In this document: in pieces, positions 1 to 48,314 of the stretch
Layout: each line of letters begins with the position of its first letter
Position numbering within the stretch: position 1 is the stretch's first letter
IMG/VR virus record: IMGVR_UViG_3300033186_000014
Coordinates: 1 to 48,314 of that record
Length of the DNA stretch: 48,314 nucleotides
Reading direction: 5' to 3' (one strand)
DNA from: a virus
Made by a program: the position numbers and the translations under genes
Notes under the pieces: model-generated
Told to the model about the DNA's origin: nothing
Seen by the model: the letters and a program-made list of their open reading frames with translations, nothing else
Databases searched by the model: none

Positions 1-79
1 ACCACGCTCACCGGTCAAGGACTTGAACGACATAGCAGCCCGAAAGCCCATGTGGTCGTTCTCGAACTTCCTTGTCGCG
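1..79. repeat. Terminal direct repeat (copy 1), circular-closure overlap
   Basis: accacgctcaccggtcaagg...cttccttgtcgcg is identical to 48236-48314. Confidence 0.95.
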
Positions 80-504
80 TTCTGATCGATCATCAGGTTG
101 AACTGATGTCCCCAACGCGATTGAAACCAATCAGACTGGATCAATCGCCTGGTCTTGATGTTGTCCCTGATTGCCAGAGGCTCTTTGTAGGACGTGGCCA
201 CCGTACGAAGGTGAGGCAGATTCCTTGGGCCCCATTCCCACGAAGGCCAAAAGACGCCGACCGTCAGTGACTTCATCGTGCCAGGAGGAACATTGATGAT
301 CAGTCGATTAATTTGCCCGTCTGTGATTGCCCCCAAATGGTCTGACATCGCATCGATGTGCCAACCATGAACATAGGCTCTGCCCGGCTCAAGATTGTGC
401 CAAGCCGCCTTGATGTAAACTGACAGCGCCCCCTCGGCTTCCCTTCTCTGTTTCTCCGCTCTGATTGCCTGCAGAAGCCCCGAGTTTGACAAGTGCACGT
501 TCAA
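1..504 (-). CDS. terL: Terminase large subunit, N-terminal part (continues at 48235 after removing the overlap)
   Basis: Minus frame is open from the window edge to an upstream TAG at 511-513. Candidate starts are TTG 504, GTG 498 and TTG 492; there is no ATG. Translation ..VYIKAAWHNLEPGRAYVHGWHIDAMSDHLGAITDGQINRLIINVPPGTMKS.. joins in frame to ORF 47135..48286. Confidence 0.85.
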   Translation of the reverse strand, partial: MNVHLSNSGLLQAIRAEKQRREAEGALSVYIKAAWHNLEPGRAYVHGWHIDAMSDHLGAITDGQINRLIINVPPGTMKSLTVGVFWPSWEWGPRNLPHLRTVATSYKEPLAIRDNIKTRRLIQSDWFQSRWGHQFNLMIDQNATRKFENDHMGFRAAMSFKSLTGERG

Positions 505-910
505 GAGCGTCTAACTCCTCGTCTTCCATTCCTGCAAGCTTTGAGATATCGAGCGTTTGAACTGGCCCACCATCCTTCCCTGAATGCTCGTGCTTTGCTG
601 GAGCGTAACTACCCTGCATTTTGTTGGCCTCAGAGATGGCTGAGATTGCCGTCTTAGGTTCTTCTGCCTTCGTGGCATCATGGATCTCTTTAAGAGCTAT
701 AAGCCTCTCAGCGGCGCTCCATTCAGCTTTTTCAGACACTTTCGCGCGGATTTCCGCCACTCTTTTCACAATGACTTCATTTGACTTCAAGCGCGTCGCA
801 TTGCCGTGGTTTTTGGTGTAGCCAGCTTGGGCTTGTGCTTCGTCGGCTGTCTTCCCAGCCGCGATTGCTTGAGCGAAAGCCTCTCTCTTAGCATTCTTTA
901 GAACTGGCAT
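389..910 (-). CDS. terS: Terminase small subunit
   Basis: N-terminus MPVLKNAKREAFAQAIAAGKTADEAQAQAGYTKNHGNATRLKSNEVIVKRV is typical of the phage small-terminase HTH region. It lies immediately upstream of and overlapping terL. Confidence 0.8.
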   Translation of the reverse strand: MPVLKNAKREAFAQAIAAGKTADEAQAQAGYTKNHGNATRLKSNEVIVKRVAEIRAKVSEKAEWSAAERLIALKEIHDATKAEEPKTAISAISEANKMQGSYAPAKHEHSGKDGGPVQTLDISKLAGMEDEELDALERALVKLGASAGNQSGETEKGSRGGAVSLHQGGLAQS

Positions 911-913
911 TGT

Positions 914-1000
914 TCAGCTTTCGTGATCATCCAAACATGCCTTAATGAAACGGCCAAATGAGGTAAGGCTTGCCGCATATTGTGATTGTTCAAATGCCAT
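914..1000 (-). CDS. Possible 28-aa ORF directly upstream of terS
   Basis: ATG at 1000 is preceded by GGAGacGGTGGA. It encodes MAFEQSQYAASLTSFGRFIKACLDDHES, and its stop lies 3 nt before the terS ATG. Below the ORF-track size cutoff. Confidence 0.25.
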   Translation of the reverse strand: MAFEQSQYAASLTSFGRFIKACLDDHES

Positions 1001-1084
1001 TTATTCCACCGTCTCCATTTTAAGGCAATAACGTCCCTAAATAGGTTTCAATTGTCGAGGCCTCAGCAGTCCCATTATTGATCT

Positions 1085-1546
1085 TTAGGACGCCAAAGGA
1101 CTGGGATATTCGCGGGCTGAGAACCCGATTGCGCGTGGGTCGCCTTGAACTCCGCCATTACCAAACGAAACCCACATGGTTGAATGCGTGATATCAATAA
1201 ACCTAACCGGGTCGTCTATCCGCCATTCAGTGTTCTCGGAGCCATATGCATTACTACCCGCAGTAGGACCCCATACAAACCCGAAATCATCAGATTCGGA
1301 AGCATCGGCCAGAACTTCCAGTCGCAGGGAATTACCAACAGTTAAGCCAGTTAGCTGTTGTGCCACATAGTTCTGAGTAACGTCACCAATAAATGTGACC
1401 TCACCCGCATTTTCAGTCACATTCCCGGCAACCGTCCACCCCGCAAGCCCATCGCTAAAATCACTATTTGTTATTAGCTCCGTTCCGTGGCCATTACCGC
1501 GAGGCTGCAAAACAGATGCGCTAAGGCTCAAGCCTAATTCCAGCAT
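1085..1546 (-). CDS. Protein with a CBM4/9-like (galactose-binding-like) beta-sandwich signature
   Basis: ELITNSDFSDGLAGWTVAGNVTENAGEVTF... matches the N-x-F-x-x-G-x-x-x-W opening typical of CBM_4_9 modules. SD GAGGGA lies upstream of the ATG. Confidence 0.55.
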   Translation of the reverse strand: MLELGLSLSASVLQPRGNGHGTELITNSDFSDGLAGWTVAGNVTENAGEVTFIGDVTQNYVAQQLTGLTVGNSLRLEVLADASESDDFGFVWGPTAGSNAYGSENTEWRIDDPVRFIDITHSTMWVSFGNGGVQGDPRAIGFSAREYPSPLAS

Positions 1547-1711
1547 GTTATTCTATTTCCCTCGACTCTAGGCTTGTTCATTTCGCAAACTTTTTTCAGA
1601 TTTGCTGTTGACTTTCATCAGACTTTGTCTTGAGCGCTCAAAATTGCTTGATGATTTAGCCCATAATTTAGAGGCCGCACCATAGGCTTGCTCACCTCCC
1701 CCCGCACACAG

Positions 1712-1739
1712 AAAAAGGGCCGCTCCGAAAAGCTGCCCC
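1712..1739 (-). terminator. Intrinsic terminator in the late-operon leader
   Basis: Minus strand reads GGGCAGCUU-UUCG-GAGCGGCCC (9-bp stem, one mismatch, UUCG loop) followed by UUUUUCUGUG. Confidence 0.6.
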
Positions 1740-1774
1740 TTAATCCTTGCTGTTTGGCCTGATTCCTGGATTGG

Positions 1775-1984
1775 TCAGCACCCTGTTTTAACGTCCTCCA
1801 CAGCACGGACGGTTGTATTAGTTTTAGGAGCACCGCTCCTTACATTTCGCGAAGCTGTATGCAACCGATAAGGCTTGGCCTCACCTTTTGCGACGTCGAT
1901 TGCTTCTTTAAGACCTGCTTTGATTTGTTTAAACGCGCTTTTAGACAAAGCTTCGCACTCCACCTCACTGAGAATGGGGGTCAC
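1775..1984 (-). pseudogene. Possible relic of a HigA/XRE-type antitoxin (N-terminal segment only)
   Basis: A GTG at 1984 overlaps (GTGA) the stop of a 28-aa ORF at 1981-2067. SKSAFKQIKAGLKEAIDVAKGEAKPYRLH resembles the N-terminal leader of HTH antitoxins, but no HTH follows. Confidence 0.2.
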
Positions 1985-2074
1985 CAATAACGCAATCTGT
2001 GCGCCTTCTGGCTGTAGCGTGCGCGTCGGTCGGCTTCCTGCTCCAACGGGTCCACGAACCGCCACATTTCAATT

Positions 2075-2096
2075 TCAAAGTCCTAAAGGACTTTGG
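2075..2096. promoter_or_regulatory. Perfect 20-bp palindrome overlapping the stop codon of the NusG-like gene
   Basis: CAAAGTCCT-aa-AGGACTTTG (9-bp arms). Confidence 0.4.
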
Positions 2097-2751
2097 CCAA
2101 ATTGTCAAGACTGACTTTCATCTCCTGATCTCGACCGAACAGCGTTGTAACAACCCTTGCGTCCCTCTTACCCAGCTCGCTAACCTTGACAAAAAAGCCT
2201 TCGAAAGACCCCTCAAGGATTTGCACCTCGTCTCCAACAGTGAAATCTGGTGTTGCTCTGTCTTCGTCTGGCGTAAATGTTTGATAATTGCTGTCGATCC
2301 AGCTAGCCATTTCATCGCCGCTTAGCGATTTGATCCGGCCTGACTGGCCCGGCGGGCTCAAAAACCCGCGAACAAATGACTGGCTACGGTAGATCGAAAG
2401 CCAATTCTGGAATCCAGCAGGCAGACCGACAAAGACCCACCCAGGCCATTCTGGGTATGCCTTGCGCTGCCGTGATTTTGTGTATCGGCTCAATTTCTGA
2501 TAGCGCGTCCCCAATGGCAAATATGCGCTAAACCCCAGTTCGACCATGGCTCGCTGTGCATTGTAATATTTGCGTCCGCCGGGGCTAAACCGCCCGATAG
2601 CCCACAACGTGCCATCGTCGGCCATTTCAGCTTGTGCAGCCTTGTTATAAATTCTCGCTCGCCGCTCTTGTGCCTCTTCTCTTCGGGCAAACTTGTTTTC
2701 GCGCTCCATCTGTCGCTGGATTCGGAGTTCTGCTCCATATCGCTCTTTCAT
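2083..2751 (-). CDS. NusG/RfaH-like transcription factor (NGN-like region plus KOW)
   Basis: C-terminal VGDEVQILEGSFEGFFVKVSELGKRDARVVTTLFGRDQEMKVSLDNL is a KOW motif. The central LWAIGRF..GFSAYLPL..WPGWVFVGL..VRGFL is NGN-like. It is the last early gene before the packaging genes. Confidence 0.7.
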   Translation of the reverse strand: MKERYGAELRIQRQMERENKFARREEAQERRARIYNKAAQAEMADDGTLWAIGRFSPGGRKYYNAQRAMVELGFSAYLPLGTRYQKLSRYTKSRQRKAYPEWPGWVFVGLPAGFQNWLSIYRSQSFVRGFLSPPGQSGRIKSLSGDEMASWIDSNYQTFTPDEDRATPDFTVGDEVQILEGSFEGFFVKVSELGKRDARVVTTLFGRDQEMKVSLDNLAKVL

Positions 2752-2767
2752 ACCCGCTCCTTATGGT

Positions 2768-2791
2768 GGCGCACCCCGCCGCAGGTGCGCC
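2768..2791 (-). promoter_or_regulatory. Perfect 8-bp GC-rich hairpin directly upstream of the NusG-like gene SD
   Basis: GGCGCACC-N8-GGTGCGCC, followed on the minus strand by accatAAGGAGcgggtATG. No U tract. Confidence 0.4.
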
Positions 2792-2798
2792 GTCTGGT

Positions 2799-3068
2799 TT
2801 ATGCTGCCTGCCCTGCAAGTGGGATTTCAATGGCATATGCTTCCTGCCAAACGTCGGCATGGTAGGCTTTGACTGTGCCGTAGTTGGCATCAAACACGTC
2901 AATTGGAGGCAGTCCCATGTCTTTCGACGCCTGCTTTAGCTCACGCCAATTGAATTGCTGGCCGTGATAGAGCATCGACATGCGCTTGACAGATGCATAT
3001 TGCTGCGACTGGTCAAGCTCACGTTCAAGTTTGTTTGCCTTGCGTGTTGCAGCACTGGCCGTTGCCAT
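2799..3068 (-). CDS. Hypothetical protein (or a C-terminal domain of AntA reached by a -1 shift)
   Basis: 89-aa ORF with protein-like sequence (..YASVKRMSMLYHGQQFNWRELKQASKDMGLPPIDVFDANYGTVKAYH..). Its frame is open upstream to about 3142 and overlaps the AntA ORF tail by 133 nt. Confidence 0.5.
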   Translation of the reverse strand: MATASAATRKANKLERELDQSQQYASVKRMSMLYHGQQFNWRELKQASKDMGLPPIDVFDANYGTVKAYHADVWQEAYAIEIPLAGQAA

Positions 3069-3442
3069 GGCCGTCGCTTCCCGGCGTGATCCGATTTCGG
3101 CTTTGGTGGCAATTGCTCTGCGGACTTGGCCCTGCGCTCGCAGTCAATAAAATATTGTCGCGCTTGCTTCCCTTTTACGTTACGCTCGACCATGGAAAGC
3201 TCTTTGGCCATGTCAAGCGTCAAAAAATACTCAATGCGCGTGGCGTTGTTGGCTTCCATTTTTTCGTGGAAGCGAACGAAGTCAGATCCTTCAACAAAAC
3301 CGTACTGATCAATTCGGGCCTTAACCCACGTTGAGAAGTCTTGACCGCTCTCCAAGAACGCATGAAGTTCACGCGCATTGACTGTCTGGATTTGATCGTC
3401 ACCAATATTATTCATTTCAATTGAAATAAGATCATTCATCAC
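2936..3442 (-). CDS. AntA/AntB-type antirepressor domain protein
   Basis: QTVNARELHAFLESGQDFSTWVKARIDQYGFVEGSDF...YFLTLDMAKELSMVERNVKGKQARQYFIDCERR matches the AntA domain pattern. The last ~55 aa look non-protein-like. Confidence 0.75.
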   Translation of the reverse strand: MMNDLISIEMNNIGDDQIQTVNARELHAFLESGQDFSTWVKARIDQYGFVEGSDFVRFHEKMEANNATRIEYFLTLDMAKELSMVERNVKGKQARQYFIDCERRAKSAEQLPPKPKSDHAGKRRPWQRPVLQHARQTNLNVSLTSRSNMHLSSACRCSITASNSIGVS

Positions 3443-3939
3443 GCCGCCTCCTGCTTCATGAAAACAAGAAAATGCGTCATGCCCTTTCGGCCCGAAACTT
3501 GCCCAAACAGCGGACGCATAGGTGTTAGCTCAAGAACTTCCCGAAGCTTTATTTGCGTCTCGTTCCACTTGAAAACTAATGTTCCGTGTGGTTCCAACAC
3601 TCGAAAGCACTCTGAGAAACCAGCTCTTATGTCGTCTCGCCAATCATCAGACAGTTTCCCATACTTCGCGACCAGCCAGCTTTTGCTGCCACCTCTCACC
3701 AAATGAGGCGGGTCAAAAGCCACCAATTTAAAGCTGGCGTCTGGAAATGGCAGATTCCTAAAGTCCATTTCCGTATCTGGCTTGATCTCAATTGAGCGAG
3801 TGCCATTTTTTTTCCCGTGAGATCTGTCTGTGACCGTGATTGTCTCTGTTCGGATGTCACCAAAGACAGCTTTGGGGCTTGACTTATCAAACCACCACAT
3901 TCGCGAGCCACAGCAAGGATCTAAAATTGGTTCATTCAT
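3439..3939 (-). CDS. Small orphan DNA methyltransferase (N6-A or N4-C class)
   Basis: Motif I-like ILDPCCGS and motif IV-like FDPPH. 166 aa with no adjacent endonuclease gene. Contains an A8 run (plus-strand T8 at 3806-3813). Confidence 0.65.
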   Translation of the reverse strand: MNEPILDPCCGSRMWWFDKSSPKAVFGDIRTETITVTDRSHGKKNGTRSIEIKPDTEMDFRNLPFPDASFKLVAFDPPHLVRGGSKSWLVAKYGKLSDDWRDDIRAGFSECFRVLEPHGTLVFKWNETQIKLREVLELTPMRPLFGQVSGRKGMTHFLVFMKQEAA

Positions 3940-4142
3940 GCCGCCACCTCTTGTCTCAGGTCGTCAATCAGATGCTTGACTTGTTCGCGGTTGTCTTCCA
4001 GCGCCCGCAGGAGCAGATCGCGCGGCAAGGAATAGTCAATGCCTTGCAAGCCGCTATTGTCGATCAGGCGGATAGCCTCAAAGAAGCCTTCCGTCTCGTT
4101 AATCTTGTCGATAAGGGGGAGTAGTTTTCTGGATACGCTCAT
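3936..4142 (-). CDS. Hypothetical protein (68 aa)
   Basis: ATG at 4142 is preceded by GGAG, and an ATGA overlap joins it to the methyltransferase start. It is the only protein-like part of the 363-aa track ORF 3936..5027. Confidence 0.55.
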   Translation of the reverse strand: MSVSRKLLPLIDKINETEGFFEAIRLIDNSGLQGIDYSLPRDLLLRALEDNREQVKHLIDDLRQEVAA

Positions 4143-4484
4143 GGCTTGAACTCCGTATGTGATCCAAACCCGGAGCCGAAACGCCAATTTCGGGTGACCG
4201 GGCAATATAGAATTGGCGTTACCATCACACGGAATGGCGCACTTTCGTGCTCCTATACGCCCGGCCATAGAAAATGGAAAACCACGCACATGAATGCATG
4301 GCGCGGTTGAGCGCCGTATGACAGAAGGGACGCCAATCCCCGCATGTCCTTTTTCGACATGCTGGCCGCAAGTGCGGTTACCGTCAAAGGTGCGCTGATT
4401 TGTAGATTTTGTCAATCCTTCGAAATTCGGACTCGACTCTTGCGTGCGAACGAGTAGCCTGAAACCAAACTTGAAGGGATCGAA

Positions 4485-4925
4485 ATGAAAGCCATTGTCA
4501 TTATCTTGGCCACCATGATCTTGGCTAGCTGCGCACAAAATTCTTTGAATGTTTACGAGCTTCCGCCAGAAAAAAACAAGCCATATGACAAAGTGGTTAT
4601 GCTGAACAAAAAACAACTGGCTTTCGTCAAAAAGGGCATTGCAGCAGGCTTGAAAGACCCTAACTCTGCGCTTTTCGGCGACATGGTCACCTTCCAAGAT
4701 CAAAATGGCGTTTTGCGCGTTTGCGGTTACGTCAATGGCCGCAACAGCTTTGGCGGCTACACGGGCATGCAGCCTTTCCTTGCGGTTTACGTCCCTTCTG
4801 AAAACTATGTCAATTTGGTCCGTGTCGGAAGCACACCGATTGAGCGAGCCAGCATTTCCAAGGTCTGCCTGAAAAACACAAAGGCAGGTGAACCACTGCC
4901 CACCTTTAAACCCGGCCCAAGTTAA
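4485..4925 (+). CDS. Lipoprotein, opposite-strand moron within the early-right operon
   Basis: Signal peptide MKAIVIILATMILASC with lipobox LASC. SD AAGGGA. Locally AT-richer, preceded by ~340 bp of non-coding DNA. Confidence 0.8.
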   Translation: MKAIVIILATMILASCAQNSLNVYELPPEKNKPYDKVVMLNKKQLAFVKKGIAAGLKDPNSALFGDMVTFQDQNGVLRVCGYVNGRNSFGGYTGMQPFLAVYVPSENYVNLVRVGSTPIERASISKVCLKNTKAGEPLPTFKPGPS

Positions 4926-4957
4926 CCGCCGCAACGTCCAGTTATCAAAAACTTGCG

Positions 4958-5278
4958 TCACGTCTCTACCTCCAATTGCACAAGGCGGTAAAGGCCGTCC
5001 CATTTGCCCTTGTTGCTGATTGTCCAACCCATAGGCCCCAAGACTTCTTTGGCCTTGTAAATCTGCCTTGCAAGATTGTTATTGATGTTGTCAGGACCGC
5101 CGTTCGGGTCCAGTCCCCAAGCAGCATCGATAAGCTGGCCCCTCGTTCGGCCTTGGGGGCTATGAAGCAAAGCGTGAATAATCCTGCCGTGCCTTGTCTC
5201 TGACTCTGCGAAAAACAAACGCACAAGCCCCAAACCCTCAACCGTACCCTTCCCGTGACAACATGGACATTTCATCAT
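4958..5278 (-). CDS. Zinc-ribbon plus winged-helix (OmpR/PhoB C-terminal-like) putative regulator
   Basis: CPCCHGKG knuckle followed by HALLHSPQGRTRGQLIDAAWGLDPNGGPDNINNNLARQIYKAKEVL, which resembles the Trans_reg_C pattern. Confidence 0.5.
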   Translation of the reverse strand: MMKCPCCHGKGTVEGLGLVRLFFAESETRHGRIIHALLHSPQGRTRGQLIDAAWGLDPNGGPDNINNNLARQIYKAKEVLGPMGWTISNKGKWDGLYRLVQLEVET

Positions 5279-5282
5279 CGCT

Positions 5283-5519
5283 CTACCCAAAAAGCCCTGT
5301 TAAACGCGCACCCTTTTTGACGGAAAAGCCAGCTGGAAGCCCGTTAATTAAGTCTGTGCGCACGATTGCAACACTTCCCTTTTTCGGGGAGCCAGACCAA
5401 AGCTGCAGCGGGATCTGGTCCACACGGGCATTAATCTCATAGCCCTGCGCCGCCCAAAATTGTTTGATCATCATGGCTTGGTTCAGAGCTGCGGCCCATT
5501 CTTTCGTCATCTGCGGCAT
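5283..5519 (-). CDS. Hypothetical protein
   Basis: ATG at 5519 is preceded by GAGGGGG. Packed between ssb and the next gene. Confidence 0.55.
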   Translation of the reverse strand: MPQMTKEWAAALNQAMMIKQFWAAQGYEINARVDQIPLQLWSGSPKKGSVAIVRTDLINGLPAGFSVKKGARLTGLFG

Positions 5520-5530
5520 GCTTGGCCCCC

Positions 5531-5980
5531 TCAAAATGGAATGTCGTCGTTCATATCATCCGGCCCGCCTTGGGGCGCAGAGCCGTCATATGGTGGATTT
5601 TGCGGACGGCTGGTGCCTTGGCCTTCTGAACGGATATCGAGCATCACAAGTGAGCACGAGAAGCCTTGTAGGACGATTTCTGTCGAATAACGATCTTGCC
5701 CGGACTGGTCCTGCCATTTGCGGGTCTGAAGCTGACCTTCAACATAGACCTTGGAGCCTTTGCGCAGATAATTCTCTGCAACACGACACAGGCCCTCATT
5801 GAAAATAACAACACGGTGCCACTCCGTGCGCTCTTTCTTCTCGCCAGTGTTGCGATCCTTCCAGCTTTCGGAAGTGGCGACAGAGAGATTGGCAATCTTG
5901 CGCCCGTCTTGCGTGGTTCTGATATCCGGGTCATTGCCCAGTTTCCCAACCAAAATTACCTTGTTGACTGATCCGCTCAT
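5531..5980 (-). CDS. ssb: Single-stranded DNA-binding protein
   Basis: OB-fold N-terminus [45 protein letters not shown], a Gly/Pro-rich linker and the acidic tail DDIPF. Confidence 0.95.
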
Positions 5981-6237
5981 TCCGCCGCCACCAATTTGTC
6001 AATAGAACGTCGAAGCATCCCGTAAGCATTTACAGCCTGCTTTTGACCAATTGTCGCGAAAAGTTCGTCGATTTTACCTTCTGGAATATTCGAAATTTTT
6101 ACAGAAACTTCACCAAAGTTTGCTTGAAGACGATATTTGATGACATCTTCTCCTGCTTCATCATCGAAAAAAATCTCAGCGGCTATTTGCTCACCATCAT
6201 CCATTTTGAACGTTTTAATCCATTCTTTAGCCATCAT
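5977..6237 (-). CDS. Hypothetical protein
   Basis: ATGA overlaps with both neighbours. Confidence 0.6.
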
Positions 6238-6488
6238 TCCGTTCCTTCCAGTGCCATGCCCAGCGCCGACAAATACAGATCAAGCAAAGCTTCCATTTCC
6301 TGACGCGTGTTGTTGTCCTGCTTGCGGATGCGCACCACCTGACGAAGGACTTTCACGTCATAACCGTTGCCCTTGGCCTCGGCGTAAATGTCCTTAATAT
6401 CGTCGCTTATCGCTTTCTTTTCCTCTTCAAGACGCTCCACTCTCTCGACAAAACTCCGAAGCTGGTCCGCTGCTATTCCGTTGGTCAT
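6234..6488 (-). CDS. GapR-like nucleoid-associated protein (DUF2312/UPF0335)
   Basis: [50 protein letters not shown]...[11 protein letters not shown] matches the DUF2312 consensus along its whole length. Confidence 0.85.
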
Positions 6489-6618
6489 TTGTTTGATCCT
6501 TTAGTGCTTTAAGAACGAGACTGGCAAAGACAGTGCGCGTCCTAGCGTCACAAAACTCCCAGCCAAGGGGGGGGTTGGGGTGATGGCCCTAAGTTTGTGA
6601 GTTCGGCACGCTTATCGC

Positions 6619-6903
6619 TCATCTCTCTTCCCCTTTTCCTGGACGCCCGCCCGTGACTTCATCAAGCCGCGCATAAGCCGCTTCTGCTGTCGTGCAAACG
6701 CTGGTCTTATGCACCGCGCCTGACTTGGCGACCATGGCGAGCATCCCGATGATAGCGCCGACAACTTCCATAACCCTGCTTTCGATAACCCAGCCCAAAC
6801 CAATCAGCCCGACGAAAAGGGCAAAAAGGCTCAAGTTAGAAAGAAATGAGTTCAAAGCGCTGCGCGAATAAATGATGTATTCTGTTTTTGTCTCAGTCAT
6901 CAT
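6619..6903 (-). CDS. Two-TM membrane protein
   Basis: Hydrophobic segments LSLFALFVGLIGLGWVI and VVGAIIGMLAMVA. Confidence 0.55.
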   Translation of the reverse strand: MMTETKTEYIIYSRSALNSFLSNLSLFALFVGLIGLGWVIESRVMEVVGAIIGMLAMVAKSGAVHKTSVCTTAEAAYARLDEVTGGRPGKGEER

Positions 6904-7051
6904 CTTTGACCCACACTTCTACGCGCGCCGTCGCTATTCCCCATGCGATTTCAAGCGCCTCTTCCTCGCTTTCTGCTTCGATCTCTTCATATTCTGCGTC
7001 ATTAGCAAGACCCCAAGTCATCTCGATTTTAAATGTTTTTGTCTCAGCCAT
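6893..7051 (-). CDS. Small acidic protein (52 aa)
   Basis: ATG at 7051 is preceded by GAGGAAGAGAG. It encodes MAETKTFKIEMTWGLANDAEYEEIEAESEEEALEIAWG..., overlaps the next start, and is below the track cutoff. Confidence 0.45.
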   Translation of the reverse strand: MAETKTFKIEMTWGLANDAEYEEIEAESEEEALEIAWGIATARVEVWVKDDD

Positions 7052-7062
7052 CTCTCTTCCTC

Positions 7063-7794
7063 TCAGTTCTCGGCCAGTGCGGCCTTAATGTGATCCGCAG
7101 CCTCTTTCAAAACCGCCTTTGCTTTCATGTCTTCTTCAACGTCTGGATGATCTAGATCGGCCTTAGCGCGAATGTCCGCATTGACCTTCTCAACCCATGC
7201 CGCGCGTTCTTGTGCGGTCAGTTCTGGACCCTTAGATTCTGGCGGCTTGATGTTTTTCAGACGATCAATCAGGATTGTGCGTTGGCTCAAAAGCGCGTCG
7301 GCTTCGGCCTTCATATCGTGCCAGCTTGGAAACCATTTCCACGTCTTTTCAAGCAGCAAAAACCGCACGATATCGGACGGGTAACCAGCAAGCCGCGTCG
7401 CGTATGATTGCAGGCTCACGCGGTGCCCAAGTTCGCTATCGCCACGCCTCGCGCAAATCGAATGAAGCTCAACAAGCCAGTTCTCAATCCGGTCAAACTC
7501 GGCAGGGGCAAGCATCAGTTCAATTTCACTTGCCAACTTCTCAGCATTCTCAACAGCGCCACCAAGCCGGAGCCCGTTACAAATCCAACGCGATCCACCT
7601 TGCTTCGGAAACTCACTCCGGCCCGTCAGTTCAAACCGGATCCCGTAGCTCGCCGCAATTTCCTTGATCCGGTTTCCAACCTTCCGAGGGGTTTGAGTGA
7701 CAAGCCATTCTGCAACCTGCTCGGATTTCCGCTGGTCCACCATCTGACAATTTTCAGCCACCACAACGGGCAAAGCGTCTACAAGCTGTCTCAT
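7063..7794 (-). CDS. Hypothetical replication-module protein
   Basis: ATGA overlap with the DUF1376 gene. No recognisable NTPase motif. Confidence 0.6.
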   Translation of the reverse strand: MRQLVDALPVVVAENCQMVDQRKSEQVAEWLVTQTPRKVGNRIKEIAASYGIRFELTGRSEFPKQGGSRWICNGLRLGGAVENAEKLASEIELMLAPAEFDRIENWLVELHSICARRGDSELGHRVSLQSYATRLAGYPSDIVRFLLLEKTWKWFPSWHDMKAEADALLSQRTILIDRLKNIKPPESKGPELTAQERAAWVEKVNADIRAKADLDHPDVEEDMKAKAVLKEAADHIKAALAEN

Positions 7795-8648
7795 TCCGCT
7801 GACTTTCCAAGTTGATCTGCCCACGGGTCTGGGACCAAGGTTAAATTCGGAGCAGTACGCCCCGCTCTGCTGGCCCTGTTGGCGACCGCGGCGTCAGCGA
7901 ATGACGAGGGCCCACGGTTCTGGCTTGGCGATGACGCCCCTGACCTCTCCAGCCATTCAGGCTCAACGGATTTCCAGCCGCGCAAAATCATTTCATTCGC
8001 CGCAAGGACTGGATCAGGACATTTTTGGAGACGGTTCACCAGCCCCGTTGCTGCTCGTGGCGTATTCGGTGCCTTGAGTTTCGTTCGGTGCTTGGCAATG
8101 TCGTTTGCAAGCTCGTCACCGAGGATTGGCACAAGCGCTTCAACAAAAATTTGGCGATCAGATTTAGGCTTCAAAACAACAGAAGCCGAAGGCGTCTTTT
8201 TGGATATATCGTTAGATATATCTTTTTCTATATTTGGCTTTGGTTTTGGTTGGCATCCTTCGGGCATATGCCCCAGCGATGCGTCCGCATTGTCACTGCC
8301 ATTGTTTTTATTGTCTTTTTTATCCCATCGCGACTGTGCTGCAGCTTTCGCTTTCTCACTTTTTCCTGTCACGTTTTTGATCTCTTTTTCGGCCCGTTCG
8401 TTGGTGATGCGCCCTTCCCGCTCAACAATTTTCCCTTCGGAAATGAGGTATTCGAGCGCCTTTACAAACTTCGCCTTGCTGCCACACCCGCAGAGCCTTG
8501 CAAGCCGGTTGTCGTCCCGCTCGATAGGCCCGGCCATCTCGTAAATGCGAGCAACCAAAGTGATATAGACACCGGTTTCCTCGGCACTAAGCCCACGTGT
8601 TCCAGCAAGCCAGTCAGACGGGTAAAACGGGACGTGGACGATGCTCAT
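7791..8648 (-). CDS. DUF1376 (YdaU-like) replication-associated protein
   Basis: VPFYPSDWLAGTRGLSAEETGVYITLVARIYEMAGPIERDDNRLARLCGC is the characteristic DUF1376 N-terminus. SD GGGGG. Confidence 0.7.
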   Translation of the reverse strand: MSIVHVPFYPSDWLAGTRGLSAEETGVYITLVARIYEMAGPIERDDNRLARLCGCGSKAKFVKALEYLISEGKIVEREGRITNERAEKEIKNVTGKSEKAKAAAQSRWDKKDNKNNGSDNADASLGHMPEGCQPKPKPNIEKDISNDISKKTPSASVVLKPKSDRQIFVEALVPILGDELANDIAKHRTKLKAPNTPRAATGLVNRLQKCPDPVLAANEMILRGWKSVEPEWLERSGASSPSQNRGPSSFADAAVANRASRAGRTAPNLTLVPDPWADQLGKSAE

Positions 8649-8649
8649 A

Positions 8650-9135
8650 TCACCCCCTCACGTCCGCCAGCGAGCGGCGCAGGGCTTCCAGCGCGGTCAT
8701 CTGGCTGTCGATCTGCTTCTTAAGGGTTTGTGCTTCTTTCGGGGTGACCTTGCCGTCTTCCAGCGCATCAGCAACCGTTGCAGTAAAAGCACCGCAAGAG
8801 CCAAGCGCATGGATGCAGGCCGGGACCGGGGCTTCCTCTTTCGTGCATTCAATTTTCTGCACGCTGTAGCCTAGAACCTTCAAAAGCGAGGCTGCAATAA
8901 CGGGCTCTTGGCCCAAATCTTCAACCAAATGTCGATCAATCGCGACACAGGCCAAAGCAGGCGGGAAAACAGCATCGTTCGGATTGGCCCAGCGATACAA
9001 AAGGCTCGGCTCACGCCCCAGCTCAAACGCTGCGCTTTTGGGCCCGCCACTCCTTTGAAATGCCTCTTTCAAAGCGATGCAAAAATCTTCAACCAGACCG
9101 CTTGCAAGGCTAAAATTTGGATCTTTTTCGGCCAT
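8650..9135 (-). CDS. Regulatory protein, possibly CII (CP76)-like
   Basis: Start taken at ATG 9135 (MAEKDPNF..). It sits between cro and the replication genes. LLYRWANPND...ASLLKVLGY...DGKVTPKEAQTLKKQI loosely recalls phage CII/CP76 proteins. Confidence 0.4.
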   Translation of the reverse strand: MAEKDPNFSLASGLVEDFCIALKEAFQRSGGPKSAAFELGREPSLLYRWANPNDAVFPPALACVAIDRHLVEDLGQEPVIAASLLKVLGYSVQKIECTKEEAPVPACIHALGSCGAFTATVADALEDGKVTPKEAQTLKKQIDSQMTALEALRRSLADVRG

Positions 9136-9217
9136 TATAAAAAGGTCTCTCAATTGTAAATGACTTTTGTACGCATCTGTCCGATACTGAGACCGAAGCC
9201 AAGAGCGTCTAAGCGTT

Positions 9218-9420
9218 GGGGCCGGGCTGCTGGTTTGCTTAAACCCGGCCCCAGTTGGCGGACTTCCCCGGTTCATTTGTCTGCCGGGGTTCATAAGAGC
9301 GGGGACCGATTTGCTGGTTTTATAGGGGTCGGCCCCCGGCTCTAAAGGGTGCGGGACGGCCATTGGAGGGAAACCGCCCCGCTATGGCTGGCCCTGGGAG
9401 GGAGAGGAGCCGCACCAGCC
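9218..9420 (-). promoter_or_regulatory. GC-rich multi-hairpin untranslated region between the cro block and the CII-like gene (nutR/tR1-position analogue)
   Basis: Five stems: 9218-9252 (9 bp), 9266-9289 (6 bp), 9301-9337, 9351-9382 (9 bp) and 9386-9420 (6 bp). The two imperfect stems are G-U wobbles only on the minus-strand RNA. Confidence 0.45.
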
Positions 9421-9424
9421 ACTT

Positions 9425-9577
9425 TTATTCCATGCCCCAAGGCTCCGGCTTGATCTGCTTGATCTCGTCAATGAGCTGATCATATTCCTTAGAAAGCTGC
9501 CGATAATGCCAAGCCATAAACCAACCGTAACAAGCGAGACTAAGCAGGATGAACATTCCCAATGCATAGAAATCCAT
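9425..9577 (-). CDS. Small single-TM protein (50 aa), paralogue B
   Basis: AAGGAG lies 8 nt before the ATG. Encodes MDFYALGMFILLSLACYGWFMAWHYRQLSKEYDQLIDEIKQIKPEPWGME. Below the track cutoff. Confidence 0.5.
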   Translation of the reverse strand: MDFYALGMFILLSLACYGWFMAWHYRQLSKEYDQLIDEIKQIKPEPWGME

Positions 9578-9579
9578 GG

Positions 9580-9744
9580 TCACAACTCCTTACTCTTTTT
9601 AGCTTCAAGGCTGCTGTTCGATATGCGTGTTCTGACCCATGAGTCGCGAGGGTCTTTGCAAAGCTGCGGATAAAGCCAAGCCACGAACCAGAAAAAACAG
9701 CCAACCGCGATCAGAATGAAGCTTCCCAATGCGTAGAAATCCAT
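9580..9744 (-). CDS. Small single-TM protein (54 aa), paralogue A
   Basis: AGGAGGAG lies 5 nt before the ATG, 2 nt after the cro-like stop. Encodes MDFYALGSFILIAVGCFFWFVAWLYPQLCKDPRDSWVRTRISNSSLEAKKSKEL. Confidence 0.5.
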   Translation of the reverse strand: MDFYALGSFILIAVGCFFWFVAWLYPQLCKDPRDSWVRTRISNSSLEAKKSKEL

Positions 9745-9746
9745 GG

Positions 9747-9953
9747 TCACTCCTCCTTTGCTGTCTTCCAGCGGAAAAGGTCAAAAGGCACCTCTTGGCT
9801 ATTCTTCTTGCCAAGATCCGTAACCGCCCGATACCACGCAGCTGGGAATTTGCCGTCATAAATCGCATTGTAAACCGACGCGTTTGTCACGCCGACCTCA
9901 ACTGCAATTTGCGATACGCCGATGGCGCTAACGATTTGTTTGATATCAGTCAT
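9747..9953 (-). CDS. Cro-like HTH regulator
   Basis: MTDIKQIVSAIGVSQIAVEVGVTNASVYNAIYDGKFPAAWY is Cro/YdaS-type. Divergent from the XRE repressor gene. Confidence 0.7.
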   Translation of the reverse strand: MTDIKQIVSAIGVSQIAVEVGVTNASVYNAIYDGKFPAAWYRAVTDLGKKNSQEVPFDLFRWKTAKEE

Positions 9954-9963
9954 GAAAGCAGTA

Positions 9964-9980
9964 TTACAAGTTTCTTGTAA
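9964..9980. promoter_or_regulatory. Operator-like palindrome O1
   Basis: TTACAAG-ttt-CTTGTAA in the cI-like/cro-like intergenic region. Confidence 0.55.
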
Positions 9981-10006
9981 ATACACAAGTCAAAAATTCC
10001 TAAATA

Positions 10007-10022
10007 TACAAATTAATTTGAA
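10007..10022. promoter_or_regulatory. Operator-like palindrome O3
   Basis: TACAAA-ttaa-TTTGAA, with half-sites related to O1 and O2. Confidence 0.4.
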
Positions 10023-10039
10023 AGTGCCATTTTATCGCC

Positions 10040-10363
10040 ATGCAAAATGATCGCCCCAGCTCACCAGAAAACATTGCCACACGGCTAGAATGGCTGCGGG
10101 ATTATCACGGCCTGACATGGAAGGAATTTGCTGCCAGCATCAACGCATCGTCAGCAAAGGTCAGTAATTGGATAAATGGCACAGGCCGCCTATCTATTGA
10201 CGGCGCACTTTCAATTCGTGAGATCTATAGAGTTTCGTTGGATTTTTTGTATCTCGGCGATGCGTCATCATTGCCACTTGAAATGCGGAAATCGTGGATA
10301 TTACGAAATGGTGGAAGCATTTCCGAGACGGAAGAAGTTGTCTCGACCGTTAATAGTGACTGA
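10040..10363 (+). CDS. XRE-family repressor (cI analogue) lacking an S24 peptidase domain
   Basis: HTH region LTWKEFAASINASSAKVSNWINGTGRLSIDGALSIREIY. Only 107 aa. Confidence 0.75.
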   Translation: MQNDRPSSPENIATRLEWLRDYHGLTWKEFAASINASSAKVSNWINGTGRLSIDGALSIREIYRVSLDFLYLGDASSLPLEMRKSWILRNGGSISETEEVVSTVNSD

Positions 10364-10870
10364 CACAACAACCGCAATGCCTGGTCGCTGAAATTCTCTG
10401 TCCCGAACCACAATTGTTCTAGGGACAACCCTTTCCGCTCACACACATCAAGCAACATGTGTAGCCGATCATCCGCATTCATACTTATTACCTACTACTT
10501 GCAATATTTTAAACGCCCCACAGCCTGATTTGACGTTGCAGCAATAGCTTAGAGCCATCTATGATATGTTGCTAAACCACTTTTCGGTTGCTATGCGAAG
10601 AGTTAGCGGCAGATAACAAGCCGCTCCCATTCGCAAGAACTTCCCCCCGCGCAGACTGCAAAGACGCGTTTTTTAATACCAGCACAACAGCTCCCCGGGG
10701 GAGAGCGGGCGTACTAGATACGATAAGGCAAGTCTCTTTTGCCGAAAGTGAGGTGGTAGGAACACCTCACCCCGCGAATTATTACTTGCTACCATCCAGT
10801 ATGCAACCCTTAAACGATAACTTTTGCAAATTAGATCAATTCTATATTACAATTTTTTTTGAATTTTGCA

Positions 10871-10899
10871 TTGACGTTACAAATTATTTGTATTATTGT
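10871..10899 (+). promoter_or_regulatory. Early-left (PL-like) promoter with overlapping operator O2
   Basis: TTGACG, 17-bp spacer, TATTGT. The spacer contains TACAAA-tta-TTTGTA (10878-10892). A T8 UP-like tract lies at 10853-10860. Confidence 0.55.
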
Positions 10900-10943
10900 T
10901 TACCCATCACCGCAGAGAGCGGCAGCAACGATGGGAGACAACA

Positions 10944-11387
10944 ATGGGAACACGGGCATCATTCTTTATTGGCAATCCAGAAGACATTGAAAATCGCCAG
11001 TGGCTCGGCTGTGTGGCGTGGGATGGATATCCTGATGGTGACATTGGGCGTTTTCTTGAAGCTGCAACAACCGAAGACGATTTTGCCGAAGCCGTGAGCA
11101 AGATTGCAGCGTCGCGCGATGATTATTGCGATCCGAAAAAGTACGACTTCCCCTTCCCTTGGAGTGACGACCTTTTTCTGACCGACTTTACCTATGCTTT
11201 TTTTGATGAAGAAGTTTGGGCCACGAGCTTTCACACGGGCTGGGCATTGCTGAAAGAACATCTTAACGCAGATGATGAATGGCACGAGATGTACAGCAAT
11301 CGCGAAGAACTCCCAAGCAATGTACAAGCCCCGCAGAAAGCCGGGAAACCGGCAGGGCCAGACAGCATCATCATTATATCAGCCTAG
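10944..11387 (+). CDS. Hypothetical acidic early protein (147 aa)
   Basis: ATG 10944 follows the GGGAGA SD. First gene after the PL-like promoter. Confidence 0.65.
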   Translation: MGTRASFFIGNPEDIENRQWLGCVAWDGYPDGDIGRFLEAATTEDDFAEAVSKIAASRDDYCDPKKYDFPFPWSDDLFLTDFTYAFFDEEVWATSFHTGWALLKEHLNADDEWHEMYSNREELPSNVQAPQKAGKPAGPDSIIIISA

Positions 11388-11434
11388 CCCTTTTCCCTGC
11401 TGCTTTAACAGGCAGCAGTATTAAGAGCTATCAC
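11385..11434 (+). repeat. 50-bp intergenic repeat, copy 1 (contains a 7-bp hairpin)
   Basis: TAGCCCTTTTCCCTGCTGCTTTAACAGGCAGCAGTATTAAGAGCTATCAC is identical to 12059-12108. It begins with the stop codon of the preceding gene. Confidence 0.9.
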
Positions 11435-11465
11435 CGCAGAGAGCGGCAAACGATGGGAGATCCAA

Positions 11466-11846
11466 ATGGACATCAACGAAATGACAATCGGGCAGGCAAA
11501 AGAGCTTACTGCACTTTTTGGCGCAACCGCCAGCGCTGAACCGACCTTTACCAAGCACATCGGCAAGAAATGCATCATCCGAACCTATGCCAGCGGCGTG
11601 CATTTCGGAACGCTTACCGCCCAATCAGGCCGACAGGTTGAATTAAAAGATTCCCGCCGCCTTTGGAAATGGCACGCGAAGGACGGGATCAGTCTTTCTG
11701 AGGTTGCGATGACTGGCATTGATCAGAGCAAATCACGCATTTGCGCGGTCGTTGATGAAATGACCATCACCGACGCACTGGAAATCATCCCTGCAAAATC
11801 AAATGCAATTGAAAGCATCGAAACAGCACCGGTAGCGTCAAAATGA
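11466..11846 (+). CDS. Hypothetical conserved phage protein (126 aa)
   Basis: SD GGGAGA. ATGA coupling to the next gene. Confidence 0.65.
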   Translation: MDINEMTIGQAKELTALFGATASAEPTFTKHIGKKCIIRTYASGVHFGTLTAQSGRQVELKDSRRLWKWHAKDGISLSEVAMTGIDQSKSRICAVVDEMTITDALEIIPAKSNAIESIETAPVASK

Positions 11847-12061
11847 GCAAGTATTTTGAAGATTTTGAGGTGAGCGGCTCCGGCAACGGCTACGGCAACG
11901 GCGACGGCTTCGGCAACGGCTCCGGCTACGGCTACGGCAACGGCGACGGCTACGGCTACGGCTACGGCTACGGCAACGGCGACGGCTACGGCTACGGCGA
12001 CGGTGACGGCGACGGCTACGGCAACGGCGACGGCTACGGCGACGGTGACGGTGACGACTAG
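11843..12061 (+). CDS. (Gly-X)30 dipeptide-repeat protein, X = Tyr, Asn, Asp, Ser or Phe
   Basis: MSKYFEDFEVS followed by 30 GGC/GGT-NNN units and a terminal D. Translationally coupled (ATGA) to the upstream gene. Confidence 0.55.
   Translation: MSKYFEDFEVSGSGNGYGNGDGFGNGSGYGYGNGDGYGYGYGYGNGDGYGYGDGDGDGYGNGDGYGDGDGDD
11876..12055 (+). repeat. Hexanucleotide tandem repeat (GGC-TAC, -AAC, -GAC...) x30, coding
   Basis: Direct reading: ggctccggcaacggctacggcaacggcgacggc... Confidence 0.9.
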
Positions 12062-12108
12062 CCCTTTTCCCTGCTGCTTTAACAGGCAGCAGTATTAAGA
12101 GCTATCAC
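12059..12108 (+). repeat. 50-bp intergenic repeat, copy 2
   Basis: Exact copy of 11385-11434. Confidence 0.9.
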
Positions 12109-12122
12109 AAAGGAGCGGAACG

Positions 12123-12482
12123 ATGACCAACAGCCAATCAATGCAGATTTTCGACACGCTGATTGCAGCGATTGACGTGGCCAAAGCAAAGCAGAGCCGC
12201 TTTGAGGCAAACGGCCCGAACGGCAAGGCTGATGTAGCAAGTAGCACGCTGGAAATCATGAACGCTCTGACAGCGGCTTATGTGCAGACAATGCGCGATC
12301 TGAATGAAGATTGCATCGACATGACGGGTCTCGGCAATGCCGACAAAACAGACGCTAAGGATTTCTGCGAGGCTCTTGATGACCTCGTTGTCGAGAGCTT
12401 CACAGCCAAGCTTGAGACGGATGTTGAAGACTATCGACGCGGTGACGGCTGGTCTGATCCTTCAAACATCGCCGCCGAATAG
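12123..12482 (+). CDS. Hypothetical strongly acidic protein (119 aa, about 23 D/E against 10 K/R)
   Basis: SD AGGAG. Composition counted from the translation. Confidence 0.65.
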   Translation: MTNSQSMQIFDTLIAAIDVAKAKQSRFEANGPNGKADVASSTLEIMNALTAAYVQTMRDLNEDCIDMTGLGNADKTDAKDFCEALDDLVVESFTAKLETDVEDYRRGDGWSDPSNIAAE

Positions 12483-12506
12483 CCGCCCTCATTTAAGGAC
12501 AAGACT

Positions 12507-13196
12507 ATGACTAAATTTCGAAAGTATGCAAAGAGCGCTTGGTGCATTGAGACTACAGTCGATCACGTTCACGGCGACAAAGTTACAGTAACAACCAGAC
12601 ACGGCAAAGAAGTTGACGTGAAAATCTGGAAACTGATCTTCGAAAAAGATGGCGTCAAGTACTATTCGTATATCCGCGACGATGGCAGGTGCGCAAAGGA
12701 AAAGCATCTGCGCAATGCCGAGCGCTATGCAAACCGGGCCAATAAGAAACGAGATCAAAGCAACGACTATTATGAGAGATCTCGCAAAGACAGTGATTTC
12801 CTATCTTTGGGCGAGCCCATCAAGGTTGGTCACCACTCCGAAAAACGCCACCGCAGAATGGTAGAGCAAGCTCGGAGTAACGCCACAAAATCAGTTGCAG
12901 CGCTCAAGGAATCCGAAAATCTAGCTGAAAAAGCTGAAGGTGCGCAATATGCGGCTGACAGCAAGATTTATCTCGATACCCCGGATTGCCTCGAGGCTTT
13001 GAGCAACAAGTTGAGCCAGCTGGAGGCTGAGCGTGAGGCTATCAAGGCTCACAACAAGACATCTAGCGAAAAAGCCCCCGGCTATTTGCTCCCCAATCTG
13101 GGTGCCCAGATCAGAACGACCAAAGCCAATCTGAAAATCGCCGTTGCTATGTGGCAACTTGAGCCAGTCACTACATCAGCCGAAGCAGTCCAATGA
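12507..13196 (+). CDS. DUF3560-like protein
   Basis: GEPIKVGHHSEKRHRRMVEQARSN matches the DUF3560 core (GEPILVGHHSE+RHR). Confidence 0.6.
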   Translation: MTKFRKYAKSAWCIETTVDHVHGDKVTVTTRHGKEVDVKIWKLIFEKDGVKYYSYIRDDGRCAKEKHLRNAERYANRANKKRDQSNDYYERSRKDSDFLSLGEPIKVGHHSEKRHRRMVEQARSNATKSVAALKESENLAEKAEGAQYAADSKIYLDTPDCLEALSNKLSQLEAEREAIKAHNKTSSEKAPGYLLPNLGAQIRTTKANLKIAVAMWQLEPVTTSAEAVQ

Positions 13197-13294
13197 CCTC
13201 TTTTGGCCTTGGCTGGCGCGACCTCTTGGCCCTTGCCAGTCTCACTATTTTTCTTTCCGCCCTGTTTATTTGGGCCAACATCCTTGGAGCCTGA
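13193..13294 (+). CDS. Small TM protein (33 aa)
   Basis: ATGA overlap. Encodes MTSFGLGWRDLLALASLTIFLSALFIWANILGA. Below the track cutoff. Confidence 0.4.
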   Translation: MTSFGLGWRDLLALASLTIFLSALFIWANILGA

Positions 13295-13297
13295 ACA

Positions 13298-13540
13298 ATG
13301 ACCAAGAAGCCCAAAGCGCTCTCATTCGATCCTGAATATGTCCGCGACATCTCTGTTGAGGTTTACATGGAGCGCCTTGGAAAGCGTGACACTCAACGGG
13401 TTTTGAACGACCCGGAGCGGGGACTAGAGCACATCCGCAAGAATGCTGTTTTCTATGACCCGCAAGTTACCGCCGCTCTTAGAGCCATCAACAAGCGCCA
13501 TAGTCTTGAGCTTGGCGTAAAGCATGGGGAGGCGTCATGA
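13298..13540 (+). CDS. Hypothetical protein
   Basis: SD GGAG. Tightly packed with neighbours. Confidence 0.6.
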   Translation: MTKKPKALSFDPEYVRDISVEVYMERLGKRDTQRVLNDPERGLEHIRKNAVFYDPQVTAALRAINKRHSLELGVKHGEAS

Positions 13541-13635
13541 CCTTCGACGAGCACACCAAAAGCCTTGAAGAAAGAGTCGAAAAGATAGCCAAGGCCAAGA
13601 GCTTTTCAGACCTTCCACCGAACACCTATTACTAG
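13537..13635 (+). CDS. Small hypothetical protein (32 aa)
   Basis: ATGA overlap. Encodes MTFDEHTKSLEERVEKIAKAKSFSDLPPNTYY. Confidence 0.35.
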   Translation: MTFDEHTKSLEERVEKIAKAKSFSDLPPNTYY

Positions 13636-13645
13636 AGGTTTTGAG

Positions 13646-13951
13646 ATGAAATTTGGAGACCTGATCAGAAACAAATGGGCTTCGGATGATAACCCAAGAA
13701 AAGAAGGTTTCTTTGTTTCCGCCGAGATCCGAAGAGGAATAATAAATCCGGGAAGATACGTTCGGCTTTCAAATGGAAAAACAACTTGGGAAGTCAAAGA
13801 TGGCGGGAATTTGACGGTTGTCGCTAATGCTTTCGATGTTCTCGAAAAGGTAAATCACACGTTGGTTGCGCATGGCCACATGGATGCGAACACGCCGCTG
13901 CATGAGCTTGTCGCTTCAACCCTTTCAAAGACAGCAGAGGTTTTGAGATGA
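13646..13951 (+). CDS. Hypothetical protein
   Basis: SD GAGG. ATGA overlap downstream. Confidence 0.6.
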   Translation: MKFGDLIRNKWASDDNPRKEGFFVSAEIRRGIINPGRYVRLSNGKTTWEVKDGGNLTVVANAFDVLEKVNHTLVAHGHMDANTPLHELVASTLSKTAEVLR

Positions 13952-14313
13952 CTAAATCACTTTCAACACCGGGTCCTTGGGCTTTGATGGATAAAGGCGA
14001 TTACTCGGACTTTAACGGTAATAGCCGCGTCATTCTTTCGGAAGACATCGGCGGCGAAAATCCGTTCAGGATCGCAGTTGTGCATGTGAGCGATGATGAA
14101 GCGGAAGCCAACGCCCGCCTAATCGCGAGCGCGCCTGAAATGTATGAAGGCCTGTGTGCATTGGCTGATTATGAGTGGCAGGAAATAGAGCCAAACGGGG
14201 CGGATATCCCGGAACATCTGCAAGATTACATCCACGAATTGGAGCAATTTGCCACTCAGGCACAAATCGCGGCCCGCGCCACCATCGCCAAGGCCAAGGG
14301 AGAGGTGTCATGA
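13948..14313 (+). CDS. Hypothetical protein of the PGPW...ANARLIASAPEMYE type
   Basis: The motif pair TPGPW and EANARLIASAPEMYEGL recurs in many phage proteins of unknown function. Confidence 0.6.
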   Translation: MTKSLSTPGPWALMDKGDYSDFNGNSRVILSEDIGGENPFRIAVVHVSDDEAEANARLIASAPEMYEGLCALADYEWQEIEPNGADIPEHLQDYIHELEQFATQAQIAARATIAKAKGEVS

Positions 14314-14915
14314 AAATCGTTGCAATGGTCCGCTTTAACAACTCTTGGGCTTACGTCTTTGATGAGCCTGTTTCCTTGAAATATCGCGAAGAGATCCATG
14401 ATAAGCGGCGATATCTGATCGGCCAAGATGGCCCTTTCTATAGTTTCCTCAGATACGAGAAATCGGGGCCAACTTGGAAGGCCTTTGCCGGAAGGCCTAT
14501 GCAACTGCGTATGGAAGATGGAACAGTGCGCACTGTCAAAGATGATTGGTGGTCGTGCGAAAGCCCTATCGGGCCAATGTCCAGTATCACCTACAGCACC
14601 GTTGATGAGCTGAAAAAGTGCTACGTCTACACCGGGGCGAGTTGCAAATCTGACGAACTCGAAGAGCTGATTGACGAATACGAAAATCGGAAATCCGAAC
14701 CCTATGGGCATCGTGCTGGTGGCTATCGCTACGACTATGAGGACTTCAGGAAAATTATCAATTTTGATGACTTGCGTAAAAAGGCTTGGCGCGAGGAAGC
14801 CCACCTGAAGAAAGCAAATTCTCACTTGATTAGGAGCGTCAAAGAATGGGCTGCAAAAGCGAAAGCAAAGCCTCGTTTTCGTGTGCCTGCCATTTGCGAA
14901 AGGATCGCGTCATGA
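14310..14915 (+). CDS. Hypothetical protein (201 aa)
   Basis: Internal ATG 14310 overlaps the previous stop (ATGA). Confidence 0.6.
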   Translation: MKIVAMVRFNNSWAYVFDEPVSLKYREEIHDKRRYLIGQDGPFYSFLRYEKSGPTWKAFAGRPMQLRMEDGTVRTVKDDWWSCESPIGPMSSITYSTVDELKKCYVYTGASCKSDELEELIDEYENRKSEPYGHRAGGYRYDYEDFRKIINFDDLRKKAWREEAHLKKANSHLIRSVKEWAAKAKAKPRFRVPAICERIAS

Positions 14916-15085
14916 CAGACCTCACCCTCTGCAAATCATCTATCTGCCCTGTCAAAAAGCGCTGCCGACGCAATGAGGCATGTGAGTCCGCTTACAAAGC
15001 CAGTGAATATCAATCATGGGCCTGTTGGCATCCTCAGTCTGGCGCGTCTTGTCCGGGCTTCATCGATAAGGATTTGGAGTTCTAA
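14912..15085 (+). CDS. Small Cys-rich protein (57 aa)
   Basis: ATGA overlap. Seven Cys residues. Confidence 0.5.
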   Translation: MTDLTLCKSSICPVKKRCRRNEACESAYKASEYQSWACWHPQSGASCPGFIDKDLEF

Positions 15086-15087
15086 TC

Positions 15088-15351
15088 ATGACGCAGTGCT
15101 TGACAATTCCGGCGAATGGGTTCACTGTTGATCCAGCAACGGCAAAATCCGTTGCCGGGATTTGCACCCCGTCTAACTACAGGCGCTCAAACCGCGCCAG
15201 TTTACCTGTCAGCGGTTTTTCTTATGGTCGGGCGTTCGGAGCCACCTCGTGTGGGCCGTTTCCTGTAGGCGGTAGTGCAAACTCCGTTCGTCCGATCACC
15301 CGAGATTTGCACCTCCGTGGTCGGTTCATCAGTCGACTACAGGAAGTGATC
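15088..15351 (+). other. Structured, probably non-coding 264-bp segment (candidate sRNA or leader) with internal repeats
   Basis: TTGACA (15100-15105), 17-bp spacer, CACTGT. Hairpin GCAACGG/CCGTTGC at 15136-15155. Stem AAACCGC/GCGGTTT plus a T-run at 15189-15224. Repeats GATTTGCACC (15159, 15304) and CTACAGG (15177, 15337). The in-frame translation is S/R/G/P-rich and not protein-like. Confidence 0.35.
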
Positions 15352-15936
15352 ATGAGCACGATTCTATCTATTTCCGATATCAATACTCAGATTAACGGCC
15401 AGCCGCGCATGCTAGATATTAGGCTTGCGGAGGCTTTGGGCTTTTCGCGTCCTCGTAAAATCAGGGACGTCATTTCTCGCCACTTGGAAGCTCTTGAAAG
15501 GCTTGGCGAAGTAGTTTGCCCCACTTCGGTGCAAACCCCAAAAGGCGGACGCCCCGGCAAGGAATACTGGCTGACCAAAAAGCAAGCCCTTTACCTCTGC
15601 ACCAAGTCAGAGACCGCCAACGCAACCGAAGTCACCATTCAAATGGTTGAAGTCTTCGACGCGGTCACCAATGGCAAGATGCCTCCATCTGTTGAGACAA
15701 TGGTTCAGTCCATCAAGGCAGGGTCGCGCCTTACAGACGCCTACAGCTTTCTTGATAACGCGCTGGAAGCCCTGCAACAGGGCGATGTGGCTTGGTTCTA
15801 TTTCTACATCGAAATGTCAAAGCGCCTAATCGACGCTGAACGGGCCTGTCAAACCCGCCCCATCACCCTCCATTACTTAAGATCCCTGATTGAACAAGAT
15901 CGCGCACCAACAAAAAAGATTGGAGCAGGCAAATGA
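15352..15936 (+). CDS. Phage regulatory protein, Rha/antirepressor-like winged helix
   Basis: ATG 15352 follows AGGAAG. PRMLDIRLAEALGFSRPRKIRDVISRHLEALERLGEV...GGRPGKEYWLTKKQALYLCTKSETANA. Confidence 0.5.
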   Translation: MSTILSISDINTQINGQPRMLDIRLAEALGFSRPRKIRDVISRHLEALERLGEVVCPTSVQTPKGGRPGKEYWLTKKQALYLCTKSETANATEVTIQMVEVFDAVTNGKMPPSVETMVQSIKAGSRLTDAYSFLDNALEALQQGDVAWFYFYIEMSKRLIDAERACQTRPITLHYLRSLIEQDRAPTKKIGAGK

Positions 15937-16670
15937 ATGGACCAACAGAAAAGCAGGAAAGCAATGTAATCACGCTAGGCCACAACAATCCCCCATCGCC
16001 GTTTGATGAAATCAAGGCCGAAATCACGGGCCTGTATGAAGAGGCCATCAACTGGTGTGATGGGGAAGCCATTGCCAGTCAAGACGTTGCTGACGAAATC
16101 GACAAGCTTGTAGGGCTGATCAAAGACGCTTCCAAACGCGCCGAAACTTTGCGCAAGGAAGAAGTGAAGCCGTTCGACGACGAGAAGAAGGCCATTCAGG
16201 CCAAGTTTAACGAGTTAATCGGCGACACCAAAACCGTGACGGGCCTTGCCGTGAAGGCAGTCCGGTCCTGCAATATGCTGTTAACGCCGTGGAAACAAAA
16301 GCTTGAAGCAGAGCGGCTAGCGAAGGTCGAGGCGGAGTGCAAAGAGGCAGAAGAGAAAACCCGCCTCGCTGCACAGGCCATCCAACAAAGCGCGGGCAAC
16401 TTGGAGGCAAGAGAAGCCGCCGAGGAGCAGCGCAAGGAAGCTGAACGCCTGACCAAATCAGCCAACCGCACGGCAAAGCAGACCGTTAAGGGCATGCGCA
16501 CGGTTCGCAGTGTGAAAATCACAAACATGCGCACCTTGGCGGCATGGTTTTGGGAGCACAAAAGGGATGACCTTGAAGCCTTCATGCTTGAGAAGGTCAC
16601 ACAATATAACCGTGCCGGACAGCGCGGCATTCCTGGCATTGAAGTGAAAGAGGAAAGGGTTGCAAGATGA
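15933..16670 (+). CDS. Coiled-coil protein adjacent to the SSAP (possibly a Gp157-like recombination accessory)
   Basis: GHNNPP motif and long charged helices. ATGA coupling to the SSAP gene. Confidence 0.35.
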   Translation: MNGPTEKQESNVITLGHNNPPSPFDEIKAEITGLYEEAINWCDGEAIASQDVADEIDKLVGLIKDASKRAETLRKEEVKPFDDEKKAIQAKFNELIGDTKTVTGLAVKAVRSCNMLLTPWKQKLEAERLAKVEAECKEAEEKTRLAAQAIQQSAGNLEAREAAEEQRKEAERLTKSANRTAKQTVKGMRTVRSVKITNMRTLAAWFWEHKRDDLEAFMLEKVTQYNRAGQRGIPGIEVKEERVAR

Positions 16671-17413
16671 ACGAAGAGCAAAAAACCGCACTGGCAAAAT
16701 TGCGCGAGCCTTTCAAAGACAACCAGATTAGCAAGTTGCCGAAAGAAACAAAAAAGCAGATTGAGGAAAGAAAGAGCGGACAGAATTGCATTCGCTGCAA
16801 AATCTGCGGTGGCTGGCACCATAAAAATGCGGTCCATCTGGATTATGTGGGCCACGCGGCTTTGACTGACCGCTTATTGGATGTGGATCCAGAATGGGAC
16901 TGGCAGCCCACTGGCTTTGATGAGAACGGAGCACCATCTTTTGATCAGTTCGGCGGCATGTGGATTAAGCTGACTATTTGCGGCATGACGCGCCTAGGCT
17001 ATGGGCACCCGGACGGGAAGCGGGGCGGCGACGCTGTCAAAGAAGTCATTGGCGATGCTTTGCGAAACGCGGCTATGCGCTTTGGGGCAGCACTTGACCT
17101 CTGGCACAAAGGTGAGTTGCACATTGATGACGATCAGGGCGGTGCTGAATATCAAAACACCAACCAGCCCCAACAACTAGCCAGCAAGGCAAACTCACGC
17201 GATACCTATGAACGACTGACAAAAGCAGTCAGGGCACATAGGACGTTGTCCGACTTTAACAGATGGTTTGAAAACCATCATGTAGAGCACGCAATCAAGA
17301 GTCTTCCGCAAGATTGGTTCAGGCAATTCGAGGCTGAATGCGCAGCAAAAGAAGACGAGTTAAAGACAAACGAAACGCCAGACAACAACCCGTTTACACA
17401 TGCAGCCGAATGA
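16667..17413 (+). CDS. Rad52/Sak-family single-strand annealing protein
   Basis: AALTDRLLDVDPEWDW...MWIKLTICGMTRLGYG...DAVKEVIGDALRNAAMRFGAALDLW fits the Rad52-like SSAP core. Contains an extra CIRCKICGGWHH knuckle. Confidence 0.6.
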   Translation: MNEEQKTALAKLREPFKDNQISKLPKETKKQIEERKSGQNCIRCKICGGWHHKNAVHLDYVGHAALTDRLLDVDPEWDWQPTGFDENGAPSFDQFGGMWIKLTICGMTRLGYGHPDGKRGGDAVKEVIGDALRNAAMRFGAALDLWHKGELHIDDDQGGAEYQNTNQPQQLASKANSRDTYERLTKAVRAHRTLSDFNRWFENHHVEHAIKSLPQDWFRQFEAECAAKEDELKTNETPDNNPFTHAAE

Positions 17414-17654
17414 CCGCCCAGCTAGATATCACAAGGGCATGAGCCTTGATGACCTGATGGCCTATGATCAGCTTTCTTTGATGTGCTGGCACTTGGAAGT
17501 GACGGGATCTGACTTTGACAAATTTTGCAAGTTTATGGGTGTTGGCTCGGTCTACGAAATGACTGTGCACCAGTTTTTCAAGGCCAATAAGGCAATAAAC
17601 GACAAGGTAGACAAGCTAAACAGGAGGCAGCGACGTGAACACAAGGCTGGTTGA
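17400..17654 (+). CDS. Hypothetical protein (start uncertain, 17400 or 17439)
   Basis: Open frame between the SSAP and NinB-like genes. Confidence 0.45.
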   Translation: MQPNDRPARYHKGMSLDDLMAYDQLSLMCWHLEVTGSDFDKFCKFMGVGSVYEMTVHQFFKANKAINDKVDKLNRRQRREHKAG

Positions 17655-18111
17655 CACAGAACAAGCACGAATGATGGCTGTCAGGTTCATCCAGAACCAG
17701 CCGCTTCCGTTTGCAATGCGCGTCACAAAGGATAGCAAGCGCTCAATAGAGCAGAACAGACTGCAATTCCTTTGGGTCAAGGAAGCATCGGAACAGCTAC
17801 AGGATCACACGCCAGAGCAATACAGGGCCTACTGCAAGCTACACTATGGCGTGCCTATCCTTCGCAACGATGATGATCAATTCCGGACTCTCTATGACGA
17901 GATGATTAGGCCTCTCAGCTACGAGAACAAGTTGAAACTAATGTCGCCGCCGATTGACCTGCCAATTACCAGCCAAATGACGGTGAAGCAGTTAACCCAA
18001 TACTTGAATGAAGTTCATGCTCACTTCTCAAGTCTTGGCGTGGTGTTGACCGATCCAGAAGACAGGAAATGGCGCACGTTTTTGGAAACCAACCGTAAGG
18101 AGGTCGCGTGA
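17635..18111 (+). CDS. NinB/Orf-like recombination mediator
   Basis: GTG start 7 nt after AGGAGG. KRSIEQNRLQFLWVKEASEQL resembles the NinB pattern. Size 158 aa. Confidence 0.45.
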   Translation: MNTRLVDTEQARMMAVRFIQNQPLPFAMRVTKDSKRSIEQNRLQFLWVKEASEQLQDHTPEQYRAYCKLHYGVPILRNDDDQFRTLYDEMIRPLSYENKLKLMSPPIDLPITSQMTVKQLTQYLNEVHAHFSSLGVVLTDPEDRKWRTFLETNRKEVA

Positions 18112-19232
18112 TGGCTGAACATAGCAAAATCGAATGGACTGACCACACTTTCAACCCATGGATGGGCTGCACTGCGGTCTCTCCTGCTTGCGACCATTGT
18201 TATGCAGAAGCGCAGACGGCTCGGTTCAGGCAAGTTGATTGGGGCGCGAAGGCACCCCGCAAGCGGACAAGCGCGGCGAACTGGAAAAAGCCTCTTGTCT
18301 GGAATCGCAAGGCAGAGAAAGCGGGCAAGAGGGCCAAAGTCTTTTGTGCGTCTCTAGCTGATGTATTCGACAATCACAAGTCTATCCTGCCGGAATGGCG
18401 TACGGACCTTTGGGCGCTGATCAGAGCGACCCCTTGGCTTGATTGGCTTCTGCTGACGAAACGTCCTCAGAACATCACGAAGTTTTTGCCGAATGATTGG
18501 GGCGATGGTTATCGCAATGTTTGGCTGGGTGTGACGGTCGAGAACCAAGAGGAAGCAAATCGGCGCATTCCTATCCTGCTGAACACGCCTGCATCAAAGC
18601 GCTTCTTAAGCTGTGAGCCATTGTTAGGAATTCTAAATCTTAAATCTTGGCTCCCCAACAGCTATGAATGCGCTGACTTATGTGGGCACCGACTGCCTGA
18701 AGCACCAGATGTTATCCGCTGTACCAGTTGTCATCATGAAGCGAAAAACACGTATGAGATCTGGGGCGACGAAGAGGTCGAGATCTGCCCTGAATGCAAA
18801 AACTATGTCCAGACTGAGCCAGTTTGCGAAAGATGCGGAGCTTACATGGTAACAGGGCACCCGGACACCAAGCATGTCAACTGGGTCATCTGCGGAGGCG
18901 AGAGCGGCCCCGGTGCCCGGCCTATGCACCCAGATTGGGTTCGTAGTCTGCAAGAACAGTGCAATGAAACTGAAACCAATTTCTTTTTCAAGCAGTGGGG
19001 ATCTTGGGTGGTTGAGATTGACCGCGATAAGGATGATCCGGACTGGCGAGCGCCTTACAGCAAATATGAACAGTCGGATCGATATTGCGGACTCAATCTT
19101 GCTGGCGGTATTGGTTTTCATGGTGAGCGTTATCACGTCATGAAGCGCGTTGGTAAGAAGTCTGCCGGTCACCTCCTCGACGGCGTTGAGCATCGCGAAA
19201 TGCCGAAAAGCGGGGGGGGGTGTGATGGCTGA
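18111..19232 (+). CDS. Phage Gp37/Gp68 (DUF5131) family protein with a Cys-rich insertion
   Basis: IEWTDHTFNPWMGCTAVSPACDHCYAE...VFCASLADVFD...WLLLTKRP...FLSCEPLL...VICGGESGPGARPMHPDWVRSL...FFFKQWG. An ~80-aa insert carries CxxxC plus three CxxC. Confidence 0.75.
   Translation: MAEHSKIEWTDHTFNPWMGCTAVSPACDHCYAEAQTARFRQVDWGAKAPRKRTSAANWKKPLVWNRKAEKAGKRAKVFCASLADVFDNHKSILPEWRTDLWALIRATPWLDWLLLTKRPQNITKFLPNDWGDGYRNVWLGVTVENQEEANRRIPILLNTPASKRFLSCEPLLGILNLKSWLPNSYECADLCGHRLPEAPDVIRCTSCHHEAKNTYEIWGDEEVEICPECKNYVQTEPVCERCGAYMVTGHPDTKHVNWVICGGESGPGARPMHPDWVRSLQEQCNETETNFFFKQWGSWVVEIDRDKDDPDWRAPYSKYEQSDRYCGLNLAGGIGFHGERYHVMKRVGKKSAGHLLDGVEHREMPKSGGGCDG
19212..19220 (+). repeat. G9 homopolymer at the DUF5131/Lar gene junction
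   Basis: cGGGGGGGGGtgtgATG. It encodes GGG of ..KSGGGCDG* and ends 4 nt before the Lar ATG. Confidence 0.95.
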
Positions 19233-19620
19233 ACATGAACTGAAACCGTGCCCGTTTTGTGGTGGTGAAGCCAGCATAAACAAAGATTACGATCTTGATG
19301 GGTATGGAAGATTTGACAGCGTCAAGTGTCGGAAGTGCGGTGCCAAGTCGCGAGAAATATACGCAAGGGTAGGCAATGGCTGCCCAGTCCACTACGCCAC
19401 TGTTCGGGATGCTTGGAACACCCGCCCTATAGAAGACGCCCAAGCCGCCCGGATCAAGGAGCTGGAAGCGGCTTTGAAGAAAGCTTCTGCTGCCCTCAAT
19501 GTTTTTGATCGCACCTCCCCAAATCATGAAGTCATTTTCACGGGCAAGTTTGCCCATATGGGGGTGGCCCGCGTCTCTGACATTCTCGACGAAGCCAACC
19601 AAGCCTTGGAGGGCAAGTAG
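19225..19620 (+). CDS. lar: Lar-family restriction alleviation protein
   Basis: ELKPCPFCGGEASI...KCRKCGAKS...VRDAWNTRP is the Lar zinc-ribbon signature. Confidence 0.7.
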   Translation: MAEHELKPCPFCGGEASINKDYDLDGYGRFDSVKCRKCGAKSREIYARVGNGCPVHYATVRDAWNTRPIEDAQAARIKELEAALKKASAALNVFDRTSPNHEVIFTGKFAHMGVARVSDILDEANQALEGK

Positions 19621-19971
19621 ATGAATAGACTGGATGCTTTAAAAAAACTGCTTGAGAACGTGAAGGAGGGAACGGCGATACAAAAGGATTGTATTTCAGC
19701 CTTATCTTTTGACGGGCTTTTAAACTCAACCGCAGACTATGCTTGCGATGCCTACCACGGTTCCCTTACCGCTGCGAAGATGCTCCATGAGGACGTTCTA
19801 CATGAACGTGTTGTTAAGCTTGAGACGTGGTCAAGGCGCTACGGGGGCACAGTCGTTTTGATGGATTTAGGCCATCAGATCAGTGAAGGTGCCAATACAG
19901 ACAATAACCCCGCTCGCGCTTGGCTCATAGCCATCCTGAAAGTTCTTATCGCAAAGGAGCAGGAAGCATGA
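19621..19971 (+). CDS. Hypothetical protein
   Basis: Starts immediately after the Lar stop. ATGA overlap downstream. Confidence 0.6.
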   Translation: MNRLDALKKLLENVKEGTAIQKDCISALSFDGLLNSTADYACDAYHGSLTAAKMLHEDVLHERVVKLETWSRRYGGTVVLMDLGHQISEGANTDNNPARAWLIAILKVLIAKEQEA

Positions 19972-20309
19972 TCAAATCAGTCTTGTGCTGGCTTAAAGGT
20001 CGTCACCAGTTTGTTGAGGCGGGATGGCTGCTTTACGACGGGAACTCTAAACCAACTAGATGGCGCTGCGAGCGGTGTGGTCTCATTAAGAACGAAGAAC
20101 CACCGCGATCTGCCGAAAAACAAGCAATCATCCGCGCATATGGACTGCTATGGCGAGACACAGAGCCGAGTGATAATGGCATGAAGTTTAAAGCCCGAAA
20201 ATCGCTACTAGCCGTCCTTACAAAAGATGAGCAGAAAGAGGCCATTCAAGCAGTCCACGAAGAATACGGTCCTGTGACAGATGCCGAAGCTATGAGGAAT
20301 TTAGAATGA
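19968..20309 (+). CDS. Hypothetical protein
   Basis: ATGA overlaps on both sides. Confidence 0.6.
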   Translation: MIKSVLCWLKGRHQFVEAGWLLYDGNSKPTRWRCERCGLIKNEEPPRSAEKQAIIRAYGLLWRDTEPSDNGMKFKARKSLLAVLTKDEQKEAIQAVHEEYGPVTDAEAMRNLE

Positions 20310-20497
20310 CTCAGACAATAGCCCGCGCCACCAATGACAAAGGGCAGGTGGTGGAGCTTCAACAGCAATCAGGCGATCATTTCGAGCTTTATCGCGTTAC
20401 TCATAACGGCTTCGTGCTTTGCAACTGGTCAAATGAGCAAAACGCATATGCCCAATTCGCCAACGCCTGCGCAGTGGAGAGCAAAGACCATGAGTGA
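20306..20497 (+). CDS. Hypothetical protein (63 aa)
   Basis: Overlap-coupled on both sides. Confidence 0.55.
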   Translation: MTQTIARATNDKGQVVELQQQSGDHFELYRVTHNGFVLCNWSNEQNAYAQFANACAVESKDHE

Positions 20498-20717
20498 GAA
20501 GAGAGACAAGTTTTGGATGGTTTGGCGCGAGAACAGCCCCACAACCCGCTACCGTCACTGGAGCAAACAGGCTGCGAAACGAGAGGCTGAACGTCTGAGC
20601 CAGCAGAACCCGGGCGAGGTGTTCTATGTGCTCAAGACAACTGCAGCAATGATCACCGAGCCCTCACCAGTCAAGAAAGTTAAACTGGTCGAAGCTTATG
20701 ACCAAATCCCGTTTTAG
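20490..20717 (+). CDS. Hypothetical protein (75 aa)
   Basis: ATG 20490 overlaps the previous stop. Encodes KFWMVWRENSPTTRYRHWSKQAAKREAERLSQQNPGEVFYVLK. Confidence 0.55.
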   Translation: MSEKRDKFWMVWRENSPTTRYRHWSKQAAKREAERLSQQNPGEVFYVLKTTAAMITEPSPVKKVKLVEAYDQIPF

Positions 20718-20730
20718 GGGGCCCACACCA

Positions 20731-21150
20731 ATGACTGACTATTGCTATTCATTAGATGAAGAAAACTTCTCATACAATGATCTGGACGAAGCGATCCAGT
20801 TTCATTGGGATGATAATGGACAATCTGATTTTGTTGTTTATCGCGGAATCAAGAGCAGAAGAGCCATATCTCACTACCTGAACGTTGACGTTGATAATGC
20901 GATCAATGCCGCATGGGATGAGCACAGCGAATATGCAGACGGCTTTCTTAGCAGTTCGACACAGGAACAAGAAAACGAACTAAAGGCAGAAGTGTCTAAG
21001 GTTGTCGAAGCATGGGCCACAAAGCACGGTCACACCGTCGATTTCTGGGACGTTTACAACGTAAAGCCTCTGCATATTCGGATTGTTGGCAGCTTGGATC
21101 ACGATGGCCATTATGAGGTTGTCAGTAAAGGAGACGGAGACCTCCTATGA
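20731..21150 (+). CDS. Hypothetical acidic protein
   Basis: ATG 20731 follows AGGGGG. Confidence 0.6.
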   Translation: MTDYCYSLDEENFSYNDLDEAIQFHWDDNGQSDFVVYRGIKSRRAISHYLNVDVDNAINAAWDEHSEYADGFLSSSTQEQENELKAEVSKVVEAWATKHGHTVDFWDVYNVKPLHIRIVGSLDHDGHYEVVSKGDGDLL

Positions 21151-21413
21151 GTGACAATGGACAATTGCCCGAAGAAATCGGGGTTTGTGAAAGCTGTATG
21201 AAAATCATCCGGGAAGGGGATCGCTTTGCGCCTTGCAGCGACGATATCAAACTTTGCAAAGATTGTGCGCCAACCTATCAGGACATGGTCGATAGGCCTT
21301 CTTATTTTGAAGATGATGAAGGTGAGCCGCTTACTTTCCGGAAGGCAAAAAACATGGCTGACGCCCACGCCGCTACAGGCGGCAAGCTGACCGACAAGAT
21401 GGTGATATCATGA
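21147..21413 (+). CDS. Hypothetical Cys-containing protein
   Basis: ATGA overlap. Contains CESC and CKDC pairs. Confidence 0.55.
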   Translation: MSDNGQLPEEIGVCESCMKIIREGDRFAPCSDDIKLCKDCAPTYQDMVDRPSYFEDDEGEPLTFRKAKNMADAHAATGGKLTDKMVIS

Positions 21414-21484
21414 CTGACACGCTCATAGAGAAGATTGCAGAAGTCGAGAAGCATAACATGGCGCTCAATCTGGGAGGGGAGTGA
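21410..21484 (+). CDS. Possible 24-aa ORF
   Basis: ATGA overlap. It fills the gap to the next gene. Confidence 0.25.
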   Translation: MTDTLIEKIAEVEKHNMALNLGGE

Positions 21485-21485
21485 G

Positions 21486-21827
21486 ATGGCTTTCATCCTC
21501 AAGCGATTTGTTGTTGGCGTTCATGGATATGGTAACAACCATTTCTACGCAAAGAACAAAAATCAGGCTCGAATGCGGGCATTCCGAGCATTGCAGTCAA
21601 CCAATAGTGCAATCACGTTCAAGAGGTTCCTGCAAATCTTGTCGTTTATTAAGCCTGCTGAAAGTCCTGCAGGCTTTGGCCAAGGCATTCTTGTGCAAGG
21701 TAAGCCAGCTCATTGGATCGAGAATGCGGGCGGTAACAGCATCCGGTTCTGTTGGCCAGATAGTGACCAAATACTCTTATCTCACGAACTGGACGTTACC
21801 TTTCCAAAACAGGAGGGAGAGTATTAA
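21486..21827 (+). CDS. Hypothetical protein
   Basis: ATG 21486 lies directly after the preceding stop. Confidence 0.55.
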   Translation: MAFILKRFVVGVHGYGNNHFYAKNKNQARMRAFRALQSTNSAITFKRFLQILSFIKPAESPAGFGQGILVQGKPAHWIENAGGNSIRFCWPDSDQILLSHELDVTFPKQEGEY

Positions 21828-21828
21828 G

Positions 21829-22212
21829 ATGGCACGCATAGCCCCTTTGCCCAGCGGGCCATTGTTCAAAGGCCAGCAAAAACGCCCCAGAAAGCGCAGC
21901 AAGGACAATCTTGTCGCTATCCATGACCTACCTTGCATCCTCACGGGAGAAAGGCCTGTAGAAGCCGCACACCTGCGCTCTGCATGTCGTGAGCTTGGTA
22001 AACGAGAAACAGGCATGCAGGAAAAGCCAGACGATATCTATGTTGTACCTCTCTCGCCAAAGAAGCACCGGGAACAGCATAGCATGAATGAAATCGAGTT
22101 TTGGGGAAAGCACGGCTACCAGTGGTGTGAAGTTGTTGCCCTGTCTCAAGCTCTATACCTCAACAGAGACAATCTGGAAGCCTGCCAAAACATAATTCAA
22201 GGAGCCAGATGA
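21829..22212 (+). CDS. HNH-like protein of the DUF968 / P1 Ref (RecA-dependent nuclease) type
   Basis: AGGAGGGAGA SD. LPCILTGERPVEAAHLRSA..GKRETGMQEKPDDIYVVPLSPKKHREQHSMNEIEFWG follows the pattern C...aH...G.KP.D..v.PL...H...H...FW. Confidence 0.4.
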   Translation: MARIAPLPSGPLFKGQQKRPRKRSKDNLVAIHDLPCILTGERPVEAAHLRSACRELGKRETGMQEKPDDIYVVPLSPKKHREQHSMNEIEFWGKHGYQWCEVVALSQALYLNRDNLEACQNIIQGAR

Positions 22213-22391
22213 TGACCGCAGGAGCCGCCTTTATATTAGCGCTCGGTGCCCTCTTTATGTTTTGGGAGTGGAAAAATCTGCGCCAAAGCTACCCACGAGA
22301 GAAATACGACCAGAAAAGCCGTACCCGCTTCTTGGAGCAATGGAACGGCGATCTGTCGGTTTTGACAAAGGACAACCCCAATGAGCAATAA
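22209..22391 (+). CDS. Small membrane protein (60 aa)
   Basis: N-terminal TM AGAAFILALGALFMFW. ATGA overlap. Confidence 0.5.
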   Translation: MMTAGAAFILALGALFMFWEWKNLRQSYPREKYDQKSRTRFLEQWNGDLSVLTKDNPNEQ

Positions 22392-22818
22392 GGAAAACAC
22401 CTCCAAAGAAATGAGCAGCGCACTCACAAAGCGGGTGGCTCAAGAGGTCCGTGACGCTCTTGCTATCACCTATCAGAAAGAGTTCACGCCAAAGGCTGAG
22501 GACTATCACGATATTGTTGGCATGGTTCTGGAAAGCATCCAGAAAACCCATGCTCTGGTTGATTGGTCTGCCATGGAGTGGAAGCCTATAGAGGAAGCGT
22601 CGAAAGAAGATGCTGAGAGGATGCAAGGTGGCGCTTTTCACTATCGAGGCATGTGGATCACCGACAAGAGAGTTGATGGCCTTCGGCGCTTTGAAACTCA
22701 GTACGGACGCCTTGATGGAGGCGGTGACTTTGTGGACGAGTACAGCGAAGACCTTGGGTGGCCGCCAGAAGAATACGACTTCTATCTTTTCCTCCCACCA
22801 CCACCAGAGGAAGAGTAG
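22381..22818 (+). CDS. Hypothetical protein
   Basis: 145-aa ORF with an acidic, Pro-rich C-terminus. Confidence 0.55.
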   Translation: MSNKENTSKEMSSALTKRVAQEVRDALAITYQKEFTPKAEDYHDIVGMVLESIQKTHALVDWSAMEWKPIEEASKEDAERMQGGAFHYRGMWITDKRVDGLRRFETQYGRLDGGGDFVDEYSEDLGWPPEEYDFYLFLPPPPEEE

Positions 22819-22824
22819 GTAGGC

Positions 22825-23115
22825 ATGAACAGAAGAACTTTTCTCAAAGGAACAATGACCCTTTTCGGCGCGACTATGCTGTCCACAACCGCGCTGTCAA
22901 ATCTATCCAGAAAAGCAGCATTGCCCACAATTAAAGCTGAATCTGTTGCGCACGCTTTTCAGTTTGGCGCTGTTGGCGACGGCGCTACTGACGATACAGC
23001 GGCGCTGCAAGCTTCTGTCAATTATGCCGCGACGGTGGGCGGTACTGTGAGAATTGGTGTGGGACGCTTTAAAACCTCAAAGATTATCATCCCTGACGGT
23101 GTTGTTCTTGGGTGA
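22825..23115 (+). pseudogene. Truncated Tat-signal pectate-lyase-fold (Pectate_lyase_3-like) gene fragment
   Basis: MNRRTFLKG twin-arginine signal, then FQFGAVGDGATDDTAALQASVNYAATVGGTVRIGVGRF, the usual first ~50 aa of a beta-helix domain. The ORF stops after 96 aa, 45 bp before xis. Confidence 0.5.
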
Positions 23116-23160
23116 TGGCGTTCATGACGACACTAAAAACCCACAGCAAGGAGGTGGATA

Positions 23161-23358
23161 ATGTCACAGATTAACAATGCCAAATCAAACGCGCCTTCTA
23201 TGGTGCGCGTCCAATCAGCGTTGCGACAACTAGGCATCGGCAAAACATCACTTTACCGAAAAGTCAAAAAAGGAAAATTTAGCATTGTGAAGCGTGGGAA
23301 TTGCTCATACGTCCCGCAAGCGGAAATTGACGCTTATTTGGACCCCAATGGAAAATAA
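23161..23358 (+). CDS. xis: Excisionase / AlpA-type HTH
   Basis: VRVQSALRQLGIGKTSLYRKVKKGKFSIVKRGNCSYVPQAEIDAYL. Strong SD GGAGG. Upstream of int. Confidence 0.75.
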   Translation: MSQINNAKSNAPSMVRVQSALRQLGIGKTSLYRKVKKGKFSIVKRGNCSYVPQAEIDAYLDPNGK

Positions 23359-23379
23359 ATGGTGGGCTGAATGGTGGGC
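23359..23379 (+). repeat. Tandem ATGGTGGGC x2 (12-bp period), putative recombinase or Xis binding sites, left
   Basis: ATGGTGGGCtgaATGGTGGGC. Confidence 0.6.
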
Positions 23380-23566
23380 CTCAGAATTCACTATTTTCAA
23401 AACCCAACAATCTCAATGTGATATGAGAAAAGTTGGTGCGGCCGAGACGCACCGACGAGCCGTTCCATGAAGGCCCTACAAGTTCCAAAAAGATCAATAA
23501 ACTTATTGATATAACAAAACTGTTGTTCCAACGCGTTCCAAGACGTACCATCCAATCCCATCAAAA

Positions 23567-23587
23567 ATGGTGGGCTAGATGGTGGGC
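23567..23587 (+). repeat. Tandem ATGGTGGGC x2 (12-bp period), right
   Basis: ATGGTGGGCtagATGGTGGGC, in the same orientation as 23359-23379. Confidence 0.6.
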
Positions 23588-23593
23588 TGAAGC

Positions 23594-24781
23594 ATGCATA
23601 AACTAAAACCACTACAGATAAAAAATGCCAAGCCAGGCAAGTTTTCAGATGGAGGGGGACTCTATTTTGTCAAAACCGCAATATCTGCAAAATGGATATA
23701 CCGCTTCACAATCGGCGGCAAACGCCGAGAAATGGGGCTTGGGTCCTTTCCTTCTGTGAGTTTGGCGGACGCGCGACTGGAAAGGGACAAATGGGCAAAA
23801 GAAGTTCGAGCCAACCGAGATCCGATTATTGAAAGAGAAAATCAGCGGCAGACTGCAATCGATGAATTGAATAAAACAGATCCAACCTTTTCCGAGCTGG
23901 CCGAAATGGTATTCGAGGCAAAAAAGCCAAGCCTCAGAGGAGACGGAAAGAGAGGAAGATGGTTTTCTCCAATCAAAGTTCACCTAATCCCCAAAATTGG
24001 AAAAAAGCGCGTCAGTCAAATTACTCAGATTGATATTGACAATGCACTGCGCCCAATCTGGAAGACAAAAGCAGCCACCGCCGAAAAGGCGTCACAACGA
24101 CTTCGGATCATATTCCAACAAGGCAAATTAATGGGGCTTGAGACGGACCCCTTTACAGTCGATGCTGCAGTTCACGGTTTGGGAGATCTAAAGCGCACAG
24201 TCAAGCATATCAGGGCAACAGATTGGCGAGATATACCCGCGCTGTACGAAAAACTGAATAAACCACTGGCAACCCACAGAGCTTTGAGGTTGATAATCCT
24301 GACAGCTGTCCGGGCAACCCCAGCAAGAACCGCAACGAAAAGCGAGTTTGCGGGAGATATCTGGACTGTTCCAGCAGACAAAATGAAAGGGAAGGAAGGA
24401 AAGGTAAAAGACTTTCGCATACCCCTTTCACAGCAAGCCCAAGACGAAATCGCCATATGGATAAGTGAGGCAGAGCAGGACTGTCTTTTTTCAAGCCGCC
24501 GAGGGAAACCAATTAGCGACAGATCAATCGAGTTGGCGCTTGATGATATTGGAGAAGCGGGACGCCCCCATGGACTGCGGTCATCATTCCGCACTTGGGT
24601 CCAAGACACAGAGGCAGGGTCTTATGACGTGGCCGAAACCCAGCTGGCTCATATCATTGGAAACAAAGTCGAGCGCTCCTATGCCAGATCAGACCTATTA
24701 GACCAGCGTCGAATCCTCATGCAGAGGTGGGCGGATTACGTGACCAGGGCCGAAACAAAAGTTATAAAATTGAGGCGGTAG
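23594..24781 (+). CDS. int: Tyrosine integrase, P4-like (DUF4102 N-terminal arm domain)
   Basis: LSDGGGLYF-type N-terminus (FSDGGGLYFVKTAISAKWIYRF..GKRREMGLGSFP). Catalytic pattern ..LTAVR.., HGLRSSFRTW, LAHIIGNKVERSY. Confidence 0.9.
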   Translation: MHKLKPLQIKNAKPGKFSDGGGLYFVKTAISAKWIYRFTIGGKRREMGLGSFPSVSLADARLERDKWAKEVRANRDPIIERENQRQTAIDELNKTDPTFSELAEMVFEAKKPSLRGDGKRGRWFSPIKVHLIPKIGKKRVSQITQIDIDNALRPIWKTKAATAEKASQRLRIIFQQGKLMGLETDPFTVDAAVHGLGDLKRTVKHIRATDWRDIPALYEKLNKPLATHRALRLIILTAVRATPARTATKSEFAGDIWTVPADKMKGKEGKVKDFRIPLSQQAQDEIAIWISEAEQDCLFSSRRGKPISDRSIELALDDIGEAGRPHGLRSSFRTWVQDTEAGSYDVAETQLAHIIGNKVERSYARSDLLDQRRILMQRWADYVTRAETKVIKLRR

Positions 24782-24785
24782 GCTA

Positions 24786-25115
24786 TTACTTTTTAAACGG
24801 GTAATTGCCCGAAGACGTCCACCGGACAAAGGCGGATGCGACAAACCATGTAGCAAAAGCTGCCGCACAAGACGCGGCCGCAACTTCTTCAAATGTTTCG
24901 GCTGACAACCCAAGCTTTGCAGCTACATATGACCCAAAAAGCAAGCCTCCGGCAATCGAGACAACGCCCCTTGCTGCAGCATCACGCTTGCCTTTTGGTT
25001 TCATCACCAAAAGAGAGGCCCCGGCCCCGACAAGAGCACCGATAATTTTAGCCCAAAACAATTTAATCGTCACGACGACGACGCTTGCGTTTGGCTCCAT
25101 CAGTTGTAGATCCAA
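24786..25115 (-). CDS. Three-TM small membrane protein, putative holin
   Basis: TMs LFWAKIIGALVGAGASLLV, GVVSIAGGLLFGSYVAAKL and VAAASCAAAFATWFVASAFV. Last gene of the lysis end of the late operon. Confidence 0.4.
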   Translation of the reverse strand: MDLQLMEPNASVVVVTIKLFWAKIIGALVGAGASLLVMKPKGKRDAAARGVVSIAGGLLFGSYVAAKLGLSAETFEEVAAASCAAAFATWFVASAFVRWTSSGNYPFKK

Positions 25116-25588
25116 GGAATGTCTGCTCTTTTCTTATGGAGAGAATGAGCAAGAGGACGAAGATAATTGCCAATGCGACCAAAAGCGTGACCATTTTTCT
25201 CAACCAGATTGAGAATCCGCTGCCCCCCGGCGAACAGGAAAACAAGGACGGTAACAAGCTCTAAGGCGAATTGATACAAAAGCGGGTTAGGAGAGCTATA
25301 AACCGTGCTAAATCCGTAAATGATGTTGATCAAAAGCATAGACAGGAAAAGCCGCTCAGCCAGCAATTCCCATCTGTACTTTGCTGTGCAATAAATCGTC
25401 GCTGCACAAAGTGCGTCACAAAATCCAGCAAAAACAACCGGATAAATCATGCCAAACCTGACATACAAAACGGTTGACAGATAGTTGATTGCGCACAACA
25501 CCACAACGAAAAAGGCCCGCCTGTCCCCGCGACAGGCTACCGCGCTAAGCACGGCAACCATTGCAATCGTTATGTGATACCAGGCCAT
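25100..25588 (-). CDS. Five-TM membrane protein with a basic C-terminal tail
   Basis: Hydrophobicity read from the translation. Overlap-coupled with both neighbours. Confidence 0.55.
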   Translation of the reverse strand: MAWYHITIAMVAVLSAVACRGDRRAFFVVVLCAINYLSTVLYVRFGMIYPVVFAGFCDALCAATIYCTAKYRWELLAERLFLSMLLINIIYGFSTVYSSPNPLLYQFALELVTVLVFLFAGGQRILNLVEKNGHAFGRIGNYLRPLAHSLHKKRADIPWIYN

Positions 25589-25920
25589 CAGCGGCCCCCG
25601 CTTTTCACCGTTGCTTCTGGCAAGTCTACGCCCGCCACAGTGGAAATGACACCAGTATCGCAGTCATTTGACTTGCAAACTGCTGTCTGCTCCGCATGGA
25701 TCTCCGCCGCAAATGCAGCAGCAGCGGCAATCATGCCAGTTAATTTCCGTGCATCATTGATCATCCGCTTGCCCTGAATGGCTTTGACCATGCCCAGCTC
25801 CACGCCACGTTCAACGACTGCCTCTAGTTCGAGGGAATTTGTCCGCGCCATCGTGAGCGATCCATCAATACCGCCTTGCGCTTTGACGCCAGTCTGCGCC
25901 ACATCTTGCTTTGTTTTCAT
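25588..25920 (-). CDS. Hypothetical protein (110 aa)
   Basis: Starts 2 nt after the o-spanin stop. Confidence 0.5.
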   Translation of the reverse strand: MKTKQDVAQTGVKAQGGIDGSLTMARTNSLELEAVVERGVELGMVKAIQGKRMINDARKLTGMIAAAAAFAAEIHAEQTAVCKSNDCDTGVISTVAGVDLPEATVKSGGR

Positions 25921-25921
25921 G

Positions 25922-26248
25922 TCAGTTCCCTTTCACTTCCTGCCCATGTCGGGCACATTCGGATTTCTTCCAAGCGCCAGAGCCGCAAAGCCCTGCTACA
26001 GTGTCGTCAATCTTGTCTTGGTCCTTGGCTGTTTTGCCCTTAGCACCGACAAGCGATGTTCCAACGATCTGCCTAGCGGACAGGTTCAACTTGTCTTTTT
26101 GTGCACTCGTTGTTTGCGAAGGACCACAGCCCACCAGAACCGACACACAAAGCACGCTCAAAACGAGCACGGTCAGCGTCGGACGCCAGTTCTTCCATGG
26201 CTTTGTTCGTTGCTTTCTCTGCTTTGAGAGTGGCTTCCAAAAATCCAT
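25922..26248 (-). CDS. o-spanin (outer-membrane lipoprotein), overlapped architecture
   Basis: TLTVLVLSVLCVSVLVGC lipobox (LVGC). It starts inside, and ends beyond, the i-spanin gene in another frame. The ATG 26248 start is uncertain. Confidence 0.6.
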   Translation of the reverse strand: MDFWKPLSKQRKQRTKPWKNWRPTLTVLVLSVLCVSVLVGCGPSQTTSAQKDKLNLSARQIVGTSLVGAKGKTAKDQDKIDDTVAGLCGSGAWKKSECARHGQEVKGN

Positions 26249-26348
26249 GCTGATAAGCCTCACGTTTTGCGTTAGTGTGATAGAGCAAAGCCCCGGCGAC
26301 AAGAATGGCAAGGGCAATCAATTTCCAGTTCCGAGCAAGAAAAATCAT
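26073..26348 (-). CDS. i-spanin (N-terminal TM, charged periplasmic helix)
   Basis: MIFLARNWKLIALAILVAGALLY TM. ATGA overlap with the endolysin stop. Confidence 0.6.
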   Translation of the reverse strand: MIFLARNWKLIALAILVAGALLYHTNAKREAYQHGFLEATLKAEKATNKAMEELASDADRARFERALCVGSGGLWSFANNECTKRQVEPVR

Positions 26349-27274
26349 ACTTCTACGACCTTCCCTTTTCTGCTATTCAATCGGCGGAAAATGACGTCTC
26401 TTTTTTGCCACACGAACCACCCGATGCCGCAAAGAGCCGCCAACACAACTGCACCAACAATCCAGTCGCCGGGCAAGTCTGCCCAGATCCCCCCGCCGCC
26501 CAAACCTGTCACAGCAGGGCCAACCTTTTTGACAACATTGCCAAACACATCTTTGACAGCGTCCGCATCGCGTCGAAGTTGAGCCAATGTGGCAGGCCCA
26601 AGAATGCCGTCATTGACTAAATGAGGGTGCGCTTTCTGGTATGCTAGAATAGCGGCTTGAGTTTTTGGGCCCATCCATCCGTCAATTGCCCCAGGATTAA
26701 AGCCGCGCTCCGTCAATAATTCTTGCGCTTCTTTTGTCACCGGATCCGGCTTTTTTGGTTTCGGCTGTTTATGACGAGCAACCCCTTCACCATGTTCAAC
26801 ACCCGTATAAACCCCATATTCTAAAAGCTTCGCCTCTTCTTTTCGGCGGCGAACCAAGCCGCGCAGTTTCCGCCCGCCAGCCGTGTTATAATGGGTTGCC
26901 AAATAGTCCGCCGACTCAGAAATTAGGCCAGACCGAAACAGCTTTGCCCATCTCCAGTTCAAAGATCTGGGGCCAAGGTTCCAGCAAACAGAAACGCCAC
27001 AATCAAATTCATGCGACTTTGCTCCCGGCATGCCTTTGATAACAGGAGGTTCATACTCTCGCTCAAGCATTTCCTGCATGATCCGATCAGATTGAGCTTT
27101 GGTAATCTTTGTTTTTCCCGGCACCAGCTTGCCAACCATTTCAGTCAAGACCCTAGATCGATTGGTAAAGCCTGTTCCGATTGTTGGAATGCCAACGGGA
27201 TCGAGATAGCAAGTCAGCGGATTCCCTTCATGAAGCCGCAGAAACTCCCTGCCCTTCTCTGTGGTTCTGGACAT
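26345..27274 (-). CDS. Endolysin: GH24 lysozyme plus PG_binding_1 plus C-terminal TM anchor
   Basis: LHEGNPLTCYLDPVGIPTIGTGF (E-D-T triad spacing). GFNPGAIDGWMGPKTQAAILAYQKAH. C-terminal WIVGAVVLAALCGIGWFVW followed by a basic tail. Confidence 0.85.
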   Translation of the reverse strand: MSRTTEKGREFLRLHEGNPLTCYLDPVGIPTIGTGFTNRSRVLTEMVGKLVPGKTKITKAQSDRIMQEMLEREYEPPVIKGMPGAKSHEFDCGVSVCWNLGPRSLNWRWAKLFRSGLISESADYLATHYNTAGGRKLRGLVRRRKEEAKLLEYGVYTGVEHGEGVARHKQPKPKKPDPVTKEAQELLTERGFNPGAIDGWMGPKTQAAILAYQKAHPHLVNDGILGPATLAQLRRDADAVKDVFGNVVKKVGPAVTGLGGGGIWADLPGDWIVGAVVLAALCGIGWFVWQKRDVIFRRLNSRKGKVVEV

Positions 27275-27287
27275 TGCATTTCTCCAT

Positions 27288-27310
27288 AAAAAAAGCCCCC
27301 GTCTGGGAGC
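27288..27310 (-). terminator. Intrinsic terminator between the tail fibre and endolysin genes
   Basis: Minus strand reads GCUCCC-agac-GGGGGC followed by U7. Confidence 0.6.
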
Positions 27311-27343
27311 GTGTTGCCTTCATATTGTTGATGGGCTGTGATC

Positions 27344-30304
27344 TCAGATTGACACAGCCGGACAATGGAAGATGATCAACTCATCCGCGCCCCGCCGGTT
27401 TTCGATATAGAGGGCATCCTCCCCGTCCGCCGGGCGGTAGGAGACAGAGATATTGCCATCCGTCCCAGTCGTACCCGTAAGAGCTGCCCCGACAATATCT
27501 ACCCCGTCGCCGCTGCCATTGTCGGTAAAGTTGGTGGCCCGGCCATAATGCAGCCAGCCGTTAAACAGATGTTCATCTCGACCACGGTTGTCTGTGTAGA
27601 GGTCCAGGATGGTTGTACCGCGGCGATAAGCGTCAATTATCACCGCCGTGTCATCCAGCAGGTAGACCGCATAACGATCACCCGGCAATTTATGGACCAC
27701 GTTAGCCCCAAAACTGAAATCACTATCGATGTCACGCATGTCTGCCTTGGGATAGGCGCTGTCGTTGATGAGGCTCACCTCGCCCGTGCAAATGGTTGGA
27801 GCCGCCAGAGTGGTGGCGGCGGTGCCCGAACGACGAAGCAGATTGAATTCCTGCTGATCATCCGGCTCATCGGTGACGACGATGCTTACGCCGCCATAGG
27901 ACAATGGCCCCAGATCGCCGCCGCCCTCGACGGAAATAAACGAGCGAGTGACCCCCACCGCATTTACATTTTTGATAGATGTCATCCTGCCCGATATCCT
28001 AGCCGCTGGGTCAATTCTGATAACATCCTGCAAATACTCATCGGTGGTGCTGCCCACTCGATAATTCTCTTGGACCCCGATTTCGGTCTGGCGATTGGTG
28101 TAGTGTAATCCGTCAAGATCGATGGACCCGCCACGGAAAAGATAGACCAATCTGTCCATCGCCCCGCTGCCGCGAGTCTCCTTGACGGCCTCGTAATCAC
28201 CTCTGAGGTTTAAGACGCAATGGGTGTTGGTCCCTGTCGGATTTTCATAGAGCGTGCCAAAACTTGCGCCGTGCGACCCTGTGACGGATTGGCGCGTCGG
28301 CCCTTCCGGCCAAAAGCTTTCGCCGTCATAAGCAACACCGCCGCCATCGCCGCTGATATTCTTGGTCTTGCAATCATAACAAGCGCCATCGGTGCCGATA
28401 AAATCAAGCGTCCGACGGCAAGCATGGCCAGTTATATTTTCCCAGACCATGCCAAAACAAGCTCGGACCGAAACGCCGTAACCCGTGCCATCGTCAACAT
28501 CGTAAGCCCGATTGCAGTCAATCGCTTTGATATTGCGGCCATATCCGCCAAAACACCATTTGGTCAAAATTCCGGTCTCGGAAAATCCGCGCACCGTCAG
28601 GCCTTCCAGTTCGAGAGAGTGAGCATGCTCGATCACCAAGCCGCGAAAGCCTAGGTCACCAGCAGTCGCATCCGTTGTGGTCCCCCGCTGAAACTCAAAG
28701 TCACCTTTGATCCGCACTCTTGTGGCCTTGACGATGTCGACCTCTACCTTACGGACAAGCGTAAAGGTGTCTCCGACCTGCAAGCCAGTCGGAAACGAGT
28801 TGTTGTCGGAGTGACATTCAAGACGTTGCGTTGTCGGGTCGAAATCCGTCACCTTCGCATCCTCATCAGCCGCTACCCCGCCGACCGTTGTGAAGTTGAT
28901 CTCATACCGGCCCTCGGAACGAGAAAGGCTCTCTAAGCCCGTGACTGTAATGTCAGTCGAAGAATTAACAGCGGCAATCGACCCGCTGACATTGCCGACA
29001 ATCGCGGTGCAAGGAATGTCGCGCTCTATCTGGGCTTGAGTGCCACTCATTATTTTGGCAGGCACCACAAAACCATGACGAGCTTGGCCCCGATGGTCCG
29101 TCTCAATCACATGAGAGGTGCGGCAAATCAGCAGCGTGCTATCGTCTATGTCAGCCGTGCTGCCCATATGGAGTGTTGAGCTTCCCGGAGAAATTGACTG
29201 CGTCAGAGCATCTGTGCGGATAATCGGAGTGCCTATCTTGACAAAATGGTCATCAAAATAGCCCGGCCCATTTGGCTCGATCTTGTTCGAGCGGATAATG
29301 ACCGGGCCACCAACGGCCTCCCAATCTACATTTACAACATCCTGCAGGATCTCGATTTCCGATAGCTCATAGACCCCTGAGGGCCATAAGATTTTTCGGG
29401 AGTTTGCCGCAGCCCAGCTAATCATGGTGAGGAGTTTTGTGGTTTCATCCACGCCACGTTCGATGCCCCAATGAGCGGGCCGCACATCACCGACAGGTGA
29501 CCAGGTTGACCCGTCTGCCGTAGTCAGCGCTGTACCCGCTGCGTCGCGGACAAACTCCAAAATTCTGCCATCGTCGAGGTATGACGCTGTATAGACAGCG
29601 GCTAGTATGTCCGCAGCCTCCGCAGCCGCACGGTTTGGATAAACACCATCGCCGTTCCCGCCAGCGCTAACGGCTGCTGCCTCTGCAGCAACTTGAGCAG
29701 CTTCGGCAACAATTGCAGCCGCTTCGGCGCGATATGTCGTATTCGTCGAAAACAGCAAGCGCAGCTCGTTTTCATGAGGCACAAGCAATGCAGTTTCGCC
29801 AGCCACAAGATCGCCCACAGCCAACACGCCGCCATCCGCTGCTGTGATCGCCTGCTCGCTTCCACCATTCAGACGAATGGTTACAGTCTCGCTTGTACTG
29901 GTCTCGCTTGGCACCAATACAAGCATGACGACATCTGAAGGATTAACACCGACAGCAGTATCAGCTGTAATCGCATTCGCAGTCCCCGACACATTTTCAA
30001 GCACGGCCAAACTGTCGGGGAAGCCTCTACACCAAGTCCAAGACGAGTTAGCCCAAGCATAATAACCGTTATTGGATGCTGTAGCGTCAGACAAAACAAT
30101 GCCAAGCGGATACTTCCCAGCCGCAGGCGTGATTGCGTCAAGTTCTGTCTTTGTGCTTACAACAACAGCCCCGTCGCTCACCGCCTTTTCAAGCAACCCT
30201 AAATATTGACGCTGTTGTGACTTGTCTAGATCCTTTACACCAGACCCTGGAACGCCTTCAGTGTTGAAGTCGCCCCAAGCGATTTCTTTTGTAATTATGG
30301 ACAT
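27344..30304 (-). CDS. Tail fibre/tailspike with a probable beta-helix depolymerase domain
   Basis: ATG 30304 lies 9 nt after GGAGA. 986 aa. HWGIERGVDETTKLLTMISWAAANSRKILWPSGVYELSE resembles a pectate-lyase-fold N-cap. It follows the J-like protein gene. Confidence 0.75.
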   Translation of the reverse strand: MSIITKEIAWGDFNTEGVPGSGVKDLDKSQQRQYLGLLEKAVSDGAVVVSTKTELDAITPAAGKYPLGIVLSDATASNNGYYAWANSSWTWCRGFPDSLAVLENVSGTANAITADTAVGVNPSDVVMLVLVPSETSTSETVTIRLNGGSEQAITAADGGVLAVGDLVAGETALLVPHENELRLLFSTNTTYRAEAAAIVAEAAQVAAEAAAVSAGGNGDGVYPNRAAAEAADILAAVYTASYLDDGRILEFVRDAAGTALTTADGSTWSPVGDVRPAHWGIERGVDETTKLLTMISWAAANSRKILWPSGVYELSEIEILQDVVNVDWEAVGGPVIIRSNKIEPNGPGYFDDHFVKIGTPIIRTDALTQSISPGSSTLHMGSTADIDDSTLLICRTSHVIETDHRGQARHGFVVPAKIMSGTQAQIERDIPCTAIVGNVSGSIAAVNSSTDITVTGLESLSRSEGRYEINFTTVGGVAADEDAKVTDFDPTTQRLECHSDNNSFPTGLQVGDTFTLVRKVEVDIVKATRVRIKGDFEFQRGTTTDATAGDLGFRGLVIEHAHSLELEGLTVRGFSETGILTKWCFGGYGRNIKAIDCNRAYDVDDGTGYGVSVRACFGMVWENITGHACRRTLDFIGTDGACYDCKTKNISGDGGGVAYDGESFWPEGPTRQSVTGSHGASFGTLYENPTGTNTHCVLNLRGDYEAVKETRGSGAMDRLVYLFRGGSIDLDGLHYTNRQTEIGVQENYRVGSTTDEYLQDVIRIDPAARISGRMTSIKNVNAVGVTRSFISVEGGGDLGPLSYGGVSIVVTDEPDDQQEFNLLRRSGTAATTLAAPTICTGEVSLINDSAYPKADMRDIDSDFSFGANVVHKLPGDRYAVYLLDDTAVIIDAYRRGTTILDLYTDNRGRDEHLFNGWLHYGRATNFTDNGSGDGVDIVGAALTGTTGTDGNISVSYRPADGEDALYIENRRGADELIIFHCPAVSI

Positions 30305-30324
30305 GTTTGTTGTCTCCAAGCACT

Positions 30325-30348
30325 AAAAAAGCCGCCATAAGGCAGCTT
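30325..30348 (-). terminator. Intrinsic terminator between the J-like and tail fibre genes
   Basis: Minus strand reads AAGCUGCC-uuau-GGCGGCUU (one G-U pair) followed by UUUUAGUG; the run of six T supplies the last two stem bases and the tract. Confidence 0.6.
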
Positions 30349-30373
30349 GGTTCTGGTCGGTTTTCTGGGTAAC

Positions 30374-32476
30374 TTAGGTTACAGTTGCCGGATTGTTTGA
30401 GGCGGCAACAGAAGCGCTTTCTCTGCCTGATCCATTGGCCGCAGTGATCCAGTAATAGTAATCGTCAGCAGCAAGAATCCCGTCCGAATAACTCGTTCCA
30501 TTGTTGTAGACAGGGTTCACAAAAGTCGCTGTCGCGAAATCATCAACCGTGTTCCTGTAAATTCTGATACTCACCAAGTTGGCAGAATTTGGATTGGTCC
30601 ATTGCAAGGTCACATAGGACGCTGCCCCGGTTGCCGTGAAGCTCGTAGGCGCATCAGGCGCTGTAGGATCAGCAACAGCGGTCAACGTGATGTAATCTGT
30701 CCAGTCCCCATATGAGCCGTTTGCGGCCCTTGCCCTCATCCTGAACTCATATTCAACGTTATCGACCAGATAGCCTGTTTCTATCTCAGCATCCCCATTT
30801 GTGGCTGTAAGATTAGAAGTAGCCCCGCCGCTGGTCTGCCCATATTCTAACTCATATGTCAGAGCGTCTGATTCATTGGCGAACGTCGCGACCGCATAAG
30901 CCCCAACCGTACCGTTTCCAATGTCACCAGATTGAATCGTAACAGCAAAGTTAGACACATCTGGAACGCCATCAGACCCAATTTTGACAGGCGTGGAGCC
31001 GGGCGTCCCTTCCTCTGTGGCGGGGTCGAAATCATAAATCGTTCTTGGTACAACGAGCCCGGAAAATTCCCACTTGAGTTCTGGCGAAAGGTGCAGCTTT
31101 GGCTTTTCGATGATCTCAACATAGGCATCAATAAGTTGAGGTGGCTTTGTGACTTTCACCCAGCGCTTTTCGGGCAGATTTCTTGCGGACCAGTAATCGC
31201 AGACTATCGAAACTTCAGGAGCGCGAGACCGGATGTATTTGATTTTTTGAAGGCGCTGAATGTGGTTGTGTGAAGAAACAACTTCACTATCAACCGTCTT
31301 GGCGCGTTCATTGTCATCAGTGACATACACGTCACCATAAATGGCAGCATCGACCTTGTTGAAGTCCTGGTCCGGATCGACATAACGACCTCGAACAGCA
31401 ATGATGTGCTCAGCAGGGTTCCTGTTCGCATTGTAGGCGAACGATGAAATGTCCGCCCGAGTTATGTGGATTATCGGTTCGACCCATTTGCCGGGATGGA
31501 CTGCAAGCTTTCCTTCTCTGGTTTCATAGGTAACAGCATCGGCGGCGCGATCTAGCTCCTTTGCGACCTCAACTTGATCAGTCTCAAAAGATCCATGAAT
31601 ACCGCCGTGGTAGCGTTTCTCTGTCCCGCCATCACGGTTAAGCACGTTTTCATCGCAGATGTCTGCAAATGCCTTCCAGCTATCAAGATCAATGTCTTCA
31701 AGAGATTTCTTGCCCCCAAAAACAGACAATTCATGGTCGAGCCGGATTAAAGCGAGGTTGGTCGAATAGGCAGTCGTGTTTGTTCGAGGATCAAGAAGCT
31801 TCTTGCCTTCGACCACACATGAATGCGCTGGCATGCTATTAGGGAAAACAGTCGTGTGATCATTAGCGCCAACGCTATCAACCCGCATCAAAACGGATGC
31901 GAGTCCGTCACCGCGATGATCAGCGTCCCAAACATCAGAGAAATCTGACACAAGGTCAGCATAGGCTGTTTCGGCGCTCAGTCCGGTTCTTGTGTCGATA
32001 TGGACCTTCGCCACGCCTCCCTGATTGTAATATCGATCAGAATCTTCGTCTTCGCTGTTGATCGATACGAAGTCGCCATTCTCATCAAATGTGGCAACAG
32101 AATCGCCCAGATAATGAGAAACGTACCCGTTGATTTCATGCGCGGCGTGCACAATTACATGATACGCAGTGCCGCCACGCTCCTCCAAGAAAACATAATC
32201 ACCGCTGATCTTTCTTAAGCCATAAACAAAACGCAGTGGCGGAATGTTCTGCTTGAGGTTATATTTGCCATCTTCCGGTGTCGGAACGGCTGGTCTATCC
32301 CGCCCACCTAATAAGGCGTTGGCTCCATAGGATGCAGCTAAAGTCAACCCCAGTCCCACAGCCGCCTGAAACACTGCGCCAGCTACACCAATGCCATAGG
32401 CAGCATTCACCACAGCGATAGGCGCACCAATGTTGAATAGGGCCGTTGCCAATGCAACAAATGCAGCTTGAGGCAT
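30374..32476 (-). CDS. Host-specificity / central tail fibre protein (lambda J or GTA g15-like) with a C-terminal FN3 domain
   Basis: 700 aa. Position after the K-like gene. C-terminal PDAPTSFTATGAASYVTLQWTNPNSANLVSIRIYR is FN3-like. Confidence 0.7.
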   Translation of the reverse strand: MPQAAFVALATALFNIGAPIAVVNAAYGIGVAGAVFQAAVGLGLTLAASYGANALLGGRDRPAVPTPEDGKYNLKQNIPPLRFVYGLRKISGDYVFLEERGGTAYHVIVHAAHEINGYVSHYLGDSVATFDENGDFVSINSEDEDSDRYYNQGGVAKVHIDTRTGLSAETAYADLVSDFSDVWDADHRGDGLASVLMRVDSVGANDHTTVFPNSMPAHSCVVEGKKLLDPRTNTTAYSTNLALIRLDHELSVFGGKKSLEDIDLDSWKAFADICDENVLNRDGGTEKRYHGGIHGSFETDQVEVAKELDRAADAVTYETREGKLAVHPGKWVEPIIHITRADISSFAYNANRNPAEHIIAVRGRYVDPDQDFNKVDAAIYGDVYVTDDNERAKTVDSEVVSSHNHIQRLQKIKYIRSRAPEVSIVCDYWSARNLPEKRWVKVTKPPQLIDAYVEIIEKPKLHLSPELKWEFSGLVVPRTIYDFDPATEEGTPGSTPVKIGSDGVPDVSNFAVTIQSGDIGNGTVGAYAVATFANESDALTYELEYGQTSGGATSNLTATNGDAEIETGYLVDNVEYEFRMRARAANGSYGDWTDYITLTAVADPTAPDAPTSFTATGAASYVTLQWTNPNSANLVSIRIYRNTVDDFATATFVNPVYNNGTSYSDGILAADDYYYWITAANGSGRESASVAASNNPATVT

Positions 32477-32869
32477 TTAGATCTTCCACATTCTCAGAGG
32501 TTTTGCTTGAATGGTGTTAAATCCATCCTTCAAGCGAACATTCCAGCGAACGCCATCCCAGATGGCACCCCACTGCCGGTAAATGTTTGATCGGCTTCCA
32601 ATAACAGCAATACAGCCGTAGCAGCGTCGTTCAATGACTTGCAGACCAGCAAGTCTGGCACCGAAAGAAACTGTCTCCTCGATCCCCCCAAATCCCTTGA
32701 CGACATCATACATTTCTTCTTCTGTCTCATAGGTGCCGCGATAATTCGCGATTACATCGTCATGTCCGTTCGCAATAGCCCAATCAGCCAAAACAAGGCA
32801 GCAGTCAGACACCCCAATCACACCACTCAAGGAATGATTGGCTTTCGCCCATTCGTGAAAATCGATCAT
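32477..32869 (-). CDS. Tail-associated NlpC/P60-like peptidase (lambda K position)
   Basis: 130 aa. Candidate catalytic Cys in GVSDCCLVLADW. Position between the L-like and J-like genes. Confidence 0.4.
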   Translation of the reverse strand: MIDFHEWAKANHSLSGVIGVSDCCLVLADWAIANGHDDVIANYRGTYETEEEMYDVVKGFGGIEETVSFGARLAGLQVIERRCYGCIAVIGSRSNIYRQWGAIWDGVRWNVRLKDGFNTIQAKPLRMWKI

Positions 32870-32870
32870 G

Positions 32871-33455
32871 TTAGAACCGTGGCCAGTTGATTTGTTTATC
32901 GGCCATCAAGGGAACCCGCTCACAAAACTTGTCCGGATTGGCACCAGGATTTAATTTCTCAGATCTGCTTTTCTGATCAGCATCAGAGAGAACGGACCCA
33001 CTTTGGAGCCGCCTCAAAAAGTTCAGGTTCGCAATCACCAGACCAACCTGATATTCCACTGCTGGCTCGCCATCCAGTTCCCCTGCAATTTCATTGAATT
33101 GCACGTCGATTACTTTGCCAGTGAAATGCACTCTCGGCTGTCCATCCGGTTCGCCATACTCATCACAATCCTGAATGAGAACTTGGAACTTAGACCCGAT
33201 GACATCACCATCCTGCGTTTCTTGATAGGCCAAATCTTGAACTTCAGGAGCAAGGCTGCTCATCCAAACCGGAAACGTATGCAGATCGCCAGCAAAGGCA
33301 AATTGAAGTACCTTGATTGCGTCTGATCCAAGCTCACCGCCACCAGACCAAATGTCACCATTGGCGTCCATGTAAGGGCCTGACCCAGACCAGAAGCGGA
33401 CGGTTTGGCTCGGGAAGTCAATTCGAACCAGAATCTTGATGTGTCTTTTGGTCAT
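32871..33455 (-). CDS. Minor tail protein (lambda L / GTA g13 position)
   Basis: Synteny only. 194 aa. Confidence 0.5.
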   Translation of the reverse strand: MTKRHIKILVRIDFPSQTVRFWSGSGPYMDANGDIWSGGGELGSDAIKVLQFAFAGDLHTFPVWMSSLAPEVQDLAYQETQDGDVIGSKFQVLIQDCDEYGEPDGQPRVHFTGKVIDVQFNEIAGELDGEPAVEYQVGLVIANLNFLRRLQSGSVLSDADQKSRSEKLNPGANPDKFCERVPLMADKQINWPRF

Positions 33456-34159
33456 GAGTTCGCCAGATCTGTCCAGTAGTCAACGGCCTCTTTTAGGCTG
33501 ATGGAGGGGAAACAAAGCTTCCCTGGCTTTTCTTCGGCGGTCATTTCAGTGTCCGTCGCCAAATGCATCAGACACATCGGATCATCCGTTTCCAAATCTG
33601 CCCCGGCAGGGATCGTTTGCCGGATTGCGGGGAATACCCGCATTTGCCAGATGTTCCCGCTTTTCGAGATGATGGACCCCGTTTTGTAGAGTGCATACTG
33701 ATATGAGAATTTAATCCCTGTCAGATCATCGCCTGCATGCTGAGCCTCGATCGATACAATCGTTGATCCAAGATTGGCTTGAGCTGATGTTCTCAGAATG
33801 ATCGAGCGGTTCCGATATCCCGTCCCATCTGAGAAGGAAGCCCCATCAGAATGGTTAGTAATGGTTGGCTCGCTCTCAATATCGTCCACATACGGCGCAG
33901 AGAAGCGTGAGACAGCAGGAACAGCAATCAACCCGCTCCTACCGCCTAGCTCCGTCGCAATCGCCTGCCAGACCCTCCAGTGAGCCGCTGAGACAATTGG
34001 AATATTCTTCAGATCAGCCTTCCAGAACCCGACGTCGGTTTTCGTGGTTCGCTCACTGCCCTCAAGGGATAGCCCCCCGGTCCGGCTCATAGCTGCTTCG
34101 GTGAACTGTGCCTCTCCGATCCGCAAAGTCTTAGACGGCCATACAAGAAAATCAGCCAA
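33452..34159 (-). CDS. Distal/minor tail protein (lambda M position); start uncertain (TTG 34159 or ATG 34090)
   Basis: The track ORF extends to 34336 inside the tape-measure gene. TTG 34159 overlaps the tape-measure stop. Confidence 0.5.
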   Translation of the reverse strand: MADFLVWPSKTLRIGEAQFTEAAMSRTGGLSLEGSERTTKTDVGFWKADLKNIPIVSAAHWRVWQAIATELGGRSGLIAVPAVSRFSAPYVDDIESEPTITNHSDGASFSDGTGYRNRSIILRTSAQANLGSTIVSIEAQHAGDDLTGIKFSYQYALYKTGSIISKSGNIWQMRVFPAIRQTIPAGADLETDDPMCLMHLATDTEMTAEEKPGKLCFPSISLKEAVDYWTDLANS

Positions 34160-36158
34160 GACGATGATCCCCCCCGCCCTTATATTGATCCGCAGCAACA
34201 GCCTTTGCCGCAGTCTGATTTGACTGGCTAACAGCCGCGCTGACGATGGTTGGCGTTGCTGCTGTGATGTTTGATTGACTTTCTTCTTGAGTAATCTTGC
34301 GAACACTCGGTTCAAGTGTCTCGCTATCAAACCCAACCGTGATATGGCTCTTGACTGTTGTCACTTGATTGTTCTGTTGACCAGCCGGAGCAACATATCC
34401 ACCAGAAGCATAGCCTTTCGCTCGCTGGTGCATTGCCTCCAGATTACCTACCCCGATTTTATCAGTTGCCTTTTTGGAAAACACATACTCTCCGCCATGA
34501 ACAACACCTGCAACTGAGTGGGCGGGAACATTGCCAGTATAGCCCCCATTTGCAAAGCCAAAGAGACTTCCGAACAAGCCACCGCCTGCTCCACCACCAA
34601 ACAATGAGGCAAGCGGGCCCATGATTGTGCTTCTGATCGCAATCCGTGCGATGTCGGCAATGATGGAGTTCGCAAGGCTCTTGAAGTCGGCCTTTCCTGT
34701 CGTGACCATGCTCACAAGAGCGTCCTCCATACCGGAAAACGCACTCACAACAGTGTTGTCTATCTGCTTGAATGAATCCATCGCACTGCGGGCATAATCG
34801 GTTAGACCATTCTGGCTGTTTTTAAGTGTGATGAGGTTGTCGTTAGCTGCCTTATAAGACCCTGTCAGTTGATCAATGATCGTCTTCTCTTCTGCAGAAA
34901 CACTACTGCCCGACTTCATGGCGGCTGCAAGCAGAGTGCGTTCAAACTTCACGGCAGCAACAGCAGCTTTGTAACGATCCGCAGACTCGCTAGACATATT
35001 CAACGTGACAGCTTCAGTGTTAAGCCCTTGAATTTGGTCCTTAGCCCGCTGGATCGCAGACTTGAAGGGATCGCTTGCACCGGATTTGTTCAGCTTCTTG
35101 AATGCCTCATCCAATGCTCCTGCGTTCTTCACGCCACCTTTAAAAGTCGTTGAAAGCGCATTGTCGATGCTGCTGATACCGACCTCTGTGAGTTTGATCT
35201 GATATCGGATCTCTTCCATCTGGTCAGTGAGAACACCGTTCGCAGCAATTACTTCCTGTGTTCGCTTCAAGATACCTGGTTGTTCCGGTCCTTGTCCGAC
35301 CATATCCGGGTCTACAACAAACTGACCTATCTTTGGATCAGCCACACCGCGCGCGACTTGGTTCCCTCGAGGTAGGACACTGGCGTCAACTTTCTGTCGA
35401 AGCTGCTTGGAAAGCCCCTCCAACTCCAGCTGTTGAGACTTCAGTGATGCCTGCTGTCTGCGCTTCTCAAGCTCTAACAGTGACTTCTTGGCATTGAACT
35501 CTTTCTCGGTGTTAGCAAGAATGACAGCGGTTGCGGACGACTGAGTATTTGCCGTTTTTGCAATTGCCTCCGCATAAGTCCGTTGCAAGGACGCAAGGTC
35601 CGAGATCTGACCTTTCACGGTTCCAAGAGAGCCTGCATCATCTGCGAGCTTTCTCATCTGTTTTGAAAGGCTATCAACCGACTTGGAAGCGGTGAACATG
35701 TCAGCGATCACAGGTCCGAGGAGACTGCCACCAACAGCAATCGCACCACCAGCTAAAACAAGGGCCAGACTGTTGAATGCAGACAGAATATCCGGGATCT
35801 GAATCAACATCGCATTCATGTAATTGCCGGTGACTGCGCCCATCTGCCCAACCTGGTTGAACTGATACGCGAGGTTTTTCATCATGAATGTTGTCTGCTT
35901 GCTGCGACCTCCAACTTTCTGCAAAGCCATCGCATTGTCGTTCGCAACCTTGGTTATGCCTGCAAGCCCCTTCTGAGAGGCTGTGGTTGCGGCTGCAAGC
36001 TCCGAAGCACTCTGGGCTTGTGCTCTTGTCGCTTTCGCCGCATTAAGTGCAGCCTTTTCAAGACCTGCACTTGTTGTTGTTGCCTTCTTTGAAGAAGCTG
36101 ACAGCTTATCAATTCCAGCAACGCCTGCGACCTCAATGCCGAGCTTTGCAACGTTCAT
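34152..36158 (-). CDS. Tape measure protein
   Basis: ~668 aa, Ala/Gly/Gln-rich helical sequence with a hydrophobic core segment and a Gly-rich C-terminal region. ATG 36158 follows GAGG. Confidence 0.85.
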   Translation of the reverse strand: MNVAKLGIEVAGVAGIDKLSASSKKATTTSAGLEKAALNAAKATRAQAQSASELAAATTASQKGLAGITKVANDNAMALQKVGGRSKQTTFMMKNLAYQFNQVGQMGAVTGNYMNAMLIQIPDILSAFNSLALVLAGGAIAVGGSLLGPVIADMFTASKSVDSLSKQMRKLADDAGSLGTVKGQISDLASLQRTYAEAIAKTANTQSSATAVILANTEKEFNAKKSLLELEKRRQQASLKSQQLELEGLSKQLRQKVDASVLPRGNQVARGVADPKIGQFVVDPDMVGQGPEQPGILKRTQEVIAANGVLTDQMEEIRYQIKLTEVGISSIDNALSTTFKGGVKNAGALDEAFKKLNKSGASDPFKSAIQRAKDQIQGLNTEAVTLNMSSESADRYKAAVAAVKFERTLLAAAMKSGSSVSAEEKTIIDQLTGSYKAANDNLITLKNSQNGLTDYARSAMDSFKQIDNTVVSAFSGMEDALVSMVTTGKADFKSLANSIIADIARIAIRSTIMGPLASLFGGGAGGGLFGSLFGFANGGYTGNVPAHSVAGVVHGGEYVFSKKATDKIGVGNLEAMHQRAKGYASGGYVAPAGQQNNQVTTVKSHITVGFDSETLEPSVRKITQEESQSNITAATPTIVSAAVSQSNQTAAKAVAADQYKGGGDHRLG

Positions 36159-36172
36159 CACTTACCTCATAG

Positions 36173-36201
36173 AAAAAGGCCCCTCACCGAAATGAAGAGC
36201 C
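36173..36201 (-). terminator. Intrinsic terminator between the antirepressor and tape measure genes
   Basis: Minus strand reads GGCUCUUCA-uuucgg-UGAGGGGCC (7/9 pairs) followed by UUUUUCUAU, directly before the tape-measure SD. Confidence 0.5.
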
Positions 36202-36229
36202 TTTGTACTGGTTTAAATTGTTGTTGGCT

Positions 36230-36913
36230 TTAAGCCTGTGCCATCATTTCAGGCAACCGCCTGCGGAGCCATTCAAGCCCCCTTGGAGTAACGAAAGTCT
36301 GAGGGCGCATCTTGCCCGGTTCGTTTCGATCCTCAACGGGGAGCACCACGAAATAGCCCTGGTTGCGATAATATTGCGTCGGGGTTGCTGGCGTGCCGTA
36401 AAGCACCTTGCGACCGCGCAGTGCCTTGATTGCTTTGTTCGGACCAAAGCCCACAGTTTTCATTGCCCGGTTCAAGTTGTAGTTTTCTGACCGCGCCCCT
36501 ATGAAATGCTCATAGCTTTCAACCTTCGGCGCGACCGCCTCCAATTGTGCCACTGCTTTCTGCTCGCCCTTCTTTGCTGTGATCCACGCCTCTGCGGCTG
36601 CAATTGGATCTTCGAAGTTTGGCAGAGCAACGGCTGCTTTGCTTTCCAATTCTTGCCAACGGTCGATAATTCGGGCAGTGAACAATGGGTCAAGGTTGGC
36701 AACCAGATTGAGGCTTTCGGTTTTGTTGAGGCGGTAAATCAGCCGTGTATTATTGTTATTGTAACGCTCCTCAATCTCAGGAGCGCAAATAATGCCCTTT
36801 TCTTTCAATCGCCTAGCAACTACCATCACATTGTCATGCCGCTTGTTGCAAAGTTCGGCAATCTCGACCGTGGTCATGGTCATTTCATTTGAAATGTTTG
36901 TCAGATCGTTCAT
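36230..36913 (-). CDS. Antirepressor: Rha N-terminal domain plus KilAC C-terminal domain
   Basis: TTVEIAELCNKRHDNVMVVARRL (pRha-like). NFEDPIAAAEAW...APKVESYEHFIG...NQGYFVV (KilAC-like). Confidence 0.75.
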   Translation of the reverse strand: MNDLTNISNEMTMTTVEIAELCNKRHDNVMVVARRLKEKGIICAPEIEERYNNNNTRLIYRLNKTESLNLVANLDPLFTARIIDRWQELESKAAVALPNFEDPIAAAEAWITAKKGEQKAVAQLEAVAPKVESYEHFIGARSENYNLNRAMKTVGFGPNKAIKALRGRKVLYGTPATPTQYYRNQGYFVVLPVEDRNEPGKMRPQTFVTPRGLEWLRRRLPEMMAQA

Positions 36914-37185
36914 GCCACCGCCCCGCTTCTTTCGGCTGCGCGACGCTGATCAAGGAACTCAATAAGCTTTTCACGGTTTTTGGTGACGAGATTGGCCAGT
37001 AGAACGCGGCAGTTCGCATATCTGCGCAGCATTTCTTCATCGTGATATTCGGGAGCCTCCAACTTCTCGTCAAGAAGTATGATTGTTTCCCATACACCGT
37101 CTATTTCTTCGACAATGTCAGAAACATCATTGCATATTTTCAATGCGGCATTGCGGTTAGGATTAATCTGCGCTATATTCGTCAT
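36910..37185 (-). CDS. Hypothetical protein between the Arc-like and antirepressor genes
   Basis: ATGA overlaps on both sides. Confidence 0.55.
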   Translation of the reverse strand: MTNIAQINPNRNAALKICNDVSDIVEEIDGVWETIILLDEKLEAPEYHDEEMLRRYANCRVLLANLVTKNREKLIEFLDQRRAAERSGAVA

Positions 37186-37421
37186 AGAATTTTCCTTTTC
37201 CTAGCTGGTTGGGAAATTTGTGTGAAAGCTCCGGTGTTGCTGCACTGGGGCTTTCTTCGTTTCGGGATCAGTGCGGCCTCCTGTTCAGAAAGTTTCTTCT
37301 GACTTCTTAGCGCCCTCACTATCTCTTGGTTCATAGACGAAAAATTCTTGTCTTTCTGCTCTTGAAGCCATTGCTTGATATCAACTGGCATTCGAAGAGT
37401 AATGCGTGCTTCCTTTTGCAT
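37182..37421 (-). CDS. Arc-like ribbon-helix-helix repressor (the track ORF extends to 37508)
   Basis: MQKEARITLRMPVDIKQWLQEQKDKNFSSMNQEIVRALR fits the Arc/Mnt RHH pattern. First gene of the arc-orf-ant unit. Confidence 0.55.
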   Translation of the reverse strand: MQKEARITLRMPVDIKQWLQEQKDKNFSSMNQEIVRALRSQKKLSEQEAALIPKRRKPQCSNTGAFTQISQPARKRKIL

Positions 37422-37437
37422 TCGTGCTAACCTTTCT

Positions 37438-37519
37438 ATGACACACCGTGCGTCATATCCTATGTGTGGCATAGGTGTGGCATTGTTGTCAATAAAAAAG
37501 TGTGTCATTGGTGCGTCAT
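37438..37519. promoter_or_regulatory. Divergent control region with RHH-type operator repeats
   Basis: GTGTGGCAT x2 at 11-bp spacing (37464, 37475). Inverted ATGACACAC/GTGTGTCAT (37438, 37500). GTGCGTCAT x2 (37448, 37511). Confidence 0.5.
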
Positions 37520-37826
37520 GGCTAGAGAAGATTTACATTTTAGGCTTCGGATACCCGAAGAATTGAAAAAGCGCGTTGAAACTGCGGCAGCAGAGAACCA
37601 TCGTTCAATGACAGCCGAGATAATCGCCCGCCTTGAGGAAAGCTTCCAAAGCGAACAGGGCGTTGTTGTTGACGCAGAAGAGATTGCCAGGCTTGTTCAA
37701 AAGGTGATGGACGAAACCTTTGCGGGCAAAGTCGGCCCCGTTTTAACAATCCGCGATGCAAGAGACCGTCCCGACCCGATAACACGCGAGCCAGCAGCAA
37801 AGACCCATAAGTTCTCCAAAGACTAA
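37518..37826 (+). CDS. Mnt/Arc-like ribbon-helix-helix repressor, divergent
   Basis: MAREDLHFRLRIPEELKKRVETAAAENHRSMTAEIIARLEESF is a clear Arc-domain signature. Confidence 0.7.
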   Translation: MAREDLHFRLRIPEELKKRVETAAAENHRSMTAEIIARLEESFQSEQGVVVDAEEIARLVQKVMDETFAGKVGPVLTIRDARDRPDPITREPAAKTHKFSKD

Positions 37827-37898
37827 GCTGCACTTTCTTCTCTATCGACTTTTGATAGAAAATATGGTTATGCTTTTGTTGTAAAGCGGGAGGCCCAG

Positions 37899-38117
37899 AT
37901 GACTAACAGATACGATAATCGTGAAATTTTCTCTGTTGACGCAGGTTTGATACAACTCGCTCAAACTGATGATGGCCCAATAGCTTGGACAAGCTTGCAC
38001 ATTGATATCACATCGATCGATGGGACGCAGATGGGCCCTGGGATTGCGAAGGAGCCGAAGGAGAATTTGAAGCAGGCATTTTGTAAAACTCCCTTGTTTC
38101 GTGTGCGGGAAGAGTAG
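37899..38117 (+). CDS. Hypothetical protein (72 aa)
   Basis: SD GGGAGG. Confidence 0.55.
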   Translation: MTNRYDNREIFSVDAGLIQLAQTDDGPIAWTSLHIDITSIDGTQMGPGIAKEPKENLKQAFCKTPLFRVREE

Positions 38118-38146
38118 GTTCTTTCATCTCCTAAATCGGAGGTTTC

Positions 38147-38698
38147 ATGTTTAAGGCTCTTGTTTCTGTTGCTGCGATCTGCGTGATTGCTGCAACCGGT
38201 TGGTTCTTCTGGGGCGAATATCAAAACGCTAAGAAAATGAACGCTGAATTAGCTTCCTCCGAGAGTGAGGTAGACAACAGCACGCTATCTCTTATCAGCA
38301 AGCCTTCCTGCACACTTGAGCAGATCAGGGCTAAGACGACGATTACTTTTGGCCGTCTTTACGATGCCGAGAACAAGCAAAACAGCATCTTCTTCTATGT
38401 AAAAAACAACCTTCCCTGGACGCTTTCTGGAGCACAGGTTGAGTACGAAGTTTACTTTGAAGGGAAGCCTGAACCGAGCTTTAAGCAAGCTGAAATTGTC
38501 GCCTTCCCTAATGGCATCGCACCTGATACGCAACGCTGGTTCTACACCCTACCATTCACCTTCCCTTTTCTTGGTGAAGAGCCAAAAGAAGTCTCTATGC
38601 GAGTGGTCGACGTAGCTGACCAGTACAAGCGCTTCGTCCTCCACCATCCAACAGGAGGGGATTGGATGAAGGAACTCAGCACCAATAAGTGCAACTAA
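38147..38698 (+). CDS. N-terminally membrane-anchored protein, candidate superinfection-exclusion or conversion factor
   Basis: SD GGAGG. TM LVSVAAICVIAATGWFFW followed by a ~150-aa beta-rich domain. Confidence 0.65.
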   Translation: MFKALVSVAAICVIAATGWFFWGEYQNAKKMNAELASSESEVDNSTLSLISKPSCTLEQIRAKTTITFGRLYDAENKQNSIFFYVKNNLPWTLSGAQVEYEVYFEGKPEPSFKQAEIVAFPNGIAPDTQRWFYTLPFTFPFLGEEPKEVSMRVVDVADQYKRFVLHHPTGGDWMKELSTNKCN

Positions 38699-39449
38699 CT
38701 CGTTTTTTCTTCTTCCCGCTTTCTTTGGTCGTCACGCTCTTTGTAGAGCGCTTCCAGATAGGCGGAATCCATAGCCTTTAGGGTCGTGATTTCGTCTCTC
38801 CTGACGATCTCACCAGTCAGCCTCATCCAGCATTCTATTTCGGAATATTGAAAGGGTTGAGGTCCATTCATTCCAAGAGGAGCTGAGTCCCGTAAGGTCC
38901 AAAACCAGACCCAAAGATGTGACCAATGCGGCTTGATCTCAACCGGATCCGGCGTCTTGTCATCCATGCCGAAGCGAGCATTCATTTCTCGCCTTGTTTC
39001 ACCATTGCCGTCCGGCGTCTCGTACCTCGCTATTTGGCTGACTGCTTGGCAAAGCTCTTCGACGAGGTTGCGAGAAAATTTGCCAGATCGTTCGCCGCCT
39101 CATTGACAAGAGCGAACATCCAATCCTCTGCTTCGAGAACCTTCATGACATTTTCTGGTGTGCATTCAAGCTGCTCGCCATTGTAATCATGCTCGCCCCA
39201 ATCCCAAGAGTCGACAAAGGATGCCACTTCTTCAAGACTTGCATCCAGAACCGTTTCACTTGTGGTGTCTGACTTGTCTTTCTGGCGTTGGATGCCATCG
39301 TCGATCAGCTTGCGGCGTGTGGCTTTCACCTTGTCACTTGAGGCTGAGAGAATGAAGAAGGTGATGCCGATGTCCTTGCCAATTACGGGAGGGATCATCT
39401 TCAAGGCAAAAGGCTTGTTGTAGCCGTATAGTTTCGCAATATCAGCCAT
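38695..39449 (-). CDS. Tail assembly chaperone GT-like fusion produced by -1 programmed frameshift
   Basis: Slippery heptamer A_AAT_TTT at 39081-39075 in the G frame. The -1 frame is open from 39099 to the stop at 38695 and contains track ORF 38695..38985. Confidence 0.65.
39030..39449 (-). CDS. Tail assembly chaperone (G-like)
   Basis: Position between the tail tube gene and the T-like frame. 139 aa, acidic. Confidence 0.7.
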   Translation of the reverse strand: MADIAKLYGYNKPFALKMIPPVIGKDIGITFFILSASSDKVKATRRKLIDDGIQRQKDKSDTTSETVLDASLEEVASFVDSWDWGEHDYNGEQLECTPENVMKVLEAEDWMFALVNEAANDLANFLATSSKSFAKQSAK

Positions 39450-39459
39450 GGTTCACCCC

Positions 39460-39939
39460 TTAAGTCGCATCAACGCGAATTGGCAGCTGGTTCAAGCCGA
39501 TAGTGAACCGCTCGATGTCGAAGTCATCGTTGCCACCGCCAACAAGCACGGGCCCGGAGACAACCCCGCGAGAATAGAAGATGGTGTTGGTCGACCCACC
39601 AGCTGGCATATCATTGCGCTCGATCTTTACCGCAATGTTGTTCAGGTTGGTTGGAACGCCGAAGGTGCGCAGTTCGTCTTGACCGGCGTCGGACGCATCA
39701 GATGCAACTTCAATGGTGAGATCGCCAGCGTTCGCCGTGCCTTTCTGCTTCTGAGTTACATCTTCATCAAGAGTGTCGTACGTGACAATGTTGCTCTCAG
39801 ACCCGAAGTCACCAACATTTCCGACTTTGCTAACCTGGACCCAAGTAAGCGCTTCAAATGCTGTTTGGTTCAGGTCGGCATTCTGAGCAGTTGCACAGAC
39901 ATAAGTCTTGCTGCCCTTTTTCGTGCTTTTATTTGCCAT
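39460..39939 (-). CDS. Major tail (tube) protein
   Basis: 159 aa, beta-rich. Upstream of the chaperone pair, downstream of the tail terminator. Confidence 0.75.
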   Translation of the reverse strand: MANKSTKKGSKTYVCATAQNADLNQTAFEALTWVQVSKVGNVGDFGSESNIVTYDTLDEDVTQKQKGTANAGDLTIEVASDASDAGQDELRTFGVPTNLNNIAVKIERNDMPAGGSTNTIFYSRGVVSGPVLVGGGNDDFDIERFTIGLNQLPIRVDAT

Positions 39940-39941
39940 TT

Positions 39942-40370
39942 TTAAGCCTCTGTTTCGAAAGCTTGCCAGTTGATAGAAACCGGAAATCTCAGCCGGTCTT
40001 TATCGGTGAACAGACCTGCAGGATCGGGCCGCCCGTCGATCTGAACGAACATGCCATCACCCCAAAGCTTGAGGTCCTTTTGAAAGTGGTTGATGATCTG
40101 GCCAGCGATGTCCTGACCGGTGGTGATACTTTGGTTCTTTTGCGTTAGAACCGTGACTTGGAAGATCCCTTGAATGTGCGCGGGTTCTTCGTCGATTGCA
40201 TAATCAATGGAGCCATTCTGAATGTGATCGACCTGCACATAAGTTTGTGCTTTGCGCTGCCCCTTTTTGGGGTAGTCTGAGCCCGGAAAAGCGATGTCAT
40301 GCTCAAGCCCAAGGCTTTCAAGATGTGCGCTCAGCACTGTATAGGCCTTGCCTTCAAGTGAATTTGCCAT
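39942..40370 (-). CDS. Tail terminator / tail completion protein (DUF4128- or DUF3168-like)
   Basis: Synteny and size (142 aa). Confidence 0.55.
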   Translation of the reverse strand: MANSLEGKAYTVLSAHLESLGLEHDIAFPGSDYPKKGQRKAQTYVQVDHIQNGSIDYAIDEEPAHIQGIFQVTVLTQKNQSITTGQDIAGQIINHFQKDLKLWGDGMFVQIDGRPDPAGLFTDKDRLRFPVSINWQAFETEA

Positions 40371-40383
40371 CTATGGTGTTTCC

Positions 40384-40593
40384 ATGACTGAAAAGCTCAC
40401 AGACGAACAAGTCCATGAACGGGTCTACTTGGCGATGCTTTCGCTCGGTAAAGAGGAAGGCGAAACGGTTCGGGGCAACACCACCTTGGAAGCCGCCCGC
40501 CGTGCGCTCATGCTTCTGCAGCTAGGCTTGGTCAATGCGATGGAGAAGAACGAAGACAAGAACATCGCAATCAAAGATCGAAGCGAGCCTTGA
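40384..40593 (+). CDS. Possible opposite-strand small ORF (69 aa) in an otherwise unexplained 200-bp gap
   Basis: MTEKLTDEQVHERVYLAMLSLGKEEGETVRGNTTLEAARRALMLLQLGLVNAMEK.. is helical and protein-like. The minus-strand frames here are poor. Weak SD (GGTG). Confidence 0.35.
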   Translation: MTEKLTDEQVHERVYLAMLSLGKEEGETVRGNTTLEAARRALMLLQLGLVNAMEKNEDKNIAIKDRSEP

Positions 40594-41017
40594 CCTTCTT
40601 TGCATTCCGATCAACGATTTGTGGCCATTTCTGAGCCGCTGTGCGCACGAATGCGTCTGGCGGCTGTCCATTAGCCCCATACTCCCTATGCGCCGCATAT
40701 GACGCTGTGAAGCCGAAGAAAAGCGTATCTTCCAACGCGGCCCCGGCAATGATCGCTTCAATCTGCCCCAGATCCAAATTGTAGGACTGTCCATCGATCG
40801 GAACCGAGGCTTGGTTGATGGTTGGCATGGCAGATGTTGAGGCCAACAAGGAATTTCTCAGAAAGCCGGTATCAACCCGCATCCGGCCACCTTTGGCGCG
40901 AGGTCGAACCATTTCCTCAACAACATCCTGAGCGCTTTCATTCCTGACCGCTTCAACTGCCTCAAGCACATTGCCGACGAAGGCTTCAACCTGTGCGGAG
41001 AATGAGAGCTTAGCCAC
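40571..41017 (-). CDS. HK97 gp10-like neck / tail-component protein
   Basis: VDTGFLRNSL...GFTASYAAHREYG is the HK97 gp10 family signature. Confidence 0.65.
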   Translation of the reverse strand: MAKLSFSAQVEAFVGNVLEAVEAVRNESAQDVVEEMVRPRAKGGRMRVDTGFLRNSLLASTSAMPTINQASVPIDGQSYNLDLGQIEAIIAGAALEDTLFFGFTASYAAHREYGANGQPPDAFVRTAAQKWPQIVDRNAKKVKARFDL

Positions 41018-42044
41018 GAGTTCGCTTCCTGTACTTCCTCAGTCCTGCAGCTGTCCAATCGATCTTGTATTTCACGCGACAACGACACTGAATGGTTTCG
41101 CTTGCTGGCGCTTCAGGATCATGAGGGTATCGCAACACTGCCCCAGACGGGCTCTGAAACGACCCATCGAATGGTTGTTCCTGACCTTCCATTGCCAAGT
41201 GTGTGTGACGCGTTCTTGCATCCCCTGTTGCATCCCAAATCTTGGTTACGTCACCAGCTTGAATCTTCCCGCTTTTGATTTGCTGTTCAATGGCGTTCTG
41301 TCTTCCTGCGCTCAAAGCTGCGAGGGTTTCGGTCCGTCCAATGGTGTCACCCCGATATTTCAAGGTCCGGTTCCGATAGGACGTCACCATTTTGGCAATC
41401 GTGGCTTTGTCCAGAGCCTCACCAGAGCGGATTGCCTTCAAGACAGTCCTGTCAAAGCGCTTATCTCTTAACTTGCGCCCTAGGGCTTCTCTGAGCCTGT
41501 CAGCATCGCCTGAGAGCAAATCATCCTTGTAGGTGCGCTGCCACTCTTCCTGTTGAGCCGTGAGCCCCAGAATGCCGCCTGAGCGCTTCCCGCCCTTGTT
41601 CCGACCAATGATGTCCAGAGCAACCGAACGCGGGTTGCGACCAGCTGCCAGACCTTCAACCAATGCTGTCCGGATCGCTTCTTTCTGTTCCTCGACAATG
41701 CCTTGGATCAGGTTGGAGGATTTCTTTCGCAACCAAGCTTCAGCAATTGGATTACGAACACTGAACTGCCAGACAACAGCCGGGCCATTGCTCTGACGGA
41801 GCCTAGGCAGATCATCAATTAAACTTTGACCTGCTTCACCAAAAGCATCCTGCAAAGCCTTCTCAAGCGCTGCAAAGGCCTCTGGCTCAATCTGGAGGGC
41901 TTCAATGGCACCTGCGATGTCACCCTGATCAAGACGACCTGTAACCACATTCAGGATCACATTGTTCTTGATCTCAGCAATTGCGCGCTGGAAAGCCTCG
42001 GCAATCAGCCTTGAATGCTTGGCTGTAAGCTCGTCGAGTGTCAT
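41010..42044 (-). CDS. Minor head protein, Mu F / SPP1 gp7-like
   Basis: C-terminal ..DARTRHTHLAMEGQEQPFDGSF..LRYPHDP..ETIQCRCRV matches the Phage_Mu_F core. Confidence 0.7.
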   Translation of the reverse strand: MTLDELTAKHSRLIAEAFQRAIAEIKNNVILNVVTGRLDQGDIAGAIEALQIEPEAFAALEKALQDAFGEAGQSLIDDLPRLRQSNGPAVVWQFSVRNPIAEAWLRKKSSNLIQGIVEEQKEAIRTALVEGLAAGRNPRSVALDIIGRNKGGKRSGGILGLTAQQEEWQRTYKDDLLSGDADRLREALGRKLRDKRFDRTVLKAIRSGEALDKATIAKMVTSYRNRTLKYRGDTIGRTETLAALSAGRQNAIEQQIKSGKIQAGDVTKIWDATGDARTRHTHLAMEGQEQPFDGSFQSPSGAVLRYPHDPEAPASETIQCRCRVKYKIDWTAAGLRKYRKRTRG

Positions 42045-42412
42045 TAGCCTCTGGCCTGAACCTCATAAAAAACAACAGTGCCTGCAGGAGACAGCGGCTT
42101 GAGTTGCACGATGGAAAACACATCGCCATTGATCACAAGGCTATCTTCTTCTCCAGGCGCTACTGAGAGACCTTCAGTTGACAGATAGACCTGTTTATCA
42201 GTTGATTGGATCAGCGTTCCATCGACCTTGTGAATGTCGTAGTCCAGAACAGCCAGAATGCAGGTGTGATCGGTGTCTTCATATTCAGGGTCATAGTCAG
42301 ACGAACCATCAACCTGAGTTGATTGGCGAAGGGTCGCAGATTGGCCAAATTTCTTGATCAGACGTTCTGCTGTTGCCTTTGCTCTTGCATAGTTGAAGGT
42401 TGCCATTGTCAA
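42044..42412 (-). CDS. Head closure / head-tail joining protein
   Basis: Synteny and size (122 aa). Confidence 0.5.
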   Translation of the reverse strand: MTMATFNYARAKATAERLIKKFGQSATLRQSTQVDGSSDYDPEYEDTDHTCILAVLDYDIHKVDGTLIQSTDKQVYLSTEGLSVAPGEEDSLVINGDVFSIVQLKPLSPAGTVVFYEVQARG

Positions 42413-42936
42413 ACCCGATAACTTGAGCCAGAAATTGAAGACCCAGCCCCGGTTGCTAAAAACTGAGAAACCATATCTCGAACGATGGTTAAAACCGGGC
42501 GCAACGCATCTGGAGACGTATCAGAAAGCGCATATTCTGTACTCATTGGCCCAATCTTCTCAGACTTGATTAGTTCAGTTGCTTTAAAATCTGGGTTCAT
42601 AGATCCAGGGTCTTCAACTTCTCTCCAACCAACTTCGCAAACAGCGTTGATGATCTCGGTTGGGATTTCATCGCTTTTGATGCCCCACCCTTCTTGGTCT
42701 ACAGCGCCAGAGCGAGGCCATGAGAGGGCTTGGTCCCTTCCATGGGTGCGGAAGCCTTGCCAAGTAAAAGAATTGCTCAGGAAGCTGCTGGAACGCCGCA
42801 ATGCCTGTTCAATCAGGTCATCGCTGTAATCAGTCAGATCGTTTCCGATCTTGCCTTGATAGGCCTTGAACATGTCGACAGAGACAAAGCTATCTGCATC
42901 TTCAAGTCCGGCTCCTGTCTCTACCGTGAGCGCCAT
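42409..42936 (-). CDS. Head-tail adaptor (DnaT-like / gp6-like fold family)
   Basis: EDADSFVSVDMFKAYQGKIGND... N-terminus is typical of these adaptors. Synteny. Confidence 0.5.
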   Translation of the reverse strand: MALTVETGAGLEDADSFVSVDMFKAYQGKIGNDLTDYSDDLIEQALRRSSSFLSNSFTWQGFRTHGRDQALSWPRSGAVDQEGWGIKSDEIPTEIINAVCEVGWREVEDPGSMNPDFKATELIKSEKIGPMSTEYALSDTSPDALRPVLTIVRDMVSQFLATGAGSSISGSSYRV

Positions 42937-43202
42937 CAGTCAACCCAAACCATATCAGAAGCTGTCGTATTCGTCGCATTCACACGAATGCACCGGATAG
43001 GCATCCAGCCCGAGGCATTCTTGAAAACAACAGCAGTTCCATCTTCTCGAACTGCCGCAACGTCACCCGTTGTCCCAACCCATAGAGCGCGACACACACG
43101 GCTGAAATTTGCGGTGTCCGAGGGTGTGACAGTCTCAAAACGAGGAGCCGGAGCAGAAGCTCCCGGGCCATTTGAAGAGTAGAGATTATCGACCATTTTC
43201 AT
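42936..43202 (-). CDS. Small conserved virion protein (resembles the RcGTA Rcc01079 spike-base family)
   Basis: TPSDTANFSRVCRALWVGTTGDVAAV..DGTAVVFKNASGWMPIRCIRVNATNTTASDMVWV. Confidence 0.35.
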   Translation of the reverse strand: MKMVDNLYSSNGPGASAPAPRFETVTPSDTANFSRVCRALWVGTTGDVAAVREDGTAVVFKNASGWMPIRCIRVNATNTTASDMVWVD

Positions 43203-43482
43203 TGTTTCCCATGGCCTTCAGGGCTTCAACAAGCCCGTCTTTGGTGTCTGGGCTATCGTCGCCGAGGAGCTTTTTTGCTGCAGCTTGAGCAGTTTTGAAA
43301 TGCACGCCCGTATCATCGAACAACGCAAGCACATCAGAAGGAGATGGTTCTGAGCCTTCGTTCTCCAGTTCACCGGCTTTCAAAACGATCCACCCGCAAG
43401 CCTTCATGTTCTCCACTTCGTTTGGATGTACAGCAGATTCCTTCCGGTCTGCCGTACGTATCATCGCAATTGTTTCAACCAT
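43186..43482 (-). CDS. Hypothetical head-module protein
   Basis: 98-aa ORF directly after the capsid gene hairpin. Confidence 0.55.
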   Translation of the reverse strand: MVETIAMIRTADRKESAVHPNEVENMKACGWIVLKAGELENEGSEPSPSDVLALFDDTGVHFKTAQAAAKKLLGDDSPDTKDGLVEALKAMGNNENGR

Positions 43483-43505
43483 TGTTTTTCAACCAATCTG
43501 AAAGT

Positions 43506-43527
43506 CCGAGGGCGCGAACGCCCTCGG
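43506..43527 (-). promoter_or_regulatory. Perfect 9-bp GC hairpin with a UUCG loop just downstream of the major capsid gene
   Basis: Minus strand reads CCGAGGGCG-UUCG-CGCCCUCGG. No strong U tract follows (ACUUUCAG). Confidence 0.6.
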
Positions 43528-43547
43528 TAGCCCGTGGGGAAGGAGGT

Positions 43548-44693
43548 TTAGCCGAGCAGAATGCCCATATTTTCAGGCTTGATCTCTTTGACGCCCCAAG
43601 CTAGACCAATCTCAATTTTGACGCGGCGGTACTGGCGATACATAGCAAACTGATAAGTCAATCCAGACACTGGGTCGGTCAGAGTCATGACATCATCAGC
43701 CTCGTCACCACCTTCAGGCATTGCAGGCTGGCGAGCAGCCAGAAGCATTGCGTTCCTGTGGTAGAACATGTTCGCTGTGTAGCTGTTGCCGACCGTGATG
43801 GACGCATTATCAGCAGCGGCGCTAAGAAGACCGGGCTTGTTGATGGAAAGATCCCCACCCGACAACGCAGTGCCAACAACATACTTGTTTGCGTCACCAT
43901 CAAGGGTCACAACATCACCAGTGAGAACTGTGCCAGTTCCGGTGTCGACTGCGATCAAGGTGTCCCCAGCCGCAGAAGACGCATCGTTCAGCAGATAGCC
44001 TGAACCCGTGCCTTTCGTGTGAGATTTAATACCTGCAGAATATCCCATGGTGAAGTTATGAAGCTGACGCATTTGACGATTTCGAAGCATTGCTCCGGCA
44101 TCGCCAGCTTCATTGACACGGAACAGTTCTGGGTGTTTTCCCTCAAGGTTTGCACGTGCCGCAGAACCAAGGATCATTACGCGATCAGACGCGGGGCAAC
44201 CATTTTCGTCCAGAATGCGGTTTGCCTGAGCAAAATCAGTGTGATCATTCGCTGTGCCGAATGGAGTAGTGCCAGCCGTACCATAAGCACGGGACGCTCC
44301 ATAATACAGTGCTGCAAGGTCGGCTTCTACGGCATTGGCGATGGTGCGGAAGCCCTGTTCCATTTTTTGAGCCATCAGAGTGTCGTAAATGCCGTAGTTA
44401 TTCGTCGACTTCTGCTCCTCGCCCGTCCAGCGGATCGGATATGCTTTGGACTTCGTGATAGTCACGTCAACATACTCATCGGTGGTATCACCGGAATCTG
44501 CAGGGTCATTGCCAGGAGTGATGTCCTCAAGAGAACTTGTACCTGCGATTGGCGAACGGACAGTCTGCCCGACAGCAGCGTTTTCAGCAGTTGCATCAGT
44601 TGCGACATTTGGAATAAAGCCGATGAGTTCGCGGTTGACAGTCTCAAGAGCTGTATAAATGGTCGGGATCAGACCCGTAAGCGTATTAGCCAT
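43548..44693 (-). CDS. Major capsid protein (P22 coat-like family)
   Basis: MANTLTGLIPTIYTALETVNRELIGFIPNV N-terminus. 381 aa. It follows the scaffold gene. Confidence 0.8.
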   Translation of the reverse strand: MANTLTGLIPTIYTALETVNRELIGFIPNVATDATAENAAVGQTVRSPIAGTSSLEDITPGNDPADSGDTTDEYVDVTITKSKAYPIRWTGEEQKSTNNYGIYDTLMAQKMEQGFRTIANAVEADLAALYYGASRAYGTAGTTPFGTANDHTDFAQANRILDENGCPASDRVMILGSAARANLEGKHPELFRVNEAGDAGAMLRNRQMRQLHNFTMGYSAGIKSHTKGTGSGYLLNDASSAAGDTLIAVDTGTGTVLTGDVVTLDGDANKYVVGTALSGGDLSINKPGLLSAAADNASITVGNSYTANMFYHRNAMLLAARQPAMPEGGDEADDVMTLTDPVSGLTYQFAMYRQYRRVKIEIGLAWGVKEIKPENMGILLG

Positions 44694-44795
44694 CGTGATT
44701 TCCTCTTAGATAGCGATGTTTTGGGGATGAATCGGGCCATCCAGCCCGGAACACCGCCACCCATCCGAGAAGCGGTTTATCAAATAGATTTGGCT

Positions 44796-45563
44796 TTAGG
44801 TGGCATCCACCACCTTAAAACCGTCCTTAATTTTGCTCATCTGGTCGGCAGGATTGAGCCCGTCGAATTCAGAGCGTGAAAGCGTCTTGTTACCTGCTTT
44901 CCCATTGTTCGGCTTTCCACCGCCGCCGTGGTTGTCGTTCCCCTTCAGGATGTGATCCTTATGAGGATAAGCGTCGACGAAGGATTCGATGATTTCATCA
45001 AAGCCAGCCAAATCAGCAGGGTTAGAGGCAGAGCGGATCGGCTGACCGGCAGGATCAAGCCCTACAATTCGACCTTCTTCAATCTTGAGCTTGTCCGCGT
45101 AGATATTCTTGATCAGGTCCGCCCCGGCGGGGGTTAGCTTCTCGGTGACAAATTTGGATTGGCTGAACTGGTTGCCGATCTTTTCGGCTGACAGTGAGCC
45201 TTGAAGGGTTTCGATGGTTTTATCTTTCGACGCCAAATCGTCTTTAAGAGGCTTCACAGCAGCCGCGATTGCTGCGTCCATATCACCGGCGTCTACCAGT
45301 TTCTTTGCATCAATCTGCCCAATCTTTTCTAACGCCTCTTTGGCTTCTTCTGCATCCAAGCCGTCAAAAGATTTTAACGCATCCTCTGTAGCTGCAGCTT
45401 TTCGCTTTGTGCTGGCAAGATCATTCTCAAGGCGCGTCAAAGAGCCACGCATAGCTTCTGCATCATAAACATGTTCTTTGCCATCATCGCTGATATAGAC
45501 AGGTTTTCCATCCTGCACTAACGCGTAGGTTTTTCCTTCAATCTCGACTGTTTTAAGTGGCAT
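44796..45563 (-). CDS. Scaffolding protein
   Basis: Highly charged helical 255-aa protein between the portal and capsid genes. Confidence 0.65.
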   Translation of the reverse strand: MPLKTVEIEGKTYALVQDGKPVYISDDGKEHVYDAEAMRGSLTRLENDLASTKRKAAATEDALKSFDGLDAEEAKEALEKIGQIDAKKLVDAGDMDAAIAAAVKPLKDDLASKDKTIETLQGSLSAEKIGNQFSQSKFVTEKLTPAGADLIKNIYADKLKIEEGRIVGLDPAGQPIRSASNPADLAGFDEIIESFVDAYPHKDHILKGNDNHGGGGKPNNGKAGNKTLSRSEFDGLNPADQMSKIKDGFKVVDAT

Positions 45564-45628
45564 TTCTTACCTCTGGCCATCCGGCCTTTGAGTTGACCCA
45601 TCCGGATCGGCTTTGCCCATTAAGGCAT

Positions 45629-45653
45629 GAAAAAGGCCCGCTTTAAGCGAGCC
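45629..45653 (-). terminator. Intrinsic terminator between the portal and scaffold genes
   Basis: Minus strand reads GGCUCGC-uuaaa-GCGGGCC (one G-U pair) followed by UUUUUCAUG. Confidence 0.6.
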
Positions 45654-45668
45654 GGTTAAAGTCTTGAA

Positions 45669-47135
45669 CTAACCATCAACGATATCGTCATCATCTCCGG
45701 GCAGTTCGTCCGTCAGACGTTCGATTTCATCCTTGAATGTTCGATTAGGGCCAATGTATCCACGGCGCTTAGCCTCTTCGAACCACGTCTCTTGCGAGAT
45801 GTCGCCACGGTCACGGGCCTTGGCCAAATCCTCTGCTCCGGTATCCTCTTTCATATCAAGGCTAAAATCTGTATTTAGTTGAACAACAGGCTGAGCGTTT
45901 GATTTTTGCCAGTCAGCCGTTGCCTTAAGACAGTTTTCAAGAAAATCCTTGCAATTAAGGGCCCACGCCTCGATGGCGCTGTTTGCTTTGTCGCCTGCAA
46001 ACGCCGCAGTAATTGTAGTAATGTTGCCCGACTGTGATGTGAGTGGTTGACGCCCAAGCTCTCTTAACTGCGCCTCTGTCTTGTCCACTTCGTCAGAACA
46101 AAAAGTCAATGATGTGCCAGCAGGCTCCAGAACTTGCCAATCACCATGAGAGCCCGACCCATCAGGAGGCGCATAGAGAACTGCAAACGGACCCACAGGC
46201 AGCGGCGTCGGCTTGCCGTCATCACCCTTTGGAGGCATGACGCCATTCCCGGCCAACATCGCGAACGCTGTACGCTGGCGCATATATTTGAGTTCACTCT
46301 CCTGCTGGAAATGCTCAATCTGAAGATCAGCAGCACGTTCCATAGCGGGCTTTACGACCCACGATGAACCAACACGCTTGCCTGTGGTGAATGGAAACAA
46401 AGGAATATAACCGATGGAATAGGCACCGGCGTCAACCTCAATCCAACGTTTCTTTCCATCCTTGTCTTTTTGCTTTTCCATAAGAGACCATAAGGGAGCC
46501 CCGGCACCCGTCGCATTTCCTAACTGGTCTCTATCAACAGTGCGCTCAATTACACGCACACGCTCTGTAATCGCTTCGCCGTAACCGTCACGAACCTTTT
46601 GATCTTCCTTGATCCTTACATGTGTGATTACCTCTTTGCCTGCAATCGCCTCAGAATAGACTGCAAGAACATCAGAGCCGTTTAGGTGCACCCAATATGG
46701 CCGAATACCAGAAGCCTTCACTTCAGCTCTAGTGGCGTTTTCCTTAATGTTTGATGGATAGTCAACCATCACCCAAGTGAGAGCATCAACTACACCGGCA
46801 TGGAAAACCTTCCCGGCAAACACGTGAATGTGACTACCCTGCCCGTCGATGTCTTCGAGCAGATCTTTCAAATCTCCTTCGTCTGAAACAGTTATTTCCT
46901 GCTCAAAAGGCTTGGCTGCAAGTGTGTCAACAATATCCGCAAAGATATTGGTAAACTTGGCATTCCCAAGTCTCAGTTCATAATCTTTATTGGATTCATG
47001 TGGAAACTGGGGCAGGAAAGTTTTGCCAGATTCACGCATGGCTGCCGTGCCGCCCATGATTGCCGCCGTTTTTACCCAATAAGGAACCATAGCGTCATAG
47101 TCAGACGATGTGCTTTCAGGTGTCTTTTCCTGCAT
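45669..47135 (-). CDS. Portal protein (DUF4055-type)
   Basis: 488 aa. Its ATG overlaps the terL stop (TAATG). N-terminal YDAMVPYWVKTAAIMGGTAAMRESGKTFLPQFPHES. Confidence 0.8.
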   Translation of the reverse strand: MQEKTPESTSSDYDAMVPYWVKTAAIMGGTAAMRESGKTFLPQFPHESNKDYELRLGNAKFTNIFADIVDTLAAKPFEQEITVSDEGDLKDLLEDIDGQGSHIHVFAGKVFHAGVVDALTWVMVDYPSNIKENATRAEVKASGIRPYWVHLNGSDVLAVYSEAIAGKEVITHVRIKEDQKVRDGYGEAITERVRVIERTVDRDQLGNATGAGAPLWSLMEKQKDKDGKKRWIEVDAGAYSIGYIPLFPFTTGKRVGSSWVVKPAMERAADLQIEHFQQESELKYMRQRTAFAMLAGNGVMPPKGDDGKPTPLPVGPFAVLYAPPDGSGSHGDWQVLEPAGTSLTFCSDEVDKTEAQLRELGRQPLTSQSGNITTITAAFAGDKANSAIEAWALNCKDFLENCLKATADWQKSNAQPVVQLNTDFSLDMKEDTGAEDLAKARDRGDISQETWFEEAKRRGYIGPNRTFKDEIERLTDELPGDDDDIVDG

Positions 47136-48314
47136 TATCTAGCCGTTCCTGAATATGTGCCTACAAGGGCCGTTGGCGCGTTTCTGCTGGCAAGCTCATT
47201 GAATGCTCTAGCAGAGGCGTCCACGATGTCTTTAAGTTTGCCGCTTGGGAAGACCTCAATCTCATCAAGAAAGCCTTCGTTCCAAGCTCCTTTTAGCAAC
47301 ATCACGTTGCCCGCTTCGCATTGAGCTGCTAAGGGCTCGGCCCTTGTTTCTTTGTCGCCGGTCTCTGGCGTTGCCCGCGCGGTATATCCTTCCAACATAC
47401 CAACAAGTTGCTGCGCTTGGTCCTTGCCCGCCTGGCCGGGATCTTTTGGCATTGAAATCTTGCAAGAATGGCCGTCCTGATCTGCTGTATTTTTAATCAG
47501 CCTGCGAACACCCGCAGGAGATTCCCTCTCGGCTTTGCAATCGGCGACAATGAATTTTCCGTCAGGCGTGCGCCCAATCTTGACACCCGCTGTCCTTGCG
47601 CCTTCCCCGTCTTTGGTTGCGGCTAAGTCCCATCCCCTGACAAACTGCGTCCCAGCTGGCACTGCGTTGACAATCGAGAAGTAGGAGCGTTTGAACATAC
47701 CCCCGCCTCTAGGTGCCGGCCTTTGCTGGTTCTGCCCCGCATGAGCGATCGAGCCTAGAGAAACCTTGTCCCGCTCAACAGCCTGTCGTGAAAACCGCCT
47801 TTCAAAGAGCAGTTCACCATCCTGCGTTCTTGGGTCTTGGTTGTAGACCTTTTTGGGCTTTGCGTTCTCTACGAACTCACGGCGGTTCTCAGGGACTTCA
47901 TCGCCTTCTTTGTACCAAACCTGCTTCTGAGCATCGTATCGCGCTGTGACAGGCTCTCCAGCGTCAAAATGCGTTGGTTTGACCACCGTGTAGCATCGTC
48001 TTTGCGGCTCGAACTCCATGGGAAGCATTAAATGCTCATATCCAAGGCTCTTGGCCAGCGCTACGCCTGTCGTGTCTTCCTCATTCAGGCGCTGCATCAC
48101 CATGACGATCGCCGACTTATCGGGATCGGTCAAACGGCTTGGAACGGCTTCAAGGAATGTTTCCTTTGCTGTCAATCGATCTGCGTCGGACTTGGCCTGA
48201 TCAACGGATAGGGGGTCATCAATGATCACCCTGTCACCACGCTCACCGGTCAAGGACTTGAACGACATAGCAGCCCGAAAGCCCATGTGGTCGTTCTCGA
48301 ACTTCCTTGTCGCG
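47135..48314 (-). CDS. terL: Terminase large subunit, C-terminal part (nuclease domain); continues from 1..504
   Basis: ..GERGDRVIIDDPLSVDQAKSDADR.. (Walker-B-like) and a C-terminal RNaseH-like region. The frame stays open to the window end. Confidence 0.9.
   Translation of the reverse strand, partial: ATRKFENDHMGFRAAMSFKSLTGERGDRVIIDDPLSVDQAKSDADRLTAKETFLEAVPSRLTDPDKSAIVMVMQRLNEEDTTGVALAKSLGYEHLMLPMEFEPQRRCYTVVKPTHFDAGEPVTARYDAQKQVWYKEGDEVPENRREFVENAKPKKVYNQDPRTQDGELLFERRFSRQAVERDKVSLGSIAHAGQNQQRPAPRGGGMFKRSYFSIVNAVPAGTQFVRGWDLAATKDGEGARTAGVKIGRTPDGKFIVADCKAERESPAGVRRLIKNTADQDGHSCKISMPKDPGQAGKDQAQQLVGMLEGYTARATPETGDKETRAEPLAAQCEAGNVMLLKGAWNEGFLDEIEVFPSGKLKDIVDASARAFNELASRNAPTALVGTYSGTAR
48236..48314. 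repeat. Terminal direct repeat (copy 2), circular-closure overlap
   Basis: Exact 79/79 match to bases 1-79. Confidence 0.95.

Follow-up and report, generated by a model that had tools for sequence, protein, structure and literature searches.

A NusG paralogue in the lambda-Q position of a lambda-like phage genome is probably a late-gene antiterminator

How would a lambda-like phage turn on its late genes if neither of the familiar lambda regulators can be recognised in it? The DNA studied here raises this question. The window, which is the whole stretch of 48,314 nucleotides that was analysed, is a complete circular lambda-like genome with a 79-bp terminal repeat at the circular junction. Its gene set includes repressor, CII-like, O-like replication, recombination and integrase genes; of the ORFs that were scanned, none was recognisable as a Q- or N-type protein. 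Known factors in phage late-gene control are of the Q, N, put, P7 and gp39 types. RfaH, LoaP and UpxY are specialised NusG paralogues of cellular operons and plasmids. In the literature on phage NusG paralogues, we found passing mentions only and no functional study; phage NusG-like genes have been speculated to regulate late genes (PMC11321410). Upstream of the terminase genes, the window encodes a protein of this kind. Judging from the sequence, it probably switches on the late genes by antitermination, because a promoter-like site, a conserved leader and a terminator come next after its gene. The genes of this region are as follows.

2083-2751, minus strand: phage NusG paralogue gene, 222 aa (profile matches, AF2 model, Foldseek)
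1775-2065 (or 1775-1984), minus strand: orphan ORF, 96 aa from GTG 2065 or 69 aa from GTG 1984, status uncertain
1085-1546, minus strand: ORF of 153 aa with no family match, first gene past the terminator and before terS
389-910, minus strand: terS, small terminase subunit (PHROG 51 at 9.6e-9)

ORF 2083-2751 had earlier been read as an NGN-like core with a KOW motif and a 45-aa charged N-terminal extension, and this description was borne out. The Pfam NusG profile (PF02357) scored 20.1 bits (E=9e-4), narrowly missing its gathering score of 22.2, and Pfam KOW matched aa 172-193 at E=0.014, slightly below the gathering cut-off. PHROG 6386, annotated as "transcription antiterminator", matched over its full length (E 8.5e-12; residues 45-221 on profile positions 10-179 of 179). 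TIGR00922 gave an E of 6.5e-8, and the top PDB match by sequence was T. maritima NusG (9e-7). An AF2 model made with a 38-sequence alignment reached a pLDDT of 89.7, compared with only 39 for a single-sequence AF2 run, and has a helix at 2-43, an NGN domain at 48-130 and a five-stranded KOW barrel at 175-220. A Foldseek search with this model, the structural comparison by which the earlier note proposed to check the NGN/KOW reading, gave a clear match: the best hits were all NusG, RfaH or Spt5 (E down to 4e-10), and phage "RfaH/NusG" proteins were also matched. The target-normalised TM-scores from Foldseek were 0.56-0.78 for the NGN domain against RfaH/NusG NGN domains and 0.71-0.79 for the KOW domain against isolated NusG/RfaH KOW domains (2mi6, 1nz9, 2lcl). 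The charged extension is a single long predicted helix, which is conserved and Arg-rich (...ERRARIYNKAAQ...) within the closest subfamily. ORF 2083-2751 is, therefore, a diverged NusG-family protein composed of an NGN domain, a KOW domain and an N-terminal helix. Its parts are listed below.

aa 2-43: charged helix
aa ~48-130: NGN domain
aa 145-156: linker helix
aa ~172-220: KOW beta-barrel

Word-index searches for homologues returned just 2 and 13 proteins; the family was therefore drawn from an exhaustive profile search, which gave 462 cluster representatives at E<1e-3. Among the 38 closest relatives tested, 37 matched PF02357, the best at 1.7e-12. The window protein itself lies on a diverged branch, where it has a single close relative (56% identical) and its own leader variant. 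With tblastn against 50,697 phage records it found nothing at 1e-5 and weak matches only at E<1, and searches of viral, genome and metagenome collections with the window protein, alone or aligned with P0002, gave no relatives. It also falls below the cut-offs of the profiles for housekeeping NusG (TIGR00922, 32.6 against 135.7 bits), RfaH (TIGR01955, 13.6 against 144.5 bits), LoaP (NF033641, 13.3 against 125 bits) and UpxY (NF033644, 20.4 against 100 bits). By these profile scores, the window protein is a member of the phage/prophage family PHROG 6386, outside RfaH, LoaP, UpxY and housekeeping NusG.

The gene occupies the lambda-Q position. In the window, terL is next after terS and spans the circular junction, and the two genes are contiguous on a Logan contig. 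Related NusG-like genes lie directly upstream of terS/terL in many phages and prophages. In 13 related loci (L009, L011, L012, L013, L018, L020, L021, L022, L026, L027 and L028, plus phages phi3LM21 and Nsp-JY10), terL is 0.65-2.6 kb downstream of the NusG-like gene on the same strand, and the terminases of the L loci span four families (Terminase_3, GpA, Terminase_6 and TerL_ATPase). To call the paralogue the last early gene before terS, as had been done, is inexact; it is upstream of terS, but ORFs 1775-2065 and 1085-1546 intervene. For the same reason, the ~530 nt after the gene are not wholly leader, although a conserved non-coding leader does lie within them. The status of the first of these ORFs is uncertain. 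It has a positive codon score in its frame and was predicted by a gene caller, while family searches gave only a weak NadS-like stretch and the 69-aa form had no homologue but itself among 5.8e9 proteins. For its first 27 codons it lies over the conserved non-coding leader, and its N-terminal frame is broken by indels in L001, where the GTG opens only 7 aa.

At the 3' end of the paralogue gene, two overlapping elements were found.

2108-2080, minus strand: promoter-like site TTGACA-17-TAGGAC, read from the sequence, overlapping the gene 3' end
2076-2095, no strand assigned: inverted repeat CAAAGTCCT-TT-AGGACTTTG (9+2+9), which fills the spacer and -10 and spans the stop codon

The promoter-like site consists of a -35 TTGACA (2108-2103), 17 nt of spacer and a -10-like TAGGAC (2085-2080), of which the TAG doubles as the stop codon; transcription is predicted to start near 2074-2072. 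The same -35/17 nt/-10 arrangement precedes the conserved leader in relatives, at some loci entirely downstream of the ORF, and when the window is compared with L001, the site falls where conservation is highest. It was missed by a consensus promoter scan of the window owing to its poor -10, which agrees with the consensus at only 3/6 positions. The TTGA of the -35 lies over conserved Leu-Asp/Glu codons in many relatives, as does the -10 over the stop codon. Coding constraint could thus account for part of the "promoter" conservation, and we regard the site as a putative promoter whose activity we infer. The inverted repeat had been described as a perfect 20-bp palindrome at 2075-2096; there is indeed an inverted repeat over the stop codon, but it has 9-bp arms with a 2-nt spacer and covers 2076-2095. 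As a hairpin it has a dG of -10.8 (z -3.3), and there are 2 repeats of the 9+2+9 class in the genome compared with 1.3 expected. It is partly retained in L001, with arms of 6-7 bp, and its left arm doubles as coding sequence for the protein C-terminus. The repeat could be an operator or a loading site.

Conserved blocks of the window leader span 2066-2008, and a hairpin and a further box follow.

2046-2066, minus strand: leader block 1, TGTGGCGGTTCGTGGACCCGT, with GTGGACCCGT at 2055-2046, shared with L001 and L038
2008-2036, minus strand: leader block 2, AAGCCGACCGACGCGCACGCTACAGCCAG, holding GCCGACCG at 2034-2027, from alignments with L001 and L038
1990-2004, minus strand: covarying leader hairpin GCGCA-CAGAT-TGCGT, flanked by the CCAG and TATTGGT boxes
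1983-1989, minus strand: leader box TATTGGT, invariant in five window-type leaders

The proteins of L001 and L038 are 56% and 36% identical to that of the window. Among the protein-derived loci, GTGGACCCGT occurs only ~25-27 nt past the NusG-like stop of L001 and L038, plus L008, which is the window's own second copy among the loci. The nucleotide identity of the window to L001 is highest around the stop, where it reaches 0.75-0.85 over -26 to +54, compared with 0.33-0.75 within the gene. Even with the more distant L038, the window has in common GTGGACCCGT, the GCGC(A)...CCAG block and TATTGGT. Block 2 terminates in CCAG (2011-2008), the counterpart of the GAYCCRG box of the wider family, as TATTGGT is of GGTTYATGKC; Devosia-type leaders also carry GCCGAC and CCRG boxes. 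A hairpin of 4-6 bp is found at the same place in five relatives with five different stem sequences, which was reproduced by 0/20,000 shuffles. A conserved peptide in the leader is ruled out because the window and L001 differ by indels of 3, 2 and 4 nt, and block 1 is conserved across indels that change the reading frame. As a specific candidate, a leader peptide (27-aa ORF, ATG 2067) was rejected, since the conserved nucleotides fall in different frames in L001.

The window-type leader was found in four relatives only. An Rfam search with it returned nothing at E up to 10 save a spurious lncRNA match. The pattern CGTGGACCCGT-N(8-30)-GCCGACC had 50 matches in IMG/VR, none beside a NusG-like gene; this is chance level, and we therefore conclude that the window-type leader was not found there. 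The core-family box AGGAYGAYC has one copy in the window, at an unrelated place and at chance level. A recruitment element had been expected in this region, and the conserved non-coding leader sits where it was predicted, which makes it a candidate. It is not an ops element: GGCGGTAGnnTG has 31 genome matches at <=2 mismatches compared with 32 expected, and none is on the minus strand of the leader.

These leaders bear on whether the protein needs a site of its own. It might instead be a general anti-Rho, anti-pausing factor that has no dedicated cis site, displaces host NusG on polymerases transcribing phage DNA and guards untranslated or foreign-looking RNA from Rho, with the leader and terminator being an unrelated operon boundary. 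Such a role would fit the window leader, which as a whole is not exceptionally stable (z -0.06 to -0.5), and the KOW domain, which is predicted to be an ordinary beta-barrel. RfaH and similar NusG paralogues also act largely by exclusion of NusG and Rho (reviewed in PMC7819879). Yet right after the gene a non-coding element is kept, both among proteins of 36-56% identity and in the wider family; the leader profile described below matches nowhere else; and adjacency to late genes is kept across four terminase families, a linkage that a free-acting NusG mimic does not need. We consider a general factor to be quite unlikely.

In the wider family, a promoter-like site also overlaps the 3' end of the NusG-like gene and is followed by a conserved non-coding leader and then an intrinsic terminator. 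The order in relatives is -35, 17 nt, -10, GGAYGAYC box, GAYCCRG box with a variable hairpin, GGTTYATGKC box and terminator. An nhmmer profile of 17 leaders, searched on either strand of 456 kb, matched only directly past NusG-like stop codons and had no match in the window; short boxes and the common layout are what link the window leader to the main family. RNAalifold found compensatory changes in 5/16 predicted pairs among 7 sequences and no consensus across all 21 leaders, so that structure was seen only in subgroups. Rfam gave no match at gathering scores in the leaders of 15 related loci. Motif 3 was considered as a conserved start codon and rejected, as the ORFs from it run 2-148 codons and give unrelated peptides. 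The leader type changes along with the protein subfamily, each subfamily having its own variant, which suggests that factor and site have co-evolved. The module of gene, promoter-like site, leader and terminator recurs in many Hyphomicrobiales prophages and cultured phages, for example phi3LM21.

In the relatives, the unit runs from a promoter through 100-150 nt of conserved RNA, in which there are covarying hairpins, to a terminator, just as an sRNA gene does. Such a unit could also be a gene in its own right that makes a structured regulatory RNA of ~100-200 nt, its linkage to the NusG-like gene being merely syntenic. We think this very improbable, given that the unit is found only beside NusG-like genes, that its type switches together with the protein subfamily and that the window leader is followed by no terminator for ~270 nt. 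Lambda 6S RNA is, moreover, a precedent for a short RNA that is the terminated product of an antitermination leader.

The proposed late-gene antitermination would require terminators to be overcome, and the following were found.

1708-1741, minus strand: intrinsic terminator AAGGGGCAGCUUUUCGGAGCGGCCCUUU then UUCUGUGU, UUCG loop, stem 1741-1714
45635-45652, minus strand: late-operon intergenic intrinsic terminator, GGCTCGCTTAAAGCGGGCC then TTTTCATG (terminator scan and ORF map)
36176-36202, minus strand: late-operon intergenic intrinsic terminator, dG -16.0 (terminator scan and ORF map)
30329-30347, minus strand: late-operon intergenic intrinsic terminator, dG -12.6 (terminator scan and ORF map)

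The first had been reported as a UUCG-loop terminator at 1712-1739 and holds up well, with a stem at 1741-1714 that has one A.G mismatch, a following UUUUUC and a dG of -14 to -15.5. Between the gene and terS, no terminator-like site on the minus strand is stronger. At least 17 distinct related loci have a canonical terminator 100-420 nt past the stop of the NusG-like gene. In most relatives the terminator comes directly after the leader, whereas in the window it is 342 nt past the stop with the orphan ORF between. The other three are the canonical intergenic terminators within the late operon of ~23 kb.

Terminator 1741-1714 could simply close the early operon. The late promoter would then be in 1711-1547 or beyond and have another activator, leaving the NusG-like protein to act in host shut-off, competition with host NusG or superinfection exclusion. 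There is room for this in the 165 nt of intergenic DNA that separate the terminator from the 153-aa ORF, and an activator could be among the many small early ORFs of the window without known function; the distance of the terminator from the leader, unlike in most relatives, also points this way. However, a scan of 1547-1711 on the minus strand gave no promoter-like site. A 12-bp palindrome noted earlier at 1630-1641 in this interval does exist, but it is at chance level, as 8 such palindromes were found in the genome and 11.3 +/- 3.3 are expected. The terminators internal to the late operon call for processive antitermination of some form in any case, and a separate late promoter leaves the synteny and the leader conservation without explanation. 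We regard it as improbable.

We return to antitermination by the paralogue, which best explains the data as a whole. In this mechanism, the phage-specific NusG paralogue would be produced from the early-right operon. The putative promoter TTGACA-17-TAGGAC (2108-2080), which overlaps the last codons of its gene, or read-through from the early operon would give transcripts that begin with or contain the ~90-nt conserved leader (about 2073-1983). Absent the factor, transcription would end at the intrinsic terminator 1741-1714. With it, the paralogue would load onto RNA polymerase during transcription of the leader and sit at the NusG site of the polymerase, making it resistant to pausing and termination. 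The polymerase could then pass terminator 1741-1714 plus the three more in the ~23-kb late operon. Loading and antitermination are the inferred steps, and we consider the account as a whole to be reasonably likely. Of what had been observed earlier, the protein, its extension and the terminator stand, while the details of the palindromes and the gene order do not. The earlier interpretation is supported in part, by context and position; in detail the protein is not RfaH-like, and two of the three "elements" are weak.

How the paralogue would be recruited is a more tentative matter. The nascent leader RNA, rather than the DNA, might recruit it through a site formed by CCAG, the hairpin and TATTGGT, with the Arg-rich N-terminal helix (ERRARIYNKAAQ) as an RNA-binding arm; we hold this to be rather unlikely as a specific proposal. 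If true, a lambda-N-like RNA tether and a NusG-like grip on RNA polymerase would be combined in one small protein, and the protein with its adjacent leader would be a self-contained, portable late-gene switch that is widespread in alphaproteobacterial phages. In the window, gene, promoter-like site, conserved leader and terminator make up a compact, testable module, and the leader is without an Rfam family. If confirmed, the mechanism would be a third recruitment solution for NusG paralogues and a new class of lambda-Q analogues.

Among the closest known counterparts are Sinorhizobium phage phi3LM21 (p27) and Nostoc phage Nsp-JY10, whose "transcription antitermination protein NusG" belongs to the same family (PHROG 6386; tblastn with a family member). 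These genes, known from database annotation alone, likewise precede terS/terL and are followed by a leader and terminator laid out in the same way. Processive antiterminators that load at a promoter are also known in GafZ of the Caulobacter gene transfer agent and AlpA of Pseudomonas (PMC11150451). Like the proposed factor, they are alphaproteobacterial or phage-derived and take polymerase past terminators in a head-tail gene cluster (PMC11150451). They differ in being unrelated proteins that cooperate with host NusG instead of replacing it.

Among the cellular paralogues, RfaH of Enterobacteria is likewise a specialised NGN-plus-KOW protein, and the Foldseek matches include the RfaH-ops complexes 8phk, 5ond and 6c6s. 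Loading at a cis-element in an operon leader, followed by suppression of termination over a long, horizontally acquired operon, would also be shared if the proposal is right. In contrast to RfaH, which uses the ops element GGCGGTAGnnTG, the window leader has no ops on the transcribed strand. The C-terminal domain of RfaH is an autoinhibited alpha-hairpin that refolds to a beta-barrel, whereas that of the window protein is predicted as a beta-barrel only, although fold switching is possible. The window protein also has the extra N-terminal helix of ~45 aa, and its gene adjoins its presumed target, while RfaH acts in trans on several operons. UpxY of Bacteroides capsule operons is similar as a locus-specific NusG paralogue heading the operon it controls; the window, whose context is a phage, shows no evident UpxZ-like partner. 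A distant relative of the window protein, P0158, is situated in a UpxY-like polysaccharide locus. LoaP of Firmicutes and Actinobacteria, which acts in leader RNA hairpin-dependent antitermination of polyketide operons, is also encoded beside its target operon. In the LoaP target leader, too, intrinsic terminators occur together with a small hairpin. Recruitment through RNA is plausible. The two differ in leader sequence, host range (phages of Alphaproteobacteria for the window) and target (phage late genes for the window).

The last comparison is with lambda Q/PR'/6S/tR'. Being NusG-like, the window protein is unrelated to any Q family in sequence or fold. The likeness is in the arrangement. 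The gene in the Q position is the last recognisable early-right regulator, and immediately after it, as in lambda, there appear to come a promoter-like site and a short leader, then an intrinsic terminator and late genes with more terminators. In this late-switch layout, the terminator is present and the promoter is a sequence match only, with a weak -10. The inverted repeat of the window is between -35 and -10, the place of the lambda Q-binding element. The analogy to lambda Q drawn in the earlier note is backed by the lambda-like genome, the terminase synteny, the recurrent terminators, the three more within the late operon and the conserved leader.

The two ends of the window (1-79 and 48236-48314) form a 79-bp direct repeat; the window is therefore a circular assembly, representing a complete 48,235-bp phage genome, with the large terminase gene spanning the circular junction. 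Its layout is lambda-like:

10040-10363, plus strand: repressor
plus strand: recombination genes and integrase
8650-9363, minus strand: CII-like gene
7791-8648, minus strand: O-like replication gene
minus strand: SSB, methyltransferase, antirepressor and NusG-like gene (2083-2751, 222 aa)
389-910, minus strand: terS, with terL also on minus
minus strand: about 23 kb of structural genes following terL, down to about 25100

None of the window ORFs scanned was recognised as encoding a Q- or N-type protein. With this layout, the earlier note was fair in placing the NusG-like gene in the lambda-Q position. Two ORFs, 1775-2065 and 1085-1546, lie between this gene and terS. The second (minus strand, 153 aa), situated between the leader terminator and terS, has a GAGGG ribosome-binding site and good coding statistics; no family match was found for it.

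Other features were seen elsewhere in the genome. Rfam matches above the gathering score at 15136-15303 on the plus strand (isrK, 64.6 bits; C4 antisense RNA, 56 bits) sit at the 5' end of an Ant/Rha-like ORF (15088-15936), and this element looks like P1/P7 immI-type antisense control of an antirepressor. An AntA-domain ORF (2936-3442, minus) shares 133 nt with ORF 2799-3068 (minus), which matches phrog_4936 in its C-terminal third only; 2799-3442 may be a frameshifted or split antirepressor gene. A lipoprotein-like ORF (4485-4925, plus) with a signal peptide and Cys lies within the early operon on the opposite strand, flanked by minus-strand terminator-like hairpins (4281-4306 and 4882-4912), and may be a moron.

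Sequence profiles weakly place the product of ORF 2083-2751 in the NusG family. Pfam NusG (E=9e-4; 20.1 bits against a cut-off of 22.2) and KOW (E=0.014) match weakly, NCBIfam nusG matches at 6.5e-8, and the top solved relative is T. maritima NusG (9e-7). The match to PHROG 6386, 'transcription antiterminator', covers the full profile (8.5e-12) and indicates membership of that family. Searching 1.84 billion cluster representatives exhaustively with a profile gave 462 relatives at E<1e-3, including 82 at E<1e-10, and 37 of the 38 closest match Pfam NusG. AlphaFold, run on the alignment of these 38, gave a confident model (pLDDT 89.7) in which a predicted long helix (2-43) is followed by an alpha/beta domain resembling NGN (48-130), a linker helix and a barrel of five strands (175-220). 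Every significant PDB match found by Foldseek was NusG, RfaH or Spt5 (E down to 4e-10), and therefore the NGN/KOW fold proposed earlier is upheld by the structural comparison. The top viral structural matches were uncultured-phage proteins labelled RfaH or NusG. Directly upstream of the start codon is a GC-rich hairpin (2765-2794, dG about -19.7) without a U tract on the minus strand and with a U-rich tail on the plus strand only; its role could be to restrict read-through into the gene or to stop antisense transcription.

The UUCG-loop terminator described previously is real: it has a stem at 1741-1714 with one mismatch and then a U tract (dG about -14 to -15.5), and it is the best terminator-like site on the minus strand from the NusG-like gene to terS. 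The late operon contains further canonical intergenic terminators on the transcribed strand:

45652-45635, minus strand: terminator
36202-36176, minus strand: terminator
30347-30329, minus strand: terminator

Together with the leader terminator, these three imply a need for processive antitermination. The palindrome reported at the NusG-like stop codon exists as an inverted repeat, not as an unbroken 20 bp but as 9+2+9 at 2076-2095. The 12-bp palindrome at 1630-1641 was discarded as an element, since it is one of 8 genome-wide, no more than the 11.3 +/- 3.3 expected.

The window and four related loci (L001, L038, L039 and L040), whose proteins share the N-terminal helix, have their own variant of the leader, the non-coding DNA between stop codon and terminator. 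In the window it reads:

2108-2080, minus strand: promoter-like site, TTGACA (2108-2103), 17 nt, TAGGAC (2085-2080)
2066-2046, minus strand: conserved block TGTGGCGGTTCGTGGACCCGT
2036-2008, minus strand: conserved block AAGCCGACCGACGCGCACGCTACAGCCAG
2004-1990, minus strand: hairpin GCGCA-CAGAT-TGCGT
1989-1983, minus strand: final box TATTGGT
1775-2065, minus strand: orphan ORF partly overlapping the leader, alternatively 69 aa from GTG 1984

The 9+2+9 repeat occupies the spacer and -10 of the promoter-like site. Between the window and L001, nucleotide identity is highest (0.75-0.85) from -26 to +54 relative to the stop codon, compared to 0.33-0.75 within the gene. Indels of 3, 2 and 4 nt separate the two leaders and shift the frame, so no conserved peptide is encoded there. 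The 10-mer GTGGACCCGT is confined, among the protein-derived loci, to positions about 25-27 nt past the stop codons of L001 and L038, the latter's protein being 36% identical to the window's. In all five leaders a hairpin separates CCAG from TATTGGT, and no two of its stems are alike (GCGCA/TGCGT, CCTC/GGGG, ACATTC/GAATGT, ATGACC/GGTCGT and GTGCC/GGCGC), a result reproduced in 0 of 20,000 shuffles. The identity peak, the indels, the position of the 10-mer and the covarying hairpin all argue for a functional non-coding element in this stretch. It is a concrete candidate for the recruitment region that the earlier note could not locate. Folding energy is ordinary (z -0.06 to -0.5), which counts against a stable RNA fold; recognition could equally be as single-stranded DNA in the transcription bubble. 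The first 27 codons of the orphan ORF overlap the leader and are therefore unlikely to be coding. The 69-aa version is possible and has no homologue besides itself.

Near relatives of the protein are rare, with one at 56% identity (L001) on a 2-kb metagenome contig. More distant ones occur in IMG/VR contigs, metagenomes, prophages of Ochrobactrum, Fulvimarina, Aurantimonas, Rhizobium and Devosia, and two cultured phages: Sinorhizobium phage phi3LM21, whose p27 carries the annotation 'transcription antitermination protein NusG', and Nostoc phage Nsp-JY10. In both phages and 11 IMG/VR loci, the NusG-like gene is followed on the same strand, 0.65-2.6 kb downstream, by a large terminase. These terminases represent four families, so the gene has stayed linked to the beginning of the late module while late genes were exchanged. 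A distant match, P0158 (L003-L005, Bacteroidota-like metagenome scaffolds), is a NusG paralogue heading a polysaccharide biosynthesis locus, an UpxY-type context; the profile thus picks up cellular paralogues too, at low scores.

At least 17 distinct related loci have a canonical intrinsic terminator 100-420 nt past the NusG-like stop codon, and the intervening DNA is conserved with parts in fixed order:

1-3: -35 TTGAnn; 17-nt spacer; -10-like hexamer
4-5: box [CT]AGGA[CT]GA[CT]C, 5-8 nt past the hexamer; variable hairpins
6: box GA[CT]CC[AG]G, then a hairpin of variable sequence
7-8: box GG.GGTT[CT]ATG[TG]C; terminator

RNAalifold found 16 pairs, 5 with compensatory changes, in a subgroup of seven leaders. 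As a caveat, in many loci the -35 falls on conserved Leu-Asp/Glu codons of the NusG-like C-terminus and the -10 on the stop codon, although L014, L017, L021 and L027 keep the promoter-like layout wholly downstream of the ORF. L009-L011, L031 and L032 have an inverted repeat, AACTGC-AAA-GCAGTT, between -35 and -10, at the position of the window's 9+2+9 repeat; it is not a general property of the loci.

An nhmmer profile built from 17 leaders matched only directly past NusG-like genes, on the coding strand (offsets +8 to +40, plus +257 and +786), and nowhere else in 456 kb on both strands. It did not match the window, and no Rfam family matched the leaders. An independent small-RNA gene is a less likely account of the leader, as it would not explain why the leader occurs only beside NusG-like genes. 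The tight, co-varying linkage of leader and gene would likewise be unexplained if the protein were a site-independent anti-Rho or anti-pausing factor, or if the terminator simply ended the operon and another regulator controlled the late genes; both are less likely. Antitermination of late genes by the NusG paralogue is the most likely explanation, which we favor with moderate confidence. The paralogue would load while the adjacent leader is transcribed, from the putative promoter or by read-through from the early operon, and polymerase would then read through the leader terminator and the three late-operon terminators. What the analysis shows are the parts and how they are conserved, and promoter activity, loading and read-through are inferred from these. 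This interpretation is supported by structure and comparative genomics and is unproven; the original observation is largely confirmed.

In a paper on a Helicobacter prophage, control of late and lysis genes by a NusG-like protein is offered as speculation (PMC11321410), and no experimental study of a phage NusG paralogue was found in the literature. The present analysis adds a specific candidate for the recruitment region and shows that the gene-leader module recurs in relatives. The third leader box, just before the terminator, is GATGGCGGTTCATG or GATGGCGGTTTATC in L014 and L021, and it opens with GGCGGT, the same six bases as RfaH ops; this start is weaker or deviates in other loci, the window having GATTGCGTTATTGG there. 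Scoring 13-33 bits against curated RfaH, LoaP, UpxY and housekeeping NusG models with cut-offs of 100-145 bits, the window protein is, by these models, none of them. Like RfaH with ops, LoaP and UpxY, it is proposed to be a paralogue that is encoded alongside a leader or acts on one, and the arrangement of the module resembles lambda Q-PR'-tR'.

Follow-up and report, generated by a model that had tools for sequence, protein, structure and literature searches.

RfaH, the best-studied proteobacterial paralog of NusG, acts mainly against Rho and pausing, with only weak activity on strong intrinsic terminators. In the phage HK639, antitermination is RNA-based. Terminators inside operons are found in the late operons of lambdoid phages, where they may halt transcription without the gp23/gp24 modification; for phage L, the role of such predicted sites is described as unknown, partial termination being one possibility (PMC8022706). 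Outside phages, the NusG paralog LoaP reads through a leader terminator as well as the internal terminators of an adjacent long operon (PMC12691694). The phage locus analysed here probably works along comparable lines, with a late unit that is gated and insulated by intrinsic terminators and expressed through processive antitermination by a NusG paralog loaded at the leader. This reading builds on the terminator sites, their strength and placement, the absence of promoter room, the NusG fold, the synteny of the Q slot, the conservation of the leader and the leader terminators of relatives. A phage NusG paralog standing in for Q would be new.

The window, that is the whole stretch of 48,314 nucleotides analysed, is a complete, circularly closed lambdoid genome of 48,235 bp belonging to a temperate phage (Table 1). 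The gene order is lambdoid, with the repressor, cII-like, O-like, SSB and NusG paralog genes, the leader, TerS, TerL, portal and the other late genes. Many of the early ORFs carry no annotation. The late unit, which encodes the head, tail and lysis proteins, spans about 25 kb; on the minus strand, it starts with the leader (about 2080), crosses the contig junction and ends at about 25.5 kb. It had been described as co-directional, which is not strictly so, as genes on the plus strand, at 37464-38698 and 40348-40593, are indicated by codon-usage scoring and a PHROG match.

Table 1. Features of the late region and its leader in the window.
Feature	Position	Strand	Remarks
NusG-like gene	2083-2751	-	222 aa; last gene of the early-right operon ("Q slot")
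Leader element	1950-2107	-	DNA sequence conserved across relatives
T1	1712-1738	-	intrinsic terminator in the 536-nt leader
TerL	47135-48235 plus about 1-420	-	spans the circular junction; behind T1
Portal	45669-47135	-	head/packaging gene, near T2
T2	45630-45653	-	intrinsic terminator; starts 15 nt past the portal stop, ends 72 nt short of the scaffold gene
Scaffold	44796-45563	-	head gene, near T2
Major capsid	43548-44693	-	head gene
H	43506-43527	-	hairpin 3' of the major capsid gene; U tract absent
P22 immI-like module	36230-37826	both	inside the late operon; PHROG and Pfam matches, codon scores
Mnt/Arc-like repressor	37464-37826	+	immI-like module
Arc-like gene	37182-37508	-	immI-like module
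orf91	36910-37185	-	immI-like module
Ant antirepressor	36230-36913	-	immI-like module
T3	36173-36201	-	intrinsic terminator closing the arc-ant module
Essential-gene block	26345-36161	-	behind T3-T5; includes distal tail and tip genes; PHROG matches
Tape measure	34152-36161	-	essential, behind T3; PHROG match
J-like central fibre	30374-32476	-	essential, upstream of T4; PHROG match
T4	30325-30348	-	intrinsic terminator past the J-like fibre gene; about 21 nt to the tailspike-like ATG
Tailspike-like (phrog_14558)	27344-30319	-	essential, behind T4; probable ATG 30304
T5	27288-27310	-	intrinsic terminator past the tailspike gene; U7 enters the endolysin RBS (GGAGA)
Endolysin	26345-27274	-	essential, behind T5; ATG 27274; PHROG match
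Last lysis-cassette ORF	25588-25920		
T6	25509-25541	-	terminator-like site absent from the sequence-only reading; 47 nt past the last lysis-cassette ORF

Five terminators and a hairpin after the capsid gene had been proposed from the letters alone, and all six were recovered in place on the minus strand. RNAfold energies, computed with z-scores on contexts of 32-46 nt and separately for core stems, bear out their stability. The T1 stem (1717-1738) is a bulged GGGC-A-GCUU[UUCG]GAGC-G-GCCC followed by UUUUUC, with a core-stem energy of -10.9 kcal/mol, and lies 345 nt past the NusG-like stop codon, the first late ORF coming 170 nt further on. For T2-T5, the contexts range from -10.9 to -17.5 kcal/mol. 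T2 has an 8-bp stem (45635-45653) and UUUUUC (-13.7 kcal/mol, z -3.05), T3 a stem of 10-13 bp (36178-36201) with a UUCG loop and UUUUUC (-17.5 kcal/mol, z -3.9), T4 an 8-bp stem (30329-30348) and UUUUUU (-13.2 kcal/mol, z -3.2), and T5 six G-C-rich base pairs (27295-27310) and UUUUUUU (-10.9 kcal/mol, z -2.9). All five obtain positive values (6 to 30) in an approximate implementation of the d'Aubenton-Carafa score. T6, called as the strongest terminator-like site (stem 25514-25541, -16.1 kcal/mol, U5), falls within a possible membrane-protein ORF and may be either the terminator ending the operon or an intragenic signal within this hydrophobic ORF of 162 codons. Some details of the sequence-only reading needed correction. 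UUCG loops number three rather than two (T1, T3 and H), none of them closed by the canonical C(UUCG)G pair, and the gene after T4 is tailspike-like, the J-like fibre gene preceding the terminator. The view that terminators occupy almost every intergenic gap was overstated: they are found in 5 of the 11 gaps of at least 27 nt, H occupies another, and one more holds a weak hairpin followed by UUUUCAGUC (40395-40420).

A strict scan of the whole genome for compact hairpins of -9 kcal/mol or lower, with five or more U immediately behind, gave six matches, T6 among them. Sites of this kind could be functionless chance features of intergenic DNA, and the raw count is in only modest excess, about twice the mean of 2.8 obtained in 40 dinucleotide shuffles. 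Their placement is what decides the matter, since it is non-random: all six lie on the minus, late strand, neither early operon has any, and five of them fall in late intergenic gaps that make up about 1,444 nt, or 1.5% of the two strands combined (binomial P about 4e-9). With the z-scores of -2.9 to -3.9 for T2-T5 as well, a chance origin is extremely improbable.

The hairpin H was also correctly described as a perfect 9-bp UUCG hairpin devoid of a U tract; it is G-C-rich, with a context energy of -19.2 kcal/mol (z -3.6). As a terminator it was rejected, having a negative d'Aubenton-Carafa score and no U tract. In contigs L001, L008, L011, L139 and L140, the capsid gene has a hairpin behind it at the same position but with an unrelated sequence, and in these five contigs and the window no run of four or more U is present, L140 having a weak UUCUC tail. 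H is more likely a stabiliser of an mRNA 3' end or a processing barrier than a terminator. It would stand outside any antitermination system and most likely guard the 3' end of a processed capsid mRNA.

The position of T3, T4 and T5 constrains how the genes behind them can be expressed. These terminators stop 12-21 nt short of the start codons of the tape-measure, tailspike and endolysin genes (about 12-17 nt for the U tract of T3), and a sigma-70 scan found no promoter-like site next to or after them or any other terminator. As no promoter fits in such spaces, read-through is obligatory, and the earlier claim that essential genes require it holds as a matter of logic. It is improbable that the late region consists instead of several independent transcription units, restarted by promoters invisible to the scan such as activator-dependent late promoters. 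There is promoter room past T1 (170 nt) and T2 (72 nt), a separate promoter for the arc-ant module is certain from the analogy with P22, and the plus-strand inserts make the region something other than one simple operon. However, since T3-T5 end within the ribosome-binding region, a promoter for the following gene must sit upstream of them, so that read-through is still needed, and promoter-like sites are lacking beside every terminator in the scan.

The terminators are most likely overridden by the NusG-like protein of the phage itself, whose gene occupies the place of the late-gene antiterminator in lambda-type phages. This protein is made of an N-terminal helix of 42 residues, an NGN domain, a linker helix and a KOW barrel. 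It matches phrog_6386, annotated "transcription antiterminator" (E 8.5e-12), and Thermotoga NusG in a phmmer search of the PDB (E 9e-7), and scores 20.1 bits against Pfam NusG, below the cut-off of 22.2. The AF2 model has a pLDDT of 90.9, and its top Foldseek matches all belong to NusG, RfaH or Spt5 (E 1.8e-10 to 1e-6). These matches and the model confirm that the protein encoded just upstream of the leader has a genuine NusG/RfaH fold (NGN and KOW). It remains far under every cut-off of the NCBIfam NusG, UpxY, RfaH and LoaP models, and therefore an activity cannot be transferred to it by homology. The earlier case for antitermination is partly supported: the required read-through, the fold, the Q slot and the conserved leader are borne out, whereas the role of the NusG paralog as antiterminator and its loading site are what we infer.

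The leader element begins with a -35-like TTGACA (2107-2102) within the final codons of the NusG-like gene, and the palindrome AAAGTCCTTTAGGACTTT spans the stop codon. Downstream come -10-like TGAAAT repeats (2077-2066) and the blocks GTGGACCCG (2055-2047), GCCGA (2034-2030), CGCGCA (2025-2020), TATTGGT (1989-1983) and GTGCGA (1958-1953). As a putative -10 hexamer, TAGGAC is poor. Among the relatives carrying this sequence, only about nine of which were found, most on contigs under 3.5 kb, the leader DNA is conserved in L009, L010, L014 and L137 and partly in L011, L013, L135 and L138, even though their NusG-like proteins are only 32-58% identical. CTTGAC is present in eight of nine homologous genes, ending 17 nt upstream of the stop codon; TTGACA lies in the final codons of seven of the nine and TTGACC in an eighth. 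Leader terminators also occur in relatives: the TARA contig L011, of the same synteny, has two, 130 and 251 nt past the homologous NusG-like gene, and L014 has one at +386, whereas no strict terminator is present in the evaluable leaders of L013, L135 and L137.

Such conservation might also fit antitermination by another agent, either a cis-acting, put-like leader RNA or an unrecognised Q- or N-like protein, with the NusG paralog serving for example to counter Rho or to couple transcription with translation. The capsid protein shares 48% identity with its HK639 counterpart, the leader sequence is strongly conserved, the unannotated early ORFs are numerous, and in L140, whose capsid is 64% (local tblastn) or 66% (locus search) identical, the Q slot holds an unrelated 213-aa protein followed by a terminator. 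The presence of this protein indicates that the slot is exchangeable. However, the leader always accompanies a NusG-like gene across the whole range of protein identities, which argues that both work together. Moreover, RNAalifold gave no consensus fold for block A, the most conserved block of the leader, Rfam yielded no match in the element and no JUMPstart, and no gene tested matched a Q or N family. Another agent is thus unlikely.

Under the preferred reading, antitermination by the NusG paralog, T1 would be the equivalent of lambda tR' and gate the late unit by halting transcription that arrives from the early-right operon or starts at a promoter lying over the regulator gene's 3' end. The NusG paralog, made from the gene directly upstream, would load onto RNA polymerase at the leader element, and the modified polymerase would then pass T1 and all later terminators. 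T2-T5, which are absent at equivalent positions in the relatives compared, would be lineage-specific terminators of module ends with an insulating role that we infer. The better explanation for T3 is that it terminates the embedded arc-ant module, which is P22 immI-like and of lower GC content (47-48%), and for T4 and T5 that they are the ends of exchangeable cassettes, bracketing a tailspike segment with 54.3% GC versus about 50% in its neighbours; T5 may additionally shield the lysis genes. In the prophage, or with unmodified polymerase, these sites would keep cassette-derived or spurious transcripts off the tape-measure, tailspike and lysis genes, and in lytic growth they would be read through.

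The suggestion that the terminators adjust the ratio of head to tail to lysis expression is a poor fit. Graded attenuation, in which leaky terminators produce a gradient from head to tail, fibre and lysis genes with no dedicated antiterminator, would agree with moderate stem strengths (-9.5 to -13.5 kcal/mol), with the far lower number of copies required of tape-measure, fibre and endolysin than of head proteins, and with the partial termination listed for phage L (PMC8022706). Attenuation at T2 nevertheless runs against stoichiometry because this site precedes the scaffold and capsid genes, whose products are the most abundant, and follows those of the low-copy terminase and portal. In addition, with five U5-U7 terminators in a row, very little lysis transcript would remain unless each is weak, terminator positions are not kept in relatives that share these head genes, and the NusG paralog and conserved leader at the operon entrance are left unexplained. 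Graded attenuation is therefore unlikely.

Compared with RfaH, the phage protein resembles a specialised NusG paralog dedicated to horizontally acquired long operons, and the leader element recalls the short conserved one (ops/JUMPstart) at which RfaH is recruited in the transcribed leader. The window's GGCGGTTCGTG looks like ops (GGCGGTAGnnTG), but L009 and L010 do not conserve it. Unlike RfaH, the phage protein scores 13.6 bits on the RfaH model (cut-off 144.5) and is modelled with a beta-barrel KOW and no autoinhibitory helical hairpin; RfaH also works chiefly against Rho rather than against strong intrinsic terminators. The put systems of HK022 and HK639 belong to lambdoid phages with head genes related to those of the window, and in them, as proposed here, terminator read-through depends on a conserved leader element. 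However, put is an RNA of two stem-loops acting without a phage protein, whereas the present element has no conserved fold and co-occurs with a NusG-like gene.

[quoted passage not shown] Its leader recruitment element followed by an intrinsic terminator parallels the leader and T1, and the several intrinsic terminators read through inside a very long operon (PMC12691694) parallel T2-T5. In contrast to LoaP, the phage protein reaches 13 bits on the LoaP model (cut-off 125), no UNCG recruitment hairpin of the LoaP type was identified upstream of T1, the leader blocks are conserved in sequence rather than structure, and the element belongs to a phage, probably of a Gram-negative host, rather than to a polyketide gene cluster.

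With lambdoid Q systems, the differences concern the regulator, which is unrelated to any Q family and has the NusG (NGN and KOW) fold, and the lysis genes, which lie at the distal end of the operon and not at its start. P22 carries its immI region and the terminator thereof upstream of tailspike gene 9, and here, likewise, a mnt/arc/ant-type module and its terminator lie within the late operon directly before the essential tape-measure gene; intra-operon terminators are shared with phage L (PMC8022706). As in lambda Q/PR'/tR' and P22 gp23, the regulator is encoded last in the early-right operon, the region for the late promoter or for loading lies over or just past the 3' end of its gene, and a leader terminator would gate a late operon exceeding 20 kb.

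The late operon is punctuated by five predicted intrinsic terminators on the minus strand, lying in the leader (T1), after the portal gene (T2) and before the tape-measure (T3), tailspike-like (T4) and endolysin (T5) genes. The sequence-only reading had placed these sites, together with a perfect 9-bp UUCG hairpin without U tract after the capsid gene (H), and all six were found on inspection, H exactly as described; the gene behind T4, however, is tailspike-like rather than a fibre gene, and three stems, not two, use UUCG tetraloops. Folding energies, which that reading had proposed as a check, were computed with RNAfold on contexts of 32-46 nt, except for values marked as core stem. They yield z-scores from -2.9 to -3.9 for T2-T5, and that of T1 is weak (-1.1) only because its flanks are G-rich. 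The stems of T1-T5 are 6-13 bp long, their core energies range from -9.5 to -13.5 kcal/mol, and U5-U7 follows at offset 0, the combination of G+C-rich stem-loop and U tract by which intrinsic terminators are defined. By an approximate implementation of the d'Aubenton-Carafa score, T1-T5 rate positive and H negative (-20); H falls outside the definition because it has no U tract. T2-T5 are sense-oriented in intergenic gaps, 15-33 nt past a stop codon. A bidirectional function was ruled out by inspection, as the reverse strands carry no U tracts.

The placement of these sites is more telling than their number. A strict scan of both strands of the whole genome, for a single hairpin of at most 32 nt with a strength of at least -9 kcal/mol followed directly by at least five T, returned exactly six hits, T1-T5 and 25514-25541, all in late minus-strand sequence and none in either early operon. 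The count alone is unremarkable because dinucleotide shuffles average 2.8 hits. The view that the sites arose by chance is excluded by their placement, which is remarkable: late intergenic gaps total 1,444 nt, or 1.5% of the sequence on both strands, yet hold five of the six hits (binomial P ~4e-9). Terminators do not occupy almost every late gap, as had been claimed; they are carried by five of the 11 gaps of at least 27 nt. The sixth hit belongs to a site missing from the first list, T6, the strongest terminator-like site of the genome. It stands 47 nt past the last ORF of the lysis cassette, yet inside a hydrophobic ORF of 162 codons overlapping the preceding stop codon with its start (TGATG). 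T6 may end the late operon at ~25.5 kb, an ambiguous assignment as the site is possibly intragenic in a membrane-protein ORF.

The contig carries a 79-bp terminal direct repeat (1-79 identical to 48236-48314) and is therefore a closed circle of 48,235 bp; the TerL ORF of 536 codons is unbroken only when read across the circular junction. Its predicted gene content is lambdoid. After the NusG-like gene, the late order is a 536-nt leader, orf153, TerS, TerL, then across the junction portal, scaffold, major capsid, connector and tail genes, followed by tape measure, tail-tip genes, J-like fibre, tailspike, and endolysin with spanin-like ORFs. The plus-strand operon holds recombination genes, with the integrase last. 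Directly 3' of the endolysin gene, two overlapping out-of-frame ORFs (25922-26348) resemble an overlapped spanin pair, the start of one overlapping the endolysin stop codon and the other matching phrog_19660; no holin was identified upstream of the endolysin gene. The host is probably Gram-negative. In a megablast search, the late half matched no GenBank phage.

Features of the phage genome and of related contigs (coordinates of the window unless a contig is named)
Feature	Position	Strand	Details
T1	1717-1738	-	bulged stem, core -10.9 kcal/mol, z -1.1
T2	45635-45653	-	-13.7 kcal/mol, z -3.05
T3	36178-36201	-	-17.5 kcal/mol, z -3.9
T4	30329-30348	-	-13.2 kcal/mol, z -3.2
T5	27295-27310	-	-10.9 kcal/mol, z -2.9
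T6	25509-25541	-	-16.1 kcal/mol, U5
H (post-capsid hairpin)	43506-43527	-	-19.2 kcal/mol, z -3.6
Post-capsid hairpin, L001	~13660-13690		
Post-capsid hairpin, L008	~10870-10900		
Post-capsid hairpin, L011	14841-14865		
Post-capsid hairpin, L139	~4275-4302		
Post-capsid hairpin, L140	~11160-11182		
Repressor	10040-10363	+	
cro-position ORF		-	divergent from repressor
cII-like gene	8650-9363	-	
O-like replication gene	7791-8648	-	
SSB	5531-5980	-	
Methyltransferase and AntA gene	AntA 2936-3442	-	early operon
NusG-like gene	2083-2751	-	222 codons; final gene of early operon
TTGACA	2102-2107	-	same codons in L009, L010, L011, L013, L014, L135, L138 (L138, TTGACC)
Palindrome	2068-2085	-	18 bp, perfect
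Mnt/Arc-like repressor	37464-37826	+	Arc-like hit, E 1e-17
Arc-like gene	37182-37508	-	Arc-like hit, E 3e-6
orf91		-	member of immI-like cassette
Ant antirepressor	36230-36913	-	KilAC and Rha domains
Hairpin in Arc-like gene	37224-37255	+	14-bp stem, core 10 bp -15.9 kcal/mol
Ant/Rha-like ORF	15088-15936	+	isrK/C4 pair at 5' end
isrK and C4 RNAs, adjoining	15136-15303	+	Rfam, 64.6 and 56 bits
Spanin-like ORF, first	26073-26348	-	start overlaps endolysin stop codon
Spanin-like ORF, second	25922-26317	-	phrog_19660

The late operon is not fully co-directional either, as it had been described, plus-strand genes interrupting it at 37464-38698 and 40348-40593. Two plus-strand ORFs, 40348-40593 and 37899-38698, lie antisense within it with good codon scores and no family hits, and late transcription must cross both. 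Minus-strand ORFs at 37540-38533 were set aside, the codon score favouring the plus-strand genes. A weak minus-strand hairpin followed by UUUUCAGUC (40395-40420) is found inside ORF 40348-40593.

The claim that these terminators must be read through is borne out by the geometry of T3-T5, which end 12-21 nt 5' of the tape-measure, tailspike and endolysin start codons, with U tracts extending into the Shine-Dalgarno sequences. No promoter is predicted near T3-T5, nor is there room for one, so these genes can be transcribed only by polymerase that has passed a terminator. The division of the late region into independent transcription units is contradicted by this same geometry. Obligatory read-through of the predicted T3-T5 follows straight from sequence and implies antitermination; the earlier argument that the sites independently support such a mechanism is sound.

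A further suggestion was that the terminators set the ratio of head, tail and lysis expression. Such attenuation by leaky terminators is contradicted by the position of T2, which would cut scaffold and capsid relative to portal and terminase. Moreover, no terminator occurs at the T2 position in five relatives (L001, L008, L011, L139 and L140; portals 46-53% and capsids 46-66% identical), and relatives carry terminators at other positions, so that T2-T5 appear to mark module ends in this lineage rather than to form a conserved device for tuning expression. T3 closes a P22 immI-like cassette of lower GC, after which the tape-measure gene follows. Divergent ribbon-helix-helix repressors, an antirepressor and a terminator, placed within the late operon ahead of an essential tail gene, are shared with P22 immI. 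T4 and T5 bracket the tailspike gene, which has 54.3% GC against ~50% in its neighbours.

Several side features were also noted. The strongest plus-strand hairpin of the late region lies within the Arc-like gene, antisense to it, and precedes UUCGUUUC; it could serve to terminate a sar-like antisense RNA. Elsewhere, the isrK and C4 antisense RNA matches, together with the Ant/Rha-like ORF at whose 5' end they sit, look like a P1/P7-type c4-controlled antirepressor module; with AntA and Ant, this ORF brings the antirepressor-like genes of the phage to three. The 23-nt T2 frame (45630-45655, minus strand), CCGGCUCGC-loop-GCGGGCCUUUUUCA, recurs identically in terminators at other late-operon positions of two other phage contigs, as well as at seven GTDB genome sites, mostly of Alphaproteobacteria (loci L004 17906-17932, L007 8959-8985, L014 1131-1158 and L141-L147); at L146 it lies 1.6 kb downstream of a homolog of the window gene 40571-41017. 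Such a terminator design may be typical of the host or mobile, and its recurrence may hint that the host is an alphaproteobacterium.

The candidate antiterminator is the NusG-like protein encoded before the leader. It matches PHROG 6386 ('transcription antiterminator') and, by phmmer against PDB, Thermotoga NusG over both domains (E 9e-7). In its AlphaFold model (38 homologs; pLDDT 90.9), an N-terminal helix of 42 residues precedes an NGN domain (48-130), a linker helix and a five-stranded KOW barrel (175-220), and the 30 best Foldseek matches without exception belong to NusG, RfaH or Spt5. As modelled, the protein thus has the NGN and KOW domains that characterize the NusG/Spt5 family. It scores 13-33 bits with the curated NCBIfam models for NusG, RfaH, LoaP and UpxY, whose cut-offs are 100-150, and 20.1 with Pfam NusG (cut-off 22.2); its homologs P0002, P0003, P0004 and P0007 likewise fall far under the NusG, RfaH, LoaP and UpxY cut-offs. 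Being sub-threshold for every named subfamily, it belongs to a separate, rare NusG subfamily. An exhaustive HMMER search gave 357 representatives at E<=1e-3, only one exceeding 50% identity, tblastn against 50,697 GenBank phages gave no match, and no relative was confirmed in IMG/VR with the single protein or P0004 as queries. Q families in Pfam and PHROGs gave no match. Among antiterminators of gene transfer agents (GTA), GafZ was dropped as a relative because it is reported to lack similarity to known antiterminators, and BrrG because it resembles Q21.

Where context is available, the NusG-like gene is preceded by replication genes and followed by a long non-coding stretch and the packaging genes. 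In the TARA contig L011 (capsid 62% identical), a primase-helicase gene, the NusG-like gene, ~1.1 kb with small ORFs on both strands, TerS, TerL and portal follow one another. In L140 (capsid 64-66% identical), the same pre-terminase slot holds a 213-aa protein (3918-4640), then a strong terminator (-17.9 kcal/mol), then TerS. A NusG-like nature of this protein was ruled out (hhalign probability 0.2%, no Pfam hit); it is possibly another uncharacterised antiterminator type. The comparison suggests that the regulator slot, or 'Q slot', is exchangeable.

The leader that follows is conserved at the DNA level among contigs whose NusG-like proteins are 32-58% identical. CTTGAC (Leu-Asp), ending 17 nt 5' of the stop codon, occurs in eight of nine NusG-like genes, and seven of the nine homologs, with proteins 25-58% identical, retain the full TTGACA, which is a perfect -35 hexamer. 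TTGACA lies within Leu-Asp-Lys/Asn codons, and its uniformity, which exceeds what codon choice alone would give, implies selection on the DNA. Past the stop codon come -10-like motifs (TGAAAT/TAAAAT/GTAAT), the predicted -10 hexamer being poor, then, 6-16 nt downstream (mostly 6-10), a GGAYC(C/A)G-type block (GTGGAYCCG in closer relatives) and AGCCGA..ACGCGCA. Several sequences add TATTGGT, a variable hairpin and AGTGCGAAGC at matching distances (~+96, ~+128); TGAAAT repeats and GTGGACCCG also belong to the leader motifs. The leader is non-coding because its indels are out of frame, and ORF 1775-2065, with such indels against L010, was rejected as a conserved gene. T1 lies 345 nt past the NusG-like stop codon, a position corresponding to that of tR' in lambda. 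Past the NusG-like homolog, two canonical terminators are found in L011 (+130, +251) and one in L014 (+386), and terminators also stand shortly before the packaging genes of L002 and L140.

This leader bears on a rival in which a different antiterminator acts, for example a put-like RNA, as the resemblance of the head genes to HK639 would favour. Against it, the leader is invariably accompanied by the NusG-like gene and has no conserved fold: RNAalifold gave no consensus for the most conserved block A (-3.6 kcal/mol, five sequences only), leaving an RNA-structure reading of that block unsupported, and Rfam had no match, so that the two-stem-loop RNA of HK022 put is not recovered. In block B, a hairpin followed by AGUGCGAAGC is suggestive, from 3-4 sequences only. 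The leader would rather combine a promoter with an element for loading or pausing, comparable to qut or ops. The NusG-like gene adjoins a long operon with a conserved leader, and recruitment of its product by a leader element is what we infer. The ops-like GGCGGTTCGTG was rejected as a conserved ops site, differing in L009 and L010 and giving no JUMPstart hit. Searches with the leader DNA pattern in IMG/VR and with a tighter pattern in GTDB genomes returned nothing; a slightly looser pattern returned at least 120 GC-rich chance matches in metagenomes, with none among the matches listed beside a NusG-like gene. The palindrome AAAGTCCT-TT-AGGACTTT spans the NusG-like stop codon, is partly coding (K-V-L-stop) and is kept in L009 and L010; lying between the -35-like and -10-like elements, it could serve as an operator or bind a factor.

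The post-capsid hairpin is different in kind from T1-T5. In all six sequences compared (the window and five relatives), a perfect 9-13 bp G-C-rich hairpin lies within ~40 nt of the capsid stop codon. Position and structure are conserved and sequence is not: the hairpins are unrelated, UUCG loops occur in two of the six, and none is followed by a U run of four or more, L140 having only a weak UUCUC tail. Because of this conservation and the missing U tract, H is best read as a putative 3'-end stabiliser or processing barrier for capsid mRNA.

In the mechanism favoured here, transcription entering the leader would halt at T1 until the NusG paralog accumulates and loads at the conserved element. 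The modified elongation complex would then resist termination through T2-T5 and H to ~25.5 kb, with T2-T5 serving as insulators against unmodified polymerase, for example on transcripts that start spuriously or, in a lysogen, at the ant promoter. The broader proposal, on which our confidence is evenly divided, is that a rare family of phage NusG paralogs would constitute an uncharacterised class of lambdoid late antiterminators. The protein would replace Q, load at a conserved ~140-nt leader element starting in its own last codons (TTGACA ... -10-like ... GTGGAYCCG ... AGCCGA..ACGCGCA ... TATTGGT-hairpin-AGTGCGAAGC), enable RNA polymerase to resist at least five strong intrinsic terminators over 25 kb, and be closer in activity to Gram-positive LoaP than to proteobacterial RfaH.

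The terminators themselves are ordinary, terminator-punctuated late operons being already known in lambdoid phages. Intra-operon terminators overridden by a late antiterminator belong to the paradigm of lambda and P22. In phage L, such terminators were noted and their role was left open (PMC8022706). Less ordinary is the likely antiterminator, a divergent NusG paralog with a conserved leader, for which no characterising paper was found in the searchable, incomplete literature. What deserves attention is the combination of a NusG fold instead of Q at the operon entrance, a leader conserved far past the protein level, a leader terminator, and four more canonical terminators directly on the ribosome-binding regions of essential genes. 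The phage would offer a compact, genetically tractable system for how a NusG paralog defeats intrinsic, not Rho-dependent, terminators, probably in a Gram-negative host, and would extend the known set of lambdoid late regulators by a new type. It would also be a clean natural test of intra-operon terminators as insulators, because T3 stands between a lysogeny-type ant cassette and the tape-measure gene.

As in lambdoid phages with Q, the candidate antiterminator gene ends the early-right operon directly before the late leader and its terminator, whereas the protein matches no Q family in Pfam or PHROGs and has a NusG fold. A precedent that supports the mechanism is LoaP: this NusG paralog depends on a leader element and passes both a leader terminator and the internal terminators of its adjacent long operon (PMC12691694).

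Follow-up and report, generated by a model that had tools for sequence, protein, structure and literature searches.

The closest described counterpart of the locus analyzed here is the immI region of Salmonella phage P22, which lies within the late operon and reads, along that operon, gene 16, sieA-orf59a-mnt, arc-ant-terminator and gene 9. To our knowledge, immI has been treated as peculiar to P22-like enterobacterial podoviruses. The literature that we covered, which is incomplete and hence no proof of absence, describes immI-like modules mainly in P22-like phages and does not describe a case at the junction between the GT tail assembly chaperone and tape-measure protein (TMP) genes. Other related systems include phages with non-cleavable repressors whose induction depends on an antirepressor, such as the Gifsy phages, 186 (Tum), SPC32H (Ant) and N15 (AntC), in which the antirepressor genes are LexA-controlled. 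Tail operons may also carry morons or cargo islands, for example the TA/regulator island that Brucella phage BiPBO1 has between its tail genes. Finally, AriS of Listeria phage phi10403S, the AriS-like X+KilAC regulators and Roi of HK022 and lambdoid phages share domains with the effector described below. Rha+KilAC is one of three AriS-like architectures described, and the KilAC domain alone was shown experimentally, for AriS in Listeria, to inhibit the SOS response (PMC9043618).

We analyzed a 48,314-bp stretch of viral DNA, hereafter the window (positions 1 to 48,314 of IMG/VR record IMGVR_UViG_3300033186_000014). The source is a temperate marine siphovirus and its host probably a marine member of the Hyphomicrobiales, e.g. 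Cohaesibacter; a gene search of the window showed that the phage encodes an integrase. No close isolated relative was found, as neither the island nor either half of the window had a megablast match among 50,697 phage records. A preliminary description of the sequence had noted an island inserted ahead of the tape-measure gene, and an ORF check placed its genes and terminator, G/GT and the tape-measure gene where they had been reported (Table 1). On the late (minus) strand, the T chaperone is followed by the antisense genes for a membrane protein, a small ORF and an Mnt-like ribbon-helix-helix (RHH) protein, then by the operator region, and then by the genes for an Arc-like RHH protein, orf91 and a Rha+KilAC protein, the terminator and the tape-measure gene. 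The assignment of G and GT is sound because a canonical -1 heptamer is accompanied by an open T frame (-1 relative to G, open from 39099). As in lambda-type G/GT pairs, these overlapping ORFs lie upstream of TMP and match tail assembly chaperone families; the T ORF also resembles phrog_8233 and phrog_4966, which are GT-fusion families, at their C-terminal ends. The gene after TMP encodes Dit (phrog_12948, E 9e-50).

Table 1. Features of the island, its flanks and candidate regulators elsewhere in the window.
Feature	Position	Strand	Remarks
NusG-like transcription antiterminator	2083..2751	-	Upstream of terminase genes
Second Ant-type gene	2936-3442		AntA domain; early operon
Tape-measure protein gene (TMP)	34152-36158/36161	-	PF09718, E 2.6e-25
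Island	36173-38698		Seven-gene regulatory cassette plus terminator, between T chaperone and TMP genes in late operon
Intrinsic terminator after ant	36175..36204	-	13-bp stem, 4-nt loop, U-run; immediately before TMP ribosome-binding site
Rha+KilAC protein ("Ant")	36230..36913	-	227 aa; cassette effector
orf91	36910..37185	-	Orphan; 4-nt overlaps (ATGA) with arc and with ant
Arc-like RHH protein	37182..37421	-	79 aa; first gene of arc-orf91-ant operon
14-bp hairpin	37224..37255	+	Hypothetical terminator of a sar-like RNA; in non-conserved 3' tail of arc-like gene
Operator-like array	37438..37519	.	Putative; six GTGYGKCAT half-sites between the two RHH genes
Mnt-like RHH repressor	37518..37826	+	102 aa; Pfam Arc, E 1.7e-13
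orf72	37899..38117	+	Small ORF; position of P22 orf59a; called in L001
orf183	38147..38698	+	Predicted membrane-anchored beta-sandwich protein; antisense to late operon; position of P22 sieA
T part of GT chaperone	38695..38985	-	96-aa ORF; PF23812 (Phage_TAC_18), E 3.5e-8
Tail assembly chaperone G	39030..39449	-	139 aa; phrog_313, E 1.5e-13
-1 slippery heptamer A AAT TTT	39075..39081	-	G-T fusion; in G frame
Tail tube gene	39460-39939		PF08813; directly precedes G

The divergence of an mnt-like gene from an arc-ant set was proposed in the preliminary description and is borne out by the gene order (the two sets are 96 bp apart), which is collinear with P22 immI in both order and orientation relative to the late operon. 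In both phages the module sits between two virion genes, encodes an Mnt protein whose N-terminal DNA-reading arm is conserved, and has a terminator between ant and the late gene that comes next. Both also have a small ORF and a gene for a membrane protein downstream of mnt. As in P22, the ant operon opens with an RHH gene, here a probable member of the Arc family, and the space between the divergent genes holds repeats that are putative operators. The differences are also considerable. The effector is of the Rha+KilAC type instead of a P22_AR-type Ant, the orphan orf91 is inserted between arc and ant, SieA has no relationship to the membrane protein found here, and the repeats are of one 9-mer type whereas P22 has two distinct operators. 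Besides, the arc-ant intergenic space that would accommodate a sar RNA is absent, and all that is seen on the antisense strand is a hairpin and a promoter, both speculative; the phage is an alphaproteobacterial siphovirus and its module occupies the GT|TMP site rather than that between gene 16 and the tailspike gene.

Judged by its sequence, the Mnt-like protein is a genuine Mnt homologue: it is 32% identical to P22 Mnt over 75 aa (BLASTP, E 7e-11) and has the N-terminal arm MAR(E/D)D.HF in common with it, so the RHH homology first claimed for this gene proved strong. Its sequence matches in PDB were Arc, AmrZ and Mnt (1mnt, E 1.8e-4), and homologues were found at the same position in two other contigs, L008 and L043. 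Some observations might instead point to a partition or toxin-antitoxin system made of the RHH proteins and repeats, a reading that we regard as very improbable. The best PHROG of the Mnt-like protein is phrog_795, labelled "partition protein ATPase", FitA- and HicB-type RHH matches were also found in the Pfam search, and RHH proteins binding direct repeats with 11-bp spacing are typical for centromere binders of the ParG/omega type. However, the RefSeq record of P22 mnt bears the same product name, most likely a mis-annotation transferred from this PHROG, and the label was therefore discounted as a probable annotation artefact. In addition, no ParA-type ATPase or toxin gene was detected in the island with Pfam or PHROG, and the phage has an integrase.

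The 9-mer GTGYGKCAT occurs six times in the window, where 1.56 occurrences are expected, and all six lie within 82 bp between the two RHH genes. They include an inverted pair (37438-46/37448-56) and direct pairs with an 11-bp period (37464/37475 and 37500/37511). In L008, too, a GTGTCA core shows clustering between mnt and arc. No sigma-70 consensus promoter was found by a scan of the mnt/arc intergenic region of the window. Of the candidates picked by hand, which were weak, ATGACA-17-TATGTG faces mnt and an isolated TTGACA faces arc. In L008, a near-consensus promoter (TTGACA-17-TAAATT) faces arc and is overlapped by palindromes, and two opposing promoter-like sites face mnt.

The Arc-like gene is less clear. 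It had been called an RHH gene, and this held to the extent that PHROG RHH families were matched (3e-6 to 5e-3) and that the gene is conserved in L008; the similarity is weak, with the Pfam Arc match (E 0.012) below the gathering score, 32% identity to P22 Arc over 44 aa (pairwise, E 4e-4) and a PDB profile search that reached only E 0.36, to Mnt. The gene was missed by the public gene caller, but its L008 homologue (50 aa, 44% identical) is a called gene. Between arc and ant, orf91 is translationally coupled to both neighbors. It has no matches in Pfam or PHROG and no homologue among 5.8 billion proteins, and the gene at its position differs in L008 and in a further contig (L074) and is absent from another (L011). 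With regard to a sar-like RNA, the 14-bp hairpin in the arc-like gene was the top terminator-like hit (region z-score -2.3), and a weak promoter-like site on the plus strand (TCGACA-18-CATATT at 37109-37138, 9/12) might serve it; counts of such hairpins and of such promoter-like sites were not above the shuffled expectation.

Downstream of mnt, the two further plus-strand genes reported previously were confirmed as a small ORF and a membrane-protein gene. No family match was obtained for orf72 in Pfam or PHROG. The stop codon of orf183 overlaps that of T by 4 nt, and its product likewise has no Pfam or PHROG match. A search of 1.8 billion proteins gave only very weak homologues of orf183, and each of the six weak relatives has a signal peptide or a transmembrane segment. 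The AF2 model built with an alignment (pLDDT 74.7) contains a transmembrane helix and a beta-sandwich, for which Foldseek returned only generic Ig-like folds (best PDB E 4e-3; BFVD matches uncharacterised). On the basis of the model and of these relatives, orf183 is predicted to be a membrane-anchored extracytoplasmic protein. It was rejected as a SieA homologue, as BLASTP similarity to P22 SieA was nil and the two proteins share only position and membrane anchoring. No terminator was found for the operon of the mnt arm. The positions of orf72 and orf183, on which the preliminary description had not remarked, complete the parallel with P22 orf59a and sieA.

The effector was described at first as a Rha-KilAC antirepressor. 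Both domains were found above curated cut-offs (PF09669, Phage_pRha, residues 13-90, E 6.5e-9; PF03374, ANT/KilAC, residues 122-220, E 1.4e-15), and the protein matches phrog_63 (E 5e-44). However, it is not a homologue of P22 Ant: BLASTP detected no similarity, and the P22_AR domains are replaced by Phage_pRha and ANT/KilAC. Among phage proteins it comes closest to DNA-binding proteins of the Roi type, with 39% identity to lambdoid Roi. As KilAC, moreover, inhibits SOS in AriS, "antirepressor" is here only a family label, and the activity itself is inferred. This leads to another possible reading, which we consider rather unlikely, in which immI-type regulation is retained while the effector is AriS-like or Roi-like: KilAC would damp the SOS/RecA response of the host and Rha would bind DNA and tune phage genes, coordinating the incoming phage with resident prophages. 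The Rha+KilAC architecture, the inhibition of SOS by KilAC, the Roi proteins as closest homologues in isolated phages and the lack of similarity to P22 Ant are all consistent with it. On the other hand, the genes for AriS and Roi are found in early or nin regions, with no divergent Mnt/Arc pair to control them, and the same is true of a more distant effector homologue in contig L012, which is located in an early/nin-type region without Arc/Mnt control. Tight double control by RHH proteins with a transient pulse is characteristic of gene products that threaten the lysogenic state, and KilAC occurs in the Ant proteins of P1 and P7 as well (PMC9043618).

Effector homologues within the same kind of cassette showed 54-72% identity. 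The divergent RHH + RHH-Ant cassette was found among virion genes in no fewer than three marine phage contigs that are unrelated in other respects (L008, L010 and L011), whose Ant homologues are the closest (54-64% identical to the effector), and at one end of a prophage (L009). The window and the other cassette-bearing contigs share only cassette genes. The cassette therefore looks like a mobile module. In agreement with an expectation that related phages would lack the island, it was absent from those relatives that have been characterised, namely 16-3, Rivra and BiPBO1.

The insertion site itself, which had been implied to be exceptional, is not so for this lineage, because 21 of 21 tail-tube relatives with recognisable T and TMP genes hold 0.6-3.1 kb of antisense cargo at the T-TMP junction. 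These relatives were identified through the tail tube protein, as TMP and Dit used as anchors gave almost nothing in genome and viral collections. The cargo is low in GC and includes lipoprotein-like genes and an IS200-like transposase; the island here has 47.9% GC, compared with 50.3-51.4% in its flanks, and resembles islands such as that of BiPBO1 in being an antisense, lower-GC block that interrupts the late operon. Thus, the island could be a common moron that plays no part in the lysis-lysogeny decision of its own phage. The slot would then simply gather genes expressed by the prophage, the mnt arm being an operon for lysogenic conversion or superinfection exclusion with a regulator of its own and arc-orf91-ant a selfish hitch-hiker. 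The membrane-anchored protein predicted for orf183 and the restriction of shared genes to the cassette would also fit. Nevertheless, we think this improbable. The cassette is kept as a unit with its operator-like repeats across different phages (identity to L008: Mnt 39%, Arc 44%, Ant 64%), an argument that its regulatory function has been selected. Moreover, the junction cargo of the 21 relatives is in every case free of arc, mnt and ant and of any RHH or Ant gene. In content, the island is a complete regulatory switch, in contrast to the single conversion genes of morons.

On balance, we interpret the island, with some reserve, as an immI-type, self-regulated accessory cassette in the GT-TMP cargo slot of a temperate siphovirus. 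The gene order suggests that a lysogen would make the Mnt-like repressor together with orf72 and orf183, against the direction of the late operon. The repressor would then bind the GTGYGKCAT sites seen in the intergenic region and silence arc-orf91-ant. By analogy with P22, infection of a cell free of Mnt would let the ant promoter fire, and the effector would be made only as a short pulse because the Arc-like RHH protein, encoded first, would turn the promoter off again. In the least certain step, the effector may act in trans on switches under repressor or SOS control, either the phage's own 107-aa helix-turn-helix (HTH) repressor or those of resident prophages. During lytic growth, the geometry requires the late transcript to run through the mnt arm in the antisense and through arc-ant in the sense direction. 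It would also have to read through the terminator in front of the TMP ribosome-binding site, probably with the help of the NusG-like antiterminator.

The late-transcription claim of the preliminary description was supported by this geometry, as GT lies on one side of the island and TMP on the other, both encoded by one strand, and the terminator was confirmed as a 13-bp hairpin with a U-run (minimum free energy of the 86-nt folded stretch containing it, -20.9 kcal/mol). The read-through logic itself is nothing new: P22 immI is also embedded in a late operon, and this feature therefore does not set the present phage apart. The NusG-like protein matches phrog_6386 ("transcription antiterminator") at E 8.5e-12 and, below the cut-off, Pfam NusG at E 9e-4; it is a candidate for the factor that would let late transcription pass the ant terminator.

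Pfam matched the 107-aa repressor candidate (10040-10363) to HTH families only and reported no peptidase domain. A short HTH repressor of this kind and antirepressor-family genes in the same genome are also found in the Gifsy, 186 Tum, SPC32H Ant and N15 AntC systems, which differ from the control by RHH proteins proposed here. LexA boxes (GTTC-N7-GTTC and CTGT-N8-ACAG, alpha and gamma types) numbered zero in the whole window, and SOS control of ant was ruled out for this reason. The AntA-domain gene in the early operon could be the actual induction factor.

In L043 the effector is KilA-N. The occurrence of homologous Mnt/Arc regulators with a different effector family in a siphovirus of a distant bacterial class, and the recurrence of the cassette in several unrelated marine phage contigs, suggest a portable module with a swappable payload. 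We tentatively propose, as a possibility well short of probable, that the immI design extends beyond P22-like podoviruses as a self-contained and mobile cassette for "pulse expression" (RHH proteins of the Mnt and Arc types, repeat operators, a terminator and perhaps a sar-like RNA) that moves between unrelated marine alphaproteobacterial phages and always lands inside late operons, with interchangeable effectors and prophage-expressed envelope genes. If so, it has here colonised the GT-TMP slot, and tail-gene expression would therefore depend on antitermination through the cassette. These loci provide a comparative set for asking what selects for double repression by Mnt and Arc and which roles Rha/KilAC "antirepressors" have. 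In one lineage of tail modules, cargo recurs at the GT|TMP junction, which is of use in annotating prophages and possibly in engineering phages.

The structural genes of the window are coded on the minus strand, and their late operon contains a 2.5-kb island between the tail chaperone genes and the tape-measure gene (TMP; see table). The preliminary description saw in this island an antirepressor module resembling P22 immI, and what it had observed (ORFs, domains, G/GT and terminator) was confirmed, with every island ORF coordinate matched. The G/GT assignment is sound: relative to G, the T ORF is read in frame -1, which is open from 39099 on, and the slippery heptamer present is a canonical one (A AAT TTT). 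Profile searches bore out the proposed ribbon-helix-helix (RHH) and Rha-KilAC homology. The 227-aa effector matched Phage_pRha (E 6.5e-9), ANT/KilAC (E 1.4e-15) and phrog_63 “anti-repressor Ant” (5e-44), and the 102-aa Mnt-like protein matched Pfam Arc (1.7e-13). The 79-aa Arc-like protein showed a weak, sub-cut-off match to Pfam Arc (E 0.012) and matches to PHROG RHH families down to 3e-6, and its gene was absent from the output of a public gene caller; that the gene is real is argued by a 50-aa gene at the equivalent position of contig L008, 44% identical across the RHH core. The hairpin after ant has a 13-bp stem and a U-run (MFE of -20.9 kcal/mol for the whole surrounding 86-nt stretch), and the Shine-Dalgarno sequence and start codon of TMP lie directly 3' of it. 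Orf91 is an orphan ORF, and relatives carry varying genes at its position. Orf183 combines an N-terminal TM helix with a beta-sandwich domain, and this domain recurs at 23-31% identity in six proteins of unknown function that are secreted or anchored; structure searches with it returned only generic Ig-like folds.

Coordinates of island, late-operon and other features in the window
Feature	Position	Strand	Remark
Small terminase gene	389-910	-	left end of window
Antiterminator-family gene	2083-2751	-	222 aa
Second Ant-type gene	2936-3442	-	outside island
CII-like gene	8650-9363		immunity region
Tandem small ORFs	9425-9583, 9580-9750	-	paralogous
Cro-like ORF	9747-9986		immunity region
Integrase gene	23594-24781	+	mid-window
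Dit and further tail genes		-	3' of TMP in late order
TMP	36161/36158-34152	-	after island
ant terminator hairpin	36175-36204
Effector (Ant)	36230-36913	-	island
orf91	36910-37185	-	island
Promoter-like site	37109-37138	+	TCGACA-18-CATATT
Arc-like RHH gene	37182-37421	-	island
Antisense hairpin	37224-37255	+	14 bp, T-rich tail
Repeat array	37438-37519		82 bp between RHH genes
Mnt-like RHH gene	37518-37826	+	island
orf72	37899-38117	+	island
orf183	38147-38698	+	island
T-like ORF	38985-38695	-	directly before island
Slippery heptamer	39081-39075
G-like chaperone	39449-39030	-
Tail tube	39939-39460	-
Tail terminator	40370-39942	-	between head protein and tail tube
Small antisense gene	40384-40593	+	69 aa
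Mu-F-like head protein	42044-41010	-	first of those listed in late order
Large terminase gene	47135-48286	-	right end of window

The annotated map of P22 reads gene 16 (+), then sieA, orf59a and mnt (all -), the operators, arc, ant and a terminator (+), and gene 9 (+). Read on the late strand, the island has the order T, then orf183, orf72 and the Mnt-like gene (all antisense), the repeat array, the Arc-like gene, orf91, Ant and the terminator, and TMP. Orf183 (membrane-anchored) and orf72 thus take the place of the sieA and orf59a arm past mnt, and the parallel includes two genes that had been left uninterpreted. P22 immI likewise sits inside a late operon, so the read-through problem is common to both phages and not new. 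The Mnt-like protein is a genuine homologue of P22 Mnt, 32% identical over 75 aa (E 7e-11) with the N-terminal MAR(E/D)D.HF arm inside the alignment; the Arc-like protein was 32% identical to P22 Arc over 44 aa (E 4e-4). In contrast, the effector belongs to the Rha+KilAC family and showed no relationship to P22 Ant or P22 Rha in sequence comparison. Orf183 was also considered as a SieA relative and ruled out, the two being unrelated in sequence. P22 mnt (NC_002371, 14519-14770) is named “partition protein ATPase” in RefSeq, a label identical to that of phrog_795, the best PHROG of the Mnt-like protein; this label is therefore probably misleading.

All six copies of the 9-mer GTGYGKCAT in the 48,314-bp window (about 1.6 expected) fell between the two RHH genes. 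Two of the copies are an inverted pair that makes up a 19-bp near-palindrome, located 17-35 nt before the start of arc; the others are two direct pairs with 11-bp spacing, one of which overlaps the start codon of the mnt-like gene. A scan of this intergenic region for consensus sigma-70 promoters detected none. The equivalent region of L008 has a 10/12 promoter (TTGACA-17-TAAATT) toward arc, overlapped by palindromes with the same GTGTCA core, and two promoter-like sites toward mnt. The presumptive DNA-reading strand residues of the two RHH proteins, read directly from the sequences, are H-R-R (HFRLR) and R-T-R (RITLR), compatible with related yet distinct DNA specificities. A speculative analogue of P22 sar RNA may lie at 37109-37265 (+), opposite the beginning of orf91 and the 3' end of arc. 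There a weak promoter-like site precedes a hairpin that falls in the arc-like gene's non-conserved tail; the statistics are weak, and scan counts showed no excess over shuffled expectation.

An immI-type switch is the best-supported reading of the island. The Mnt-like protein, made from the prophage along with orf72 and orf183, would keep the ant operon off; upon infection the operon would fire and the Arc-like protein would then turn it off again. The effector presumably acts in trans, and late transcription would have to run through the cassette and overcome the terminator in front of TMP. Effector activity is the weakest link of this reading. The effector has the same architecture as AriS-like proteins, in which the KilAC domain acts as an inhibitor of the SOS response (PMC9043618), and its closest relatives among isolated phages are Roi proteins. 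In Pfam, the 107-aa candidate for the prophage repressor gave matches to HTH families alone and none to a peptidase domain, a pattern that fits antirepressor-dependent control; on the other side, no LexA box was found in the window, and its early operon carries a second gene of the Ant type (AntA domain).

Dit (31-43% identity) led to three temperate relatives that have been characterised: Rhizobium phage 16-3, Agrobacterium phage Rivra and Brucella phage BiPBO1. TMP directly follows the chaperone pair in each of them, and the island is absent. A search with the tail tube protein gave 61 viral contigs (about 27 at 70-75% identity), and in each of the 21 with recognisable T and TMP the junction was filled (598-3137 bp, median 1484), indicating that it serves this tail-module lineage as a recurring cargo slot. 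The junction DNA had 46-58% GC versus 57-61% and contained antisense ORFs, many with signal-peptide or lipoprotein-like N-termini; some loci carry an IS200-like Y1 transposase (PF01797). Arc, mnt and ant were absent from all of these contigs. The slot inside the tail operon is conserved, and the part specific to the window is its content, not the site. The immI-like interpretation stood as to architecture and regulator homology (stronger for Mnt than for Arc), while the uniqueness of the site had been overstated and the antirepressor function is a prediction. Example junctions are L015:8291-10933, L020:8291-11428 and L021:8291-11057. A further regulatory/TA island within a tail operon of this broad phage group occurs in BiPBO1 (8365-12270), where the stretch separating tail protein gp18 from tail fibre gp29 is occupied by a block of toxin, repressor and regulator genes of mixed orientation. 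In the window itself, the small antisense gene splits the late operon between the head-tail and tail terminator genes; its product matches phrog_20321 (E 3.6e-23), a family of unknown function.

The closest Ant homologues came from uncultured Cohaesibacter, Pelagibacterium and unassigned metagenome assemblies. In contigs L008, L010 and L011 (Ant identity 64%, 60% and 54%) a divergent RHH gene is followed by a small RHH gene, in some cases an extra ORF, and then Ant, and each of the three cassettes has virion genes on one side and tail-fibre or lysis genes on the other; the antisense arm of L011 likewise terminates with a small membrane protein. In L009 (57%) the cassette is at a prophage end. 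In the flanks that were fetched, the window and these contigs had nothing but the cassette genes in common, which points to spread by modular transfer. At 7413-9321 of contig L043, downstream of a tail tube gene, genes for an Mnt-like RHH protein (148 aa) and a TM protein share one strand and diverge from a gene for a KilA-N protein (PF04383, E 1.4e-18); this makes an immI-like cassette with a further effector family. The island in the window keeps the logic and regulators of P22 immI but differs in effector family, virus type and host class, and the evidence points to a mobile cassette. A more distant Ant homologue (47%) is part of an early operon, devoid of RHH genes, in the Cohaesibacter MAG L012; L012 and the window also have the same type of repressor and an early protein that is 80% identical, which supports a Cohaesibacter-like host.

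The window spans the entire public contig and, with its terminase genes at opposite ends and the integrase gene in the middle, has the look of an essentially complete genome of a temperate phage in circularly permuted form. A gene on the strand of the terminase genes, a short way upstream of them and at the position of Q in lambda, codes for a protein that matches phrog_6386 (E 8.5e-12), a phage “transcription antiterminator” family; this protein is weakly similar to NusG and possibly a NusG/RfaH-type late antiterminator. The second Ant-type gene (AntA/AntB domain PF08346, E 4.6e-28; phrog_5817, E 7e-44) is located in the early/late-regulatory operon. The tandem small ORFs between the Cro-like ORF and the CII-like gene have a common start peptide (VTMDFYALG...) and a hydrophobic core, and look like duplicated small membrane peptides.
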